The notes beneath the pieces were generated by a model. The model ran no database searches. It saw only the letters and a program-made list of their open reading frames with translations, and was not told the origin of the DNA. Both the position numbers and the translations under genes were made by a program. A stretch of DNA of 62,254 bases, filler included, from Globobulimina sp. (lineage: Eukaryota): the NCBI GenBank assembly GCA_003354225.1. It is 18 parts of 18 records of this genome, joined end to end, with 100 filler letters (N's around TTAATTAATTAA, not from the genome) between each part and the next. Parts side by side here need not be neighbours in the genome. Positions count along the whole stretch, not along the records: positions 6,936 to 10,302 come from PIVH01002966.1; positions 10,403 to 13,768 come from PIVH01002967.1; positions 13,869 to 17,234 come from PIVH01002968.1; positions 17,335 to 20,699 come from PIVH01002969.1; positions 20,800 to 24,164 come from PIVH01002970.1; positions 24,265 to 27,629 come from PIVH01002971.1; positions 27,730 to 31,094 come from PIVH01002972.1; positions 31,195 to 34,558 come from PIVH01002973.1; 10 more parts are not named here. One strand, given 5' to 3'. Positions 1 through 62,254 of the stretch are shown here, piece by piece (the first letter of the stretch is position 1; every line of letters begins with the position of its first letter).

Positions 1-487
1 ACACATGATGGTAGGTTACACCAACATTTTTATGCTCAATCTACGCACATTACCGAAGTACTTTTATTCTCATTCCCAGGTGCATTTGCCGAAGCGTCAA
101 TTAGTACTATAAATCTATGATGCAAAGCCTGCACATCACAACCAGATTTTTTAAATGCTTTTTTTTGTAGCGTTGAACACAATCCTTTTGAATTTGCTTC
201 CCATTATTTTGTAATGTTCTTCATAATACATACAATTTAAGATTTTATTTCACTTGGATAGAATTGTAATAAAATATATCATAACCTAATATGTGTTACA
301 TACAGCATATTGTATCATTATCAAATACATAAATAAATATACGATTGTAACATTGAATTAAATCCTAGAACAAAAATGTAAGATATACAACACAAATTTG
401 AAATGTTAGTAACAAAAAGGAAAAAAAGAAAGGCAAACCAGGACAATAAAGCTATGGAAGTGAAAAGCGGTTTGGTGGCCGTAGCTC

Positions 488-3289
488 TTACCCAAACCGT
501 AGTCTAAATTTTTTAACAATAAGATTTTTTTTAAAAGCACTGAGTGAACGAGCGGCTATCCTATCCTCTGTCAGCATATTCCACTGATTAACAACCCTGT
601 TAGCGAAGAAGAACTTTCTAGCATTAATACGACCTTTTTTAACTATGAGTTTAGCTGAATGACCACGTGTAACACCTTCTCTAACTTCGAAGAATTGGTT
701 GAAATCAAGGTCTATTAGATTGTTTCGCATTTTATAACACAATGATAAGTCAGCTTTAACGCGACGCCTTTCCAGAGTTTCTAAGTCTAGAAAAACGAGA
801 CGTTCGGAGTATGTCATTTTAGGTAAATTACATCTTTTTAAAATCCTACGAGTAAAGTATCTCTGAACCTTTTCAATAATTTCGATATCTTTAAATAAGT
901 GTGGGTTCCACACAGATGGACCAGATTCAACTATGGGGCGTACATATACCTTGTAGGCTCTTAGTAAGGTTGAAACAGTTTTGCTGCGAAAAACACGAAA
1001 AATAAGGGCTGAAGTCCTAATAGCTTTAGAGGAAATTATTTTACAGTGACTAGAAAATTTTAAATTATTTGAGACCGTATAACCCAAGTCTCTGATAGAA
1101 GTAACTTGTTCTAAGGGGTGATTTTCAATAGAATATACAGATTTAACGTTATTTTTTCGGTTAGAGACATTTAACGACTGACACTTTGATTTCGATAGTC
1201 TTAATTGCCATTTGTTGGACCAGTCAACAACACTATCGAGATCAAATTGTAATGCGACAGGGTCCAAGTTGGGATCATTTATTTTTCGATAAAGTTTGAC
1301 ATCGTCAGCAAAAAGTCTAATATTTGAATTAGGGACACAATCGACAATATCGTTAATATATGCAATAAAGCATGTAGGACCAATCACTGTACCCTGGGGA
1401 ACTGAACTAGGCACAGAAACTAGTGAGGACACCTCAGTACCGATGTAAACCCTTTGGGTTCGGTTTGTTAGAAACGCGGAGAGCCAACGCAGAGCTTTAC
1501 CAGTTATACCATATGCTTCAAGTTTATAGAGTAATTTTTGATGGGAAACAGTATCAAAGGCTTTTGCGAAATCTAAATATATTACATCAGTATCACACCC
1601 TTGTTGTAGGAAGGTAGTCCAATCACTTAAACACTCTAGCATTTGGGAAACCGTAGACCTGTTAGACCTGAAACCATGTTGGAACCTAGATAAATGGGGT
1701 GATAAAATGCCTAACATTGCCTTGCGGACAATTTTTTCTAATGATTTACAGACATAAGAAGTTTGCGAGAGAGGACGGTAATTAGAAACTTTACAGTTAC
1801 TACCTTTTTTAAAAATAGGGCAGACTAATGCAGTTTTCCAATCATCAGGTAATTCACCCGTATCAATTGATTTTTGAAAAATAAGGTATATCGGATAAGC
1901 AATGCCAGCGGCTATACGTCGTAATAGATAAGCTGGTAAACAATCAGGGGTACGAGAAAGCTTATTTGGTAAATTTTTTAGAGTCATAAGTACTTCAGGA
2001 ATAGAAATAGGTATAGTATCCAAATTGCCATACTTAGTACGAGTAAAATCAGGGAGATTTCCATCATCTACAGTAAAAACAGAAGCAAAATAGTTATTAA
2101 AGAGGTCAGCCTTTTTTTGGTCATCAGAAATTTCAGTATCGTTTTCATCCAGAAGTTGAGGAATTTTGCTGCGAACCTTAATTTTAGACTTGACATATTT
2201 ATAAAAGTCATTTATATTTCCAGATTGCATAATTTCGTTTTCGCATAAATCATTATAGGCATTAACAGCAGTTTTGTATTCTGTAGCTATTTTATTATAA
2301 TCATCTAAATTACCCCTACGTTTAGCAGTTTTCCATAAACGTTTTTTCTTAATAACTAGTTTGCGAATATTACTGGGGTAAACAACCTTTCTGAACACTA
2401 AACCAGATTTTTTAGGAGGGATGTATTTATTTATGCCAGCTAGAAGTATCTCCTTAAATATGGACCACATTTCTGTGACCGTATGATTTTCGAGAAAAAT
2501 TATATCCCAGTCGACAGATAAACAATATTCTGTTAAAGCTGTATAATCACCTTTTTTGTAATCGGGGGTAGATTTAAGAGATAATTTATTAGGGTTTGCA
2601 TTAGCAAAGCTGTATGAAATAGAACTTTTAATTGTTTGGTGGTCGGAAGTAGAGAAAGGGGGATCAGTTTCGCATAAACGGAAAATTTCTTTATCTGAAG
2701 TTAGTACAAGATCCAGGAAATTTTTTTTACGAGTAGGATCGGGTGCCATTTGGCTTAGACCCAGTTTGGCAAAACGGGGGTACCACGCTTCTTCAAATTG
2801 GTTGTTTGAGTGGATAATATTGAGGGGCCAATTAATACCTGGCAAGTTAAAATCGCCTACCACTAGGAGTGTACCTTTAAATTTAGCACTGATACTATTT
2901 AAAGCTGCATATACAAGTGAATCTTGAGTAACAGAGAGATTAGGTGGTTTGTAAACAACTATTAATCTGAACTTGGAAGATGAGGGTCCAAAATCAATGG
3001 CTACAAGCTCGACAGAGTCATAAAGGTTATCTAACCTAACTAGGACAGCATTGAGGCTGTGTTTGGCAAAAATGCAAACACCACCTCCTTCTCTATCAAT
3101 TCGGTCCTTTCTAAAAACTTCAAAATCTGAGTTAGAACACAGCATAGCATCAGTTATTTCCCCGTTTGCCCAGGTTTCAGTTACACAATAAATATCATTA
3201 TGTCCTAGCACATCATTATGGGTTAGTAAAATACCTAATTCAGACAAGCTGTTTTTTAGACTCCGCGCGTTAAATAATACAAAGTCCAA
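488..3289 (-). CDS. LINE ORF2: apurinic-type endonuclease + reverse transcriptase
   Basis: APE motifs NARSL, VTETW, GGGV, YKPP, GDFN, LDL, SDH. RT motifs NYRPLS, QHGFR, LDFAKAFDTV, VPQG, FADD. The frame has no ATG start. Confidence 0.95.
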   Translation of the reverse strand: MDFVLFNARSLKNSLSELGILLTHNDVLGHNDIYCVTETWANGEITDAMLCSNSDFEVFRKDRIDREGGGVCIFAKHSLNAVLVRLDNLYDSVELVAIDFGPSSSKFRLIVVYKPPNLSVTQDSLVYAALNSISAKFKGTLLVVGDFNLPGINWPLNIIHSNNQFEEAWYPRFAKLGLSQMAPDPTRKKNFLDLVLTSDKEIFRLCETDPPFSTSDHQTIKSSISYSFANANPNKLSLKSTPDYKKGDYTALTEYCLSVDWDIIFLENHTVTEMWSIFKEILLAGINKYIPPKKSGLVFRKVVYPSNIRKLVIKKKRLWKTAKRRGNLDDYNKIATEYKTAVNAYNDLCENEIMQSGNINDFYKYVKSKIKVRSKIPQLLDENDTEISDDQKKADLFNNYFASVFTVDDGNLPDFTRTKYGNLDTIPISIPEVLMTLKNLPNKLSRTPDCLPAYLLRRIAAGIAYPIYLIFQKSIDTGELPDDWKTALVCPIFKKGSNCKVSNYRPLSQTSYVCKSLEKIVRKAMLGILSPHLSRFQHGFRSNRSTVSQMLECLSDWTTFLQQGCDTDVIYLDFAKAFDTVSHQKLLYKLEAYGITGKALRWLSAFLTNRTQRVYIGTEVSSLVSVPSSVPQGTVIGPTCFIAYINDIVDCVPNSNIRLFADDVKLYRKINDPNLDPVALQFDLDSVVDWSNKWQLRLSKSKCQSLNVSNRKNNVKSVYSIENHPLEQVTSIRDLGYTVSNNLKFSSHCKIISSKAIRTSALIFRVFRSKTVSTLLRAYKVYVRPIVESGPSVWNPHLFKDIEIIEKVQRYFTRRILKRCNLPKMTYSERLVFLDLETLERRRVKADLSLCYKMRNNLIDLDFNQFFEVREGVTRGHSAKLIVKKGRINARKFFFANRVVNQWNMLTEDRIAARSLSAFKKNLIVKKFRLRFG

Positions 3290-3368
3290 ACATGTTTTGG
3301 GTACATGTCCGGTCTGCCCGCAATCTAAAAATCAGCCTGGTGCTTTTCTAATTTTTTACGATTATCTA
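488..3368 (-). mobile_element. Non-LTR retrotransposon (LINE), CR1/L2-like; 5' part not in contig
   Basis: Intact APE endonuclease + reverse transcriptase ORF. The C-terminal LERRR..ADL...YK and TRGHS.KL...R..FF..RVV..WN.L motifs are typical of the CR1 group. Confidence 0.9.
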
Positions 3369-3468
3369 NNNNNNNNNNNNNNNNNNNNNNNNNNNNNNNN
3401 NNNNNNNNNNNNTTAATTAATTAANNNNNNNNNNNNNNNNNNNNNNNNNNNNNNNNNNNNNNNNNNNN
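3369..3468. other. Artificial contig spacer (44 N + TTAATTAATTAA + 44 N); first of 17 identical spacers
   Basis: The same 100-nt block recurs at 6836, 10303, 13769, 17235, 20700, 24165, 27630, 31095, 34559, 38022, 41485, 44948, 48410, 51872, 55334 and 58795. The 12-mer has stops in all six frames. Contig lengths fall steadily from 3368 to 3360. Confidence 0.98.
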
Positions 3469-3825
3469 CGACTTGTACATAGTTGAATATATGACTATAA
3501 TTTGGTGGAAAAGTTCCTCCATACTTTATAGTCATATTATAGTCATATTATATATGATTCTGCGTCTTATAGGAGTTAACCCTGTACCTAGTTTAATTAT
3601 TTATAATAGATCTAAATAAGTGACTAACGTGTTTTTTTTTTAATGGCACAAACAGTTTTTCGTTCGTCTATTGGATATATGGGATGACCAACCACATTGC
3701 TCACAGATGCCTTGCAATCATTTGAATGTTTGACACAGCAGAAACTGATTGGATTGGGTCAGCACATGGATGGATCCAGCATCAAAAACAACAACAACAA
3801 CACAAAAAATTAAGTGTCGACGTCT

Positions 3826-4010
3826 CATCGCTTAGCTCAAGAAGAGCACTGGAATGAATTGATGGATATGTCCAGAAGATTCAGGTTCAAATCCTGAGGC
3901 GATCGCAAACGAAACAAAAATGAATTGATATTGAGAATGAAAAATGGGATGTATTTGGTGGTAATAAGAGGTACTACACACACACAGCCACCAAATACAA
4001 ACAAGAAAGA
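3826..4010 (+). repeat. tRNA-derived SINE-like element or tRNA pseudogene, copy 1 (tRNA-Arg-like head + 3' hairpin)
   Basis: Cloverleaf remnants: TAGCTCAA..GAGC D-arm, CTGGA/TCCAG anticodon stem with a 17-nt loop, TCAGG-TTCAAAT-CCTGA T-arm. Tail has AGAATGAAAAATG and an 11-bp hairpin (3951-3998) shared with copy 2. Confidence 0.65.
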
Positions 4011-4152
4011 ATATTTTTGAATTTGAATAGGCCTCTTCGATAATGCTGCAATTTTTTTTCTGTTCAAAAAGTTTTTTCATTTTTTTCAGCAAACTTATCA
4101 AACAAGCTTGCATTCGCTATGCCTACATTATTTCCTGTATATTCTCCTCTAT

Positions 4153-5161
4153 TTATATCTTATTATTTACCACCACATACAACATAAAAATTGGTGCATT
4201 TGCATTGCTATTTGCTTTCTCCTCTGTTGCCATTGCATTATAACTCCCTGATTTCTCAGTATCCTTCACAATGATTTTCGAATTCTCGTCGCCGTGCACA
4301 CTATTTATCGACATATAATCATCATCTTTTTTAGTGCCATAACTGGCGCTGAAATGGACTAAGCGATGCAACAAAAACGTAAATGCACAGAATAACACAG
4401 TTCCAATATCACAAATAATGACATAAATATAAGGGCTAAGATAGCAATTATCGATGGTATATTCGCTGAATATCGGTTGATTGAAGATTTCAAAGTGATT
4501 TTGCAGGATTGATATCCATTGCGTAGGGACTGACAATCCATTGCGTAGGGATTGTTGTGGTCAAAGCTATGGCAAATATCAGTATTGTTAATATATTTCT
4601 TTTTTCAATCTTCAATAAAACCATTCCCATCCATTTATAATCCATTTGTCACAAGGTGTGACTTTTCAAACTGAATGCAAAAAAGAAGTTAGTTCGAAAA
4701 GTTTTTAGAAATTTGCAGCATTATCGGAGAGGCCTAATGTATTTGATGTACGTCATCATACGATTTATATGGATTGGATTAAATATTGGTTGGATTGAAT
4801 TAAATTGAGTGGATTGGATTGAATTGGTTAGATTGGATAAAAAAAATAGAATTGGATGATAAATTGTTAATTTTTCTTTAAAACAATAATTGGCCAAAAA
4901 TACATTTATTATAATGCATAATGAAGATATTGGAGATATAATATTTAACGAAGCAAACATGTATGACGAAAATTTGAATAATGCATTCAGTAAATACATT
5001 ACAAATCCTATCCACCATCGGATTCGTTTGTAAACGGGAATGTGGGCAGAAGCTATCACGTTGAGTTTATGAGAATATTTAATTTGAATGTTTCCAAATG
5101 CAATCACGAATTCTGCAAACAATGCAAGAATTATTCCAAAAAATATACCACTCGGCGACAT
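4153..5161 (-). pseudogene. NIPA-family (DMT) Mg2+ transporter-like gene, apparently degraded or disrupted
   Basis: 5161-4870 encodes G..LAL....A.G..IQ.K.SH...WWIG...Y.FA....ISP.S...I.N..LA....KE. Downstream frames are broken and there is a local duplication (ATCCATTGCGTAGGGA x2, ~4514-4551). Confidence 0.55.
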
Positions 5162-5402
5162 GAAATTATTATATCAACAGTTGAATTGCTTTTGTTTCGG
5201 TGCCATACTTTAGACAAGATTTCTAACGATAAAGTTTTGTTGACAAGGATAGAGTTTTCGTTCACAACTGAAACGGAGCAAATTATTAACGATTTTGGGA
5301 TCGATGATTTGACATTTGGGACCATAAACATATACAAATATGGTTGATCCGTACTCAAAAATATATTGAACATATACTCGATCGTTATATTAGTAAAATC
5401 TT

Positions 5403-6434
5403 GTGTTTATTTTGCGACTTATGCCCTCTTCTGTTCTGACTTGGTACTTAAAGTTAGGACAACAGATAAACACCGACATCAAAAAGAAACCGACCTATTT
5501 CCTCCATGACGATGCTTTGCAAAACAACAAATATGATAATAACAGCTGCTTTTACCACATCGAAAAAGCGGGCTCTTCCTCCATCAGTGGCATGCTGCAC
5601 GAATACCATTTCAATACCTCCTACACTTCGGAGAATGCATTGTTTCATTGCCAGTGCGGTTTTACCTTTGTTCGCGACCCAATCTCTCGCTTTGTCTCCG
5701 CCTATTATACCATTAATAAACTCATCTATTGGTTCCATCACCATTTGCCACGGATTGGTCAAAAAGGCCCAAACATGGGAGCCGTGCCCCGGTTGTACTC
5801 CTTTTGGAATGTTACCGGAGAGCCGCAGCGAATGACTGCGTTTGTCAACGATATGTATGACTTTTCATTCGAGTTTACGAAGACCACGCCTTTGGAGCAC
5901 ATGATGACTCAAAGTGGACTGTTAGGCGTTGCCTCGGCCGACATACATTATATTGGCAAAGTGGATCAGTTGATGCAGCATTTGGATGTGATTAAGAATA
6001 AATGTGCGCTGCGAACGAATAATGAGTTTATGCTAAATACAGAGTTGACGGAGAAACAGGTGATGACTCATTTTGGTACCAAATGGTTTGAGGAGCTAAG
6101 GCCGTGGTACACGGATATGCTGAGTTTGGATGACTATGAGCCGGGGGATTTGGATCCGGCCTATCTCGCTATTGCGGACAGCTATGAGTTGTATCATAAA
6201 ATTGTCGAATTTTATAAACAGGATTATGTTTGTTTTGGCTTTCAACACAATTGGATCGAATTTAGGCACAAAATATATGACAAGTTGAATAGGACAGAAC
6301 ATTGTGAAAAAATTATTTTTTTTGACAGGCTAATTGTTTCATATTATGATAACCAATCATCATACGACCTGCTTGTGATGGTTGTTCAATGCAGTGCGCG
6401 TGCAGCAGACATGGTTTTTCTTAATTCAAAGTAG
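5403..6434 (+). CDS. Carbohydrate sulfotransferase-like (Sulfotransfer_2 family); termini uncertain
   Basis: PAPS-binding motifs FYHIEKAGSSSI and FTFVRDPISRFVSAY, plus YIGKVD and FYKQDYVCFGF. Confidence 0.85.
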   Translation: MFILRLMPSSVLTWYLKLGQQINTDIKKKPTYFLHDDALQNNKYDNNSCFYHIEKAGSSSISGMLHEYHFNTSYTSENALFHCQCGFTFVRDPISRFVSAYYTINKLIYWFHHHLPRIGQKGPNMGAVPRLYSFWNVTGEPQRMTAFVNDMYDFSFEFTKTTPLEHMMTQSGLLGVASADIHYIGKVDQLMQHLDVIKNKCALRTNNEFMLNTELTEKQVMTHFGTKWFEELRPWYTDMLSLDDYEPGDLDPAYLAIADSYELYHKIVEFYKQDYVCFGFQHNWIEFRHKIYDKLNRTEHCEKIIFFDRLIVSYYDNQSSYDLLVMVVQCSARAADMVFLNSK

Positions 6435-6634
6435 AGGTTTTCTAGAAAGATATGGTACTGTAGTAACTGTACTGTTCACCATGACAGCACAGGGATGAAT
6501 AATAATTGCTTGTATGGTGATGGAATATACTTATACACCTTGCAAAATGTCCATAGATCTAAAAGGTCGTAAAAATGACACTGAATTGATTAATATTGAT
6601 TATTTAATGGAATTTGATTGATATGCATATGAAT

Positions 6635-6790
6635 TATTGCCTAGCTCAAGTAGAGCGCTGGATGTATGGATCCAGAAGATTCAGGTTCAATCCCTGAGGC
6701 GACTTCATCATATGAGTGAATTAAGAATGAAAAATGAAAAATATTTGGTGGCAATCAACAGCACCAAAAATCCAAGCAAATAAATGAAGG
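6635..6790 (+). repeat. tRNA-derived SINE-like element or tRNA pseudogene, copy 2
   Basis: TAGCTCAAGTAGAGCGCTGGATGTATGGATCCAGAAGATTCAGGTTCAATCCCTGAGGCGA. The 8-nt anticodon loop resembles a mutated CT-ACG-GA. Tail AGAATGAAAAATG..TTTGGTG..CACCAAA as in copy 1. Confidence 0.65.
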
Positions 6791-6935
6791 GGAAATTATT
6801 AATTATATTGATCATGAATTGCAATTTATTGGATTNNNNNNNNNNNNNNNNNNNNNNNNNNNNNNNNNNNNNNNNNNNNTTAATTAATTAANNNNNNNNN
6901 NNNNNNNNNNNNNNNNNNNNNNNNNNNNNNNNNNN

Positions 6936-9900
6936 TACCATTTAAAAATTGTGAATTGGTGATGATTAAACTAACGCCGGTCGCAGTGGCTGCAATGTCA
7001 TAATCATAGCCTATATCTGTATTATTATTAAATATCGTAGATTCAATAATTACTTTATTATCATCATCATTGACATAGATTAATTGATCATAGCCTCTGT
7101 TGTGGACAAATGCGGAGTCTCCAATATATAATTCAACACCAGACATATCAATAAAAATTAAATTATTTTCTACACCTGATCCAATTTCTGCATTGCCAAT
7201 AAATGTGCTATTTGTTATGGATACGTTTGCATAATTACGTATGTTAAACAATTGTCTGTTTTCTTGTGTGTTGTGTTTAAATGTACATTCATCAAATAAC
7301 ACATCGGCTGCATCGATATAAAACATGGCTTGGTTTGTTGTGAATGATGGAGATGTGCCCAAAGTAAGTGCATTACCCTCAAATGTACAATTTGTAAATC
7401 TTGCATTGACACCATTTGATATTTCATACATAACATCGTTGTTTGTAAAATAACAATCTTCAAATATTATGGTCACTCGATCGTCATCAAATAACCAAAA
7501 TGGTTGACCTTGTGCTGTTTGATAATTATTTCCATCAAATTTAACATTTTTTACAATTAATGTTCCACCGTTGGACACTGTTTTTCGTAATGTGTACAAT
7601 GATACGCACATAAAAAAACGTAACAAAAAAAGATATTTAACTTTCAAACTGCCGATCAATTTTACTCGTTCGGTTTGAAGCAATTGTTAAATCTTGAATT
7701 TTTAACCAGCATTTAGGCCATCTATAATAAACAACAACATACAATATAAATATACAAAAAAGCAGTCTAGACGTACCTGCATTTAATCCACGTAGACTCA
7801 GAACTATCCGAATATTGCCATATAGTCTCAACACCAACACCAGATACGATAATATTATTATCATCAAAATTTAAATGATAGGGGAAATCCCATAAACCCT
7901 CTCCCATATTAAATTCACCATTGGCATCATATTTATCACATCGTGTGGCAGGAAAACCAGATATTTCGCCTAAAAAACATGGCCAGCCATACTGCACAGT
8001 CTGGCAAGTTGGCTGATACGTAGGCGAATTGGTGGGTGGTTGGGTGGGTGCCATCGACGGAGCGTTTGTTGGTGGCTGAGAAGGTGCTCTCGACGGTGGT
8101 GTAGTAGGCGCATTGCTGGGCGCAACCGAAGGAGCTAGAGATGGGGCATTGGAAGGTGGTGAGGTGGGCGCATTGCTGGGAGCATTGGTGGGTGGCTGTG
8201 TAGGCGCAGTGGATGGTGCTATACTGGGTGGAGATGATGGTGCGGCACTAGGCGGCTGTGTAGGTGCATGACTAGGTGCGAAAGTCGGTGGTTGTGTGGG
8301 TGCATTGGAAGGATCCGGTGTGGGTATTTCTGTTGGAAAAGAGGTAGGATCTAAAGTTGGTTCTGTTGTAGGCTCTACTGTAGGATCATTAGTGGGGTGA
8401 TAGGTTGGTATTTGTGTAGGGTTAGTGGTCGGATTGTGTGTAGGATATATGGTAGGGAAAAACGTCGGATTTGAGGTGGGATTATGTGAGGGGTTATAGG
8501 TTGGTTCAATAGTGGGGTGTATGGTGGGTGTTGTGGTTGGGATATCGCTTGGTTGCATTGTAGGGTTTGTTGTAGGATGATTAGTCGGATTGGTGGGATT
8601 TACAGTGGGATTATGTGTAGGCTGTATACTCGGACTAATGGTTGGATTTATTGTTTGTGCGCTAGGATTATTGGTGGGGTTAACGGTGGGTTCAAGGGTG
8701 GGTTCATTGGTGGGAATAAAGGTAGGTTCCAAGGTAGGTTCTAAGGTAGGTTCTAAGGTAGGATCGTTGCTGGGTTCATTCGTTTGTAATAAATTACGTC
8801 TCCGCATAGAGGTTGGTGCATCTGTTTGACAGCAATGGTCATAGGCAGCACCAAGTTGTGCTATTTGATTGATGCATGCATCTGCATAATCTGTCGATGA
8901 CGCCTGGCAATCTGTATATATTATTTATTTATTGTTGTTTGGGTGTATATTGTTTCTGGAAACATCCCAAAGTGTATATACCTGCATAATCACATCCACT
9001 CTTGCGGACATATACAAATTTCAGGGTTAATGTAGGTGCATTTGTGGGCGCACCAGGTTTATATGACGGTGCAATGCTGGGTGCAACGGTTGGTGCAGTA
9101 GTTGGTGAATATGATGGATTTAAACTAGGACTGACACTCGGATTTAAACTTGGCGCTAATGACGGTGCTTGGGAAGGAGCTGTGGTGGGTGCTGTGCTGG
9201 GTGCATTGCTAGGAGGCATTGTGGGATTATGTGTGGGATCGACTGTAGGTATTTGTGTGGGATCACTGGTTGGTTGGAATGTAGGTGTAGTGGTTGGATT
9301 ATCCGTGGGTTCAGGTGTAGCTATTGCATCACATTGTATCTCTAGATCACCAATAAGATGTCGTTCTTTATTGTCATTCATCTTAGATCGAAACTTAACG
9401 AAAAAGTCAACGCCTCCATCTTTTATACCGATAGCTATGTCGGGCTTGTTCTTGTACTCCCAGTCATATAAACTATCACATCTTGACTCACCTATCCCAG
9501 AAATACTATCTTTAAATGTATCGTCGTCAACTTCAATATCCCACAAATCGTTTGTAGTAGCAGCCATACCGTCCGATCTAATTAGTACACCATCGACATA
9601 TAAGTATAATTTGTCAGTTCCCTCTCCTTCGTCACAATATGCTAATAAATATGAGATATACACATTGGATGTTTCAGCACATTGAAAATATCGTATCATC
9701 TGATTATATTGTCCATCTCCACTACCTTCCTTTTTAAACCAGCCATGATATTTATAGGGATTACCTTGAACAGTCGGGTTGCCTAAATCTAAATTTCCAT
9801 CTTTCTCATTATATAAATACCAACCATCTCTGTAATTTGTTGACTGCGAATAATCATCAGTCCATACTCCATCTATTACGGTTGTTGCTGATTGTATTAA

Positions 9901-9969
9901 ATTTGGTAATACAAAGTATAGTAATAATCGATGCATATGATATTTCACTTTGTGATTTCGAAATAACAA
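6936..9969 (-). CDS. Secreted Pro/Thr/Ser-repeat (PT-repeat) protein with C-terminal right-handed beta-helix (pectin-lyase-like) repeats; multi-exon
   Basis: Signal-like MHRLLLYFVLPNLIQS, two long PTxxPT/APS blocks, and repeats of type xFxNCxFxxN. ORFs 8929-9969, 7767-8807 and 6936-7683 are separated by short AT-rich introns. Confidence 0.8.
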
Positions 9970-10402
9970 TAAATATTTTGAATAAGAATAAAACTACAAT
10001 AAGAGGAATAACGTTATTTGAAAAATGTCGACAAGAAATGTCTCTTTGCTGTTGCTTGATACCGGTTGTTTGTCACGTTGACATGCTGTTCAGTAGGTTG
10101 CTAACATTTTTTTTGAAAATATTATTTTTAACAAGACACTTTCAAATTTAATTAATCGTCATAACAAACAAAGTTCTAATAAAACGCGTTTAAAGCAAAA
10201 GCTATTAAATAATTGGACAAAAAGCATCAAGAATGTCAAATAACTCCATAGAATTTTCTTTTATTTTGATCATTTTTTTATTAACAAAATTAATGAGATC
10301 CANNNNNNNNNNNNNNNNNNNNNNNNNNNNNNNNNNNNNNNNNNNNTTAATTAATTAANNNNNNNNNNNNNNNNNNNNNNNNNNNNNNNNNNNNNNNNNN
10401 NN

Positions 10403-10521
10403 AATTATAATTTGATGATTAGGAAATTGTAAATAATTCTAACTTAATTTAATAACTTAAATTGTTGTAGCTAGCTAGCAGCAGCAGGCAGGCCAGCAGC
10501 TTGCGCTATTTTTGTTTTTTT
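10403..10521 (+). repeat. 119-bp exact terminal direct repeat of contig 4 (left copy)
   Basis: Identical to 13650-13768. Confidence 0.97.
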
Positions 10522-11008
10522 ATTTAAATATTATAAGATTTCAGATTTGAGGAAAATAGATAGAAAAATATAAATCGCATAAACCAACTTTTAATAAAGA
10601 ATAAATAAATAAAATAACCAAATCAATCCATAAAATGACGTTGTCGAGACAGCCTCAGCCGAATTAGGGAACCGGTCAGGCACTGAGTTATAAAGAGACG
10701 AATAGGCATGACCCCAATTTCGACTCTAGTTACTGTCAGTATGCCGAGCAACGTGTATTTTGGTCAACGACGGTTGATATTTGAACCAAAACACCTATCC
10801 GTAATTAATATCCATTAGTATAACCATTTTATAATGAAAATTAAGCATGCTGCATTTAATTGATTTCTTAAAGTTTTGAAGAAAAAAGTGTTAATTAGAA
10901 GGTTTTGTCTGACTAAAAAAAAGCAAGATTTTTATGTTTGATCTTAAAAAAAAAAAAATTATTCTAGAACATTAATAAGATACATTTAAATACAAGTCAT
11001 AATATGAA

Positions 11009-11029
11009 TATCCGTTACGCCACAGAGAT
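11009..11029 (-). pseudogene. Truncated 5' fragment of a tRNA-Arg gene
   Basis: Minus strand ATCTCTGTGGCGTAACGGATA closely matches the 5' end of the intact tRNA-Arg at 54585-54658 (GTCTCTGTGGCGTAATCGGATA). The similarity then stops abruptly. Confidence 0.6.
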
Positions 11030-11061
11030 ACATGTGTATATAAAAAGAAAAAAAAATAATA

Positions 11062-11084
11062 TGCCTTCACCCGGGATCGAACCG

Positions 11085-11118
<34 letters not shown>

Positions 11119-11134
11119 GCTGAGCTATAAAGGC
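11062..11134 (-). tRNA. tRNA-Phe (GAA)
   Basis: GCCTTTATAGCTCAGCTGGGAGAGCGTCAGACTGAAGATCTGAAGGTCCCCGGTTCGATCCCGGGTGAAGGCA: canonical 73-nt cloverleaf followed by a T-run Pol III terminator. Confidence 0.97.
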
Positions 11135-11214
11135 ATCGTCGTCGTTAAAAAAAATATCGCATACCGCCAGCCAGTCACAACCAAAACGAAAAAAACAACA
11201 AATATGTGGACTTT

Positions 11215-12051
11215 GAACCCAGATTCGTGTCTCTTTTAGCTTGCTTATATTGGATGGTTTGCTTTGTTTCGGTACCGGTGTCAGTTTGGATTGTTTTGGA
11301 ATGACATTGTCGGGTTTATTAGTGGTCAAACGCTGCGACTTTGCATCTACGATTTCATCGTGTTTCGAACTGAAACCATTGTAACGTATCTTCAGTTTGC
11401 CATTATCCAACACAGCGACAACGTGACACGCCCTCCATTTCTTGGTTGGCGATTTAATGAACAGTTGCTTTGGATATATAGCGTCGACGTCTTCTGACGG
11501 CATTGCAATGGATAAGCCTAAGCCTGCATAATTTTCATTCTTTTCATTGTTTTCGTTGTTTTTGTAGTCTTGTTCTGGTTGACAGTCCATTATGCTCTGC
11601 ATTTCATTAATGTTTAGTACGTAGATATTATAGGTATCGGTCATCCAATTTTTGTGTCTGAGTGGGTGCGAATGGCGGTCGTCATTGTTATTTGCGTCTT
11701 TTTTATAATATTGCTGCGATTCATGGATCAATTGGAGCACATATTGGATGTGTTGATGTTTCAGATCGAGAGTGTCTTTATAGCAATGGAGCATTTCTTG
11801 GTAGTCCTGTTTTGTCCACTTGTTGATGGTGCAGCCACTCAAACAATGTCCATAAAAGATGTCAGCCATTTGTTGCGCCAAAGACAGCTCAGATTCGAAT
11901 TGGTGCATTATTTCTAGTTCTAGCGATGTTTGTGCCTGTTTGGAGATATTTAGTTTGTGATATGGCAAATGTTTTATCCAATATGATAGTTTAGATGCCG
12001 TGTTCAAATGCAATAAATTAATGGGGGCGTTGGACTTTGACTTGGCTGACA
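11215..12051 (-). CDS. Hypothetical protein with Tudor-knot/chromo-barrel-like domain; 3' end uncertain
   Basis: Likely start MSAKSKS at 12051. WRACHVVAVLDNGKLKIRYNGFSSKHDEIV fits a chromo-barrel pattern. The ORF read-through into tRNA-Phe is probably not real. Confidence 0.6.
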
Positions 12052-12098
12052 TTATAATTATAAATTTAACAGTTGACTGAACTGAAGTCTGAAGTGAA

Positions 12099-13628
12099 GT
12101 GAAAAGTTTCCAGAAAACACAAACAATGACGTATTCCAGTTCGCGCGCACCTTTGTTGTTGCTGGAAGATTCCGGATCGAAACGCCGCAAAGACTTTGAC
12201 AGTCTGGATGGAGGGGCATGCCATATGGACAAATCCGCGGTGAAATCATGCGCCAACAAACGTTACCATTCGACGTTTTCAAATGAAACAGAAACCGATT
12301 CCGCTAAATTGAATGATAAACCGTTTAAATGCGACGCACTGTTCATGTTCCTCTTATTCTCATTGGCCATGGGCGCATTCATCATAGTTTTGCCATTCTT
12401 GATTTATTTCGATATGTTTGACATTCTCTTCATCAGCATCTCATACTTATTATTGTCCGTCTCTTTGGGCGTCGCCTTGGTGTCGAGCTCAATATGGCGC
12501 ATTCTGCAGTATTGCCCATTGAATTGCTGCCTGGAATGCATCAAAGAAACGCACGCCTTCAACATATTTTGTATTGTTCTCGGACTCTGTTTGATGGCAT
12601 TGGCTGTCATCGGTTTGCTGGACGAATTTAGCGATTCCTATAAGGAACATGACCATATCCGCTATCCATTGTGGTTGGACTTGTCTTTATTTGTTGTGTC
12701 CATCGCCTGCTTCATGTTCGTGTCGTGGGTCAATACGCAATACGCTCGAATGCAAAAAGAAAAAAGAATATTTTTACAAAATTATTATTACAACAAAATG
12801 ATAGCGGACGAAGGCGCTGCAAACGATTACAAACAAAACGAGGACAAAATCCCGACATATATTCAGAAAAATGGACCGTTGCATCCTTACGATCGATCTA
12901 TTTTTTCTTTCATATTTCACACATTTACGCATTTCCATTTGTTCGATGTAATCCGATTGGGATCAAAGAAAACACTGCAAACCTTCGACTGTTATTTCCC
13001 GCCCAAACCAGACGACATTGAGTATAATTTCGATAAATGGCGGCAACTGCATAGGAAACAGCAGAAAGAGAAAGGAAAAGGAAAAATCGGCACTTTCTCG
13101 TTGCTGTGGGCCATCGAATCCAAATCATTCATGCTGTTATGTGTCATATCGTTGGTGTCCACCTTGCCCGGTTTGGTAGTTCCAACCATCATTGGTAAAT
13201 TAGCAAATTTCTATGAAGATTTAAGCGTCGATTTGTATGTTGGCATCACACTGACTGTCGGTTTATTAGTTATCGGCGTTATTCGTATCTTTTTTGGAGC
13301 AATGTTAATGACATTCGCGTCTTGCGTAGCGGGCCGAGTCAATGGCTTATTGTCCTATGTCATATATCACAAAGCAATAAATATGTCCATTTCTAACGAT
13401 TCCACCGCAGAATTGTGCACTGGACAGAAAGTGACATTGCTGGCGGCCGACACAAGAATGATTGCCTACGCCTTGGCGTATCAGCCCATCTTTGTGGCGC
13501 AGTACATTATGATGGCGGCAGTCATTATTTTGTTACATGTCGAGCTGGGCATCTCTGCCTTGGCCGGCTGGCTCTTTGTCATTGTAATCTCCTTTCCGGT
13601 GCAGTCTGTATATGGTTATAATTTATAA
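12099..13628 (+). CDS. ABCC/MRP-type ABC transporter, N-terminal part only (TMD0, L0 lasso, start of TMD1)
   Basis: About 5 TM helices, then L0-like SIFSFIFHTFTHF..VIRLGSKKTLQ..D, then IYHKAINMS..TGQKVTLLAADT..ELGISALAG. No nucleotide-binding domain in the contig. Confidence 0.85.
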   Translation: MKSFQKTQTMTYSSSRAPLLLLEDSGSKRRKDFDSLDGGACHMDKSAVKSCANKRYHSTFSNETETDSAKLNDKPFKCDALFMFLLFSLAMGAFIIVLPFLIYFDMFDILFISISYLLLSVSLGVALVSSSIWRILQYCPLNCCLECIKETHAFNIFCIVLGLCLMALAVIGLLDEFSDSYKEHDHIRYPLWLDLSLFVVSIACFMFVSWVNTQYARMQKEKRIFLQNYYYNKMIADEGAANDYKQNEDKIPTYIQKNGPLHPYDRSIFSFIFHTFTHFHLFDVIRLGSKKTLQTFDCYFPPKPDDIEYNFDKWRQLHRKQQKEKGKGKIGTFSLLWAIESKSFMLLCVISLVSTLPGLVVPTIIGKLANFYEDLSVDLYVGITLTVGLLVIGVIRIFFGAMLMTFASCVAGRVNGLLSYVIYHKAINMSISNDSTAELCTGQKVTLLAADTRMIAYALAYQPIFVAQYIMMAAVIILLHVELGISALAGWLFVIVISFPVQSVYGYNL

Positions 13629-13649
13629 TGACATGTACAAACAAAAGGG

Positions 13650-13768
13650 AATTATAATTTGATGATTAGGAAATTGTAAATAATTCTAACTTAATTTAAT
13701 AACTTAAATTGTTGTAGCTAGCTAGCAGCAGCAGGCAGGCCAGCAGCTTGCGCTATTTTTGTTTTTTT
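13650..13768 (+). repeat. 119-bp exact terminal direct repeat of contig 4 (right copy)
   Basis: Identical to 10403-10521. Confidence 0.97.
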
Positions 13769-13868
13769 NNNNNNNNNNNNNNNNNNNNNNNNNNNNNNNN
13801 NNNNNNNNNNNNTTAATTAATTAANNNNNNNNNNNNNNNNNNNNNNNNNNNNNNNNNNNNNNNNNNNN

Positions 13869-14794
13869 TTTTCGGGATTTCGGTTATTCATTGGAACCTC
13901 ATACCTATTTACGGTCACATTCTTTGTAAACCAGTGGAATGATGGAATAGTGGAATGTTGGAATTCTGGGTATGAAAAGCGACAAAAGGCCTATTAAAAA
14001 AGATGTTGCACATACATTTTTTTTGATAATCATTACAGCTCTTGTTGATAAAAGATTAAGATTCATCTTTTTCCTTTGTGTCTGGCTTAGTGGCTGAACC
14101 TTTATTATTGAAATATGCAAAACTATTAAAAGGATATAACATTAATTTAAATGGAGAAACCTTAAAAACAAAGGAAGAGCATTCAAAACTTGGTTGGTAT
14201 TATTTTGCAAATGCTGATAATGAGAGTCATCAAATTGGTGATATTCGAGTCAGATTTTGGATCATTACCAAACCATTATCATTGACAGTTATTGGTACAC
14301 AAAATGGTGATGCGATTAATATAAATTATAATAATCAAAATAACAATGTATGTGTGAGAAGTATTGGGAGATACAAATTGGACAATGTATTGAAAAGAGT
14401 ATGTCACGTAAACTTAATAAATAATGAAACCGGATCTATATTCGTAATGACAAATGTTGCATTGTGTTTGTGTATTTATTCCATCGAATTGTTGAAACCT
14501 ATAATTTTGGTCAAAAATGATGATCTAAATAATATGGAATGTGACAAAAAAAAGATTCGTACAAATGAAGTTGGTTTAAGAGCATTGGTTGGAAGTGTTT
14601 CAATTTGTGTACCAGTTTATTGTCTGAGTATCATGCAGCCACATATTGAAACATTCTATGCTAAGCGCCATGGACTAATGAAGTCAATTGGAATTTTAGC
14701 AGTGGTCTCCATTATCTTGGGCAGTACTCAAGTAACTCAACGCCTTGCACAAAACTCGGAAATTCAGACAAAAAAAAATTGTGAAAAAATTTAG
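13869..14794 (+). CDS. TMEM43-like membrane protein, 3' half
   Basis: YYF....SHQIGDIRVRF....LTVIGTQNG resembles TMEM43 PEVGDLRVSF..VTVIARQRG, followed by TM helices. Splicing near 13970-14060 is unresolved. Confidence 0.75.
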
Positions 14795-14982
14795 TTTGAC
14801 AGCAAAGAAAGAATAAAAGTGTCCATATAAAATGTTGAAATCAACAAAGAAAATCAATTGACAATTTTTGATCCAATACACTTTTTGATCCATCATCAAG
14901 ATTTGTATCTCAATTCTCTTATATTTTATATTTGAAATGACTTTTTCCATTCCAATGTGTCGTTAACTATTTGTTTGAACAT

Positions 14983-15741
14983 TTATAATATTAAACAATC
15001 TTTGATCTTCCTTTTCTTTTTTTGCGGCTTAAGAACACATCTGATGGCTTCATCAAATGTTTCTGTTAATCCATGTTGAGTCAATGCGGAACATTCGACA
15101 AAGCCATTAGCTTTGACTTGTTTTGCTAATTTTTGTCCTTGTTGAGCGGATATTAATTGCGCTTTATTTAAGCCAGTTTCTTTTAAATCACATTTTGTCG
15201 CAACAATAATAAACGGTACCTTTGGACAATGATGTTTTATTTCCGGTATCCATTTCAGTTTTACATTCTCAAATGAAGAGCGCAAATCACATGCATAACA
15301 AACTAAAAATACATCAGTTTGTGGATATGATAACGGTCTGAGTTTGTATTTTGTATTTACATTTGTGACTGTTTTGTATTTATATATTTTATTAATTAGA
15401 TACCTTAATCGATCATAATCTTCCTGACCTGCCGTATCCCAAAGCATTACGTTTACGAATTTACCATCAACCAACACATTTGTTTGATAGTTATCAAACA
15501 CTATTGTTTTTTTTGTTTTTTGTTTCTCAAATTATATATAATGAGAGGCAAATTGTAGAATGATAAACCTGTTGGAATATGTTCATGAGGGAAGGCATTC
15601 TGTGAATATGAAACCAATAAACATGTTTTACCTAAATGACAAATCAAAAACATATGTAATTTGTCAACAGCAAAGTACATCATTTGCGAACATTATACCT
15701 ACTGCTCCATCACCAACCGTTACTATTTTAACACCTAACAT
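14983..15741 (-). CDS. Rho/Rac-family small GTPase, 4 exons
   Basis: [57 protein letters not shown], then a polybasic tail and CaaX CLIL. Confidence 0.95.
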
Positions 15742-15992
15742 TATTTCTTCGATAAAGTATTATTAAATTTTGATGCGGCAATTAAATATTCTTTTAAAAA
15801 CTTTCCAGTTAAAAAAACTAATAATAATGGCAACGCCTCTTGTTTAGACGTACAGCCTCGTTACAAACTAATATAAACAAACAATGCAAACAACAATGAA
15901 ATTGATTCTTTTTATAATTTCATCGTGCTATGCGTTGATTCTTTTTATAATTTTAAGATTAATCTTTTCGTTCGCAAACTTAATTTAACAAA

Positions 15993-16616
15993 ATGGGCCT
16001 GGGCTGCAGCATAGACATTTGCAGTGACGAGGATCATGAATATTCAGCGAGATCAAGACAAATGCGTGATGTAGACATTGAAGATTTAGCTAAATCTGAT
16101 TTTGTTGAAGTTTCTAAATCAGATGAATATGCTGCAGCTGATAATGATGAACGAATACCATACGCAACAACTGAGGATTTAACAAATATACCAACGAAAA
16201 ATGATAATAAAATAGGAACGCCTTTAATTGCTATTTCTGAGGATATATCAGTTAATAATTATAATAATACACAGCAACAACAATTAAAAACATCAGCAGA
16301 TGCACGGCAACTTCAAGCGTTAAGAAAGAAATATAGTTCACGTAAAGTAATATTGCCAGAAAAGGATAAATCAAAAACTCCACAATGTGTTGATTGTGGT
16401 GGTTTTTATCACATTCAAGCGGACCCTTTGACCGCCTACGAAGGTGTTGGTATTGTTTGTGCCCAATGTGGGAAAAATAGAAATGATAATCCTGAATTAT
16501 TGTTGGAAGATCATTATTATAAATGCGAACAATGTGAAAACGTTGATGTTTGCTCTAAATGTTATCAACACGAAAAAGGAAAGTTGCTTAATTTAAATTC
16601 ATCCACTGTCATATGA
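15993..16616 (+). CDS. Predicted N-acylated (MGLGCS) protein with C-terminal Cys-rich ZZ-like zinc finger
   Basis: N-terminal MGxGCS; CxxC..CxxC..YYKCEQC...DVCSKC. Confidence 0.7.
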   Translation: MGLGCSIDICSDEDHEYSARSRQMRDVDIEDLAKSDFVEVSKSDEYAAADNDERIPYATTEDLTNIPTKNDNKIGTPLIAISEDISVNNYNNTQQQQLKTSADARQLQALRKKYSSRKVILPEKDKSKTPQCVDCGGFYHIQADPLTAYEGVGIVCAQCGKNRNDNPELLLEDHYYKCEQCENVDVCSKCYQHEKGKLLNLNSSTVI

Positions 16617-16767
16617 ATGTGTTTTGTGTTTTTGCTCAAATCCGCAGAAACAATAAAAAACTAATTGGAAATGAACATGTGTGTTTGCTCTGTGTGATTG
16701 TTAAACAAATCCGCTGATTAGGACAGAATCCAGTTTTCGAATTCCAAAATCACTTTAAATCATCAAA

Positions 16768-17234
16768 TTGCGGAATGCAGACAAGCAACTCCAACACGGA
16801 TTTATCATTTCGACTCCGTCAACGTTTCGTATATGTTGCATTCTTTTATTGGTAGGAATATGTTATAGATTACGTACAGTTGGAGCAGCGACATTGGCTG
16901 GAACAATTGGCATATGTTTCGCGTATACATCAATGAATCTGTTCAGGTCAAACCAAAGAAATTATCTTCGAAACTTCAAGAAATTTCTAAATGCAAAATA
17001 CAACGTTAAGTATATCACAGTACACTAATATGTATATATCACATTATGCACAAACAGTGTCGCATTGTATCACAACCGTCACCGACAAATGAAAACAAAT
17101 TAATTTATATCTCCGATGATATAAAACCAAATGATAATATATCCGATGATATATTTGAATTTAATGATACATGTCCCAGTCAAGCAATTTATTTATATCG
17201 TGACTGTGAAATGTATCAATGGAAAGAAAACAGA
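16768..17234 (+). CDS. TMEM43-like membrane protein, 5' half (two exons, runs off contig end)
   Basis: PTNENKLIYISDDI...AIYLYRDCEMYQWKE resembles TMEM43 ENEGRLVHI...AVKLRRHVEMYQWVE. Confidence 0.75.
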
Positions 17235-17334
17235 NNNNNNNNNNNNNNNNNNNNNNNNNNNNNNNNNNNNNNNNNNNNTTAATTAATTAANNNNNNNNNN
17301 NNNNNNNNNNNNNNNNNNNNNNNNNNNNNNNNNN

Positions 17335-18315
17335 GGCAAAAGAATTAACAGATAAAAATATGAATATCCTTCAAAAATGCATAGACTCTGTGCGTATGTT
17401 CTTTGTCCGATCATTTCCGAATATTTTTCTCATAATTTTTTAGGTTGACGTGTTTCAAGACCTTTTGGAAGGCGATATATTAGAATTTGGTGATCAAATT
17501 CGTAAAAGTTAAGTTTGTACGTGTTTTGATGGCAAATTATAATTAAATGAATGTGTTTTTGTATATCAGCTTTCCAGGAATTTCCGTTCAAAACAATTAT
17601 ACCGTCGTATCATGAAAAGACACTCAAAGAAGAGCTACGATGTTTAGTTTATAAATTATTTATTTTTATCTATTGTTCACACTGAAAAACACTTTCTTTT
17701 TCATTTCCAAACTACATAAAAAATGTGTACTTGGTTTTGACCGAAAATACATAAATAAATATGTGTACATAATGTGCTGTGAATAGTTGTCTTTTGCACT
17801 GTATACAAATTATAAAATAAATGCGGAATTACATTAATTGCGAATTGTATACTTTTTGATAATTGTTTGTAGTGAATCGCATGTTAAGTAAATATGGAGA
17901 TTTGTCGCAAACAGAATTGGATATTTATAAGTTACAAAATAAATATGTTTCCCAATACAAATTAAAACGAAATGATGAATCTCCGAGAAATGAACAGAAA
18001 TTAATATCGTCGCATGATAGGAACCATAACCGATCTGTTGATGAGGAGGAAGAGAAGGGGCAAGAAGAGGAAATAGTAAATATCCGAAACAATAATTTAA
18101 TGGATTCCGATCACGAAGATAATAAATGGTGTCTTTGTGAGAGAGCATCCAATGGAAAAATGATAAGATGTGACAATAGATTATGTTCAATACAATGGTT
18201 TCATTGGAAATGTGTACGGATTATGAAAATACCCAAAGATAAATGGTATTGCAAGTCATGCAGGAAATATCCGACAAAATCTAATTTGTTACACCCTAAA
18301 TTTCAGGTTAAATGA
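17335..18315 (+). CDS. ING-family PHD-finger protein (5' partial, several short introns)
   Basis: WCLCERASNGKMIRCDNRLCSIQWFHWKCV....PKDKWYCKSC is an ING-type PHD finger. GT-AG introns at ~17391-17443, ~17508-17569 and ~17642-17871. Confidence 0.85.
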
Positions 18316-18407
18316 ATGTGTTTATTTATTTTGAGTCATTAATTCAGTCTGTGTTTAGTAGAATTAATTATCGAATAAAAACCTTTGTAAAAACAGTGAG
18401 CTAAACC

Positions 18408-20588
18408 ATGTCTTTTGAACAAAGTATGATAAGTAAAGAGTTGGTCGTAATGCTGCAAAACATAGAACAGCAATATGTCCAGAAATTGCAACAGCAGAAA
18501 AATCAAATAAAAAAATTACAGCAAAGAGTGAATGAACTAGAACAATACGACCACATTGACGACATATTGGTAAATATCTACATCCATACTTCTCACCACT
18601 CGCATTTTATTATATATATATTTCTGTCAACAGGATGAAGTCGAACAAAAGCAACAAAAATATGACTCACAACAGAAGCAAAATGTTAACAAAAAACATT
18701 TGAATCTCGCAGTTGAATCAATATTGTTATCACCATCACAAACTCCGTTATTACCTGCATCCATTCACGAGAAGGATGATGGGATACAATTAGATTTAGA
18801 TAGCAGTTTTTTAGGAGAATCGTCATACAGAGAAACGGTTATATTTTTATTAGCATTCGCATGTTTTCGCGTGTTTCCAACTCAAGAATTACTTATTTGT
18901 AATACATTTAAGTTTGGGACCAGCAGAAGATCATATTTTTGTCGATTTAAAAGTAACTTTACGTTTACAAATGAATTAATTAATTCCATTGAAAATGAAA
19001 TGATTTCTCTGAGGTAATTATCAAATCCAAATTAAAATGTGTCTCCTTTTGCACATTGTATACAATCCCAACAACGTTACTTAACATAATTTGAACGTAT
19101 TCGTTTTTCAGTAAAGGCATTTTAATTTGGTTTTGATATGTTTTTCAAAGCAACATGGCACTTGAACTAGAATCGAGATTCATTGATTTTGACTCTTGTT
19201 TATCAATGCTGCAAAATACGAATCAAAACTTGAGTGCGCAGTTAGTAGAAACATTGAACAGACCATGTCACAGAATGGTAGGCTGTGCGAATACTAATAA
19301 CGAACATAAACCATATTACATATTACAATTCCGGTCAACATTAAATAATACAAAATATTGTTCTCGATTTAAGTTGCATGCAAGCGAGGATTGTGCACAA
19401 CATTTTGTTGTAAACTTCCCCCATAATGAAGATCTAATGGATGATGAAGCAAAATTTAACTTTGTGGTTACTAAGAATTCACGAAAACAACCAAAAGCCA
19501 TTAAAGAGCTCTACAAACACGGCATAGAAATGAGCAAATATTTAAATATAAATTGTGTATCGGATATAAATGATATTATTCGATGTGGTCGTTTCAAACA
19601 ATTAATGTTAGTCTCTGAAGCTTATCATAATCGACAAATCATTAAAATTGCCAATCAAATCGAAAACAATGACAAAGAAATAAAAATCATATTAATATCT
19701 GGTCCCTCGTCGTCTGGCAAAACTACATTTGCTTCGAAATTAGGAATACAATTAAGATTACTTGGTATGATACCGACTGTGTTGGAGGTTGATATGTTTT
19801 ATAAAGACAGAAATGACCCAAACCATCCACGTGACAGCGAGGGACATTTAAATTTTGAAGTCATTGAAGCTGTAAAGGTATAATTTGTTTTTATCAGTTT
19901 GTATATGCTATGTACATAGAAACAGTTTACATATTTGTAAATGTGACCATTTTAATAAAAGTTGAAGGAATTCAATGATTCGATAAATCGTTTATTAAAC
20001 GGAGAAGCTATACAAGTGCCACATTTTGATTTTACGATTGGTGCAAGAAATGGCTACAAAAAAGAAAGAATATCATTGGACAGAAAAGCAGGCGTATTAA
20101 TTATGGAAGGCATATTTTGTTTAAATCCCAAGTTATTAGCAAATGTGAATAATATTATTGATATCACATATCATATTTTTATATGTCCGATATCACCATT
20201 TTATTCATTGGATAACTTTCATTTCATATCGGAACAAGTAATGCGTTTAATTCGTCGCATATCTCGCGATCATTTCCATCGCGGAAAAGAAGCAGAACAG
20301 GTTGTCTTTAAATGGTCGCAGTTAAAAGAAGGAGAAGATATAAATATATTTCCCTACGTGAAATATGCAGATGCGGTGTTTAATAGTGCATTATTGTACG
20401 AATTGTGTGTCTTGAAAACGTATTCTTATCCATTATTACAAACAATTAAATCTACGTCAAAGCAATATAAAGATGCACAGAATTTGCTATGTTTTCTTGA
20501 TATGTTTTTTTCTATGCCTGATAGAGCGGTGCCAAACGAGTCTCTTCTCATGGAATTTATTGGCAAATCTATATTTGATGAACTGTAA
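18408..20588 (+). CDS. Bacterial-type uridine/nucleoside kinase (UMPK-like, with ThrRS-like N-terminal region); multi-exon
   Basis: LVSEAYHNRQIIKIANQI, P-loop ISGPSSSGKTTF, GHLNFE, EGIFCLNP, RLIRRISRD, GEDINIFPY..ADAVFNSALLYELCVLK, SLLMEFIGKSIF. Confidence 0.85.
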
Positions 20589-20990
20589 CATTTTATATTG
20601 TGTAATTGTTTTTTTTTTTTGTTCTTTTGTTGTTTTGTTGTGTGGATCATTTAATACTCGATATTATCTAACGTTTGTTTTGTTTTGTTTGAGCTGAGCN
20701 NNNNNNNNNNNNNNNNNNNNNNNNNNNNNNNNNNNNNNNNNNNTTAATTAATTAANNNNNNNNNNNNNNNNNNNNNNNNNNNNNNNNNNNNNNNNNNNNT
20801 ACTAGGATTCGAAACCTAGGTCAACTTCGAATACTAGGTTGAAAACCACTCTAGCTAACCCAAAAACCTTGCCAATCACAAAAGAAGTGTTTAGAAGTTT
20901 AAGCCTAAAAAGTCAATTGTGTACAATGACAAATAATTTATCTATTACAGATCTAAAAAACACCTCACAGAAATTAAACAACATTTCCAA

Positions 20991-22220
20991 TCAAACCATA
21001 AAGCCACTTCTCCGTAAGCCACATCGAACCATAATATTTTGAACATCCCAAATTACTTTTTCTATGCAATCTATATCTATTGCTTCTGTGACGTGACAAA
21101 ACACAAAACGATTATCACGCTGATTTTCATTAATAAATTGATTTTGAATAAACTTTATTGCGCTGACATAACACTCTTGGAAATATTCTTCACGTTCATC
21201 ATTCGTTAATATTCCCACATCTTTTCGTGTGAACTGAGTTAGCTGTTTCCCGATATCCTTTGGTATAAAAGTTCCAATCTCCAGCTCAATTTTTCGAATC
21301 CAACCTGAAATAAGTGTTGCTACATTATGGTTGTATGCATAATCTGGACAATCTAAACCTTGCCATCTGTTATCAAAACACACTGATAACGATATTCCAT
21401 TTCTTAATCGCTTTCGAAATATATCATCTTTATTCAAAAATAAAATCATGTGACTTTTTCTAAAAAGTTTATAATTACATATTGTACCAAAATGGTCCAA
21501 TGAATGTTGCATTGCGTTCATATTATTCATATCCTTTAACGTTTCACAATAATCGCTCAACGAAGCAACATAAATTAAGGAATAATATCTGCCGTCTGTA
21601 AGATAGTGTATTTTTTTCAGTGGCGGTTGCAAATCCACTATTTCATAATCACTTTCTTGATATATGTAAGAATATTTCGATAGCTTTGGATTTGGAGCTC
21701 GAGTGTGATAATTAATGATATCATGGCTATTTAATTTATTATCAGTCATAATGCGGCTGATATTATCCATGAAATATTCGACATTGTCATTAAAGTCAAA
21801 CTCATCTTTATATGCGTAGTTATGAGATAATATTTTCTCAAATTTATTATATTTTATCCACATATTTGATATTATGTTTGCAATTTGTTTTAAATCAAAT
21901 GAATTGTGCACTGATACTGACTTTAGTAACTTTGTGGATTGCGTATCATTGACAATATTCAACAAATAAAGCATCGTTGATATACATTCTTGTCTGATTG
22001 CTTTTATTGGCAATTCTTTGTCATTTAGTTCAAGTAATTTGCCATCATGTAATAATTGTAGCTGTTTGAATATAGTACTCTTTCCTGAAGATCTCGTACC
22101 TACCAAAATCATAACATTTATGGTGTTTTGACGACGCATTGCATTTTCCTCTCCCATTTTTTCACCAATATATTCATTTATATGTTCAGCTGCGGCATTA
22201 GTGGTGAAACACGTTCCCAT
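20991..22220 (-). CDS. Divergent heterotrimeric G-protein alpha subunit
   Basis: MGTCF acylation start at 22220; GTRSSGKSTIFKQL, LFLNKDD, HVTEAID, C-terminal LRRSGFMV. Switch II DVGGQ is absent. Confidence 0.9.
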   Translation of the reverse strand: MGTCFTTNAAAEHINEYIGEKMGEENAMRRQNTINVMILVGTRSSGKSTIFKQLQLLHDGKLLELNDKELPIKAIRQECISTMLYLLNIVNDTQSTKLLKSVSVHNSFDLKQIANIISNMWIKYNKFEKILSHNYAYKDEFDFNDNVEYFMDNISRIMTDNKLNSHDIINYHTRAPNPKLSKYSYIYQESDYEIVDLQPPLKKIHYLTDGRYYSLIYVASLSDYCETLKDMNNMNAMQHSLDHFGTICNYKLFRKSHMILFLNKDDIFRKRLRNGISLSVCFDNRWQGLDCPDYAYNHNVATLISGWIRKIELEIGTFIPKDIGKQLTQFTRKDVGILTNDEREEYFQECYVSAIKFIQNQFINENQRDNRFVFCHVTEAIDIDCIEKVIWDVQNIMVRCGLRRSGFMV

Positions 22221-22873
22221 GACTTTCCAATTTTGTTTTTTAGTAACGTTTAAAAACTTTTTACTAAAACCACACTTAAAGAACATCTTGCAACGCTCTA
22301 GTTTAAAGCCGTACTGACGTAGTTTAAAAATGCAACAAAGATTTCCAAAGTCCGATCGTTAAAGCTGTTTTTAATGATGTCATTAAGATAACCCCCCCCT
22401 CCTCTGTATACATTTGGTTCAATTATAAATTTGTTCTGGATTTGCAAAGCGTTTCTCAGATAATTGAACAACTTATCGACCAGTGGGGGGGGGTTATCTT
22501 TTGGAATATATCGTTCAGTTAGACTCTGTCGAATAATGGCTTTTTTTAAAAGAACACAATCAGAGAAAAAAACGAAGAGTCGAGGAAGAATCCGATTAAG
22601 AGCACATACTTCCGCCCATTCATCCGAACAATACATAAATACAAATATACGCAGTAGATCACAACGACCATATGCGGGGCCACACCAACTGCTCAAACAA
22701 GAAATAAATTAAGATTTGGCAAAAAGAAAAGAGCAAATTCAGTTGGCAGAAAAAATAAAAATCGACAATCTGAGCTAAAAGTAAGCGAAGCCAGTATTGA
22801 TTCGCGATACTTATCAGACCAAGACGTAAAAATTACATTTACACTGCAAAATATACAAAACACCATCAACGAA

Positions 22874-24164
22874 TTGGATGAAACTCACAAATCCTTAAAA
22901 ACTGAGATACAGAATAAATTCGAAGATATTATGATTAGAATTAAACAGCAACAATTAAATAAAGAGGCCGATTTAAATGATATGGTTATAAAAAAAAAGA
23001 ATATTTTACAGTCGCAACTTGATGAATTGAATAAATATCAACAAAACTTGAAAATAATTGGCGAAAATTTCTCCAAAAACGAGAATAAAGAGGTTGTCCT
23101 AGGATTTCTTAATCAAAATAACAATCAGAAATATAATGCACAGTCAATACAATGTGCAGTTTCTAGCAATATTCTCGTTAATTTTGCAGAAGAAGCCTTA
23201 AATAAATGTTATAAATGCATATCAGCATTGGGTTCGATTGAAAGTGGCGAGGTGCCATTATTTGCGCCAATTATTAAAATTAGGAATAAGACTACAAATA
23301 GCATTCAAGTCAAATGTTTTGAGCCGAAAAATATGGACAATGAAATATTAGCGATCACACAATTTGAAGTTGAATATATTTTATTACCCAAACAATGGAA
23401 AGGACGTTGGAAAAAAATGAAAAAAAACATATTTGAGATAATTAATGATGAGAATAATTTTAACAATGATGACCAGAAAGAGTCAAAGGACGATAATAAA
23501 ACATCAAAATGTATCGTTATTGACAGAAATAAGAATTTTAAGAAGAATATTGTATTAATTAACGATTTAGAATTTGATTGTGATTATTTAATTCGTTGCC
23601 GTTGTTATAATATCTGTGGGTTTGGCCCATGGAATTTACCAAAACTTATCTCAATTTATGATATAAATACAGATGGACATTGGCAATTTAATTGGGAGTA
23701 TTTTACGGATAATTTGACAGTTTCTGACAACGATAAAACAATCACAAAAACCAATGGTAAAAATGAATGGGATTCGTTGGCGAAAGGACCGTGTTTTCCA
23801 ATTAATGTTAAGTAACAAATCAATAATTAATATAAAATATAAAAAACAAAAAGTGTACAGTTTATAGAATCGCAAATGAAAATATATTGGAATGTAATGA
23901 TAAATAATTGCTATGCGGCAGATACCGGTTCGTTGCAATTCGGTATAATGCATAAAAAAATCAAGCCTGAAGATGTTTGGAGTGAAAGTATTGGATTTGC
24001 TGAATACGATTCGATGGGAATGGAAAAATATGAACAAAGTCCAGGATTTAAGAATGGATCAATTGTAAAAATTGTTGTTGATTTTGGAGAGTTAACAGTT
24101 GAATTTTATGAAAACGATACTTTTTGTGCTATGCAGAAATTGGATGTTTTGAAACAAAAAATAT
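22874..24164 (+). CDS. Coiled-coil + FN3 + SPRY (TRIM/FSD1-like) protein; 5' end unclear
   Basis: Coiled coil, FN3 LEFDCDYLIRCRCYNICGFGPW, SPRY-like FKNGSIVKIVVDFGELTVEFYEND. Intron ~23807-23867. Confidence 0.7.
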
Positions 24165-24264
24165 NNNNNNNNNNNNNNNNNNNNNNNNNNNNNNNNNNNN
24201 NNNNNNNNTTAATTAATTAANNNNNNNNNNNNNNNNNNNNNNNNNNNNNNNNNNNNNNNNNNNN

Positions 24265-26043
24265 GCACTCGTTGCCTCGTCAACAAATATCATGCTTGGT
24301 TTTGATATTAAACATCGACCGATCGCCAATCTTTGTTGTTCTCCAACCGATAAACAATTGACCCAATCTGCTTTACAATATAATAATGATTGTTTACTAT
24401 GTGCCGATGAATAGGTATCTAAATGTGTTAAATTTATCTTTTCCAATACATTCAATATATCCTGATCACTGCCATCAAACTTCATATTTATTCCAGATCC
24501 ATCATCTAAATATTTCGGAAATAATAATTGGTTCCTCAATGTATTAAATGCCAATGGAAGTGATGGAATATATGGTTTTTGTGGTAAAAATAAACAATAT
24601 TTTAATTTGGGTCTTGTTATTTTGCCATATCCATAGTTCCAAAGACCAGAAATCACCCGAAACAATGAAGACTTTCCACAGCCAGAATACCCCACAATTA
24701 ACAAAGATTTATTCTTATTTAACACCAAATTGAGTTGATGCAATAATAAATAATCTGATTTCGGTGCATAATATGATATATTATCCAATTTCAAAACATT
24801 TTCTCGTGTTTCTTTTGTAATAATCTTCGATGACAAAATTCCGGTTTGCTTTTTAAGCAATTCACTTTGCTCGGAATCACCATCGGAATCACCATCACCA
24901 TCATAATCAGAATAAGATATATTAGTAACATTACTATTGTCTTTGTGCTCTGTATGAATGTTATAAACCGTTGTGATGGCATTGCCAACTCTGGAACTCG
25001 TTGCTGACAATGCAGTGATTGTGGGAATATTATCAATAATAATATTTAATGCCTGTAATAGCGAAGAAAATGCATAAATTGATTGTGATAATTGACCAAA
25101 TTCAATTTTCTTTTCAAAATACTTCTGTGCTAAAAGAACATAAGGAACCACAATGGATAAAAAATGGAATATTCGATTGAATAATTTGAGACCAGCCAAC
25201 CATTTGCAATTAACAATGCCATCACTGATTAACGTTTCTAATCTCATTTCCAACCAATTGCGTTCGTGTTTGGCTGCATTATACAACGCAATGCTCTCTG
25301 ATGAGTCATGGATTCGAATAATATTTGTCATAAATTCTGCTTGATCGCGCATTATTTTTTGTGAATATTCAGTTAATTTTTGCGAAAACACAGTCAATGC
25401 GAAAACAGTGCCGCACAATGAATATAGACACAACATTGGAATGGAACTCACATCGATTGTGTACAAAACATATGAAAAGCCCAACAGACCCAAAGCATGT
25501 TTCAGTATAACATTTAATAAATCAAACAGTCCATAAGCAAATTTTCTAATATCATCACCAAATCTTTGTCCTGGATTATCGATTTCCTTTTTATCCAAAA
25601 CAAAGTGTATTTAGTACTAAAAGCAATGTGTAAAAAGTAAAAACAAAACGGACAGTTTTCCAACGAAGATGATAATAAGCTCGCTTGGCCATATATAAAT
25701 CGAATAGCATGTTGGTTAATATTTGACGGAATCGCATTGATAAAAGATTCTGAAGATAGCTGTCTGCGGCAATTATAGGCGATGTGATACAGATAACAAT
25801 CACAAATACTTTTAAAAAATACCAGAAATCTTCTTCTTTTCGTTCATTTAAAGCTGTGCTGTACCAATTCATTGGATAACTAATACCTACGTTTACACCG
25901 ACTGTTAGAAGCAATAAAACCAGTCTTACAATAAATAGCTTCCATAAATATCTTTTGCTCTTTTTATGCACAGTGTCTGATGCACTCAACGTTTGTAATA
26001 TTAATTTACTGTTTTTATATGTTTCTAAACCATGACCAAACAT
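24265..26043 (-). CDS. ABCD-family half ABC transporter (ABCD4/YddA-like), 3' partial, one intron ~25591-25654
   Basis: IDNPGQRFGDDI, ESIALY (EAA region), Walker A GYSGCGKSS, FLPQKPY, signature LSVGEQQRLA, Walker B IFVDEATS. Confidence 0.92.
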
Positions 26044-26475
26044 AATTTTAAAACGGTTTGTGAATTGATAGATATAGGCGGATAAGTTTGATGATCCAAT
26101 TCTACGTCCATTCCTTTTATTTTTTGTGTCACACATAAATAGTATCGTTGCTTGTATCAAAAGAGTTATCCAATGAAGGGCTGTCTAGTAAACAATGTTT
26201 AGATATCAATAATATCAATTAAAAAAACACTACAAACATCTCAAGGAAGGATGGAAAGTGTGAGGTAGTTTAGAGTGAAAAAAGCAAAAACCTTGCTTGC
26301 AGATCTGTATCAAAAGTTGATATTAAAAAGCCATTGTATCTTAAAAGTCCGTGTGGTCCGTTGATTGCGCAATAAAATTAATGTTAAGTTAAACGAAATA
26401 ATTGAAAAACAAGACCCCACATCAACTGTTTGAAAAGTTGAATATCAGTAACTGACTATCTTATTAGTAATAGTA

Positions 26476-27628
26476 TCATGTATCGATATCTATCTGTTTG
26501 CTGTTGTTAAAAGCTGACGTAACATTTGAAGCATTTTTTTTCTCCAAATGAGCAGTGATAAAATTACTTGCATCCATCAATTTGTCTAAGTCAATATTTG
26601 TTTGAATTCCCAATCCATTTAACATATACACAATGTCTTCAGTCGCAACGTTCCCTGTCGCGCCTTTTGCAAATGGACATCCACCCAATCCGCCAACACT
26701 ACTTTCAATAATGTTGACATTCATTGTTAAACTGGTCAATATATTTGCTAGTGCCTGGCCATATGTATCATGAAAATGAACACCAATCTCGAATCCAAAA
26801 TCGTTTTTACACAAAATATAATCCAATAATCTATAGGTTGAACCTGCCGTTGCTACGCCGATTGTGTCTGCAATAATAACGTTATCAATTTCTTTGGGAC
26901 TGTAATCCAATGACATTTTATTTATTAATGCAGCGACCTTCCTGGGATCAATATATCCTTCGTATGGACATCCCAATGCTGTTGATATTACCACTCGAAA
27001 TATTATGTCATTCAGCACAGAATATTCAATAATACTTTCCATTCGATCATAGGATTCATTTACTGTGCAGTTCATGTTTCTTTTTGCAAACTCCTCAGAT
27101 GCGGACAACACATACACGACCTCCTTTACATTCTTTTTAAATGCTCTTTGAATTCCTCTTTTATTCATTATCAAGCCAATAAATGTTGGATCGACATCTC
27201 TATCCTCCGCATCATGGCAATGCTTACTTAATATATCAAATACTTCTCCACTGTTTGCCATTTGTGGAACCTATACGTGCAGAAATGTATGGTATTATAT
27301 TTAATTCATTATTTATATATGTATCATATTGAGATACCCAGTGTGGAGAGACAAAGGAGCCACATTCTATCTTTTTCAATCCAGCTTGTTTCAGCATATT
27401 AATCAGTTCCACCTTAACTGTTGCTGGAATTACTTTGTGTTTAGATTCATTTTGCAATCCATCACGTGGTCCAACATCAGTTATATATGCTATCTTTGGA
27501 AATGACGAAATCCATGAAAATTGTTTGTGGTGATCTTCAACGACCATGCCACAAAATCCATGCTTTTGAATCGACGATAACTGATGGTTATAGATGTGAA
27601 GGTACCTCGTCGCCGGACGTAATTTCAT
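26476..27628 (-). CDS. HMGCL: Hydroxymethylglutaryl-CoA lyase with transit-peptide-like N-terminus, one intron ~27271-27320
   Basis: DVGPRDGLQNE, GSFVSP.WV|PQMA, LGCPYEG, ADTIG, HFHDTYGQALAN, GLGGCPFAKGATGNVATED. Confidence 0.95.
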
Positions 27629-27729
27629 TNNNNNNNNNNNNNNNNNNNNNNNNNNNNNNNNNNNNNNNNNNNNTTAATTAATTAANNNNNNNNNNNNNNN
27701 NNNNNNNNNNNNNNNNNNNNNNNNNNNNN

Positions 27730-27865
27730 TCCGGAAAGAAAAACAGGTCGTAGAGACAAAACCTCAGGGTCGGTTTGTCTGAGTGCAGTAATTTCTGCAA
27801 GTGTATCATCTACCAGTTCGACAGCCTGGCCAACATATCGTTCAGGGTGATCCAGAGACTGTAAA
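27730..27865 (-). other. Probable 3' end of a different gene (adenylosuccinate-lyase-superfamily-like C-terminus) joined in frame to the sulfatase
   Basis: Abrupt rise in GC. LDHPERYVGQAVELVD resembles the L.P..Y.G.A...V C-terminal motif of the purB/ADSL superfamily. Confidence 0.5.
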
Positions 27866-30826
27866 TCATCATCATTGTGCACGTTATAATTATTTACAGT
27901 GTTTGGTGGATACCATTTATTTAAATATAATGCAGTTAATTCAATCGAGTCAATATTTAACATTTCAAATCCTTTTTTAATTCGAGCAAAATATTGAGTC
28001 TCAGATAAAAACGGTGTAATAAATGATCCGCTGTCATCACCATTTTTATCTGGATCACCGATCGGCAATCTATCCCATAGAAAATGTATTGGTTCGTGGT
28101 ACAATTTATTATCAGTAACACCCTCAAATAAATGCATTGCATATTTAACAATTTCATCAGATTCATTAGCATTAAATAATAAATTATTCTCTTCTGATAT
28201 ATCATTGGTTAAATCAAATAAATACTTATCATCAACAGCTTGTGACAAAGGTATGTTCTGCGCATAAGTTATAACATCATGGCCATCACACCAACCATCA
28301 ACATTATTATATTGCCATTGATCAATCGAGCTATCCTCAGCAAAATATTTATATAAATTACTATTATTTGGATATGTAAAAACAACTGATGCCGATTGTA
28401 ATGATTGCAAACCAACATTCAATATGATATTATCTCTTTTGTTATATGCATCTCCATGCATTATCATTTCATACTGATTTATGCCATCCCATGTTTGATG
28501 AGTATCATTTATGTCATTTAAAATGCCAGCAAATGACAATAATGTCGGTGTCCAATCTAATGAACTAAACAATGAATCTCTTTTTGTTCCTTTTATACTT
28601 TCCGGAATCACACCGCCTGAAATCAATGCAAAAGTTCGCGTATTACCATCAAACAAAGTGCCTTTCGTCCCTCGTAACGGATAATTACATCCTCCCTTTT
28701 CTATATCCCCTCCATTATCAGTCGAAAATATTACTAATGTATTTGCCCATAAATCAGCATTCTCTTTGAATTTATTCATTATATCACCAATAATTTCGTC
28801 TGTATATAATATATTTGTGCAATATTTTATCCTCTGCTCCATGCTCAGTGTACTCTGTTTCCCCAAAGCTGCTATTTCTTTGCATCTCTGCTCGTACGCA
28901 TTGATATGAATCAATGGAACATGCATTGTTTGCAATGCTAAATACATATAAAATGGGTCAATATTATCATCAATATTGGCATCATCAATATACTCAAATA
29001 TTTTATCTCGGAATAAATCCATAGTATTAAAAGAAGTTTGTGTCGAATTTATAAAACATTCTTCTTCATCTTGAAAGAAATCATAATGCGAAGTATCGCC
29101 AAATTCGATATCTTTATATTTCAATGTATCATAACCGATCGCGCCTTGATAAAAACCATAAAAGTGATCAAAGCCACGGTTTGTGGGAGTAAACGCATCG
29201 ACGGCATAGCCCATATGCCATTTGCCCACAGCGAAAGTTTTATAGCCACCAACTGACTGTAGCCAATTTGCAATGGTTGGCTGCCCAACCGGAATGCCAC
29301 CAATTTCTGTGTAATCCCAAGGCAACATTTTGCCAAACCCCATATTGTGCGCATAGCGGCCGGTGATAAATTGTGATCGCGATGGACTGCACATTAAATG
29401 CGAATAATGCCTCTCCAAACTTATCGACTCTGCGTATAAATTGTCAATATTTGGTGTGGGATATTGTCCGCCATTAAAACTCACGTCGTTCCATCCAACG
29501 TCATCCATTAAAATAAATACAATGTTAATATTACTATCATCACTAGTTTTTGTTGCTGGTTCTGATGCTGTGTCAAACCACTTATTATCACGAATCAGCT
29601 CAGCTGGACAGGACTGTGATACTAAGGATTCGTCATAAAATGTACCAATGTCATATACAACTCCCCAATCAGCAAAATCCCACAACATTCTGGGTGTGAT
29701 ATCAATTTTGGATGCAAGCGACCATGCTCTTGTGGATAAAAAATCAAATCCATACTTATCATCTAATTCAATAATGCCGCATTCATCGTATCCCGTAGCA
29801 CAGGCTGCAGTGTATACATTTGGATATTCCCCGATTGCATCTGATGATATAATACTATATCCATTGCAAGTTGCCCATAATGCACGTAAATACGCTGTGA
29901 ATGAATGTAAAAGCATAAAGATGGGATCATCGGGAGAGTAACCAGTCGCCATCGCACATTCTGCACATGATCTGGCAAACAACCAATGAACCTGTTGATG
30001 TTGCTCAACAATCCCACCTTTAAAGGTTAAGAAATCGGCGCGTTGTAACACTTCGCCAATTTCTGGTGCGGTTGACAATACTATTTGTGAATCGAGCGGA
30101 TGGTCAACACTTAAGCTTCGTTTTAAACAACAACCATTTTCAACATTCTCTGTGTCAGCACAAAGTACTTCATCCTTTATTGGCCAATTTTCAACGCTCC
30201 ACAAAGCAGTATCCAAACAATAATTATTTTCCGGGTTACCGTCGCCACCAAATACTGTATTCAATACAAATGGAGATGACTCGAAACCGGCATCAACGGA
30301 CCAATCATAATATGGTAAAGCAAAACATTTAAATTTGCCACCTATGGCTCGTATTTGACTGTATGTTATGTGATATATTTAATGGAAGTAATATATTTGC
30401 CACATATGGCTCGTTAATTGTATACTAACAAAAGACTGTTAATTAATAGGTCAGATATTTCAAATCTGTTGCTCAGAATCCTCAGATGGAAACGTTAAAA
30501 TGTCAGAGCTTCCGTTACATACAAAATCAGAACCATAATTATATATTACTTAACGTTTCAACCTCCCAAACTAAATACGTGTGCCAGAAAAAAAATGATG
30601 AACCACGATGTATCATCGTATGTGCTGCATGATCGTCGAGAATAACTTGATATTTACCATTTTTCCGAATTCTTTGCAATCCTTCGACGTATAACATTAA
30701 TTCTGCTGTTGATAACTGATGAATTGGTCGTCGAATACGATTACATTCCTCTTCTAAATATATGCCATGGCCAGAGCCAGCAATTAACTTTATTAATATT
30801 GCGGATATTAATAATAAACCAACCAT
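27860..30826 (-). CDS. Secreted tyrosinase-domain + arylsulfatase fusion protein; intron 30359-30554
   Basis: Signal peptide; CuA H..H....FFFWH, LPYYDW, CuB HQQVH...SPDDPIFMLLHS. Then NIVFILMDDVGWNDV, CSPSR, GKWHMG, RGFDHFYG, STDNGG, NYPLRGTKG in one frame. Confidence 0.9.
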
Positions 30827-31488
30827 TTTGCTTTAAACAACCTATATAATATTATATATTTATTAATAATATCCACATAACACATCTTGTCAATCACTAA
30901 ACAACCATCATATTAACCAGAATCAGTACAATGTGCATCATTTAATGATGAAAGTTTGAGAAATTTCTGTTTTAATATATAAACATGCAACAAAAAAAAA
31001 GACCGCTAAAAGACCGATGATTAGTATCATGTTTAATATATTTGATATCCATGTTGTTTTTTTATTTGTTTATTTTTATTCTGTTTACTCAGATNNNNNN
31101 NNNNNNNNNNNNNNNNNNNNNNNNNNNNNNNNNNNNNNTTAATTAATTAANNNNNNNNNNNNNNNNNNNNNNNNNNNNNNNNNNNNNNNNNNNNTTGTGT
31201 CGTGATTTGTGGTTTGGTGCTGAATGTTCTTTGGTGTTGTTGTTGTTGTGGATATTGCTGTAGTTGGTGCTGTATCTGGTGATGATACGTTTTGTGGATT
31301 GGCTCAGCTGAGCATGTTGACGTGTTCTTGTTGAGTGATATTGCCGTGAAGTCATAGTCAATCTGTTTGAGAGAACTCAATTAATTCAAGCAGAGTCTGT
31401 CGCAATATGTTCCATGTAGTTTTGCTGATGGCTATAAAAATAATGTTTTTGATCAAAAAAAAACATTTCTTAGTGCACTAATTCGACA

Positions 31489-32034
31489 ATGGTAACCTTT
31501 ACCTGCGTGCAATGTCAATGGACTGGTAAGAAGAAACAAGTCGAAAAGCATTATAATCGATGTGGTGGTGATTTTTTTTCATGTGTTGATTGTGGGAAGA
31601 CATTTGCTGAGGATTACGCCAAACATACATCATGCATTGATGAGGAGGATAAATATCATGGCAAATGGGCAAAATCAAAGAAAAAAGAGCAAAATCGCGC
31701 AAATCATCAGCAGATGGCTCAAAATAAAAAACTGAGTCATAAAAAATCTAACTCATCAAACGGAAATAATTTAAAGCGAAAAATAGAACAAAATGCAAAT
31801 AACAATAATCCACCATTAAAGAAACAAAAAGTTGATATAGGAAATAATAATGTCACAAAACAAAACAAAAAAAAGATATTAAAAAAGATTTTGAAACAGG
31901 AACAAAATGCAATATCATTAAAAACAGTTTGTAATAAGTTTAATGAAGAGATGAAGATTGAAAATAAAGACGATAATTCACTCTTTTTCCAGACATTGTG
32001 GAAGATGAAGGATAAGATATCCATCAACCTGTAA
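31489..32034 (+). CDS. LYAR: LYAR-type C2HC zinc-finger nucleolar protein
   Basis: MVTFTCVQC....KKKQVEKHY.RC....FSCVDCGKTF....Y.KHTSCI.EE.KY, followed by a Lys-rich region. Confidence 0.88.
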   Translation: MVTFTCVQCQWTGKKKQVEKHYNRCGGDFFSCVDCGKTFAEDYAKHTSCIDEEDKYHGKWAKSKKKEQNRANHQQMAQNKKLSHKKSNSSNGNNLKRKIEQNANNNNPPLKKQKVDIGNNNVTKQNKKKILKKILKQEQNAISLKTVCNKFNEEMKIENKDDNSLFFQTLWKMKDKISINL

Positions 32035-32247
32035 ATTAAATATTATCTGAAAGTATGAGTTTAACTCTTGACAGCACATAATTTAGATTTTTGTAATTAT
32101 GAATCCTCTCTTCTGCACGGTTTGTCATATAACTTTGTATCAAGGGAATGTTGGTAAATTACGTAATTAAAATTGATTTAATCCTTAGTGTTTTGAAGAG
32201 TATTTTTAGTAAATAGTAGTTAAACCGACTAAAGTTGTTACTACTAC

Positions 32248-33393
32248 ATGTCGCTTGTTACAACCACAGAATTGAACCAAATCATAGAGGCACTTTACAA
32301 ATGCCAATTACTCTCAGAAAATACAATACGTAGATTATGCGCATCTGCAATTGCGATATTTCTCAAAGAAGACAATGTTCAGTATGTTCCATGTCCAGTA
32401 ACTATTTGTGGCGATATCCATGGCCAGTTTTTCGATTTGATGGAATTATTCCGTTCTGGCGGATTCTTACCAGAAACAAATTACTTATTCCTGGGCGATT
32501 ATATAGATCGCGGTCATTTTTCTGTAGAAACGATTTCTTTAATAATTGCATTAAAAGTCCGCTATCCAAAAAGAATAACTCTAATCAGAGGGAACCACGA
32601 CGCCCGGCAAATGTCGATGGTCTATGGCTTTTACGATGAATGTTTGACGAAATACAATGGAAATTCCAATATTTGGAAAATGTTTACTGATTCATTTGAT
32701 TATTTACCATTGACTGCTATTGTCGGAAAACAAGTGTTTTGTGTTCATGGTGGTTTAAGTCCGCAAATCGATTCAATTGATGATATTATGCAAATTGATA
32801 GATTTCAAGAACCGCCGCATGAAGGACCAATGTGTGATTTATTATGGGACGATCCGGATGATCGCAGTGGATGGAACCTACCATGTGGTCGATCGGTTGG
32901 ATCCTATACTTTTGGTCAAGATATTACTGAACAATGGAATCATTGCAATGGATTATCATTAATTGCAAGAGGACATCAGTTGGTTATGGAAGGTTATAAT
33001 TGGTGTCATGACAAGCAGTGTGTCACAATATTCAGTGCTCCAAATTATTGCTATCGATGTGAGAATTTAGCTGCAATCATGGAAGTTGATGAACATTTGA
33101 GATATACATTTATTGTATTTGATGCTGTTAAAGATAGGAAGAGAAAAAAACAAAATACAAACCCGGATTATTTTAAGTGTGGTTCTTGTAATAATAAAGA
33201 GATAGGCTTTGTGTTCTTGGACAATAAAAAAATAATTTGTTGGAATATTGGAAATAAAAAATATGCATTGATAGAGTTAATTATTTCAAGTTGGTACGAT
33301 GATGATAATAAAATAAATCTGGCATTTCCAAAGGAATTATATTTTCTGGTTATTAAATATTGTATGGATGCATTTGATTATATTGAATGGTGA
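32248..33393 (+). CDS. PP2A-like Ser/Thr phosphatase catalytic subunit, divergent, with C-terminal extension
   Basis: [41 protein letters not shown]; intronless. Confidence 0.95.
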
Positions 33394-34055
33394 TGTATTG
33401 TTAGAATTTGTTACACATAAACATCGACAAAAGTTCATAACAACGTTCATTTAACGTTTCTAGGTTTTCACTTAAGTCACACTGGGTTTTCACTTTGATT
33501 ACTGTTTTATTGATTGATTGTTTGTGTTTATAGGAATGCTTTATTGCAATTGGTGGTGTTGAGAAACACCTGGTAAAAAATAAAAAGTCTAAACATCACC
33601 ATCATGGCACGCGTTTATAATTATATTTAAGCCGTACAATATCTCAATTTTATTCTATTCGAATTCTATAATATTGATCGATTTCATCATTGTCATTGCA
33701 AATATTGTATAGCACATCGATCTATATTAAAGACTGAAATTCTGAATAGTTTTGAGAATGCCACTGAAAGAATATAGACAATATGCAATATATTGATAGA
33801 TAGCAAATTAATATCATGTAAACAACGCAAACGTATGCTTTCGCACAGATCAACAATAAATATATTTGCTGTCCATCTTAAATCACGTAATCTTCACTTG
33901 TCACAATCACATATTATGGTTTAAGTCGCTTGACAAAAACATGTTTAATTCGATCAGATATATGTTATAATTTTATTATTTGTATGTAATATTAAATATA
34001 AATCCAATGCAAACTAACTGCACACGAAACAAAACAAAAAAAAAGAATAAATATA

Positions 34056-34128
34056 TGGAGTACCCGGGTTTCGATCCCGGTGCCTTAACGTTGCGAACGT
34101 TACGCGCTTCCGATTGCGCCAGTACCCC
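34056..34128 (-). tRNA. tRNA-Ala (CGC)
   Basis: GGGGTACTGGCGCAATCGGAAGCGCGTAACGTTCGCAACGTTAAGGCACCGGGATCGAAACCCGGGTACTCCA, with the G3:U70 alanine identity pair. Confidence 0.93.
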
Positions 34129-34658
34129 TTTTTCCGATTGCGTCAGTTTTGTTATATGAATCTACCATTTTAATTAGTGCGATATATAAACATCTGGTTT
34201 ATTCCCGTCATGAAAATATGGGAATTGAGTGAACATTTTTCGACACACTGCAGTTTTCTGACTTTTTCTTATGCAAATATCAAACATATATAATCCATAT
34301 TATTTCATCACAATTGTGAATGCATATGTATACTTCCAAATGATCGGAATATATTAACACATTTTTCATTCAAAGTATCTATATGTTTATTTAAAATGAA
34401 AAGCAATGTACTTAATTCGTTTGGTGGCATCGCAGCAAAGACACCAATTCTGATCACTCAAAGGGTCACTCCAAGTCACCCCAGAATGATTATGCTTGTA
34501 AAATTTTCAAAATTTATGATTTTGATTTTTTTTTTTTTACTAATGACAGCACCGATACNNNNNNNNNNNNNNNNNNNNNNNNNNNNNNNNNNNNNNNNNN
34601 NNTTAATTAATTAANNNNNNNNNNNNNNNNNNNNNNNNNNNNNNNNNNNNNNNNNNNN

Positions 34659-34895
34659 TGATCTTTATAGGTTATCAGGGTCGGGGAATTCAATGCGCGT
34701 ATCCGTTTTGATCACCGATCACCCCATCAATCGATAATCGATTATCGATTAATCGAAAATTTTGATTATGGCTGTATAACTTTGAAATCGTGATCTTTAC
34801 AGGTTATCAGGGTCGGGGAATTCAATGCGCGTATCCGTTTTGATCACCGATCACCCCATCAATCGATAATCGATTATCGATTAATCGAAAATTTT
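34659..34895 (+). repeat. 132-bp tandem repeat (~1.8 near-identical copies), ATCGAT-rich
   Basis: TGATCTTTA.AGGTTATCAGGGTCGGGGAATTC...AATCGAAAATTTT at 34659 and 34791. Confidence 0.9.
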
Positions 34896-35399
34896 AATAT
34901 TTCTGCGCGCACTTATCTCTTTTTTTGTTGCGAGCGAACATTCTTCTAGTAACTTTAATATCCCAACTTTTCCATGTTTCAATTGGTATAGGTCCCAAAA
35001 TACATTATGTAGAGGGTGTTTAAGGTATGCAAATTGTAAACTCATGATTAATACATGACTGTATAGTGTGTACATAGGGGAAATGGGGGGAACCATGGTA
35101 ACCTAACCCATTAACTTTATTAATTATTATTATTATTTAAACAATGTTGGGTGGTGTGCAATACATATTCATTACTGTTTATATTAATTTGACATAATTA
35201 CTTTAGTTGCCCTTTGATTAAATAACCTTTTTATAAGCCAGAAATAATTGGCAAACTGCACACACTGATTAAAGGATCACAAAAAACTCAGCGCATAAAA
35301 AATCACTTTCTTGCTGTTTCTGTTATTTTTCAGGTAGAATTTTGTTAATCTGGCGCTTAACTTTTAAGCCACTAGCCAAACCGTTCCGCTTTCACTCGC

Positions 35400-36095
35400 A
35401 TAATAATTGGGACATTTTTAGACCTCGATCGATACAGGTATCGATGTGTATCGATAATTATTTGAAAAGTCGAAATTTGCATAATTGATTAAAATAATTA
35501 ACATAACATAATTATAATTATCTCAATTTGCAATAATTATGATCTTTTAACATTTAATTTCGCCCACATAATAATCGGGACATTATTAGTTCTCGAACCG
35601 ATAATTATTCGAAAATATTGTAATTTATCGATTTTTAATCGATTTTTATCGATAATCAATTAATAATTTAATAGATTTTTTGATCGCGTTGGACTCGGGG
35701 TATGTAGGTATCAAAGTGTATCGATAATGTAACGAAAGTATCAAAATTTATTGATTTTTAATCGATTTTTCTTGATAACCGATCACTAATTTAATTAATT
35801 TTTCGATCGCGTTTGAGAAAGACATTATTAGCTTTCGATCGACGTAGGTATCGAATGGTAACATTTCGAAAATATCGAAATTTATCGATTTTTAATCGAT
35901 GAACAATCGATAATTTAATTGATTTTCTGATTGCGTTTGATTCGCGACATTATTAGCTCTCGATCGATGTATGTATGAAAGTCTGTCGACAATTATTCGA
36001 AAAATCGAAATTTGCATATTTGATTAGCATAATTAGCATAAATTATGAATTTTTAAATATTTGTTTGATCGCATAAATTTTGGGACTTTATTATT
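35400..36095 (+). repeat. Degenerate ~120-170 bp ATCGAT-rich tandem units
   Basis: Recurring GACATTATTAG.T.TCGATCGA...GTA.GTATCGA...TCGAAATTT at ~35410, 35578, 35691, 35821 and 35946. Confidence 0.7.
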
Positions 36096-36429
36096 CTTTT
36101 ATTTAAAATAAATATCGTTATATATTATTAGTAATTCAAAAAAACGAAATTTGAAAAAATAATTATTTTTAATTTATTTTTATTTTAACATTTTATTTTT
36201 TATTTTTTAGCCTATGTAGATATTCGGACTGTCAGCTATCGATCGGTATATAGATCTTCGAGAACCATCAGGCCGTTTTTTACGGAAAGGAGCATCCATA
36301 CACACAAACGCCTGACGCATTTATAAGTAGATGGCCTCCTAATCATCAAAAATTAATTTTATATAATTATCAATGGAAACAAAAGTGTCTGGTACCAAGC
36401 GTCCAGTTTCATGATGCCCCAGTGGTTGA

Positions 36430-37650
36430 GTTTGCGAGCTTGCTGGCCAAAGGTTTAGCCATAAGCTAATTGTAGGTAGTGGTTGACATAAAACTAAACA
36501 GTAAACATAACACATAAGTAAAGAAAACGAAAAGTGCAAAAAGGTTTTTCGCGATTAGCCGATTTTGTTTGAGTTTGAGTAGAACCTTGAGTGACCCAGT
36601 TTCAGCTTAGGCTTAGCCTTTGGCTCCACTCGCTTCTCTTGCCACCTTAATCGCTTCAAAAGCTCAACATCCCATCAGTAGGGGTTGACCAAAAACTAAA
36701 CAACAAACAAAACACCTAAACATAAATAAAGTGAAAGGTGTAAAAATAAGGTTTTATTGGTATTAGCTGATTTTGTCAGCTAATCCCAAGTTTTATGACG
36801 CAGTTCAGGCTTAGGCTGAGCCTTTGGCACACTTGCTTTGCTCGCCGCATCACAAGCTCGACAAAGGCTAGGCTAAAAGCGAAAAGCAGTAGTTGACCAA
36901 AAAGTAAATACTAAACAAAACACCTAAACACAAAGAAAGTTAAAAGTGGAAAAAGAATTTTCTTTTGCGATTAGCTGATTTTGTTTAATTTAGAGTGACC
37001 CAATTCGGGCTTAGGCTTTGCCTATGGCTGGCTTGCTTTGCTTGCTGCCTCGCTCGCTTTGGAGCTCAATGCCCAAAGGTTTAGCCAGAAATCCGCCGGT
37101 AGGGGATGCCCAAAAACTAAGCACTAAACAAAACACCTAAACATAAAGAAAGTTAAAAGTGCAAAAAGAAGGTTTTCCGCGATTAGCTGATTTTGTCTAA
37201 CTTTGTGTGACTAGTTAGGGCCAAGGCTTAACTTATGACCAGCTTGTTTTGCTCACTCGCTCGGAGCTCACTGACCAAAAGGTGATCCAGAAGCCAGTCA
37301 TTTGTAAGGGTTGAGCGAAAACTAAGTACTAAACAAACACCTAAACACCTAAACATAAGGAAAGTGAAAAGTACCCAAAGAAGGTTTTTCGCCATTAGCT
37401 GATTTTGTAAAAGTTTGAGTGACCAAGTTTGTGCTTAGTTTGTCCCTTGGCCTGCTCGCTTCACTCGCTGCCTTGCTCGCTTCACAGGCTCACTGGTAAA
37501 ATCAAAGCCAGAAACGTGTCAGTTGGGTGTTGACCAAAAACTAAAGCACTAAGCAAAACACCTAAAGATAATGAAAGCTAGTTCGGGCTTCAGCTTTGTT
37601 CAACAACACCTGTAAACATGAAGAAAGTGAAAAGTAAAAAAGGCTTTTCA
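36430..37650 (+). repeat. Diverged ~205-220 bp satellite, about 6 units
   Basis: TTGACCAAAAACTAA..AAACAAAACACCTAAACAT..AAAGT.AAAAGTG..GATTAGCTGATTTTGT recurs at ~36482, 36686, 36893, 37107, 37311 and 37530. Confidence 0.88.
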
Positions 37651-38547
37651 TTTTCTCATGAAGCTGGAAAAGGAAATTTTGTAAGCTTAAAAATGGACTT
37701 TCGGTTTGAGTTACAAATCGACACTTGAAGCAGCCCCTACCTACAGTCCCACTCGAAAAGTGATCCGAAAAGTGACAATTTTAGACAACTTACAGCCTCC
37801 AATCTCCAACACTAACAGGCAACAAATATCAAATAACGTTTTGCTTGTCATTGAAATTAACCTTACCTGTTGGGTGAAACATAATGATAATTTGGACCTC
37901 TTTCCTAACTGAAATAGAACAAAATAATATGCGTATTTTGGAGACACTACTTGACAGTAATGGCCGCTGTGTGTCTCCATTTATTGGTGCAGTTTGGCTG
38001 TAGGCGGAGTTTCTGTTGTATNNNNNNNNNNNNNNNNNNNNNNNNNNNNNNNNNNNNNNNNNNNNTTAATTAATTAANNNNNNNNNNNNNNNNNNNNNNN
38101 NNNNNNNNNNNNNNNNNNNNNCCGAACTACCAGACTCAGCTACAAATTGCTTGGACCGGCAGGAGTGCTCATTTCTCACACACCATTGTGCTGGTTGATT
38201 TTGGAATGTGCGTATTTTTTCTATTCGTTTTTGGAACGCAAGCTGACGCCAGTAATAACAGCAGAAACTACAATCAGCACTTGCATAACTCGGTACTTAT
38301 CAGCACCCCCTTTGAAGCCTCCATGGAACCCTGGCTTCGGTCCGGCTTAATCCTGCCATTGTTGGCGTAATACTATGCAACACTCATATTGTGCTGTGGC
38401 CACCAGTGCTCACACGCAACGTATTTTTGGCAACGATGCATGCTATGAAATGGTTAGAACTCTGTTCTCGCAATGTGCCAATCTAGAAAGAGATCAACAT
38501 TTAATACTGTCGTATACTGATTAATTGTTTTGTTACTTTTGTATAAA

Positions 38548-39853
38548 TTAGTTACATGCAACTCCCACAAGAGAATGTTGGGAATCTGCTATGTTTAAAT
38601 CAACAGATAAGTAATGATTGCTATTTGCAATAAGAGCTGCGTTTATAGATTGATCCACAGCAGACTCACTTTCATTCGTTTTACCTGTACTACTTTCCAA
38701 AAGATCACCAACTTTTAATGGTATTTGCAGATTATCGAATACTTTATGTCCTGCTGCCAATACAATCACACCCATCAATGTTAAGAATATCGCAATCACA
38801 AACATTGTTGCATTTGCCGCTGAAAAATTATGAAATTCCGAAAAATATACACCACCCAACACTGTGCCCATAATAATTAAACTTACCTGGTTTATTGGTA
38901 TCACATAAACAGACGGAAAAAAACTTAATCCTCTTTGCTGCCAAAATACAAACAATATGTTACTTATCACCACACAAAACAATATGAAATACGAGTACCT
39001 AATACAAAAAAATCATGGTCCAAATAAGAAATAATCTCAATGTTATCAATGATGACACAAAGCAATTCCATATTTCTTATTGTTACCATGATTTCAAAGC
39101 AGTTTGAGCGTCACTCAAATTCGCAAATGAAGCGCCTAAAAACTCAGTAAATGCCTTGACAAATAAGAATGCGTTGCTTCCAAAGTACCCGTTTTGAAAC
39201 GCATATGATAATAATAAAAATGAAGGGCCATATTTTACTTCTTTCCGCTGTACTCTTTCATCCAAACGGTTTAAACGTTCATAGTATTTAATTCCAATAA
39301 AATCAACCACCGTTATTAGTGATAAAGAGATAAAAAATATTAAAAATCCTGTATCACTCCATCTGGCTTTTAAATCCGTTATGTTTACATGTTCGCCGCC
39401 TGTACGAGGACCAAATATCACTGCCAATATAGAGCCAATCATCACAAATCCTATGCCGGTGTAGCTTTTCTTTTTAAATGGCTCACCCAAGATTTTTGTG
39501 GCTAGAATGCTTCAAAATATGTGTGTTATTAAAAAGAAACGCACAAAAATATGTAAAGGTATATACGTGTTAACGACTAAAGTGATTGCAGACAAGGGCA
39601 ACACCAAAGATTGTGGTGCGAAATACAATGCCATCGCATTTGCAATGCCACCTATTATAAATATCCAAAATCCGATACACCATGTTTTCTCAGATAGTAT
39701 TTTCCTTCGCGTTCCCCGTGGCGACAGTTTGTTGTATGAGTTTAGTTTATTATGTCCATCTTTTTGCAATGTGTAACCAATCGCATTTAGAATACTTGCA
39801 GCTATCGCAATAAATGCACCGATTGTGGTTGATGCTGTTGCTGTGAAAGGCAT
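38548..39853 (-). CDS. NIPA-family (DMT) Mg2+ transporter, 3 exons
   Basis: GAFIAIAASILNAIGYTLQK, WCIG..GGIANAMALYFAPQSLVLPLSAITLVVN, QRGLSFFPSVYVIPINQV..GGVYFSEF. Confidence 0.9.
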
Positions 39854-39974
39854 GCTTGGTTCGTTGCTATTGCGTTTTTAAATAGGGGTACTAATTTTTG
39901 TCATGTGCAGATGTTAAAAACCTTGAAATAAATAATAATAAAAAAAAACCAAACAAAGCAATATATTAACGAAT

Positions 39975-41484
39975 TCAATCAAATTCGGTTAACTCAGTCC
40001 ATGTATGCAATTCAAAAGGATTATCAGTTTGTTTTTGATAATGTCCAGCACTGTCACTCTCATTTTTCTTTTTCTTTTTTTTCTTCCTCTTTTTCTTATC
40101 TTTCTTCTTTTTCTTTTTCTTTTTTTTCCCGCCAGCATCCATATTATTATTACCACCGCCCACCGCAACCTCCACTGCTTCCGTACTGTCATTATATTGA
40201 GCTGTTATTTTCTGTTTATTCGCATTATAATACTCCTCATCATTCGACAAATCACTGCTATCGCCATTGCCAACCAGTCCTCCTCCCATTGTCAGTCCGT
40301 CATCAAAATCATCACTATCCTCTCCATTTAACTGCATTTCCTTATCACTTCTCCTTTTTTTACCTTTCCTCTTTATTTTTGGTCGCTCATTTCCTTGCAC
40401 AACACTCTCGATATCCTTTCCCTTGCTCCAATATCGCCATCCACAACAAATTAGACATATAAATACAATCAAAATAACAGCACCTATGAACAATGCATAC
40501 CTTCTGCCGCCCTTCGCGATAATAGCAACACTCGGTGATTGTGTCGGATTTAATGTGGGCTCCATGGTCGGTTCAGTGGTTGGAATTATTGTTGGGACCA
40601 ATGTTGGCCGTGTTGTTGGGCCTATTGTTGGTGGCCGGGTTGGAATATTTGTTGGCTGAATGGTTGGATATAAGCTCGGTTCGATGGTGGGTTCAATGGT
40701 GGGCTCAATGGTGGGATAGAAGGATGGCTCACTTGTCGGTCTTTTATATTCTTTTGTGGAGCACAAATGTGTTTCGTCCGTACAATCCCATGTGTTATCT
40801 ACAATGTTATTTGAAATATCACAGGAAAAGCCATAATTTTGAGTGCAACTCATTGTACTGCCTAATATAACAGTATCTGTATCATAATTTGCTACAAATA
40901 TATCTTTAAATGCATGGATTGCATATATATGAATGCCACCAGTTTTTATATCATTATTGTCCTCATAGAATAGGCCTTTACCTTTTGTTATTAAAAATTT
41001 ATTATTTAATATTTTCAATGTATACATTTATATATATATACCCGGTAAGAAACAACGAGGTCCATTATTATCATTTGGTGGACAATACACAGTTAAATCT
41101 TTACAGGGGAAAGGGCCAGACCCTTTACCTCCACATTGTGATATATTTAATAATTTGGATTTTAGCGCTGAAATAGTGAAAAAATCGCCGCAGGAATTCT
41201 CACCATAACATGCTAAGTTACATTCAATACTTTCATCACAATCAACATATGCTTTTAAACACGCATCTGTTCCTCGACAATTTATATTTGTGGTGGTGTT
41301 TGTAGCTGCATGGATGGTGATATCTGCGCAGGTATCGTGTATTTGTGAAGTGGAGGTACAATTAACATTACATATAGCATTGGACGGACAAAAGACTTTA
41401 ACACTATCGCACGATGACTCTCCCGTACAATCGAGAGTGCAACTTTTGGCTGAGGTGCAATTGATTGTTGCTCCCAGACATGAT
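39975..41484 (-). CDS. Single-pass membrane protein: Cys-rich repeats, PT-repeat stalk, TM helix, poly-Lys cytosolic tail (5' partial)
   Basis: C....SC..ATINC repeats at 41220-41484, PT.EPT repeats, TM YALFIGAVILIVFICLICCGW, KKKKKKKKKDKKKRKKKKKK. Confidence 0.75.
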
Positions 41485-41887
41485 NNNNNNNNNNNNNNNN
41501 NNNNNNNNNNNNNNNNNNNNNNNNNNNNTTAATTAATTAANNNNNNNNNNNNNNNNNNNNNNNNNNNNNNNNNNNNNNNNNNNNTATTTTTGATTTTGTG
41601 TTTGTTTTTACGTTTAGAAAAAGTGTTTCCTTTCGTGATCAGACTGTGTTTGTTGGGTCAAGAGTACACTTTTAATAACAACAGAGACAACAGTAACTTC
41701 ATAAAATCTGTTGTTAATTAAACTGATTGCAATTCAATTGTTTGTATAGGACCTGTTTGAAACACCGCGTGTTTAAACAATTTAGTAGCTGTCTATATTA
41801 CTTACCACAAAATATATTCTTTAATTCACATAACTTCAGTCTTTTTTGGTCTGAATTCTGAAATAAATACTATTCAAAATGACAAAA

Positions 41888-43108
41888 TCAATTCCCATTT
41901 GCATGTTGCTGTTCAATATGTTTTTGAAGTGTTACTTTTGAACAATATTTTTTTCGACAAACTGGGCATTGAACAGGTTTTTCACCTAAATGAGCTCTTG
42001 AATGCATATTAAATAATGATTTCTTATCTGTTGCAAATTCACAATATGCACAACTAAATATTTTTTGTTGCTGGTGTGATTTTGAATGAATATTTAAATG
42101 TTGTCTTTCCATAAATAATTTGTCACAAAATAAACATTGCCATGGTCTCTTATTCCCATCATGACTCAAAATATGCGAATCCAAATTCCGTTTAGTATCC
42201 GATGAAAAATCGCAATAAAAGCATTTCCATATTGAGTTATTATAATTTTTATATATTTTGTGTTTTTTTTTCTTTTTAGCATTTTTACCAGCACATAATT
42301 GCTGTTTTGCACAATTTTCACAAATATCAAAACCTTCTCTATGTTGTTCTGCGTTTTTACCTCGATTACAATGATAAAATATCTTATTTCTTTTGCATTT
42401 TTCATTGCAAATATCACAGAAAACAACACCATATTCCACTGCATAATGTTTTGCGTCAAATGCACTCCATTTTATTTCACGTAACTTATCACCGCAAATA
42501 CATAGAAATTCTTTATGCAGCGGTTGCTTTTCTTGCTGCTCATCAGCATCACTTTCGACTATCACTTCATTCATTTTTGTACACAATTCTGACGTTCCAC
42601 TCGTTTCTGTCATTAACAACGAGTTATTATTTGGTGCCGGTGTATATGAATGTGACTGTATACTGTTCTCATTTATTATTTGTGATAATGGCATTAGCAT
42701 TGATGCACTCGATACATTTAATGGGTCAGATATAAAAGATTGCATAGTAGGTATTGGTGGAACACATGAAATTGACGGAATCTGTCGATTATTATTAGCA
42801 ATAAATATATTTGTTGGCGTTGGCAATTTAGCAGTATCGACTGCGTATTTCTGTTTCTGTTTGTTTTGTTTCTTGCAGATTTGTTTACCTTTTGTACGTG
42901 TGCAAGTTGCGCATTTATGTGACATTAATGATATATTTAAATCAATTCTATGTAATTCTGCATACAATGATCTCTGAAGTTGTACATGAATCATTGCCTT
43001 TTGTTGTAACAACGCATTAATGTGATTGATATATTTTGCTTCTAGTTGTTGTATTAATGTATAATGTTTGCTCATTGTTTCGTATCTAAGTTCAGAAACA
43101 GCAGCCAT
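41888..43108 (-). CDS. C2H2 zinc-finger protein (4 fingers) with a central ZZ-like Cys cluster
   Basis: Four C-terminal CxxC..HxxxH fingers, one with the linker LGEKP; VFCDIC...YHC...H..GFDICENC. Confidence 0.9.
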   Translation of the reverse strand: MAAVSELRYETMSKHYTLIQQLEAKYINHINALLQQKAMIHVQLQRSLYAELHRIDLNISLMSHKCATCTRTKGKQICKKQNKQKQKYAVDTAKLPTPTNIFIANNNRQIPSISCVPPIPTMQSFISDPLNVSSASMLMPLSQIINENSIQSHSYTPAPNNNSLLMTETSGTSELCTKMNEVIVESDADEQQEKQPLHKEFLCICGDKLREIKWSAFDAKHYAVEYGVVFCDICNEKCKRNKIFYHCNRGKNAEQHREGFDICENCAKQQLCAGKNAKKKKKHKIYKNYNNSIWKCFYCDFSSDTKRNLDSHILSHDGNKRPWQCLFCDKLFMERQHLNIHSKSHQQQKIFSCAYCEFATDKKSLFNMHSRAHLGEKPVQCPVCRKKYCSKVTLQKHIEQQHANGN

Positions 43109-43128
43109 GCTATTTTACAGTGGAAAAC

Positions 43129-43904
43129 TTAATTTAATTTATGCACACTCTTTTTATGCTTAGTCAGGCAGTCTTGACGAACAAATCTTTTTCGACAAAC
43201 ATTACAACGAAACGACTTGACACCCATATGAATCTTCCCATGTCTCTCCAATAAATATCTCATTCCAAATGACTTATTGCATTCTTTGCACTTATATTGC
43301 TTTGGTTTATGCATATTTTGAATATGTGATTGAAGATTCCAATTCCTTGAACATTCTTTATCGCAGAACCTGCAAATAAATCTTTTTTTTGTCTTTATCC
43401 GTGTGTTTTGACTGGTTTCTCTCAATTCTGTTGGTCTTAATTCATGCGGTCTTTCTTTTGTCTTTATCCCTTTCTTGGATCTTGACCGTATTTCTCTTAA
43501 TTCGTGCGGCTGTAAACTCACTGGATGTAAAATATTGTGTTTTTGTTGATTATTATCAGTATTATCAACACAATCGATAACAAATAATGTCAATGATTGT
43601 CTTTGTTGTGTGATGGCGGCGTCATTTAAATCCTCCTCTGACGATAACGTTATACGATCTCCATCTTCGTCGACATATTGTAGTCTTATATCATTTGCTA
43701 AATTCAATGTATGTGACACAAATGTTTTCAATGCTGAGACTTTCGGTTGTTTAGTGATATCATATTCCGCCCAAATACGTACATTCTCGCCTGAAATTAT
43801 TTGAATTTTCGGCTTTTTTTCAACTTGCTTTTGTTGATATGCTTGTAACTGTTGTTTTAATTGTGTTATTATTAAATCTTTGGCAGTCTCGCGTTTCTTT
43901 GCTT
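43129..43904 (-). CDS. PB1-domain + C2H2 zinc-finger protein (start uncertain)
   Basis: LQYVDEDGDRITLSSEEDL (PB1 OPCA motif) and three C2H2 fingers. Confidence 0.85.
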
Positions 43905-44398
43905 TGTTTATGGTTTCAGATAATATTTGTTGAGTCTTTTTGTGTCGTTGTTGTTCTTTTTTTTATACATTTTATAGTTATGTTGATTGAAAAGGAGTGA
44001 CTGAGCATACCTGCTTCGAGTTGCAATCTAAGATCAACGCGTTTATTGAGCTGAGTCATAATACATACAATTTAACGTAAAATATGCATATACAGATATT
44101 ATTATGATGTACCATTGGTGGTAGAGATGTATGTGGCATTTGATGCCAATTCCCATCAATATGACCGAATGTACACGTTTTGCCTGCTATTGCACATTGG
44201 TGAGGTATATGAGATGTAGCAGTATTGTGATGACTTGACATACTTTATTCCGAACTTTTTTCACATGTTGACGGTGATCAAAAAACTATTTTGACGATGA
44301 TCACTCTGTACGAACAGTGCAGGTGTAACTTTATCCTACATACAGTTTGCAATATTGACAAGTATTATACTGTTATATGATTTAATCGGACATCCATT

Positions 44399-44947
44399 AT
44401 GGACAAACCTATAAATGTAATCCATCCTTCGTTAGCTCCAACATTAGCACCCAGCATCGCACCATCATTAAACCCTACATTGGCACCTACCTTAGTTCCA
44501 TCGTCAGCGCCATCATTAGCTCCTACAGTGGCTCCCAGTATCGCGCCTACTACACCTCCTTCCTTCGCTCCTTCGTTGGCACCATCAAACGCACCGAGTT
44601 TAACTCCATCAAATGCACCGAGTTTAGCTCCATCAAATGCACCATCGATGGCACCGAGTGCTGCTCCAAGTTTAGCACCAAGTTTAGCACCGAGTCTAGC
44701 TCCGAGTTTGGCGCCGAGTTTAGCTCCGAGTTTAGCTCCGAGTTTGGCGCCCAGTTTAGCTCCAAGTTTAGCACCGAGTTTAGCACCGAGTTTAGCCCCA
44801 AGTTTGGCGCCGAGTTTAGCTCCAAGTGTAGCACCAACATCATCGCCAACACCGACCTGTAACTTTGCTAGTTTTAAGGGAGAGATGGTAGTTTCCGCGA
44901 GTTTGAATAGAAAGGATATATTATGGGGCGGCCAATCTTTCGTTTCC
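44399..44947 (+). CDS. (APSL)n mucin-like repeat protein, partial
   Basis: Homogeneous 12-nt repeat GCNCCNAGTTTN at ~44663-44830 encoding APSL. Confidence 0.65.
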
Positions 44948-45047
44948 NNNNNNNNNNNNNNNNNNNNNNNNNNNNNNNNNNNNNNNNNNNNTTAATTAAT
45001 TAANNNNNNNNNNNNNNNNNNNNNNNNNNNNNNNNNNNNNNNNNNNN

Positions 45048-45347
45048 TACATAGAGAGGAGCCGGATGGCTGTTTTTATTCAGATCCAGATATCGATGGG
45101 CCATCAATATCACTCATGTCCAACATACAAACAAATGAAACAAAACCATGCAAACAGACAAATAATGTGTCAACAGAAATAATAACATCAAAAAACGAGT
45201 CCATACCCGCACCAAAATGCATGATTAAAAAGACAAGTCCCAAGACATCGGGTATGTTGGAATCGGGTATGTTGGACATGAGTGATATTGATGGCCCATC
45301 GATATCTGGATCTGAATAAAAACAGTTATCCGGCTCCTCTCTATGTA
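45048..45347. repeat. 81-bp inverted repeat (45048-45128 / 45267-45347) with 138-nt spacer
   Basis: The arms are reverse complements apart from 2 adjacent mismatches. Confidence 0.95.
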
Positions 45348-45875
45348 AAGTAAAGGTATACTATAAATTATATTATTACATTAAATAAACTTAACATTTT
45401 ACGTGTTTGCTTTGCATTGCTGTAAATATTATTATTATTATTACTGTTACGTTTTTGTGGTAATTTAGCGGTGTTGAAACCAACTATTTTTGTCTTTGTT
45501 TGAAAAGATAGTTTTGCTCGTTCTTGAAGGGACATATTTTTATGATATCCACCATTCCTTCTCTTGGGGATTCTCATCGATGATAATGACGATGCAACTC
45601 GAGCTGGTGCTGCTTTTACGGTGTTTCGGAGCTGCTTTTTGACGGATTTATTCTTATTAAAGGTATTGCAAATGGGTTCCTCATCACTGTCTGAATATAA
45701 ACACAACATTTTGTTTATTTGTCCATCAATATTTTATTTATTCAAAGTGTAATCCATCGAACATAATGTTTTCTGCGAAGTCAACTTTCAACATCAACCA
45801 CAAAAACCTTTTCTTTATCCTCATCCCCTTTCGCATCACACCGCAACTCTAATATCCAAAGCTGCGCATATAACC

Positions 45876-48097
45876 ATGCAACAAATGGCAACCTTATCGT
45901 TGCTATTGTTTGGCTGTGCCTATAGTCATTCAATAATGCATCGTTCCTATCCATCGCCAGAAGGCACTCATCATGGAAAAAGTGCAGAATATTTCCATAG
46001 TATTCGTTCGCAGCCTGCAGACTCGTTAGCAGACCGATTCAGCGAACAATACGCCAAAGTAGTCACCAATGGAAAAGCAAATGGCTATCTCAGCTCAGAT
46101 GGCGTACCATATCACAGTGTCGAGACCCTAATGGTGGAAGCACCCGATTACGGCCATGAAACCACCTCGGAGGCGTATAGTGAATATGTATGGTTGACGG
46201 CGATGAATATCTGGGCCTCTGGCGGGAAGACCGCCGATTTCGAAGCAGCGTGGCGATCATTGGAAACCTATATCATTCCATCAAGTTCTGATCAACCGAC
46301 CTGTTCCGCATACAATCCCGCCACGCCTGCGAGCTATGCACCGGAAGAAGACAAACCCTCCGATTATCCCGTCCAAATCGACAGGAATGTGGCAGTGGGT
46401 CAGGACGACTTAAACGACGAATTGGCGGCGGTCTATGGCAGTGGCGGCAAATTAAACCAATTCTATGCCACGCACTGGTTATTGGACGTGGACAACGTGT
46501 ATGGTTTTGGCAAGCATGGGTCCGGCAACAAAGGCGATAAAAACGTATATGTCAATTCCTATCAACGCGGCTCAAATGAGTCCGTATGGCGAACTGTGCC
46601 GCAGCCGGAATGGGAGTCGTTCAAATACGGCGGAGTTAAGTTTCTGAAAACATTCTCAAACTGCATATATACGCAAAGCCGCACTAAATTATACAGGATT
46701 GCGGTTACTTGGAACTGGACATTTACGATCCGGAGTATGCGTGCGATGAACAGTGGCGGTACACCGGCGCACCGGACGCCGATGCAAGAACCATCCAAGC
46801 CACGTATTGGGCGTACAACTTCAGCAAAGGCGGCGCCTCTACGCAGGTGCAGAACGCGGTGAAGTTGTCTGATTTTATCCGCTATTCCATGTTTGATAAG
46901 TACTTCAAAGTCGTGCCTTGCTATTCCCCCAATTGCCCCGCCGCGAAGTTCCAGAATGGCTGGGATGCCACTTTTTATTTAATTTCGTGGTACATGGCGT
47001 GGGGCGGCCCCATAACCGACACGTATTGGGGATTTCGCATCGGTTCGTCGCACGTTCACCAAGGATACCAAAACGCGTTGACGGCCTATGTGTTGTCGGC
47101 AATTCCGGCGTTTGCCAGTAAGACGTCGGGCGGTAAGGGCCAATGGGAAGCAGTGCGCTACAAAACCATTGATTTCTGGGAGTGGCTGCAAACTGCGGAG
47201 GGTGCCATCGCCGGCGGCGCCACCAATTCGTTGAATGGGCGGTATGGCGACCCGCGGCAAGGCGGCATCACCGGCTATTTTAGCAACGGGATGGCGTATC
47301 AATGGGAGCCGGTTTATCACGATCCGCCCAGCAATGACTGGTTTGGAATGCAGGCGTGGAGCCAGGAGCGGAATGCGGAATATTGCTTTTTGACTCGCGA
47401 TGGCCGCGCATGCGGCATAGTGAAGAAGTGGGTGGCTTGGGTCCTGTCGCTGTCGTCTAAGATCATTTTGGCGAACAATGACTATGCGGTTCCCTCCAAT
47501 TTGCAATGGCGCGGACAGCCTACGAATTTCACAGGTTCGCCGCATACGAATCCTAGTTTGCATGTTTCGATTGTGGATTATAGCAAAGATGTGGGCGTAG
47601 CGTCGGCATTGGCGCATGCTTTGACGTATTATGCGGCGGCTTCGGGCGACTCGGCGTCGCAGACCATGGCGAGAGAGTTATTGGACCGCATTTATATGTA
47701 TGCGGATAACATCGGTGTGGCGGTGAATGAGTCGCGAGCGGATTACATTGGTAATGAGTGGGGACAGGGCTTCTGGGAACCGGTCTATGTTCCGGCAAAG
47801 TTGCCCAATGGACAAGCGATCAATTTTGGGTCGTATCCGAATGGGGATGCTATCAAACCGGGGGTCACTTTCTTGGATATTCGGTCGTGGTATAAAAATG
47901 ACAAAGATTGGCCCAAAGTGCAAGCGGCCAAAAATAGTAATACTCCGCCGGTATTTAAATATCATCGAATGTGGGCACAAGCGGAGTTTGGTATTGCTGT
48001 GGCGGATTATGCGCGTTTATTTGGTAGCAGTTCAGAGTATTTTGTGGGGCATGATAATGATTTATATTTTACTGACCCTCATTATAAATCAAGGTAA
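45876..48097 (+). CDS. Secreted glycoside hydrolase family 48 (cellulase-type), intron 46635-46696, spliced product 719 aa
   Basis: Signal peptide; GVPYHSVETLMVEAPDYGHETTSEAYS, HWLLDVDNVYGFG, QRG.NESVWRTVPQP, QWRYT.APDADAR, WLQTAEGAIAGGATNS, PVYHDPPSN.WFGMQAWS, YHRMWAQ. Removing the 62-nt GT-AG intron restores the frame. Confidence 0.96.
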
Positions 48098-48693
48098 ATA
48101 GTTGTAATATAATATTTTTCTTTTTTTGTAATATTAAGTATAATTAAATTTAATATTCTCTTCAAACAAAACTTGTCAAAACGAGTCTTATAATTAAATG
48201 GTCACAAACGATCCCTGTCTTTTTGGAGTTAAAGATAAAATGGCAAAATTTCTCACTCTAGTTGAAAAAAATTTTACCAATTTTCTATTTGTTATCATAT
48301 CTTTCTTATCTGTAACTTTTATTGTGAGGGGGAGTCTGTACTCTTTTAAGGTTGAAAACCATTCACTTCATTATGCAGTGACTTTGGCTATCTTAGGGGC
48401 AATCTATGTNNNNNNNNNNNNNNNNNNNNNNNNNNNNNNNNNNNNNNNNNNNNTTAATTAATTAANNNNNNNNNNNNNNNNNNNNNNNNNNNNNNNNNNN
48501 NNNNNNNNNGTCAAAACGAAGAATTGAAGTCTTTCCTTTTAGAACCTATCTGATTAACACAATACACACACAATACAACAACACAAAAGTCTAGAAAAAT
48601 GACGAAAGAGTCAGTGTGGTCATCCCTACAATAGAAATCGCAAGAATACTAAAATTAATACAAGATACAATCAAGATAGAAGTCATTGACTAT

Positions 48694-51600
48694 TCAAATT
48701 TTATCAATTTGTAATACTGTTTGCTCCACACCCCCACCAACCCCAAAAACCCTTGCAATATCAAATTGATCCTCGTCACATCCAACCGCTCGCGCTAAAG
48801 TGCCCATAACATCGTTAAATACGCCAGCTCCACGTAACATGACTTGAGCCACCATCTTTATCACCGGATTCTGTAAATATGCGCCAAAATCAAAACCTAA
48901 AGCGTCATTCCATATATCCACTCCGTAATGAACTACGCCAGCATCCCATCCTCGCATATCAAATTTTGCCGCATACTGTTCCCGCACAAATCTTTCTATT
49001 TCCTCTCTTCTTTCAGGATGAATTGAAAAATGTATATGAGTCAACTTTGTGTCTTTATTGTTATCTATAAATGACAATATTGTGTCATACACCTCCTTTT
49101 GAGTAATAATAGCATCCACCGCTTCATATGCAATATTATAACGTAAATAATCTGTATTTTTGAATATTTTCATCAAATCATCTAATTTAATTAAACCATT
49201 ATCATCTTTAAAAAATAAATCTAAAATCTTATGCTTTGGGAAAAAAATAACCAAACGAATTTTTTTACAATGCGAGTCCACCAAATCTTGAATATATTCT
49301 GGACAGTTTTTCCATTGATGTGCATGTTTATGATTTGGAACATATTTCCAAAATTGATGCGCTAATAAGCGGAAAGCAATTTGTTTCTCCTGTTTGGTTG
49401 ATGGAAGATGTAGATTCCAGGCATCCGGTGATATCCCACCATGTGTCATGCCAGAAGTCATTTGTGTCAATCCTTTGATATATGGAGCATATACTATCCT
49501 ATACTATCCTATACTATCCTATCCCCAGTCACAGCATGACAGATTGAATTGAAATGAAAGCGACTTAAGCCACCAATAGTAAATACTTCCTGTTCACTGC
49601 TGTAATCTGAAAGAAATTGCATATCAAAACAACATATTTTCCCCATGGCAGCAAATCCTTCCTCTAATAATTTAAAAACCCACGATTTTGTATCAAGATT
49701 CAATTCCAACACAATGCCGTGTGCATTGCAGAAATTATACGCTACCGAAAAAACCCTTGTTGTACTGCACGGTCCTTTGATGTAAGCAAATAAAGTCTCA
49801 AATTTCATTAAAGTGTCAATTCCATGGTACAAAGTAAAATTCACTTTATTGTCGTGCTCCATTCCAAAGCATTCGACACATTCTCGAAGATACCTTCCCA
49901 GCCAATAATAATTTGCATGTCTTTGTATGATAGCTTCTATTTCTTCATTCTTTGATTGTGGCCAAAATGTAGCACTGAATTTCGATTGCAACGTATCATA
50001 ATTACAGTAAACCATTGCTGCAATCAAATGTTTTGTAGTGATAATATCTCCACAATTCATATCATAATACTGTGCGGATTGTTGCCTGGGACATTCCATT
50101 TGTTTGTATCTATGTGTGGCAATATGCTCATTTGCTTTATTTTCAATATTTTGCCATTGCGTACCACTCACTGTGCAAATCTCATTCTGTGTTAATTCTT
50201 CTTTGATGTTTTCATATTTTGCTGCAACATACATTTGGCCCAATGCGTAACGATAATCTTCGTTTGCTGGATGTTTTAAAAGAAACTGTAAATTGGCCGC
50301 GATTGCAGCAGGATCGTCGTAACGTTGGTTATTTTGGTAATATTTGTGATAAAAAAATCTGCAGCCAAACTTATATTCCTTTGATGAACTTTTTCGTTCA
50401 TTTGTCACAAATTTATTCTTGCTTCTCAATATACGATTTAATGCGCCAATATTTCTCAATCTACTCCTTTTATGCCTGCTTAGTTTCGACATTGTTGCAA
50501 TAATTCCATCTCTTAAATATACATTACCGATATCTGCAGGTCTTATAAACTTAGAAAACCTGCCAATTTCTTTAACTTTGCGTCGATTTTTTATTCTATA
50601 CTCAATCAGCAACCATTCACCTTCTTTATCAGTAAATATTTTTACAATTTTGCCATCAAACCATTTTGTTTGCGATTCTGAATATATCTCGATTTTATCT
50701 CCGGTCATCCATTTCGTTCTTTGTGTATCGTTTTGTTTTTCATCGTCAATGTTTGGCGGCGTTTGACTTTGAGAAATAATTTGCTCTCTTTCCTGTTTTG
50801 AGAGTTTAAAACCAATATCAAATGAATGCAAATAATGACAATGGATGCGATCAATAAATTGTTGGACTGCTATCTCTTGAATATTGTCAGTAAAATATAA
50901 TTGTTGCAATCGATTAATCTCTGATGCCTTGCTTCGGTCTCTTTGATTTCTTTGCATTAATAAACATTTCGAGAGTTCACATTCTTTGTTGTCATATATT
51001 TGAAATTTGAACACATTAAAAATTGTTTCAAATTCATGGCAATGACATTGCATTAAATGATTAAAATCGTTGAGTAAATGTACATTGTTTACCGATTCAT
51101 AAAGTTTTCCCATCAATATTTTCACATTCTTTTTATCTGCGGACATAAATGAAAAGCGTTTCTATCATTTTTGCAAAGATACAAACTGTTTCTTAACTTT
51201 TTTGCATTAAACCCAATTCATGCATGAATATTTTATATTGCTTTAAAATTTGCTGCATTCTCTTAAAGGATTGACAGTTAATTATCTGTTTACTGTTTAA
51301 CAACAATCGTAATAAATCAGTGCACACATTCGTTTTTAATGCAATATTGGACGATGATAATTGCTTTAAATCTGCATCCAAAGCATCTGTGTCGTACTCT
51401 TCCTCTTCAATGTATGAAAAAAAAGATTGTTGTCGATCCATATTCATTTCCATCAACAGTTGATCCATAAAACATTGTTTTTCATCCTGCTGCGTACACT
51501 TATTGTGATTGAATGTGTTACTTTGTGGAGACACCAAATGAATTGAGTCATTGGGCACACTCGCACCTATTTGCTGTGGTTCATCGAAACTTTCGAACAA

Positions 51601-51720
51601 CTGATCCAATGCAGCCATTTGCTGTGTGTCGTTACATTTGTTTTCATCTTCAACTGGAATGTCGTTGTTATCATCCATTATATCCAATACACCCGCTAAT
51701 ATAGCATCTAAATCTGCCAT
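48694..51720 (-). CDS. Large multi-exon protein with Tudor/Agenet-like domain and ADP-ribosyltransferase-like domain
   Basis: WMTGDKIEIYSESQTKWFDGKIVKI; ART-like LYHG...GPCSTT..VAYNF...GIVLEL...SDYSSEQEVF. ORFs 51193-51720, 49509-51146 and 48694-49470 are separated by short gaps consistent with introns. Confidence 0.65.
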
Positions 51721-52193
51721 GATTTAAATGGCCAAGTTACAGAAAACTTGAATATATAATGGCCAAGTTTGACTACTAGTTATATATTTGTTTTAAACCA
51801 CAAAATTGATGTACTGTAATGAGCCAATATGTGACAATTACGATACAGAATTAGAGACAGTCACAGTGACTNNNNNNNNNNNNNNNNNNNNNNNNNNNNN
51901 NNNNNNNNNNNNNNNTTAATTAATTAANNNNNNNNNNNNNNNNNNNNNNNNNNNNNNNNNNNNNNNNNNNNCCACTGCCACTGCCACAGTCTCAAACTAA
52001 TCGCATCAACACAGATGATCACACTCCACATGATTTAACATCTATTAATCACACAATCAAATTCTATCAGAACAAATACAATCAAATAAAACACAAATAC
52101 AATGTACAATACGTCAATGAAAACATATCTACACAACACCAACACCAATCGACTAAGCACATATCACTGCTCCGCAGAGCACCCAATACAAAA

Positions 52194-53804
52194 ATGATAC
52201 GACCGTATAACAATAGTCACACTCCGCATTTGTCCGCATCTCCACAATCATTGTTACTCCCAGTCCACACAACATCTGTTTCGTATTACGATCGTTGCAC
52301 TAAAACAATCCGCAAAGCAAATGACATTTATAATTATAACGCTTCTAAATCGACATTAAAAGCACATACGGCGCGACGACATATTCCCCGTAAAACGCAT
52401 AGAAATGGGCCCAAATCCGTTGATAATATAATGCTGAAAACCAGCATAAAAAAGAACAAATTTAAGTTGTGGCAGCACCATCAGCCTCAATCTCCATTGG
52501 CCATCAAATATTATCGTAAATTGATGGAGTCGTTGAAAAAGGAGAATGTGTCCAATACTAAGATAATGCTGAAATCGCTGATTGAAGAATGGTTGAACAT
52601 GGCGGCGGATACGGATAGCAAAGAAAATGATGATGGATGGATTCGAGGCATCATTGGAATGGCCGGTTGGTCCTATGATGAACACAAAGTTTTGATGAAT
52701 TTGAATGATGAATCTGTCACCAAATTGATTGAAAATTACCAAAAAATAGTTAGAAAGAAAAAAATGAAAAGATGTCGCATGCCGACAGTGCCTAGAATTA
52801 ATACCAGTGATATTTCTAAATTGAGCTCTCAATCTGTTCCAAACTCGAACCGGCATTTCATTCCAACTCAACATAGAAAATTGAAGCTAAAAAAAACAGT
52901 GTCGAAAACTGTGGACCATTTAGACTGTAAAGAGGGGAATAAAAGAAATGGAAAGGTGAAGGATGAGATTGTGGAAAAAATAGAGAATAAAATTGAAATT
53001 ATGGATGTTCCAAAACGAAAGAGACTGAGTATTCTATGTTTGAATGATGCTGCAATGCTTTCGAAGCAAAATGAATTCGAACATATTAATGTGTTTAAAG
53101 TGTTTGATAAAGTAAATAGATTTAAGGAGAATGTGTTAGATAAAGTGTCCGATACTCGACTCGCAAAATTATTGAGCGCAAAGCCGCGAAAACCCCCAAA
53201 ACGAATAGGAATGTCAGTGCGCACAAAAACTTTTGCTGTGAAAAAATTGAGACAAACGTTATTTTCTCTAAAAGGAAGAATGCCGTATTTACAACAATAT
53301 AAAAAGGGTCAAGTTATTAATTATACAAAAAGCAAAGATTTGAAATATGATAGCATAGAAAATGTCAGACAAAACATTAAAACTAAGAAACGTAACAATA
53401 ATGTAAATGTTCTGAAAACAAGTTATATTGGAAAACTAAGCAATATATTCGACAAAATTAATATAAATAAGAATTCAAAGATATGTTTGACCGAAATATC
53501 AGCATATTATCAACTTTTAACAATTTCAGCCGGATTATTCAATGCATCGCACGCCATGGATGATTGTAAGGTGTTATTTGATTTGATGCGATTATCTCCG
53601 GATAAAGACGGAATTACATTAAATAATTGGCTCAATATTTGGAATCTAATCACTCTCACTTTTGGTGACTTATTTATTCATGACGCCATCTCGGAATATA
53701 AGTCTTTGAATGAATCAACTTCAAACCATGGAATTGAACAAATGATAAAAGGCGATCACAAATCCATAAATAGGAGTTATTTATGTTTAATGTTTAATGT
53801 TTAA
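52194..53804 (+). CDS. Hypothetical Lys-rich protein with degenerate EF-hand-like pair near C-terminus
   Basis: 536-aa ORF; IFDKININKNSKICLTEI and PDKDGITLNNW. Confidence 0.55.
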   Translation: MIRPYNNSHTPHLSASPQSLLLPVHTTSVSYYDRCTKTIRKANDIYNYNASKSTLKAHTARRHIPRKTHRNGPKSVDNIMLKTSIKKNKFKLWQHHQPQSPLAIKYYRKLMESLKKENVSNTKIMLKSLIEEWLNMAADTDSKENDDGWIRGIIGMAGWSYDEHKVLMNLNDESVTKLIENYQKIVRKKKMKRCRMPTVPRINTSDISKLSSQSVPNSNRHFIPTQHRKLKLKKTVSKTVDHLDCKEGNKRNGKVKDEIVEKIENKIEIMDVPKRKRLSILCLNDAAMLSKQNEFEHINVFKVFDKVNRFKENVLDKVSDTRLAKLLSAKPRKPPKRIGMSVRTKTFAVKKLRQTLFSLKGRMPYLQQYKKGQVINYTKSKDLKYDSIENVRQNIKTKKRNNNVNVLKTSYIGKLSNIFDKININKNSKICLTEISAYYQLLTISAGLFNASHAMDDCKVLFDLMRLSPDKDGITLNNWLNIWNLITLTFGDLFIHDAISEYKSLNESTSNHGIEQMIKGDHKSINRSYLCLMFNV

Positions 53805-53839
53805 TATAACATAAAATTTGTAGATACTTATTCAGAATC

Positions 53840-54454
53840 ATGCTTGCTTTAGAAAAAATTGACGGTTTGCTGAAAGAATTAGAGGCAAGAAATAATTATA
53901 AGCCTCTGATTGTTGCAATTGGCAGCACAAACCCAACAAAAATAAAATCTGTTCAAATGGCGGTGGATAAATTATTTCTGAATAATACCATTGAATATAA
54001 ATACTGTTCGGTTAAAAGTGGAGTATCAGATCAACCAAAGTCATCATCTGAAAGTATAACAGGAGCAATAAACAGAGCAAGCAATGCATTTACACAATTT
54101 CCGAATGCTACGTATTCCGTCGGTATTGAAGGAGGTATCGAAACAGTTTGTGTTTCCAATAAAACCGTATATTTACAAAGTGGATGGGTTGCTGTCATGA
54201 ATAAACAAAATGAAATTGGCATTGGTACATCTGCGAGGGTTGAATTGTCAGACAAAGTTATGGCACACATATCGAATGATGGTAAGGAGTTAGGACTTGT
54301 TATGGATGAGATGTCTGGACAACAGAATGTTAGTACGCATCAGGGATATTTCGGTTTGGTCACCAACAATAATTTACCGCGTGCGGATGCGTATCAACAT
54401 GGTGTTTTGTTTGCATTTTCCAAGTTTGTATCGCCACAAATCTACTGGAAATAA
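53840..54454 (+). CDS. yjjX: Non-canonical purine NTP phosphatase (inosine/xanthosine triphosphatase, YjjX family)
   Basis: VAIGSTNPTKI, SGVSDQP, GAINRA, VGIEGGI, GKELGLVMD, GYFGLVT...R. Confidence 0.88.
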   Translation: MLALEKIDGLLKELEARNNYKPLIVAIGSTNPTKIKSVQMAVDKLFLNNTIEYKYCSVKSGVSDQPKSSSESITGAINRASNAFTQFPNATYSVGIEGGIETVCVSNKTVYLQSGWVAVMNKQNEIGIGTSARVELSDKVMAHISNDGKELGLVMDEMSGQQNVSTHQGYFGLVTNNNLPRADAYQHGVLFAFSKFVSPQIYWK

Positions 54455-54584
54455 AAGAATTTAAATGATTCTTTATTTAATAACTTAACGCACTTAATGT
54501 CCGATCACCAAATAACGTGCTTGGTTGGATACAAAATGCTAAACAAAAATTTATTTTGCATAGTGTTATTATTATACAAAAAAG

Positions 54585-54658
54585 CATCTCTGGCGGGACT
54601 CGAACCCGCAATCTTCAACTTAGGAGGCCGACGCGTTATCCGATTACGCCACAGAGAC
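54585..54658 (-). tRNA. tRNA-Arg (CCT)
   Basis: GTCTCTGTGGCGTAATCGGATAACGCGTCGGCCTCCTAAGTTGAAGATTGCGGGTTCGAGTCCCGCCAGAGATG. The anticodon stem has two G:U pairs; a T-run terminator follows. Confidence 0.88.
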
Positions 54659-55053
54659 ATACATTCTTACTTTATCGTACCTTTCTTGCTTTAAAAACAC
54701 GCAGCCATACATGTATTTAAACTACATTTATAAACAAAATTACATTCATGGGACAAATAACCAATGATTGTACTCAATATTTGTTTATTTTGATGTTTAA
54801 TACTTATTTCTTTTGATTGTTATGTTATGGTGTGACAGTATCGTACGATTCACCTATTTCCATGACCAGTTTGATGTTAGTAATGTCAATATAGGTGTTA
54901 TTACTGACATGATAAAAGAAGAGTGGTAACACGGGCTGAAACAGTAAAAAAAAACAATCAAAAAAAAACAAAAAAAAAAATTCCAGCTTTCCCATCCTTC
55001 CAATCACTTTTCTTTTTTCAAATTTATTACATTCCTTTTACTGAGTTATAAAA

Positions 55054-55333
55054 ATGAGAGAAGTTATTTCATTGCATGTTGGCCAGGCAGGCATTCAGGT
55101 CGGTAACGCGTGCTGGGAATTATATTGCTTAGAGCACGGTATTCAGCCCGATGGCCAAATGCCATCTGATAAGACCGTGGGAGGCGGAGATGACGCATTT
55201 TCTACTTTTTTCAGCGAGACCGGCGCAGGCAAACATGTGCCACGATGTATATTTTTAGATTTAGAGCCAACAATTATCGACGAAGTACGTACTGGAACCT
55301 ATCGACAATTATTCCATCGGCAACAGTTAATAT
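55054..55333 (+). CDS. TUBA: Alpha-tubulin, 5' part
   Basis: [39 protein letters not shown]...[17 protein letters not shown]. Confidence 0.98.
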
Positions 55334-55553
55334 NNNNNNNNNNNNNNNNNNNNNNNNNNNNNNNNNNNNNNNNNNNNTTAATTAATTAANNNNNNNNNNN
55401 NNNNNNNNNNNNNNNNNNNNNNNNNNNNNNNNNATCATAATTTAAAGAGGATTCACACAAAACACAATATGCGGAGCGGACTAAATAAAATCAGATGGTG
55501 CCAAAACTCCGCAACGGAGAGATGGAGCGAGTGGACACTGGACACAGGAGTCT

Positions 55554-56237
55554 TTATTTGGACTTATTTTCTTTGTTGTTTTTGGAGGCAAACTGGTATT
55601 TATTGACGTACTTTTTCAATGCGTCGACAGGCGATATATATTCGACTGATGATGGTGCAGTGTTACTGTTGCATGTTGGAGAGGTTTGAGATGTCATTAT
55701 GTTGATTGATAATTCTTTTTTGCAGTGACCTTTGTTCCTCGCGGTGATTCTAATTGTATCAATATGCTTTTTTAAGAATTGTTTATTATTACAGATTGGC
55801 GATGATGTCTTATTTATAAATTTTATAATCGGCGAGAATGTGTCACAGTTTGTTTGTTTGTTTGTTTGTTTTAATTGTTGCTCATAATATTTTGATTGTT
55901 TGTCCATGTCTTTTGTGGTGAGTTTTAATCGTTTTTTAAGATTTGAAATCTCTTTTTTTGAATGTTGTAGTTTCCGAATGTAATTTGTTTGTGCTCTCTT
56001 TAATACGTTGATTTCAGTGAGTGCATCTTGATATAATTCGGCTATTTCATATTGTTCTTGCTCAGATTGAATTAAATCTGCTTCAAACTTACTTTTTTGC
56101 ATTGCAAATGTTTGAATTTGTAATGCCAATTGTTCTCGTTCTTTATTTATTTGTTTCTGTTGATCATCGAGTGATCTTTTCATTCGTTTTAATCGTTTTA
56201 CTTCATATTTAATATTATTATTATGAGCAAAGGACAT
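55554..56237 (-). CDS. Coiled-coil hypothetical protein
   Basis: 227-aa ORF with a heptad-rich Q/E/K N-terminal two-thirds. Confidence 0.6.
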   Translation of the reverse strand: MSFAHNNNIKYEVKRLKRMKRSLDDQQKQINKEREQLALQIQTFAMQKSKFEADLIQSEQEQYEIAELYQDALTEINVLKRAQTNYIRKLQHSKKEISNLKKRLKLTTKDMDKQSKYYEQQLKQTNKQTNCDTFSPIIKFINKTSSPICNNKQFLKKHIDTIRITARNKGHCKKELSINIMTSQTSPTCNSNTAPSSVEYISPVDALKKYVNKYQFASKNNKENKSK

Positions 56238-56448
56238 TTGTATAATAAAATAATTACCAATACTTCAGATGCGTCCCTTTCATAAATTTGAGAATTTACT
56301 TAAGCTTTTTCTCGAACAAATAGGAAAACTCTAATTGCTGATCGGACTTTTTAATATACTCTTCCAAACAATATGATATGTTTTTAATTAACAATAAATA
56401 CTCATTAAAAATCGTTTGAACGCCAGTGCAAAAAACACACTCTGGCCT

Positions 56449-56883
56449 TTAGGAAGAGAGAGTTATGTATGGATTCCCCATGCAAGCTATCAATGGCTCA
56501 TTTGTGCTTGAAATAAATTGCATGATTCTTTTTATGCTTTGATTACATGCCTTGAGCACAAAATGGTCCCCAACATAGGAATATGTTAAATTAATTATAT
56601 CCAGAGGTATCAATGAGCATTTTGTTTGTTTTAGTACTCCTCGCGAATATCCATTAACAACATAGAATGTGTTATGATCAATACTCCGTGATATAGATTG
56701 TAAATCAGATACTTCCTGTTCCACAACTTCCCAATGTTTCTGTTTCGATTTATTGTATAATGTCCATTCAGTGGATTGCACAAATGATCGATTTAAAAGG
56801 TCTTGGTTAGCATCCTTCGATTCAACTAACAATGGGTCCGTATCTGCTTGTTTTGTGTTTTCAATTGTATGCGTATTGCCCAT
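56449..56883 (-). CDS. Small MG-start protein carrying the xxGYxR...IPxDI motif; may splice further
   Basis: MGNTHT start; VVNGYSRGVLKQTKCSLIPLDIINLTYSY. Confidence 0.6.
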   Translation of the reverse strand: MGNTHTIENTKQADTDPLLVESKDANQDLLNRSFVQSTEWTLYNKSKQKHWEVVEQEVSDLQSISRSIDHNTFYVVNGYSRGVLKQTKCSLIPLDIINLTYSYVGDHFVLKACNQSIKRIMQFISSTNEPLIACMGNPYITLSS

Positions 56884-57126
56884 GTTTCATTTATCTTAAA
56901 AGGGTGCAACGACTTTATAGTCTGAGTTGTATAACAAAACGCAAAATAAATCTGATGATTATACTATATTAAGCAGACAATAAAATATTTTACAAATTAA
57001 AGTTGAAAGTTAAGACTAAAAACAGCTTATAAATTATAAATCCGATAAATGCGAATCAAAAATAGATTTAATTTTATTTATCGGATTAATACGTATATAT
57101 ACATAATGAAAGTAATCAATGCTTGA

Positions 57127-57775
57127 TCAGTTTTTATATTTTTGGGTCAACTCATCTGACAATGTTTCCATTTCAGAAAGTTTTACTTTATTTTCTTGTT
57201 CCATTTTATCAAAAACTTGCGATACTTCCTCTAATTGAGTTTGATTTAATTGTTTTGCCACAGTGGGATAAATTAACTCGTCCTCTTCATATAAATGTTC
57301 ATATTGTTCACCTAAATAAGCCTCTGCTTTCTCGATAACCTCAGCAATGGAACATTTATAATCATTTGTTGGCGACACCAGTCCGTTTATCATTTTTTCT
57401 AAATCGTGCACTAAATCCTCTTTCATGATGTTCTGCATTTATCTGCGAAACCATCCTAACATTCGCTGATTTTTCTAATGAAGATATTGTTTTTTGATAT
57501 AAAATTGCTTCTTTGCGGTGATGAAATATGCCGAAATTAGATATAAATTGCATGAATTTTTGCAAATCTTGACCGTGTTGAGTCGAAACGGTATTTGCAG
57601 TTTCTAGTTCATTTAATATAGTTCGAAATGATTGCAATGTTGCTAGCATTCGTTGATGATCCGCAGATAACTTATTCATGCATCGATATGCAGAGGCACC
57701 ATAATACCTCATTGCAGTAATAATATTTGCCGTACTCTTCACTTTACTCACAGAACGAATCAAAAACTGATACAT
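57127..57775 (-). CDS. Hemerythrin/HHE-domain protein with mitochondrial-transit-like N-terminus; frame break at ~57420
   Basis: LSADHQRM, FHHRKEAILY and AEHHE in one frame; EHLYEEDELIYP in a second frame. Confidence 0.75.
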
Positions 57776-57830
57776 TTTGATTCTCCGAAGTTTTCCGATA
57801 CTAAAAAAAATACTTTCATACTTCATAGCC

Positions 57831-58794
57831 ATGTTGTTAGATAAAATAGTGAGCTACACATTGATATCATTATTATTTGTATCAATTATGTTTAGCATTA
57901 TTAATTTAATCCAATTTACTATGTTTTATTTACATGGTAATCAGCTACAACAACAAACAAATCAATTCTTTCAAGTAAGAAGGCCAATACTTATCATCAT
58001 ATACAGCATTCTATCAATTGTTAATTCGTTAATTGTATTACCAATCATAATATTTACAAATATATTGCAAGAAACATTTATCCCTTTATATATCGACAGA
58101 TTTATTCCATTACAAATACGCAATAAATACTTTATAGATAATATATGGGCAGTAATATTTATACATGAAATTATAACCTGTCTATTATTATTAATTATAG
58201 CTCAGAGAGCATGGCTATTATTATATGACTATAAATATATTGATGCGTATACCAGCATTGAATGGAAAGAGATCATAAATCCGGGCCAAGCATCCAAACA
58301 AAATAAATGGTTAAAATACAGGAAATCATTCGGGTCTCATTCCTTTTTATCCCAATTGATATTCCTTTTTTTTATATTAGTAATTTCCGTTTTATTTGTT
58401 TTACAAAATATATTCAATATCATTAACTATTCATGGATTGTAATCGATATATTTTTTGCAATTCCTTTAGCTCTGTTTATTTTAATTATAATTACATTAA
58501 AAATCCGCAAAATTAACGACCAATTTAAAATTCGCCGCGAGTTACAATACTTATCCATATTTATCGTAATATTAATATTCTCATTCGGTATAGTTTGCGT
58601 TAAAACGTTTTTAATAGAAAAACATTTCAATTTGTCTAAATATGCATATTTTATCAATATTAATATAATAAGCTATATAGCTGATATTTTATATTCATAT
58701 TTTACTGTTTACATCCAATGTAAATGGTTATTGAATGAATCTGTAAATTATCGTAAATCGTTATTTATTCGCAAACCAAGTTTGCGTCGACAAA
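57831..58794 (+). CDS. Multi-pass (7TM-like) membrane protein resembling the TM part of 7TM-RGS proteins; 3' partial
   Basis: About 7 hydrophobic segments; FFQVRRP, RAWLLLYDY and INDQFKIRRELQY motifs. Confidence 0.6.
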
Positions 58795-58894
58795 NNNNNN
58801 NNNNNNNNNNNNNNNNNNNNNNNNNNNNNNNNNNNNNNTTAATTAATTAANNNNNNNNNNNNNNNNNNNNNNNNNNNNNNNNNNNNNNNNNNNN

Positions 58895-60124
58895 TAGGAT
58901 TTTATTTTGAATTCAAATCTGTGGGTCCTATTGCCTTATTTGCAATAAATGACATTACGGGACTAATTACAGCATTCAACTTATTATATTTATATAAAAA
59001 ATTCCCAACCGTTCAAAATCGTGGTTGGGACATCATAAAGCAAAGCACTGTAAGAATGGAATCAACGCACGCCTTATTAGTGGATGAAAAGGAAACCTCA
59101 AATATTAAACTCATGGAAGATGTTCATTTTAATCGCATTACCATTCAAGTTTATTTTTACATCGTCGCAACAATCCCATTCGGTGTGAGCTGTGTATGTC
59201 ATTTGGGTGTTATGTATCCATTGCACGCAGTTTGGATATTCCCTGCTATGAATCTCGTCATTGCGTCTGCCTATTTATTATTCATCCAAATGTTAATAAT
59301 GTCCTGCGACGGAGGCAAAAACGTTCGACAATATTTAAGCGAAAAACCAGATGAATGTGCATGGAAAAGTTTAAATTCTCTTTGTAACTGTTGTTTGAGA
59401 GCAAACGCAGAAAAAGGTGTTTCTTGCCGAGCTAAACTATGCTTGCTCATACTGGTTAAACCAATAATTAATTATATGACTGCCTATTTTCTATATTTTC
59501 ATCCTGAATCATTCGAACGGACCGCCGGTTACTTTGTGTTAAAAGTGTTAACTGTTTGTACCACAACAATACCTATTAAAGCAATGGAATCGTTACATTT
59601 GCAGTTATTGCCATACACAAGAATGAGGAGATCGACTGCTAAACGCAACATTGTCTGTTTTTTATCCCCAATTTGCCAATTACAGGTTAAGTTGCTTTAA
59701 TTTGCGTATACAAAAAACAACAATGTCTTAATTAAAGGAGGTGGCAGTGGCGTTTTTATTTAGTTTGAGTGTGATGGATGGAGTCAATATTGATGATATT
59801 GAAAGGGGCTATCGGTGGACGATTGGATTTGGTTTGTTGTTGGCAACAGAAATGTTAATCTGTTCGATTTTGATTGTTTGCTTTGCTTTTCGTCCGCAAG
59901 ATTTGCGTTTGTGGCAATATCATGAAACGTTGCTCAAGAAACATAAATCGAGATTAATATTGGATTACAACACTCTTCAGCCTGCAGTCCCAGATAAAAT
60001 GGACGCTTTGGAGGAGAATTCCATTGAAATGAGTTCTAGATCGGATATGCTTGATTTTGATAATGATATAAACGACAAAATAGACTCAATTCAAGAGAAA
60101 ACAGATGCGGTGGATGCTAAATAA
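58895..60124 (+). CDS. Organic solute transporter alpha / TMEM184-like membrane protein, multi-exon
   Basis: Multi-TM; LLILVKPII, and LLATEMLICSIL...FAF resembling the OST-alpha IC.EM...A.....AF motif. Confidence 0.65.
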
Positions 60125-60193
60125 CGACTTGTATACGACCAGACAAATTTACTTACTTACTTACTATTTTTACTTTTTATATTCTAAAGTTTT

Positions 60194-61980
60194 ATGATGT
60201 CAACCTGTCTTCGAGTTCAATCAGACATTAAATTTTCATCATTCCTCCATAACAATTACAGTTCATTGCTAAATGATACCACTATATCAGACGTTCAATT
60301 TGAAATAATAACTGGTACGCGAGAAGATGAAGAGAGTCATATTTATTATGGTTGTCGCGCATTATTTGCTATCCACAGTGACGTATTTCGTAATATGTTG
60401 TATGGCTCGATGATGGAGGCGGATTGTACAAATGTTGTACGATTAAACGACATCTCGTGTCAAACCTTTGAATTTATTCAACAATGTTTTTATGGATTAA
60501 ATCCCATATTGAATGCAAGTAATGTTGTACCGATATTATGTGCGTCTGATAAATATTTAATTAAACCGCTCAAACATTTATGCATTCATTTTATATTAAA
60601 CTTAGCCACGAAAAATGATGCACATAATACGTTACATAATACCGCTGAATTGACAAACATTGAAAACGAGTCTGCTATTTCCATCTTTCTATCTTCCTTA
60701 AATTTATTATATTATTCACAACAACTTGATGTGATAAATAGTATAATTTCATCCATTTCTAAATCGCATAGCCATTCTACAAAAATATGGAATACCATTA
60801 TTTATGATAAAAACTGGCTAATTTTGCATCATTCTTTGATTAAACTAATTTTATTGCATTTGATTAAATTGAATAACACCTTAAAAAATAAGAATGAAGG
60901 CATTCAAATCCCGTCCTCGAAATTATGGCTACAATGTAAAAAATGGTGCATTTTTCAGACCAATTTAATCAACAACAACTCGGAAAGTATAATAAATGTA
61001 CAGCAAGTTTGTAATTTCCAAGCAAAAGTTTTTCAGTCAAAGCTCAGATCATGTCATCCAAAGCTTAAATGTTGACTCTCTTGCTTGCAAATTACACACT
61101 TTTTGAATTGTGTGCATAAAAAAAGGAAAAGAAAGAAAACAATGACATCGATGAAACTAAGGATGATGAAAAAACCAGCAATGAATCAGAGGATAACAAA
61201 AATAATCTGAATAACTTGAATAATAAAATGAAATGGTATAATTTAATGAAAAAATATTTTAAAACGGATAATGTAATAACAAGCATTTTATATGAAGTAA
61301 ATCCATATTTTTTTATGAAAAATAAATCGGAAATAAACAAAATATTAAATATAATGGAATTAAATAAGATTTATGAACATTTTCTATATAAAAAAACCAA
61401 ACAAAATAGCAATGAATCCTCATTAAATGTGAGTGGTATGGACGATGCGAATGAATTGAAATTGTGCAGTGACAATGTCTTATATTTATATGATGATTTT
61501 CGCAGAATAACGAGGTCGAATTATGGAGACACAGAATTTATTCGTTGTGCGTCAGATACCGGTTGGAATAGTAATATTCATCAATTTACAGTGAAATGTT
61601 ATATCACAGGGAATCAAGCGTCCATTGGCATTGTAACTAATCCAAAATCTTTTATCGATCCACAGTCGGCCTTTCCATTCGATATCAATGAGGTCGGTAT
61701 TTCATACTATTGGTACGGCTCAAATGTATATGGATATCGATATGGACAACAACAGTTTAATAATAACATTGGCTATGAATGGCAAAATGGTGACATTATA
61801 TCCATTATTATTAATTGTAACAAGTGGACCATACAATTTATGAAAAATTATGAAAAAATTGGCAAAATTATCAAAATTATACCGGATCAGTATTATTATG
61901 TGGCTTTGTGCGATGGAATATATTCGGAAGAGATCTATTATGAAGGTTTAATTGATTATAAAGTGCTTGTTTGCCAATAA
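60194..61980 (+). CDS. BTB/POZ + SPRY-like protein, intron ~61008-61125
   Basis: LLNDTTISDVQFEI..RALFAIHSDVFRNMLYGSMME..ASDKYLIKPLKHLC; SPRY-like WQNGDIISIIINCNKWTIQFMKN..YYVAL. Confidence 0.85.
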
Positions 61981-62254
61981 CGTTTTTTTGTTTCTTACTG
62001 TTAATGGCGGCATCTTAAAGTATATTTGCTTGTATTTAGATCTAAATATACGTTAATTACATTACAACCAAATATACTTTATCTGCAGCAACAAGCATGC
62101 CACTAATCACATCTGTATCTAATTTACCATCATAGTCAACATACAAAGTTGTTAATTTATTATATTTTCCTATGTTACGTTGATATATTTTATATATTTC
62201 ATTGTTATTATTGTTTGCCAACAATAAACTGAATTTCTTTCCAGAATCTATTTT

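What the first reader, a model, noticed from the sequence alone, without database searches (positions are those of the whole stretch)
6936..62254. Many ~3.3-kb gene-bearing eukaryotic contigs are circularly permuted: possible extrachromosomal circles or tandem amplicons
Seen: contig 4 has an exact 119-bp terminal repeat. In contigs 3, 5, 7, 9 and 18, joining the last base to the first base continues a reading frame or intron with no gap and no overlap. Contigs 10 and 15 give weaker support. Several units also carry an internal break where a gene is cut (ABCC, sulfatase, tRNA-Arg), as expected if a chromosomal piece was excised and closed. Inference: a population of gene-bearing DNA circles or head-to-tail amplicons in a probable foraminiferan, a group known for life-cycle genome amplification and DNA elimination. 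Ligation, rolling-circle/MDA amplification or pre-selection of circular contigs could give the same picture and cannot be excluded from sequence alone.
Basis: partly seen in the sequence, partly recalled or inferred. Interest (0 to 1): 0.9.

Follow-up and report, generated by a model that had tools for sequence, protein, structure and literature searches.

The report
Mostly ordinary contigs, one assembly loop
The window is eighteen unrelated, length-sorted assembly fragments of a foraminifer-like protist; only one closes on itself and one more shows a head-to-tail gene arrangement, so the proposed population of gene-carrying DNA circles is not supported.

Summary
The window is 18 separate contigs (3368 to 3360 bp, sorted by length) glued with N44-TTAATTAATTAA-N44 spacers. 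The shared ~3.3 kb size therefore comes from how the window was built.

Contig 4 has an exact 119-bp prefix = suffix. It is the only one of 18 with any end/start similarity.

Contig 5 carries the 5' exons of a TMEM43-like gene at its end and the 3' part at its start, on the same strand. About 57 codons are missing, so the join has a gap and is not seamless.

Homologues refute the seamless joins in contigs 3 and 7. Contig 9 holds one tyrosinase-sulfatase fusion gene, read from its start codon to the contig edge, not a cut sulfatase. Contig 18 offers nothing to test. All four tRNAs are whole.

Open frames across self-joins are no longer than across 306 cross-joins (p = 0.25; the five claimed contigs, p = 0.60).

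Most likely contigs 4 and 5 are head-to-tail segmental duplications with truncated gene copies. A circle is not excluded for contig 4. My read-laying run did not test loop closure.

The parts
10303..10402 (.). Example of the synthetic spacer (N44 + TTAATTAATTAA + N44) that separates each of the 18 contigs. There are 17 such spacers in the window.
10403..13768 (+). Contig 4: closed loop in the assembly, with a unit of 3247 bp plus a 119-bp overlap
10403..10521 (+). Left copy of the exact 119-bp terminal repeat (R)
   Evidence: In run X1 a separate 116-nt contig covers 10403-10518 at depth 16.3.
13650..13768 (+). Right copy of the exact 119-bp terminal repeat (R)
10621..10838 (.). High-copy repeat inside the non-coding filler of contig 4. 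Summed contig depth is 737-1012 in X1, against 16.8 for the unique part, with many variants and indels.
   Evidence: tables 2-5
11061..11135 (-). Complete tRNA-Phe(GAA) gene. Other copies with different flanks exist in run X1.
   Evidence: loose ends
11190..12049 (-). ORF of 286 aa with no recognised family, divergent from the ABCC gene. Contigs of X2, X3 and X4 leave the window sequence at 11207 and continue with sequence absent from the window.
12126..13625 (+). N-terminal 500 aa of an ABCC-type transporter (aa 255-497 = ABCC4 residues 25-266). Contigs of X3 and X4 leave the window sequence at 13610 and continue in frame with sequence absent from the window.
13869..17234 (+). Contig 5: head-to-tail arrangement of one gene's halves around a Ras gene and a ZZ-like ORF
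14090..14791 (+). 3' part of the TMEM43-like gene (from about aa 175 of P0005 to the stop). It follows a pyrimidine-rich stretch ending in AG. It lacks 5 residues relative to P0005.
14986..15531 (-). Ras-family GTPase ORF
16775..17234 (+). 5' exons of the TMEM43-like gene (P0005 aa 1-117, with two introns of about 35 and 38 nt). The contig ends inside the third exon, whose 59 residues are 59/59 identical to P0005.
6937..9993 (-). Contig 3: long gene with PT repeats and a beta-helix-like repeat domain, running off the contig start. The proposed join is refuted.
22536..24164 (+). Contig 7: SPRY-containing gene whose last 14-19 codons lie beyond the contig end. The proposed join gives an unrelated 6-residue tail.
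27730..30826 (-). Contig 9: single tyrosinase-sulfatase fusion gene. Exon 1 is 30554-30826, followed by a ~193-nt intron; exon 2 is 27730-30360.
58895..62254 (+). Contig 18: one BTB + SPRY gene on the + strand, ending at a stop at 61977. No gene is cut at either end.

Best explanation
The window is an artificial concatenation of 18 unrelated contigs that were sorted by length. They come from a fragmented short-read assembly of a foraminifer-like eukaryote.

Sixteen of the 18 show no sign of circularity; for these, the 'seamless joins' are chance continuations of open frames in AT-rich sequence.

Contig 4 is a closed path in the assembly graph. Its overlap of 119 nt is a typical largest k-mer size (recalled, not from a call). 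Contig 5 is a broken version of the same kind of path.

Most likely both are local head-to-tail (tandem) segmental duplications of about 3.2-3.6 kb in nuclear DNA. The units carry truncated or partial gene copies: ABCC and its divergent neighbour in contig 4, and a TMEM43-like gene in contig 5. The assembler collapsed them onto themselves.

Shown: the overlap, the permuted gene halves, the missing 57 codons, the failed joins.

Inferred: tandem array rather than circle, and DNA-level break points at 11207 and 13610.
For: Window structure.

Only 1 of 18 contigs has any end/start similarity. If the other contigs were loops from the same assembly, they should carry the same overlap.

Self-joins versus 306 cross-joins: p = 0.25 for all 18 and p = 0.60 for the five claimed contigs.

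The longest self-join frame (contig 8, 391 nt, exceeded by 1.3% of controls) joins an ABCD Walker B motif to the upstream region of HMG-CoA lyase. It is plainly chance.

Contig 3: 9 homologues continue after the contig edge with a shared conserved block. The 32-residue post-join peptide scores like shuffled peptides (p 0.23-0.25; homologue-to-homologue median 43 against 15-28).

Contig 7: 4 of 4 homologues carry a conserved 14-19-residue tail. It is absent after the join and anywhere else in the window.

Contig 9: the fusion is also present in P0006 at 78% identity. Sulfatase homologues align from their residue ~18-23 onward.

Contig 5.

Contig 4. In run X1 the pieces are exact. The R piece (depth 16.3), the piece running from R into the flank (19.0) and the 2.4-kb unique piece (16.8) have similar depth, which fits one R per unit. 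In X3 and X4 the ABCC sequence departs at 13610. In X2, X3 and X4 the neighbouring gene departs at 11207. Both continue into sequence absent from the window, so the unit holds truncated copies.

A contig of X2 with 8 differences from the window continues past 13610 into R. The right-hand continuation therefore exists in at least two sequence variants.
Against: No call tested loop closure of contig 4 independently. I laid the unit without its second repeat copy. The 'goes back 3247' joint (X2, 103 nt on the shorter side; X1, 19 nt) therefore lies wholly inside the contig's own last 119 bases.

No flank linking a tandem array to unique chromosomal DNA was seen, and no single-copy depth baseline is available. 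The tool itself warns that contig depth is a poor measure.

The assembler and its k are not known to me. That 119 is a standard k value is recalled.

Runs X2-X4 are labelled kind '?'. I infer they are RNA because they cover only the two genes, leave the ~50-nt promoter gap empty, and X4 shows adapter letters at 12072. If so, 13610 could be an ordinary GT splice donor at 13608 plus a 3-nt coincidence, rather than a DNA break.

Contig 5 could equally be a partial upstream duplicate of the gene's 3' part on a linear chromosome, with no repeated unit at all.
Confidence: 0.6

Rival explanations
1. Contig 4, and perhaps contig 5, is a true extrachromosomal circular DNA. A ~2.4-kb chromosomal piece carrying the 5' halves of a divergent gene pair is closed through ~0.84 kb of repeat and tRNA-Phe sequence.
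For: Exact overlap with no entry or exit branch in the assembled contig. Both genes are truncated relative to the forms seen in X2-X4. R and the unique part have equal depth in X1.
Against: A simple excision-and-closure event would not leave 0.84 kb of filler containing a high-copy repeat and a tRNA gene between the two break points. A tandem array gives the same graph. Depth 16.8 shows no evident amplification, although there is no baseline. Only 1 of 18 contigs closes.
Confidence: 0.15
2. The loop in contig 4 is a library or assembly artefact. Candidates are a chimeric join from whole-genome amplification or ligation, or rolling-circle over-amplification of a small self-closed fragment.
For: The library protocol is unknown. 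Contig 14 begins with an 81-bp inverted repeat (1-81 against 300-220, 97.5%), a snap-back shape that amplification chimeras can give. Closure rests on this assembly alone.
Against: The join is direct, not inverted. The stretch from 13610 into R is also present in an X2 contig that differs from the window at 8 places, so that side is not a one-off. R, the flank and the unique part have similar depth in X1.
Confidence: 0.1
3. Contig 4 is not a loop at all. It is a linear segment flanked by two copies of a dispersed repeat, and the shared identical stretch happens to produce a 119-nt terminal overlap.
For: The 10403-10850 region belongs to a multi-copy family with indel variants (tables 4-5). X1's Logan contig 10403-10518 ends within 3 nt of both R boundaries, as a branching node would. 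An X2 contig arrives at 13628 from unrelated sequence (table 7).
Against: This needs the identical stretch to have one particular length (about a 1 in 100 coincidence, by my reasoning on de Bruijn graphs). The exact R piece has depth 16.3, not twice the 16.8 of the unique part.
Confidence: 0.1
4. One reading: many of these contigs (3, 5, 7, 9, 18 and others) are seamless circular permutations of gene-bearing circles or amplicons.
For: Open frames do run across several joins. Contig 5's gene halves are permuted.
Against: 0 of the 4 homology-tested claimed contigs is seamless. There is no terminal overlap in 17 of 18 contigs. Self-joins are no better than cross-joins. Contigs 8 and 16 end in different genes at their two ends.
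Confidence: 0.03

Closest known systems
Looped contigs of de Bruijn graph assemblers (terminal overlap equal to k), produced by circular molecules or by collapsed tandem repeats
   Same: Contig 4 has an exact direct terminal overlap of 119 nt and no other end/start similarity.
   Different: The assembler and its k are not known to me. The unit carries protein-coding gene fragments and a tRNA gene rather than a plasmid, a virus, an organelle genome or a satellite.
Tandem segmental duplications with partial gene copies in repeat-rich protist genomes
   Same: Head-to-tail order of one gene's halves (contig 5). Truncated ABCC and neighbouring gene in a self-closing unit (contig 4). Other repeats lie nearby: tandem repeats fill contig 11, and contig 1 holds a non-LTR retrotransposon.
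   Different: No read evidence for copy number or for chromosomal flanks. That foraminiferal genomes are rich in such duplications is my recollection. Two literature searches listed no paper on it by title or abstract, and none was opened.
Eukaryotic extrachromosomal circular DNA (eccDNA)
   Same: The size of 3.2 kb falls within the 0.15-100 kb range quoted in PMC11606643 (passages seen). The unit carries gene fragments.
   Different: Circular topology is not shown. There is 0.84 kb of repeat filler between the break points. In the passages I saw, that review mentions endoreplication and Zerfall in Foraminifera but no eccDNA in that group.
Chimeric joins from whole-genome amplification or ligation
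   Same: Could produce a self-closing path and truncated genes.
   Different: The join is direct, and one side of it recurs in a sequence variant in another run. The library type is unknown.

Membership tests
Assembly-graph loop (circle or collapsed tandem repeat) | Exact direct overlap between contig start and end, of k-mer length | tested here: met
   Contig 4: 119 nt at 100% identity. That 119 is a standard k is recalled. The other 17 contigs have no overlap of 8 nt or more and no blastn-short hit between their last and first 400 nt.
Assembly-graph loop (circle or collapsed tandem repeat) | An independent assembly or reads run left context -> R -> right context in one piece | tested here: inconclusive
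   No Logan contig bridges the whole of R. The reported 'goes back' joint lies inside the contig's own terminal 119 nt because I trimmed the second copy.
Seamless circular permutation (contigs 3, 5, 7, 9, 18) | The gene cut at one contig end continues at the other end as its homologues do | tested here: not met
   Contig 3. Contig 7. Contig 5: the halves are present but 57 codons are missing. Contig 9: the ORF stops one codon after the join, and the gene is otherwise contained in the contig. Contig 18: no cut gene, so not testable.
Extrachromosomal circular DNA | Junction-spanning reads in unamplified DNA, exonuclease V resistance, monomer-length long reads | not testable with these tools
   Only Logan contigs of four runs could be laid, once.
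Extrachromosomal circular DNA | The same junction recurs in independent samples | tested here: inconclusive
   X2 (same sample as X1) carries 13610 -> R with 8 differences. X3 (same sample as X1) and X4 (another study and organism label) leave the sequence at 13610 and do not show the junction.
Tandem segmental duplication | Head-to-tail order of parts of the same unit on one strand | tested here: met
   Contig 5: gene 5' part at contig positions 2907-3366, 3' part at 222-863, same strand.
Tandem segmental duplication | Copy number above flanks, and reads linking the array to unique flanks | not testable with these tools
   No whole assembly is held. Contig depth gives no baseline.
Amplification or ligation chimera | Junction confined to one amplified library | not testable with these tools
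   The library is 'not on record' for all four runs.

The most novel reading that the evidence does not exclude
Contig 4, and possibly the contig 5 unit, is a real small nuclear DNA circle or high-copy head-to-tail amplicon of a foraminiferan. It would be built from the promoter-proximal halves of a divergent gene pair joined through a tRNA-Phe-bearing repeat. The junction would be heritable, because a variant copy shares its right-hand continuation. This would be a first sequence-level example of the selective amplification or elimination long inferred from foraminiferal nuclear cycles.
Probability: 0.12. Interest if true: 0.65.

Novelty: new member of a known kind. Interest (0 to 1): 0.2.

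Why it matters
If small gene-bearing circles were common in a foraminiferan, that would link sequence data to the endoreplication and DNA-shedding cycles known from microscopy.

The evidence here reduces the claim to one self-closing 3.2-kb unit and one head-to-tail gene arrangement among 18 contigs. Collapsed tandem duplications explain both more simply.

The practical lesson concerns method. Contig size in these windows reflects length sorting. Open frames across a hypothetical join are not evidence: the best such frame, in contig 8, joins two unrelated genes.

Tried and rejected
1. The whole genome was not available, so I could not count looped contigs in the assembly.

Only one contig could be laid, and the cap is one call.

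3. I laid contig 4 without its second repeat copy. The 'goes back' joint is therefore uninformative about closure. Uncovered parts in X2-X4 are not used as evidence.

4. Pfam on the short end pieces of contig 5 gave nothing. Homologues were needed.

5. ORF-continuity statistics showed no signal.

6. ARAGORN on all 18 joins and on circularised contigs found no tRNA across a join.

7. Rfam in E-value mode on the filler of contig 4 and on the start of contig 7 found only the tRNA-Phe, plus a sub-threshold match on its opposite strand.

8. The Atlas search for the 286-aa ORF of contig 4 gave no usable hit.

9. An exact 40-mer from contig 4's right flank had 0 matches in metagenome contigs.

10. 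Earlier-findings look-ups returned nothing relevant.

11. Literature searches returned listings only. No listed title or abstract describes small gene-bearing circles in Foraminifera. One review was read in passages. Supplementary files were not consulted.

12. Weak minus-strand tblastn hits of the missing TMEM43 segment at the start of contig 5 (E 0.1-3) were judged to be chance.
Full report
WHAT THE WINDOW IS

The 62,254 bases are 18 stretches of 3368, 3367, 3367, 3366 ... 3360 bp in strictly descending order. Each is separated from the next by N44 + TTAATTAATTAA + N44. They are separate contigs of a fragmented assembly, concatenated by length. The '~3.3 kb' size shared by all 'units' therefore comes from how the window was built. 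It is not a property of the DNA. No whole assembly is held for this window.

ORGANISM

GC content is about 30-38% in 17 of the 18 contigs. Genes have short GT-AG introns: about 35 and 38 nt in contig 5 and about 193 nt in contig 9. The closest relatives of the proteins come mostly from protist transcriptome collections. The one named relative among the hits to contig 7 is from the foraminiferal genus Ammonia, at 51% identity. 'Probable foraminiferan or close relative' is reasonable but was not tested further.

TERMINAL OVERLAPS

Contig 4 (10403-13768) has an exact 119-nt prefix = suffix. The other 17 contigs have no exact overlap of 8 nt or more. They also have no blastn-short match between their last and first 400 nt. 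If contigs 3, 5, 7, 9 and 18 were closed paths from the same assembly, they should carry the same overlap. 'No gap and no overlap' is therefore unlikely on assembly logic alone. This last step is my reasoning, and that 119 is a common largest k is recalled.

OPEN FRAMES ACROSS THE JOINS

For every contig I joined end to start and measured the longest stop-free stretch on both sides of the join. I did the same for all 306 joins of one contig's end to another contig's start.

- Median for self-joins is 75 nt, for cross-joins 71 nt (Mann-Whitney p = 0.25).
- For the five claimed contigs the values are 95, 126, 40, 74 and 22 nt (p = 0.60).
- The fraction of controls doing at least as well is 0.29, 0.18, 0.83, 0.45 and 0.96.

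It joins an ABCD transporter cut right after its Walker B motif to the region upstream of an HMG-CoA lyase domain. The sequence after the join does not continue the ABC domain. Frame continuity across a join is therefore not evidence.

HOMOLOGY TESTS OF THE CLAIMED JOINS

Contig 5
- The closest relative, P0005, aligns with residues 1-16, 8-63 and 59-117 at contig positions 2907-2954, 2984-3151 and 3190-3366. The last exon matches 59/59.
- P0005 residues 175-245 align at positions 222-419, on the same strand.
- Three other homologues give the same picture; the fifth matches only the 3' part.
- The gene's 5' part is therefore at the contig end and its 3' part at the contig start.
- Residues 118-174 are found nowhere in the window. 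The contig ends inside an exon. The first 221 nt of the contig are non-coding and end in a pyrimidine tract plus AG.
- The 3' copy also lacks five residues and differs at a few others relative to P0005.
- This is a real head-to-tail arrangement with a gap, not a seamless join.

Contig 3
- The minus-strand ORF that runs off the contig start belongs to large repeat proteins (65 hits).
- In the nine of the 13 fetched homologues in which I could locate the edge motif, a conserved block follows that motif.
- The 32 residues read after the join score 15-28 against those continuations. Homologue-to-homologue scores have a median of 43.
- 23-25% of shuffled peptides or of other short ORF peptides do as well.
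- tblastn alignments stop at the join in 10 of 12 homologues. Two run 20-25 residues past it at about 32% identity in this repeat-rich family.
- The join is refuted.

Contig 7
- Four of four homologues (534-563 aa) align up to the last codon of the contig and then carry a conserved 14-19-residue tail.
- The join gives six unrelated residues and a stop.
- The tail is encoded nowhere in the window.
- The join is refuted.

Contig 9
- The 883-aa minus-strand ORF holds a tyrosinase domain followed by a complete sulfatase domain.
- P0006 has the same two domains in the same order at 78-88% identity. It also identifies an upstream first exon with the start codon.
- Stand-alone sulfatases align from their residue ~18-23 onward.
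- This is a natural fusion gene, not a break.
- The homologues' alignments end 144-237 nt before the contig edge. The frame stops one codon after the join, so the join carries no information.

Contig 18
- One BTB + SPRY gene ends at a stop at 61977, after what looks like a complete SPRY domain (my reading of the tail; Pfam matched profile positions 11-98 of 121).
- Its first ORF has a plausible start codon 54 codons in.
- No gene is cut at either end, so nothing can be tested. Only 22 nt are open before the join.

Controls
- Contig 16 ends in the N-terminus of a tubulin gene and starts with an unrelated ORF.
- All four tRNA genes are complete, and none spans a join. The 'cut tRNA-Arg' is not confirmed.

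CONTIG 4 IN DETAIL

The 3247-bp unit holds the following.
- About 0.84 kb of non-coding filler, comprising 13611-13768 (whose last 119 nt repeat 10403-10521) followed by 10522-11206.
- A complete tRNA-Phe gene at 11061-11135.
- A 286-aa ORF with no recognised family on the minus strand.
- On the plus strand, diverging from that ORF, the first 500 residues of an ABCC transporter. Its aa 255-497 match ABCC4 residues 25-266 of about 1330.

Five public runs from two studies hold the contig. I laid four of them on 10403-13649.

- Run X1 matches without a single difference over its long pieces.
  - The 2393-nt piece over 11268-13649 has depth 16.8.
  - The piece 10403-10518 has depth 16.3.
  - The piece 10502-10649 has depth 19.0.
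  - Summed depth is 737-1012 at 10621-10838 and 3641 over the tRNA, so these are multi-copy sequences.
- Runs X2, X3 and X4 cover essentially only the two genes. X4 shows adapter letters at 12072. I infer they are RNA; the tool gives their kind as '?'.
- In X3 and X4 the ABCC sequence leaves the window at 13610 and continues in frame.
- In X2, X3 and X4 the other gene leaves the window at 11207.
- Neither continuation occurs anywhere in the window.
- Next to 11207 the three runs share four substitutions and a 6-nt insertion relative to the window.
- An X2 contig with 8 differences runs on past 13610 into R.

The unit therefore contains truncated copies of both genes, and fuller versions are expressed.

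Whether 13610 and 11207 are DNA break points or splice sites is not settled. A GT lies at 13608, so a normal donor there needs only a 3-nt coincidence. At 11207 a canonical donor would need a 5-nt coincidence. This is my reading.

LIMIT OF THE READ TEST

I laid the unit without its second repeat copy. The reported joint 13649 -> 10403 (X2: 103 nt on the shorter side; X1: 19 nt) therefore lies inside the contig's own last 119 bases. No laid contig runs from left of R through R and beyond 10521. Loop closure rests on the window's assembly alone. The similar depth of R and the unique part fits one R per unit, as in a loop or array, better than two flanking copies. Contig depth is a weak measure, however.

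INTERPRETATION

The simplest account is this.
- Sixteen contigs show no sign of circularity.
- Contig 4 is a self-closing path.
- Contig 5 is a head-to-tail arrangement.
- Both come from local tandem segmental duplication with partial gene copies, in a repeat-rich genome. Contig 11 is made of tandem repeats and contig 1 holds a non-LTR retrotransposon.

A true circle for contig 4 remains possible, and I put it near 0.15. An amplification or ligation artefact and a linear repeat-flanked segment each remain near 0.1. A population of seamless gene-bearing circles is not supported.

LITERATURE

Searches gave listings only. No listed title or abstract describes small gene-bearing circles in Foraminifera. 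In PMC11606643 I saw passages on eccDNA in eukaryotes generally (0.15-100 kb) and on endoreplication and Zerfall in Foraminifera. Supplementary files were not consulted.

VERDICT

Interest is low.

Noticed in passing
window 491-3331 (-), contig 1: A 947-aa ORF with endonuclease/exonuclease/phosphatase and reverse transcriptase domains. It is an apparently intact non-LTR retrotransposon.
   Followed up: no
window 45048-48409, contig 14: GC content is 45-53%, against about 30-38% elsewhere. A glycoside hydrolase family 48 gene is split over two overlapping ORFs (profile positions 2-205 and 196-619), pointing to a frameshift or an intron. The contig starts with an 81-bp inverted repeat (contig positions 1-81 against 300-220, 97.5%). 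Possible explanations are a contaminant, a transferred gene or a chimeric end.
   Followed up: partly
window 34659-38021, contig 11: No ORF of 90 aa or more. The contig is made of diverged tandem repeats offset by about 200 nt, plus a 132-nt tandem duplication at its start (98% identity).
   Followed up: no
window 27730-30826 (-), contig 9: A tyrosinase domain and a complete sulfatase domain are fused in one gene. The same fusion occurs in a related protist protein at 78% identity. This enzyme pairing is unusual.
   Followed up: partly
window 6635-6706 (+), contig 2: A weak tRNA-like element (34.5 bits) with a two-base 'anticodon' call. A 71% similar copy lies at contig 2 positions 359-497.
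   Followed up: no
window 24265-27629 (-), contig 8: An HMG-CoA lyase gene is followed on the same strand by a peroxisomal-type ABCD half-transporter cut at its Walker B motif by the contig end. The frame stays open for 391 nt across the hypothetical join purely by chance.
   Followed up: yes
window 55045-55332 (+), contig 16: The N-terminal 96 residues of a tubulin (Pfam Tubulin profile positions 1-72) run off the contig end. This could be used to place the organism.
   Followed up: no
window 10621-10838 and 11061-11135, contig 4: In run X1 these stretches have summed contig depth 737-1012 and 3641, against 16.8 for neighbouring unique sequence. Many indel variants and other flanks are present. 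They are a high-copy repeat family and a multi-copy tRNA-Phe gene.
   Followed up: partly

Follow-up and report, generated by a model that had tools for sequence, protein, structure and literature searches.

Two partial TMEM43-like genes at the ends of a Globobulimina sp. contig that do not rejoin as a single split gene

When a contig begins with the 3' part of a gene and ends with the 5' part of a gene of the same family, does it hold one gene, cut open where a circle was linearized, or pieces of two? The question is raised by positions 13869-17234 of the window analyzed here, a stretch of 62,254 bases in which 18 contigs of 3360-3368 nt, sorted by descending length, are separated by spacers of N with TTAATTAATTAA. 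The window is a set of 18 unrelated contigs and not one locus, and the contig under study (contig 5; 3366 nt, GC 0.32) has no physical linkage to anything beyond its own two ends. A first-pass annotation had read it as a single TMEM43-like gene that is split between the two ends and rejoins in frame from 17234 to 13869, on a circle or tandem unit that would also carry a Rac GTPase and a ZZ-finger gene. A true circle, or a gene spanning the junction, would suggest that a eukaryote carries an amplified or extrachromosomal element. The feature as described, a split gene whose halves meet in frame and imply a circle, is not real: the contig is a fragment with two incomplete genes of a known family, and the evidence favors an ordinary contig break in a fragmented assembly.

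From left to right, the contig carries a TMEM43-like 3' part, a Rho/Rac GTPase gene, a Cys-rich ORF, and a TMEM43-like 5' part, with the two TMEM43-like pieces on the same (+) strand (Table 1). Five introns were verified, all of 53-68 nt. An Rfam search found no tRNA in the contig (four across the window), and no repeats or inverted repeats longer than 30 nt were found to account for its ends.

Table 1. Features of contig 5 (positions are those of the window)
Feature	Position	Strand	Evidence
Left-end sequence, intron or non-homologous flank	13869..14090	+	frame 1 open 13869-13994; no family or Pfam match
TMEM43-like 3' part, left copy, to TAG stop 14792-14794	14091..14794	+	PF07787 1.6e-07; own profile 131-345, 302 bits
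Rho/Rac-family small GTPase, 185 codons, 4 exons	14983..15741	-	Pfam Ras 4.8e-34
Cys-rich, ZZ-like zinc-finger ORF, single exon, 207 codons, starts MGLGC	15993..16616	+	ORF; ZZ sub-cut-off
TMEM43-like 5' part, right copy, 3 exons, running off contig end	16775..17234	+	P0005 identity; own profile

The gene model of the right-hand piece was fixed using P0005, a relative of 245 residues that bears a EukProt label. Its three exons (16775-16823, 16880-17004, and 17058-17234) are separated by introns of 56 nt (16824-16879) and 53 nt (17005-17057), and the spliced translation of 117 residues is identical to residues 1-117 of P0005 at 116 positions. Exon 3 (177 nt, 59 codons) agrees with P0005 59-117 throughout (100% identity, 59/59, tblastn). 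For placement within the family, we built one profile from the five nearest relatives and another from six, with P0006 added. Exon 3 occupies positions 1-64 of the 5-sequence profile at 112 bits, the match stopping exactly at the contig end, and positions 1-63 of the 6-sequence profile. The exon alone retrieves no Pfam family at E<=10. P0005 matches the Pfam TMEM43 family (PF07787) at 39.2 bits, with its residues 110-238 aligned to model positions 1-133; since the model begins at the EMYQW motif, the right end reaches no further than about Pfam position 8. The TMEM43-like identity of this part is thereby upheld through its 116/117 agreement with a protein that is itself a PF07787 match from residue 110, and the reported translation ...EMYQWKENR, when re-derived, is correct and finishes on a codon boundary at 17234. 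In a simple hydropathy scan, the N-terminal stretch of the right 5' part lies below the Kyte-Doolittle threshold of 1.6.

The left-hand piece belongs to the same family. Its ORF (14060-14794, 244 residues) scores 31.4 bits against PF07787 (E 1.6e-07, cut-off 23.3) over model positions 110-177 of 250, and it aligns to positions 131-345 of the 5-sequence profile at 302 bits and to positions 131-342 of the 6-sequence profile. Between 14102 and 14287, 60 of 62 residues are identical to P0005 184-245, and the ORF is 46-57% identical to P0001-P0004. Three hydrophobic segments appear in this 3' part in a Kyte-Doolittle scan. The order that had been claimed, 5' half on the right and 3' half on the left, and the TMEM43-like identity of both therefore stand; what does not is the placement of the 3' half at the very end of the contig, as the 3' part starts only at about 14091-14102.

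This family homology sets in 222-233 nt into the contig, and it is lost upstream abruptly, within about 10 nt: the three codons that precede 14102 all disagree with P0005, vs 2 of 62 downstream. Alignments of the four family representatives to the ORF begin only at its residue 12-16. Residues 1-13 of the ORF at 14060 were considered as a homologous extension and rejected, with 185 of 500 shuffles scoring as well and no database alignment reaching them. An in-frame TAA (14057-14059) stands ahead of the ORF, whose first ATG falls at about residue 131, and a pyrimidine-rich, acceptor-like TAG site ends at 14090, precisely where homology starts. Downstream, the frame is unbroken over 232 codons, with 97% identity to P0005. 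The left copy may thus carry a lineage-specific intron ending at 14090, with its upstream exon off the contig, or it may be a 5'-truncated duplicate or a rearrangement breakpoint. An intron of at least 222 nt is argued against at this boundary because the five verified introns of the contig measure 53-68 nt and four relatives are uninterrupted there. In these four (P0001, P0002, P0003, and P0006), the protein continues without a break from MYQW as far as the stop, so that the gap after MYQW is not an expected intron. To judge from their start points and sources, the four are probably ORF calls on genomic contigs; P0001 opens with residues that contig 5 encodes at the end of intron 2 of the right copy.

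Whether the two pieces are consecutive can be read from the family profiles. They do not overlap (1-64 and 131-345), and they are not consecutive, with 66 conserved residues lying between them (profile positions 65-130 in the 5-sequence profile or 64-130 in the 6-sequence profile, corresponding to P0005 118-183). Across these positions, neither profile aligned to any part of contig 5. This block is well conserved and present in all six relatives. A tblastn search with P0005 118-183 found no match in contig 5 or in the other 17 contigs, nor was the block recovered from those 17 by the 6-sequence profile, the best match of which (E=0.023, contig 10) was rejected as it is not TMEM43 by Pfam. A continuous domain, one that takes in the EMYQW motif, the middle block, and the C-terminal segments, is accordingly absent from the contig, a statement about the contig and not necessarily about the genes of the genome.

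What lies at the left end instead is a short open frame. Frame 1 of the contig reads FSGFRLFIG...NQWNDGIVE for 42 codons before a stop at 13995-13997, so the first-pass translation was right and the frame is open as stated, but the peptide is without the significant family similarity that a continuation of the TMEM43-like gene would call for. It scores -2.8 bits (E=15) on the 5-sequence profile, and all six forward-strand ORF pieces in 13869-14087 score negative on the family profile. Searches with the peptide returned no Pfam family at E<=10 and no database protein sharing three 5-residue words with it. In Smith-Waterman comparisons with five relatives, 148, 362, 432, 472, and 94 of 500 shuffles equaled the observed score. 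The left 233 nt of the contig show no similarity elsewhere in the window, and GC is 0.35 over 13869-14098. By eye, the peptide resembles FTV...NDxEGITE in P0005 (~160-177), and a diverged middle block was considered on these grounds; it was discarded, with shuffles, profile, and splice test all at chance.

Splice models connecting the left ORF to the 3' exon comprise 11 frame-compatible GT/GC-AG pairs, 2 of them stop-free and both dependent on a weak donor at 13957. Splicing from 13957 to 14090 was likewise rejected, as the profile score gains only 0.9 bit (302.4 vs 303.3), a gain equaled by 18 of 200 when the added residues are shuffled. The spliced ORF would, moreover, align to profile positions 108-126 and would not continue directly from EMYQWKENR. 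The Trp spacing, described as close to that of TMEM43, did not survive comparison: in the artificial join, the next Trp comes 27 residues after the W of MYQW, vs 11-15 in the six nearest relatives. Its codon (13935-13937) falls inside a 16-nt tandem duplication at 13933-13964.

The in-frame rejoining itself rests on an artificial junction preceded by 75 open codons and followed by 42 in one frame. To gauge this continuity, all 18 contigs were circularized and scanned on both strands, taking the best phase per strand and a threshold of at least 30 open codons on either side. Such frames occur on 8 of 36 contig strands, in 7 of 18 contigs, the contigs of the window being gene-dense and often ending in coding sequence. 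Frame continuity at 17234 -> 13869 is thus no better than chance; it is a coincidence of two open frames.

In de Bruijn assemblies, a closed path is usually recognized by an exact terminal overlap. Within the window, this signature is seen in contig 4 (10403-13768) and not in contig 5: contig 4 carries an exact terminal direct repeat of 119 nt (119/119), the sole one among the 18, which suggests a closed path. A suffix-prefix comparison of contig 5 found no exact overlap of at least 11 nt, and its best ungapped end-to-end identity of 40% is background, the same as for other contigs. If contig 4 was indeed closed with its 119 nt, the assembly can close such paths, and it left contig 5 unclosed. 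With no terminal overlap of at least 11 nt and a gene that is not consecutive across the junction, the proposal that the contig is a circle is not supported.

The reading that we consider probable is that contig 5 is a linear fragment lying between two head-to-tail TMEM43-like copies. In a gene-dense, AT-rich eukaryotic genome with short introns, the contig would begin within or just before the 3' part of one copy, would then span two genes, one for a Rho/Rac GTPase (opposite strand) and a small one for a Cys-rich protein, and would end in exon 3 of a second, head-to-tail copy that presumably continues to the right. The two pieces would accordingly be tandem paralogues or successive duplication units, and not one gene cut by the linearization of a circle. 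Since two head-to-tail copies in a linear array explain the order of parts equally well, that order is not, as had been argued, sensible only on a circle or tandem unit. P0005 is about as similar to one piece as to the other (1/117 and 2/62 differences), so that an origin of the two from different copies cannot be demonstrated. Counted against the linear reading is that the pieces are nearly complementary in the profile (1-64 and 131-345) without any overlap, and that their shared strand and their order are what a permuted unit would give; the picture would be no different for a circle or tandem unit in which a short stretch had failed to assemble, and the acceptor at 14090 fits an intron with its upstream exon off the contig. 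These observations bear on an identical unit of a tandem array, or an extrachromosomal circle, of ~3.6-4 kb that was left unclosed, with the missing block in the gap and 13869-14090 as the 3' part of an intron. The complementary, non-overlapping pieces, the 3' part preceding the 5' part on one strand, the acceptor-like site, and the match of P0005 to both pieces at 97-99% all speak for such a unit. We nevertheless regard it as unlikely, in that it needs an intron of at least 222 nt where the five verified introns measure 53-68 nt and where four relatives are uninterrupted; the three codons after the putative acceptor all differ from P0005, and the ends do not overlap even though contig 4 appears to have been closed with 119 nt. 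Quite doubtful, too, is the fuller form of this idea, a young tandem array unit or extrachromosomal circle on which the TMEM43-like gene is rebuilt only across the unit junction, via an exon missing from the assembly and an intron of unusual length, and which also carries the Rho GTPase and the zinc-finger gene.

A third possibility concerns the left boundary alone: the contig could be a chimeric misassembly, or its left copy a rearranged, 5'-truncated one fused to unrelated sequence at ~14091-14101, in which case a second intact copy on the left need not be supposed. Loss of homology within ~10 nt, the in-frame TAA at 14057-14059, the lack of an ATG in the left ORF before about residue 131, and a left 233 nt that match nothing else in the window would all follow. 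Set against this are the intact downstream frame of 232 codons, 97% identical to P0005, the acceptor-like site right at the boundary, and the lack of any positive sign of assembly error, and we rate such an event as rather improbable. The direct junction of the first-pass annotation, in which 17234 is followed by 13869 on a circle or tandem unit and the junction frame encodes a TMEM43-like protein, is scarcely credible. It can draw on the 75 and 42 open codons about the junction and on the stop-free splice from 13957 to 14090 that would connect the left ORF to the 3' exon. It is disfavored above all because its product would miss 43-66 positions conserved in every one of the six relatives; in addition, the left peptide lacks family similarity, its Trp stands 27 residues after the W of MYQW instead of 11-15 and is encoded inside the 16-nt tandem repeat, junction-spanning open frames are common (8/36), and the ends share no overlap.

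As with tandem paralogues in eukaryotic genomes, two same-strand copies flank two other genes, and the TMEM43-like family has several database members that are 46-57% identical to each other. Unlike tandem paralogues that can be measured, the copies on contig 5 are seen only in part, and neither their divergence nor the unit size is derivable from them. The gene order also resembles that of a rotated unit, as in closed paths of short-read assemblies; unlike those, the contig lacks a terminal repeat, and its two ends do not carry adjoining parts of the gene.

Resemblance to TMEM43/LUMA (PF07787, formerly DUF1625) is seen in the left ORF, which exceeds the Pfam cut-off, and in P0005, which matches the model from its EMYQW motif. 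TMEM43 is described as having four transmembrane segments, one N-terminal and three C-terminal (PMC12295021), and the three hydrophobic segments of the left piece would fit the C-terminal three of that layout. Unlike typical TMEM43/LUMA proteins, the subfamily on contig 5 is divergent and rare, both copies are incomplete on the contig, and the contig lacks the conserved block that follows EMYQW. When the left ORF (244 residues) was used in a word-indexed search, 5 proteins out of 299 candidates were recovered, and of 1.84 billion representatives scanned exhaustively with HMMER, 7 passed E<=1e-3, of which four are true family members; so small a number indicates a rare subfamily, and it is a poorly sampled one. 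No solved structure was found for any relative in the PDB copy searched.

Both genes said to lie between the halves were also examined. For the proposed ZZ-finger gene, a Cys-rich ORF is indeed present there, and its assignment to the ZZ family was not sustained: against Pfam ZZ (PF00569), the ORF scores 17.2 bits, under the cut-off of 21.4, and covers only model positions 20-39 of 45. Its best Atlas score (0.85) points to zinc-finger clusters of the C1/KKT2/KKT3 type and is no more than a lead. The Rac GTPase, by contrast with this partial outcome, was confirmed by its Pfam Ras match (4.8e-34). The minus-strand model joins four exons (15741-15699, 15631-15569, 15500-15404, and 15337-14983) across introns of 67, 68, and 66 nt without an internal stop, and it ends in a CAAX-type C-terminus, CLIL. 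A Ras-fold domain together with a CAAX box places the protein in the Rho/Rac family, and the model is 51-57% identical to five Rac/Cdc42/Rho proteins. Its last exon alone retrieves 1128 homologues, with full-coverage matches at 39-60% identity and one match at 73% over 43% of the query, and these are scattered across animals, fungi, and protists.

Contig 4 (10403–13768) ends in an exact copy of its own first 119 nt, an exact terminal overlap found in this contig only among the 18 contigs of the window. Because both ends share the identical 119 nt, we read the contig as a closed path of 3247 nt, which would represent either a circle or a tandem repeat. The contig carries a tRNA gene and two long open reading frames on opposite strands; a Pfam search with the 511-aa frame returned no family above the cut-off.

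tRNA genes in the window and long open reading frames of contig 4
Feature	Location	Strand	Contig
tRNA	11062–11134	-	4
Long ORF, 415 aa		-	4
Long ORF, 511 aa		+	4
tRNA gene	6635–6705		other than contig 4
tRNA gene	34056–34128		other than contig 4
tRNA gene	54585–54658		other than contig 4

The GC content of contig 14 (45048–48409) is 0.45, far above that of the remaining contigs, and the 18 contigs may therefore stem from more than one genome.

The TMEM43-like subfamily, which includes the left ORF of contig 5 (14060–14794) and its database relatives P0001–P0006, is very sparsely represented in the database: of the 1.84 billion cluster representatives searched, just 7 matched at E ≤ 1e-3. Among these seven, P0008 (3.3e-07), in whose sequence internal repeats are visible, and P0009 (4.7e-04) have weak E-values. 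On contig 10, an ORF at 31502–31747 (minus strand), not assigned to TMEM43 by Pfam, displayed faint similarity to the region of the EMYQW motif with a profile built from the six nearest relatives (E = 0.023, 10 bits).

Within the left-end open frame of contig 5, a 16-nt unit is tandemly duplicated at 13933–13964 with 94% identity. Since the unit length is not divisible by three, the duplication is compatible with noncoding sequence. At the other end of the contig, the right-hand TMEM43-like copy has the unusual donor GTTTCG in its first intron (16824–16879). GTT begins the donor in three of the five verified introns of contig 5.

Follow-up and report, generated by a model that had tools for sequence, protein, structure and literature searches.

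A predicted tyrosinase–sulfatase fusion gene in the foraminifer Globobulimina sp.

Tyrosinases and sulfatases are both textbook enzyme families, and the solved proteins closest to the ones considered here are well described: the compact bacterial tyrosinases Streptomyces MelC2 (6j2u, 1wx2) and Bacillus/Priestia megaterium TyrBm (3nm8, 4p6r) on one side, and human N-acetylgalactosamine-4-sulfatase (arylsulfatase B, ARSB; 1fsu) together with the S1_19 and S1_16 carrageenan 4-sulfatases (6bia, 6b0j, 6psm, 9hh3, 9fo1) on the other. The term arylsulfatase is a historical name. The organic matrix that supports foraminiferal tests and cements is made of protein and sulfated glycosaminoglycan. Its enzymology is barely known, although foraminiferal shells underlie much palaeoclimate work. 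Here we describe a gene from Globobulimina sp. in which a tyrosinase is joined to a sulfatase, a fusion that we found in two sequences only.

A spliced gene encoding both domains

The window analysed is a stretch of 62,254 nucleotides made up of 18 contigs of about 3.4 kb each, joined via N44-TTAATTAATTAA-N44 spacers. The fusion gene lies on PIVH01002972.1 (window 27730-31094), a 3,365-bp contig of a fragmented assembly; other genes in the window are located on other contigs and were therefore rejected as genomic context for it. A single predicted minus-strand gene on this contig was confirmed to hold the tyrosinase and the sulfatase in one polypeptide, in the order start codon, signal peptide, tyrosinase, 16-residue linker and complete formylglycine sulfatase (Table 1). 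The first-pass annotation had described the fusion as lying in one frame, which holds for the CuB half of the tyrosinase, the linker and the sulfatase; exon 1, with the CuA histidines, is in a different frame because of the 196-nt intron. Placement of this intron agrees with the relatives: in a second fusion protein, P0003, as in the stand-alone tyrosinases, ...VWEVETQIRA... runs exactly over the exon 1/exon 2 join. P0003 also shares the exon 1 N-terminus. The start of exon 2 recurs within the intron as a 23-nt near-copy (repeat D4: 30330-30352 versus 30392-30414, 91% identity).

Table 1. Features of the fusion gene, in window positions. P0001 is the translation of window 27730-30357 on the minus strand (exon 2 only).
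Feature	Position	Strand	Remarks
Exon 1	30555..30826	-	ATG at 30826; translation P0002; N-terminus and first part of tyrosinase with CuA His
Predicted signal peptide	30826-30770	-	residues ~1-19; hydrophobicity 2.95 over 12 residues
Tyrosinase module	29575..30754 (intron included)	-	spliced residues ~25-352
CuA His H66, H73, H82	30631-30629, 30610-30608, 30583-30581	-	exon 1
Intron	30359..30554	-	196 nt, GTTAAGT ... ACAG; codon 91 split AC|T
Exon 2	27730..30358	-	single open frame, 876 codons; rest of tyrosinase, linker, sulfatase, tail
CuB His H211, H215, H242 (spliced numbering)	30000-29998, 29988-29986, 29907-29905	-	exon 2
Linker, 16 residues (DTASEPATKTSDDSNI)	29527..29574	-	polar, acidic; from last conserved tyrosinase motif to first sulfatase strand
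Sulfatase module	27892..29526	-	P0001 residues 278-822
CSPSR (C323-R327)	29391-29377	-	formylglycine motif
Possible GT...AG element, 39 nt	27897-27859	-	only a guess
In-frame tail	27730..27891	-	relatives have a membrane span here, this tail does not

Continuity across the junction is supported by several features of exon 2. Its 876-codon frame is free of stops, whereas the two remaining minus-strand frames carry 43 and 113; no stop is present that could terminate a separate tyrosinase. Third-position G+C is even across the join (0.30 on the tyrosinase side and 0.28 on the sulfatase side), as is overall composition, and codon frequencies in the two halves correlate at 0.77. The first Met past the linker would yield a sulfatase without a signal peptide, unlike the stand-alone sulfatase relatives with a complete N-terminus, which begin with a hydrophobic leader. 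An artefact, whether a chimeric assembly junction or two neighbouring genes with separate transcripts, is very unlikely on this evidence. The short contig, the fragmented assembly and the raised G+C of the last 131 nt (47%; the coding stretch next to it, 27861-29530, with the sulfatase and C-terminal part, has 34%) count in its favour. The chimeric linker that the first-pass annotation had raised as a concern is contradicted by P0003, which has the same in-frame junction residue at 78% identity and a linker of another length, making two independent chimeras very unlikely.

The contig does not reach the gene's 3' end. Its frame, which had initially been ended at 27860, stays open through 27730, where the contig stops at an N spacer. 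The last 131 nt have a third-position G+C of 0.295, like the coding part, and gave neither a plasmid match nor a second copy in the window. An inverted repeat, I4, is recorded for this tail. No membrane span was found within the 876 residues of P0001 (best 19-residue hydrophobicity 1.21), the frame being cut by the contig end.

Two modules with intact active-site residues

The first-pass call of a secreted type-3 copper tyrosinase with CuA and CuB histidines stands: all six histidines and a hydrophobic N-terminus are present, and P0001 matches PF00264 (Tyrosinase) with 36.3 bits over residues 11-162 (Pfam; cut-off 22.6). Exon 1 alone gives no Pfam match, and P0003, which holds the full module, reaches 62.6 bits against the same cut-off; NCBIfam matches are sub-threshold only. 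Among aligned, non-gap tyrosinase rows, each of the three CuA columns is His in 22/22, and the CuB columns are His in 27/27, 28/28 and 28/28. The window tyrosinase retains 96 of the 105 columns that are at least 90% conserved among the stand-alone tyrosinases, and the module closes with a conserved Cys-rich C-terminal extension ending in ...NKWF.

A four-helix-bundle type-3 copper fold is predicted for the tyrosinase from the model of the 78%-identical P0003 only, since the window model, built from exon 2, does not include CuA and is of low confidence across its half of the tyrosinase. The P0003 model, which is in turn without most of the sulfatase, has block-mean pLDDT values mostly above 90 over residues 31-340, with a dip to 62-74 at residues 131-170. 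Its best fold matches are the Streptomyces and Bacillus/Priestia tyrosinases, with TM scores of 0.69-0.72 on the target.

The formylglycine sulfatase was likewise correctly recognized from its CSPSR motif. PF00884 (Sulfatase) matches P0001 with 171.9 bits over residues 278-612 (Pfam; cut-off 25), and all ten residues of the catalytic and metal-binding set are present (D285, D286, C323, R327, K379, H381, H479, D547, N548 and K565). D285, D286, CSPSR, K379, H381, H479, D547, N548 and K565 align with the corresponding ARSB residues. Conservation is equally high, with 131 of the 136 columns that are at least 90% conserved among stand-alone sulfatases retained, and the model of residues 278-822 has block-mean pLDDT values mostly above 90 (lowest 75). 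The best fold match of this model is human 4-sulfatase 1fsu (TM 0.85 on target, E 1.9e-33), which is also the best sequence match (E 5e-49).

Orthology to ARSB was considered and rejected, as 29 foraminiferal-type and 7 animal ARSB-like rows form separate groups with support 100 each. Given that the foraminiferal clade stands apart from the animal one, specificity cannot be transferred from ARSB; the enzyme is predicted to act in the manner of ARSB-type sulfatases, yet it is not classed as ARSB. No formylglycine-generating enzyme domain was found in the 19 ORFs scanned across the 18 short contigs of the window. A carbohydrate-type sulfotransferase ORF is present on another of these contigs.

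The linkers of the two fusion proteins are both in frame. That of P0003 is longer and rich in Ser and Asp, and P0003 residues 354-374 have pLDDT below 50 and are predicted to be disordered. A linker that is short, variable in length and predicted to be disordered does not point to a fixed channel joining the active sites.

Rarity and origin of the architecture

P0003 (532 aa) scores for both PF00264 and PF00884 and agrees with the window gene in its start, exon join and junction. The distribution of the architecture was assessed in searches across billions of predicted proteins, covering the matches listed and proteins of up to 1,533 aa. In the whole-protein search P0003 was the sole two-domain match among the best 120 of 524, and in the tyrosinase-region search it was again the only two-domain protein (1 of 16 matches). 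A search with the junction region among proteins shorter than 481 aa gave no match spanning both sides (0/73). From a library of 1.84 billion representatives, the best 150 of 38,537 matches were considered, and of 30 that were long, covered several stretches or reached the junction, besides P0003 and P0030, none had both domains by Pfam (0/30); the 30 matches to named clusters of the ESM Atlas were all sulfatase-only. The combination of tyrosinase and sulfatase is thus very rare, with two sequences found, the window gene and P0003. The first-pass view that the architecture was undescribed is borne out to this extent among the matches examined, and the contrary prospect, that it might already be common in databases, is not. 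Our literature search found no paper joining tyrosinase and sulfatase with foraminifera or with Rhizaria and, among the papers listed and judged by titles and the opening of abstracts, none on foraminiferal tyrosinases.

Stand-alone paralogues of both families far outnumber the fusion. Named relatives of its two halves come from Elphidium, Rosalina and Ammonia, names confirmed in PMC6783311. The Elphidium tyrosinase P0031, the Elphidium and Rosalina sulfatases P0013 and P0014, and unnamed records share 45-55% identity with the matching half, and the stand-alone foraminiferal relatives are collinear with the fusion over each whole module. In contrast to the fusion, these forms carry one catalytic module each, with its own signal peptide and mostly with a membrane span near the C-terminus that is followed by a Yxx-hydrophobic tail. 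A C-terminal membrane-like span was found in 23/24 tyrosinase and 23/28 sulfatase relatives; among those with the span, 19 of 23 tyrosinases and 20 of 23 sulfatases have a Yxx-hydrophobic motif in the tail. A terminal YG[STA]-hydrophobic motif is present in most of the tyrosinases and several of the sulfatases.

In each of the two domain trees, the window gene groups with P0003 (support 100), and the pair is nested among stand-alone forms. This pattern is consistent with a single origin, in which a type I membrane tyrosinase would have contributed its ectodomain to a type I membrane sulfatase, replacing the signal peptide of the latter.

Possible roles and comparison with known systems

We consider it likely that the gene encodes a spliced secretory-pathway fusion of single origin, in which two active enzymes are held together, brought to a common compartment or matrix, and work there side by side. 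The polypeptide would run from a signal peptide through a compact, lid-less, bacterial-like tyrosinase and a short flexible linker to an ARSB-like formylglycine sulfatase, and its off-contig C-terminus would probably comprise a stalk followed by a single membrane span and a sorting tail of the Yxx-hydrophobic type, an anchor extrapolated from the stand-alone relatives. We infer the membrane anchoring, the location, the substrates and the independence of the two sites. Both domains would be catalytically competent, placed next to each other rather than linked through a channel, and the fusion would ensure equal amounts of both enzymes at the same lumenal or extracellular place. The likely site would be an organic matrix of sulfated glycan and protein, such as a test lining or adhesive, or else an endolysosomal compartment handling such material. 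There the sulfatase would strip a galactose- or GalNAc-type O-sulfate, and the tyrosinase would convert tyrosine or other phenols to cross-linking quinones.

Published foraminiferal test matrices are consistent with a role in an organic wall or adhesive, as the first-pass annotation had proposed. In one such study, glycosaminoglycans are described as a major component of the foraminiferal matrix, and Arylsulfatase-B-like proteins were recovered in the test-matrix proteome, in extracellular material (PMC11648905). Tyrosinase has no occurrences in the accessible text of that paper and two of its supplements, so the idea of a shared matrix is supported from the sulfatase side only.

Yxx-hydrophobic motifs are classical adaptor-binding endocytic and lysosomal signals; in animals, ARSB resides in the lysosome and tyrosinase, a type I membrane protein, in a lysosome-related organelle. 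With such motifs so frequent in the tails of both sets of membrane-spanning relatives, and with algal carrageenan sulfatases as the nearest bacterial fold matches, there is an outside chance that the fusion is a digestive or defensive enzyme of phagosome or lysosome, sorted by its tail to the endolysosomal system. The sulfatase would then help to break down sulfated polysaccharides from prey (algae, bacteria, mucus), with the tyrosinase making reactive quinones or melanin or neutralizing dietary phenols. Against this, the window gene's own tail lies off the contig, and the Arylsulfatase-B-like proteins mentioned above come from extracellular test matrix. The digestive role also overlaps with the co-delivery that we favour, and sequence alone cannot cleanly separate the two.

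The first-pass annotation had further proposed that the two enzymes act in succession, the sulfatase freeing phenols or catechols from aryl sulfate esters and the adjacent tyrosinase oxidizing them at once, for cross-linking or detoxification. Esters of this kind, whether stored or encountered, could be tyrosine-O-sulfate, a sulfated catechol precursor, or phenolics that algae or seagrass produce in sulfated form. Both sets of active-site residues are intact, and the tyrosinase is compact and lid-less, with no C-terminal shielding domain, so that free phenols could reach its active site. Two-enzyme fusions often mark consecutive steps, and S1 sulfatases commonly hydrolyse small aryl sulfates, the standard test substrate yielding a catechol. 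However, the solved proteins nearest to the sulfatase are all sugar 4-O-sulfatases, which leaves the aryl-sulfate cascade chemically possible but unsupported. The linker gives no sign of a channel, and since the stand-alone paralogues are far commoner than the fusion, any such pathway would normally use separate enzymes. We know of no sulfated phenolics in these organisms, and the literature search noted above gave nothing on tyrosinase with sulfatase in foraminifera or Rhizaria. Taken together, a coupled cascade is unlikely.

Distinctly unlikely, in our assessment, is an 'uncage and cure' enzyme that removes sulfate from masked catechol or tyrosine groups and oxidizes the released phenol in place, so that the organic test lining or cement hardens right at the point of secretion. 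Sulfate esters on matrix proteins or small precursors would in that case keep the cross-linking groups from early oxidation. Dopamine 3-O-sulfate in insect sclerotization is a precedent; our literature search returned no paper combining the two terms. If true, quinone tanning would be controlled here by a new biochemical route, one linking sulfation to phenol oxidation in a protist.

As a 'Rosetta stone', the fusion argues, together with the tail motifs shared by the stand-alone forms, that the expanded foraminiferal families of membrane-anchored tyrosinases and ARSB-like sulfatases act in the same place. The gene is a concrete candidate for matrix maturation and offers biochemistry a compact natural two-enzyme protein; if the domains are merely co-delivered, it would be a modest curiosity of domain shuffling.

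Compared with known systems, each half combines a familiar core with features of its own. The tyrosinase has in common with the compact bacterial enzymes the six-His type-3 copper four-helix bundle, as modelled, and the absence of a C-terminal lid domain. It differs in sequence, with identity of just 17-23%, and P0003 reaches 49 bits on the NCBIfam MelC2 model, far under its 450-bit equivalog cut-off. Unlike the bacterial tyrosinases, it is eukaryotic, with a signal peptide and an intron, and CuB is followed by a Cys-rich extension, about 110 residues long, whose conservation is confined to the foraminiferal family; we know of no caddie-like partner for a tyrosinase of this type. The sulfatase, in turn, shares with ARSB and the carrageenan sulfatases, its closest solved relatives by sequence and fold, the CxPxR motif and the full catalytic and metal-binding set. 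Identity in structural alignment is just 26%, and the window enzyme is distinguished by a C-terminal elaboration of about 170 residues (~650-822), conserved in its foraminiferal relatives, and by the tyrosinase that stands ahead of it in place of a signal peptide. Ectodomains of these families are also concatenated by short linkers in P0030, with two tyrosinase modules in one chain, and in multi-sulfatase proteins such as P0124 and P0181. Whereas these join like with like, the window gene joins a tyrosinase to a sulfatase.

Gene structure and sequence context

The tyrosinase-sulfatase gene lies on the minus strand of a contig of 3,365 bp and 35% G+C. Its 196-nt intron places exon 1 and exon 2 in different frames, and the splice is confirmed because relatives are uninterrupted across the exon join, with ...VWEVETQIRA... 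continuous both in P0003, a 532-aa protein that is the second instance of the fusion, and in stand-alone tyrosinases. The exon 2 stretch contains no stop in the coding frame versus 43 and 113 in the other two. The first-pass annotation had placed the whole fusion in one frame, which holds for the half bearing CuB (the second copper-binding histidine triad), the linker and the sulfatase but not for exon 1; that single-frame part is what counts for the fusion. A near-copy (23 nt, 91%) of the start of exon 2 sits 62 nt further upstream, inside the intron, and may reflect a short duplication or a second possible acceptor.

Towards the contig end, G+C reaches 0.47 in the final 131 nt of the frame, where third positions are AT-rich and the frame is kept. 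The rise to 47% follows a 39-nt element with complementary ends, delimited by GTAAAT and TTTACAG; candidate explanations for this element and the G+C-richer end are a very small intron, another exon or terminal sequence of foreign origin. No membrane span was detected in the translated part of the window protein (best hydrophobicity 1.21), the frame being cut by the contig end approximately 50 residues past the point where the span of its relatives begins.

The 62,254 bases contain 34 N runs, each exactly 44 N, in 17 pairs flanking a 12-base all-frame stop word (44 N + TTAATTAATTAA + 44 N). These spacers divide the window into 18 contigs of about 3.4 kb each, apparently size-ordered, so gene adjacency across them is meaningless and the genes to the left and right of the fusion contig are uninformative for it. 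On other contigs, a glycoside hydrolase family 48 gene is divided between a pair of ORFs that overlap (Pfam E 8e-78 and 4e-142, respectively); it spans a stretch of about 52% G+C (46001-48000) versus about 32% elsewhere and looks bacterial: a contaminant, a recent transfer or a frameshifted copy. A carbohydrate-sulfotransferase-type domain (Sulfotransfer_2, PF03567, E 2e-10), in an ORF with no relative among solved structures by sequence, suggests that sulfated glycans are produced by the organism; these could serve its many sulfatases as substrates.

Coordinates of the fusion gene and other features of the window
Feature	Position	Strand	Remarks
Exon 1	ATG at 30826	minus	91 codons; translation (P0002) has a hydrophobic N-terminus + ...DDHAAHTMIHRGSSFFFWHTYLVWEVET
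Intron	30554-30359	minus	donor GTTAAGT at 30554; acceptor ...ACAG ending 30359
Exon 2	30358 to contig end 27730	minus	876 codons, no stop; translation P0001
Start of exon 2 and its near-copy in the intron	30330-30352 and 30392-30414
39-nt element	27897-27859
Fusion contig	27730-31094
Spacers (examples)	27630-27729; 31095-31194
HMG-CoA-lyase-like gene	left of fusion contig		separate contig
PPP phosphatase gene	right of fusion contig		separate contig
Glycoside hydrolase family 48 gene	45876-48097	plus	contig 45048-48409
Sulfotransfer_2 ORF	5403-6434	plus
LINE-like retroelement ORF	488-3289	minus	933 aa; endonuclease and reverse-transcriptase domains
PT (Pro/Thr) disordered repeats	7767-8807; 39975-41027	minus	in ORFs
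G-skewed stretch	8001-10000		43% G+C; strong G-over-C skew (0.31)

Reality and rarity of the join

The sequences argue with high confidence that the join is real. P0003, which is 78% identical to the window protein with a truncated C-terminus, has the same signal peptide start and the same exon join, and at the same point its ...NKWF gives way to a linker and then to ...NIVFILMDD.... The P0003 linker (residues 354-374, pLDDT below 50 in the P0003 model) is in frame, Ser/Asp-rich and longer than that of the window protein. Two assemblies would not yield the same in-frame chimera with differing linkers, and the shared junction speaks against a chimeric origin and for one gene with both domains, as originally proposed. 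At third codon positions, G+C is 0.30 in the tyrosinase half and 0.28 in the sulfatase half. A separate tyrosinase would be without a stop codon, and a sulfatase begun at the first Met past the linker would be without the signal peptide that stand-alone relatives with complete N-termini carry.

The architecture is very rare, in keeping with the initial remark that no described protein is known to have it: among the matches listed, with proteins of up to 1,533 aa searched, only P0003 likewise carries both Pfam domains. Both domains occurred in 1 of 120 listed matches to the whole protein, 1 of 16 to the tyrosinase region and none of 73 to the junction region among proteins under 481 aa (best coverage 58%, one side only). 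Neither did they co-occur in 30 long, multi-stretch or junction-reaching matches from a 1.84-billion representative library (drawn from the best 150 of 38,537; the multi-stretch ones are tandem sulfatases), or in 30 matches among the named clusters of the ESM Atlas, all sulfatase-only. We found no literature linking tyrosinase and sulfatase in foraminifera or Rhizaria.

Foraminiferal relatives and their layout

Both halves have their named relatives among the foraminifera, namely Elphidium margaritaceum (MMETSP1385), Rosalina sp. (MMETSP0190) and Ammonia sp. (MMETSP1384), with identifiers tied to these names by PMC6783311. The window protein and P0003 pair with support of 100 in both the sulfatase and the tyrosinase trees. 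The sulfatase pair falls within a foraminiferal-type clade of 29 rows, apart from 7 animal ARSB-like rows, while the tyrosinase pair joins a stand-alone Elphidium tyrosinase and one further protein (support 96). Nesting in both trees indicates one fusion event within two families otherwise separate in these organisms.

The layout of the stand-alone relatives offers the best clue to function. A C-terminal membrane-like span is present in 23/24 stand-alone tyrosinases and 23/28 stand-alone sulfatases, and the short tail behind it bears a Yxx-hydrophobic motif in 19 of the 23 tyrosinases and 20 of the 23 sulfatases with a span; relatives whose N-terminus is complete start with a hydrophobic leader. 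These features point to both families being type I ectoenzymes, probably bound for the same place. Most stand-alone tyrosinases and several sulfatases end in YG[STA]-hydrophobic, at or near the C-terminus behind the span (relatives P0031-P0042, P0129, P0133, P0015, P0016, P0019, P0025, P0026 and P0125), a motif that we have not seen described and that may serve both families as a sorting signal. The fusion kept the tyrosinase ectodomain as far as the last conserved motif and set it where a stand-alone sulfatase has its signal peptide. Another relative, P0030 (510 aa), is built likewise: the closing part of a first tyrosinase module, about 10 residues, then a second module that is complete; tandem joining of ectodomains thus recurs in the tyrosinase family.

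Catalytic modules and possible role

The tyrosinase domain (PF00264, 36.3 bits, cut-off 22.6) spans residues 11-162 of P0001, and the CuA and CuB histidines reported at first pass are all there: H66, H73 and H82 in exon 1 and H211, H215 and H242 in exon 2 (spliced numbering), in columns where all 28 tyrosinase rows, gaps aside, have His. The sulfatase domain (PF00884, 171.9 bits, cut-off 25) spans residues 278-612, where the formylglycine motif CSPSR, also recognized initially, and the entire catalytic and metal set align residue by residue to human 4-sulfatase. The window protein retains 96/105 covered tyrosinase columns that are at least 90% conserved in stand-alone relatives, with conservative changes, and 131/136 sulfatase columns conserved at least 90% in 27 stand-alone relatives; neither half looks decayed. 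In the AlphaFold model of P0001, sulfatase residues 278-822 form one compact unit (block-mean pLDDT mostly >90) and the tyrosinase part is poorly modelled, a predictable effect of the missing exon 1; in the P0003 model the tyrosinase module (about 25-350) is mostly above 90.

The fusion is a secretory-pathway protein with two intact predicted catalytic centres and, between them, a short, variable-length, predicted disordered linker. We infer that the domains act independently; fusion would guarantee their co-delivery. Removal of 4-O-sulfate from galactose-type sugars is the activity of all the closest relatives of the sulfatase with solved structures, a substrate that is only a lead because the foraminiferal sulfatase clade is its own branch. 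The first-pass annotation coupled its fusion, which stands as very rare and equipped with both catalytic sets, to a direct cascade on aryl sulfates. S1 sulfatases frequently accept such substrates, but nothing in this analysis favours the cascade, and we consider it improbable. We favour a role in maturing the matrix, or in turning over material of sulfated glycan and protein, either on the cell surface or within an endolysosomal compartment. Several arylsulfatase-B-like proteins are reported in one foraminiferal test-matrix proteome, and tyrosinase does not occur in the accessible portion of that paper's text and supplements (PMC11648905). Sulfated polymers and catechol chemistry are commonly paired in marine adhesives (PMC6262867).

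Above all, the fusion points to a functional link between two ectoenzyme families that have expanded in foraminifera, and it gives organic-matrix chemistry a candidate that can be tested. It is a new combination of two known enzyme kinds. The P0003 tyrosinase module finds its best matches in Streptomyces and Bacillus/Priestia tyrosinases of the compact type that lacks a lid (TM about 0.7 on target). The window sulfatase, which shares the full catalytic and metal set of human 4-sulfatase, also matches that enzyme best in fold (1fsu, TM 0.85 on target), followed by the carrageenan 4-sulfatases of families S1_19 and S1_16, a ranking that sequence search reproduces.
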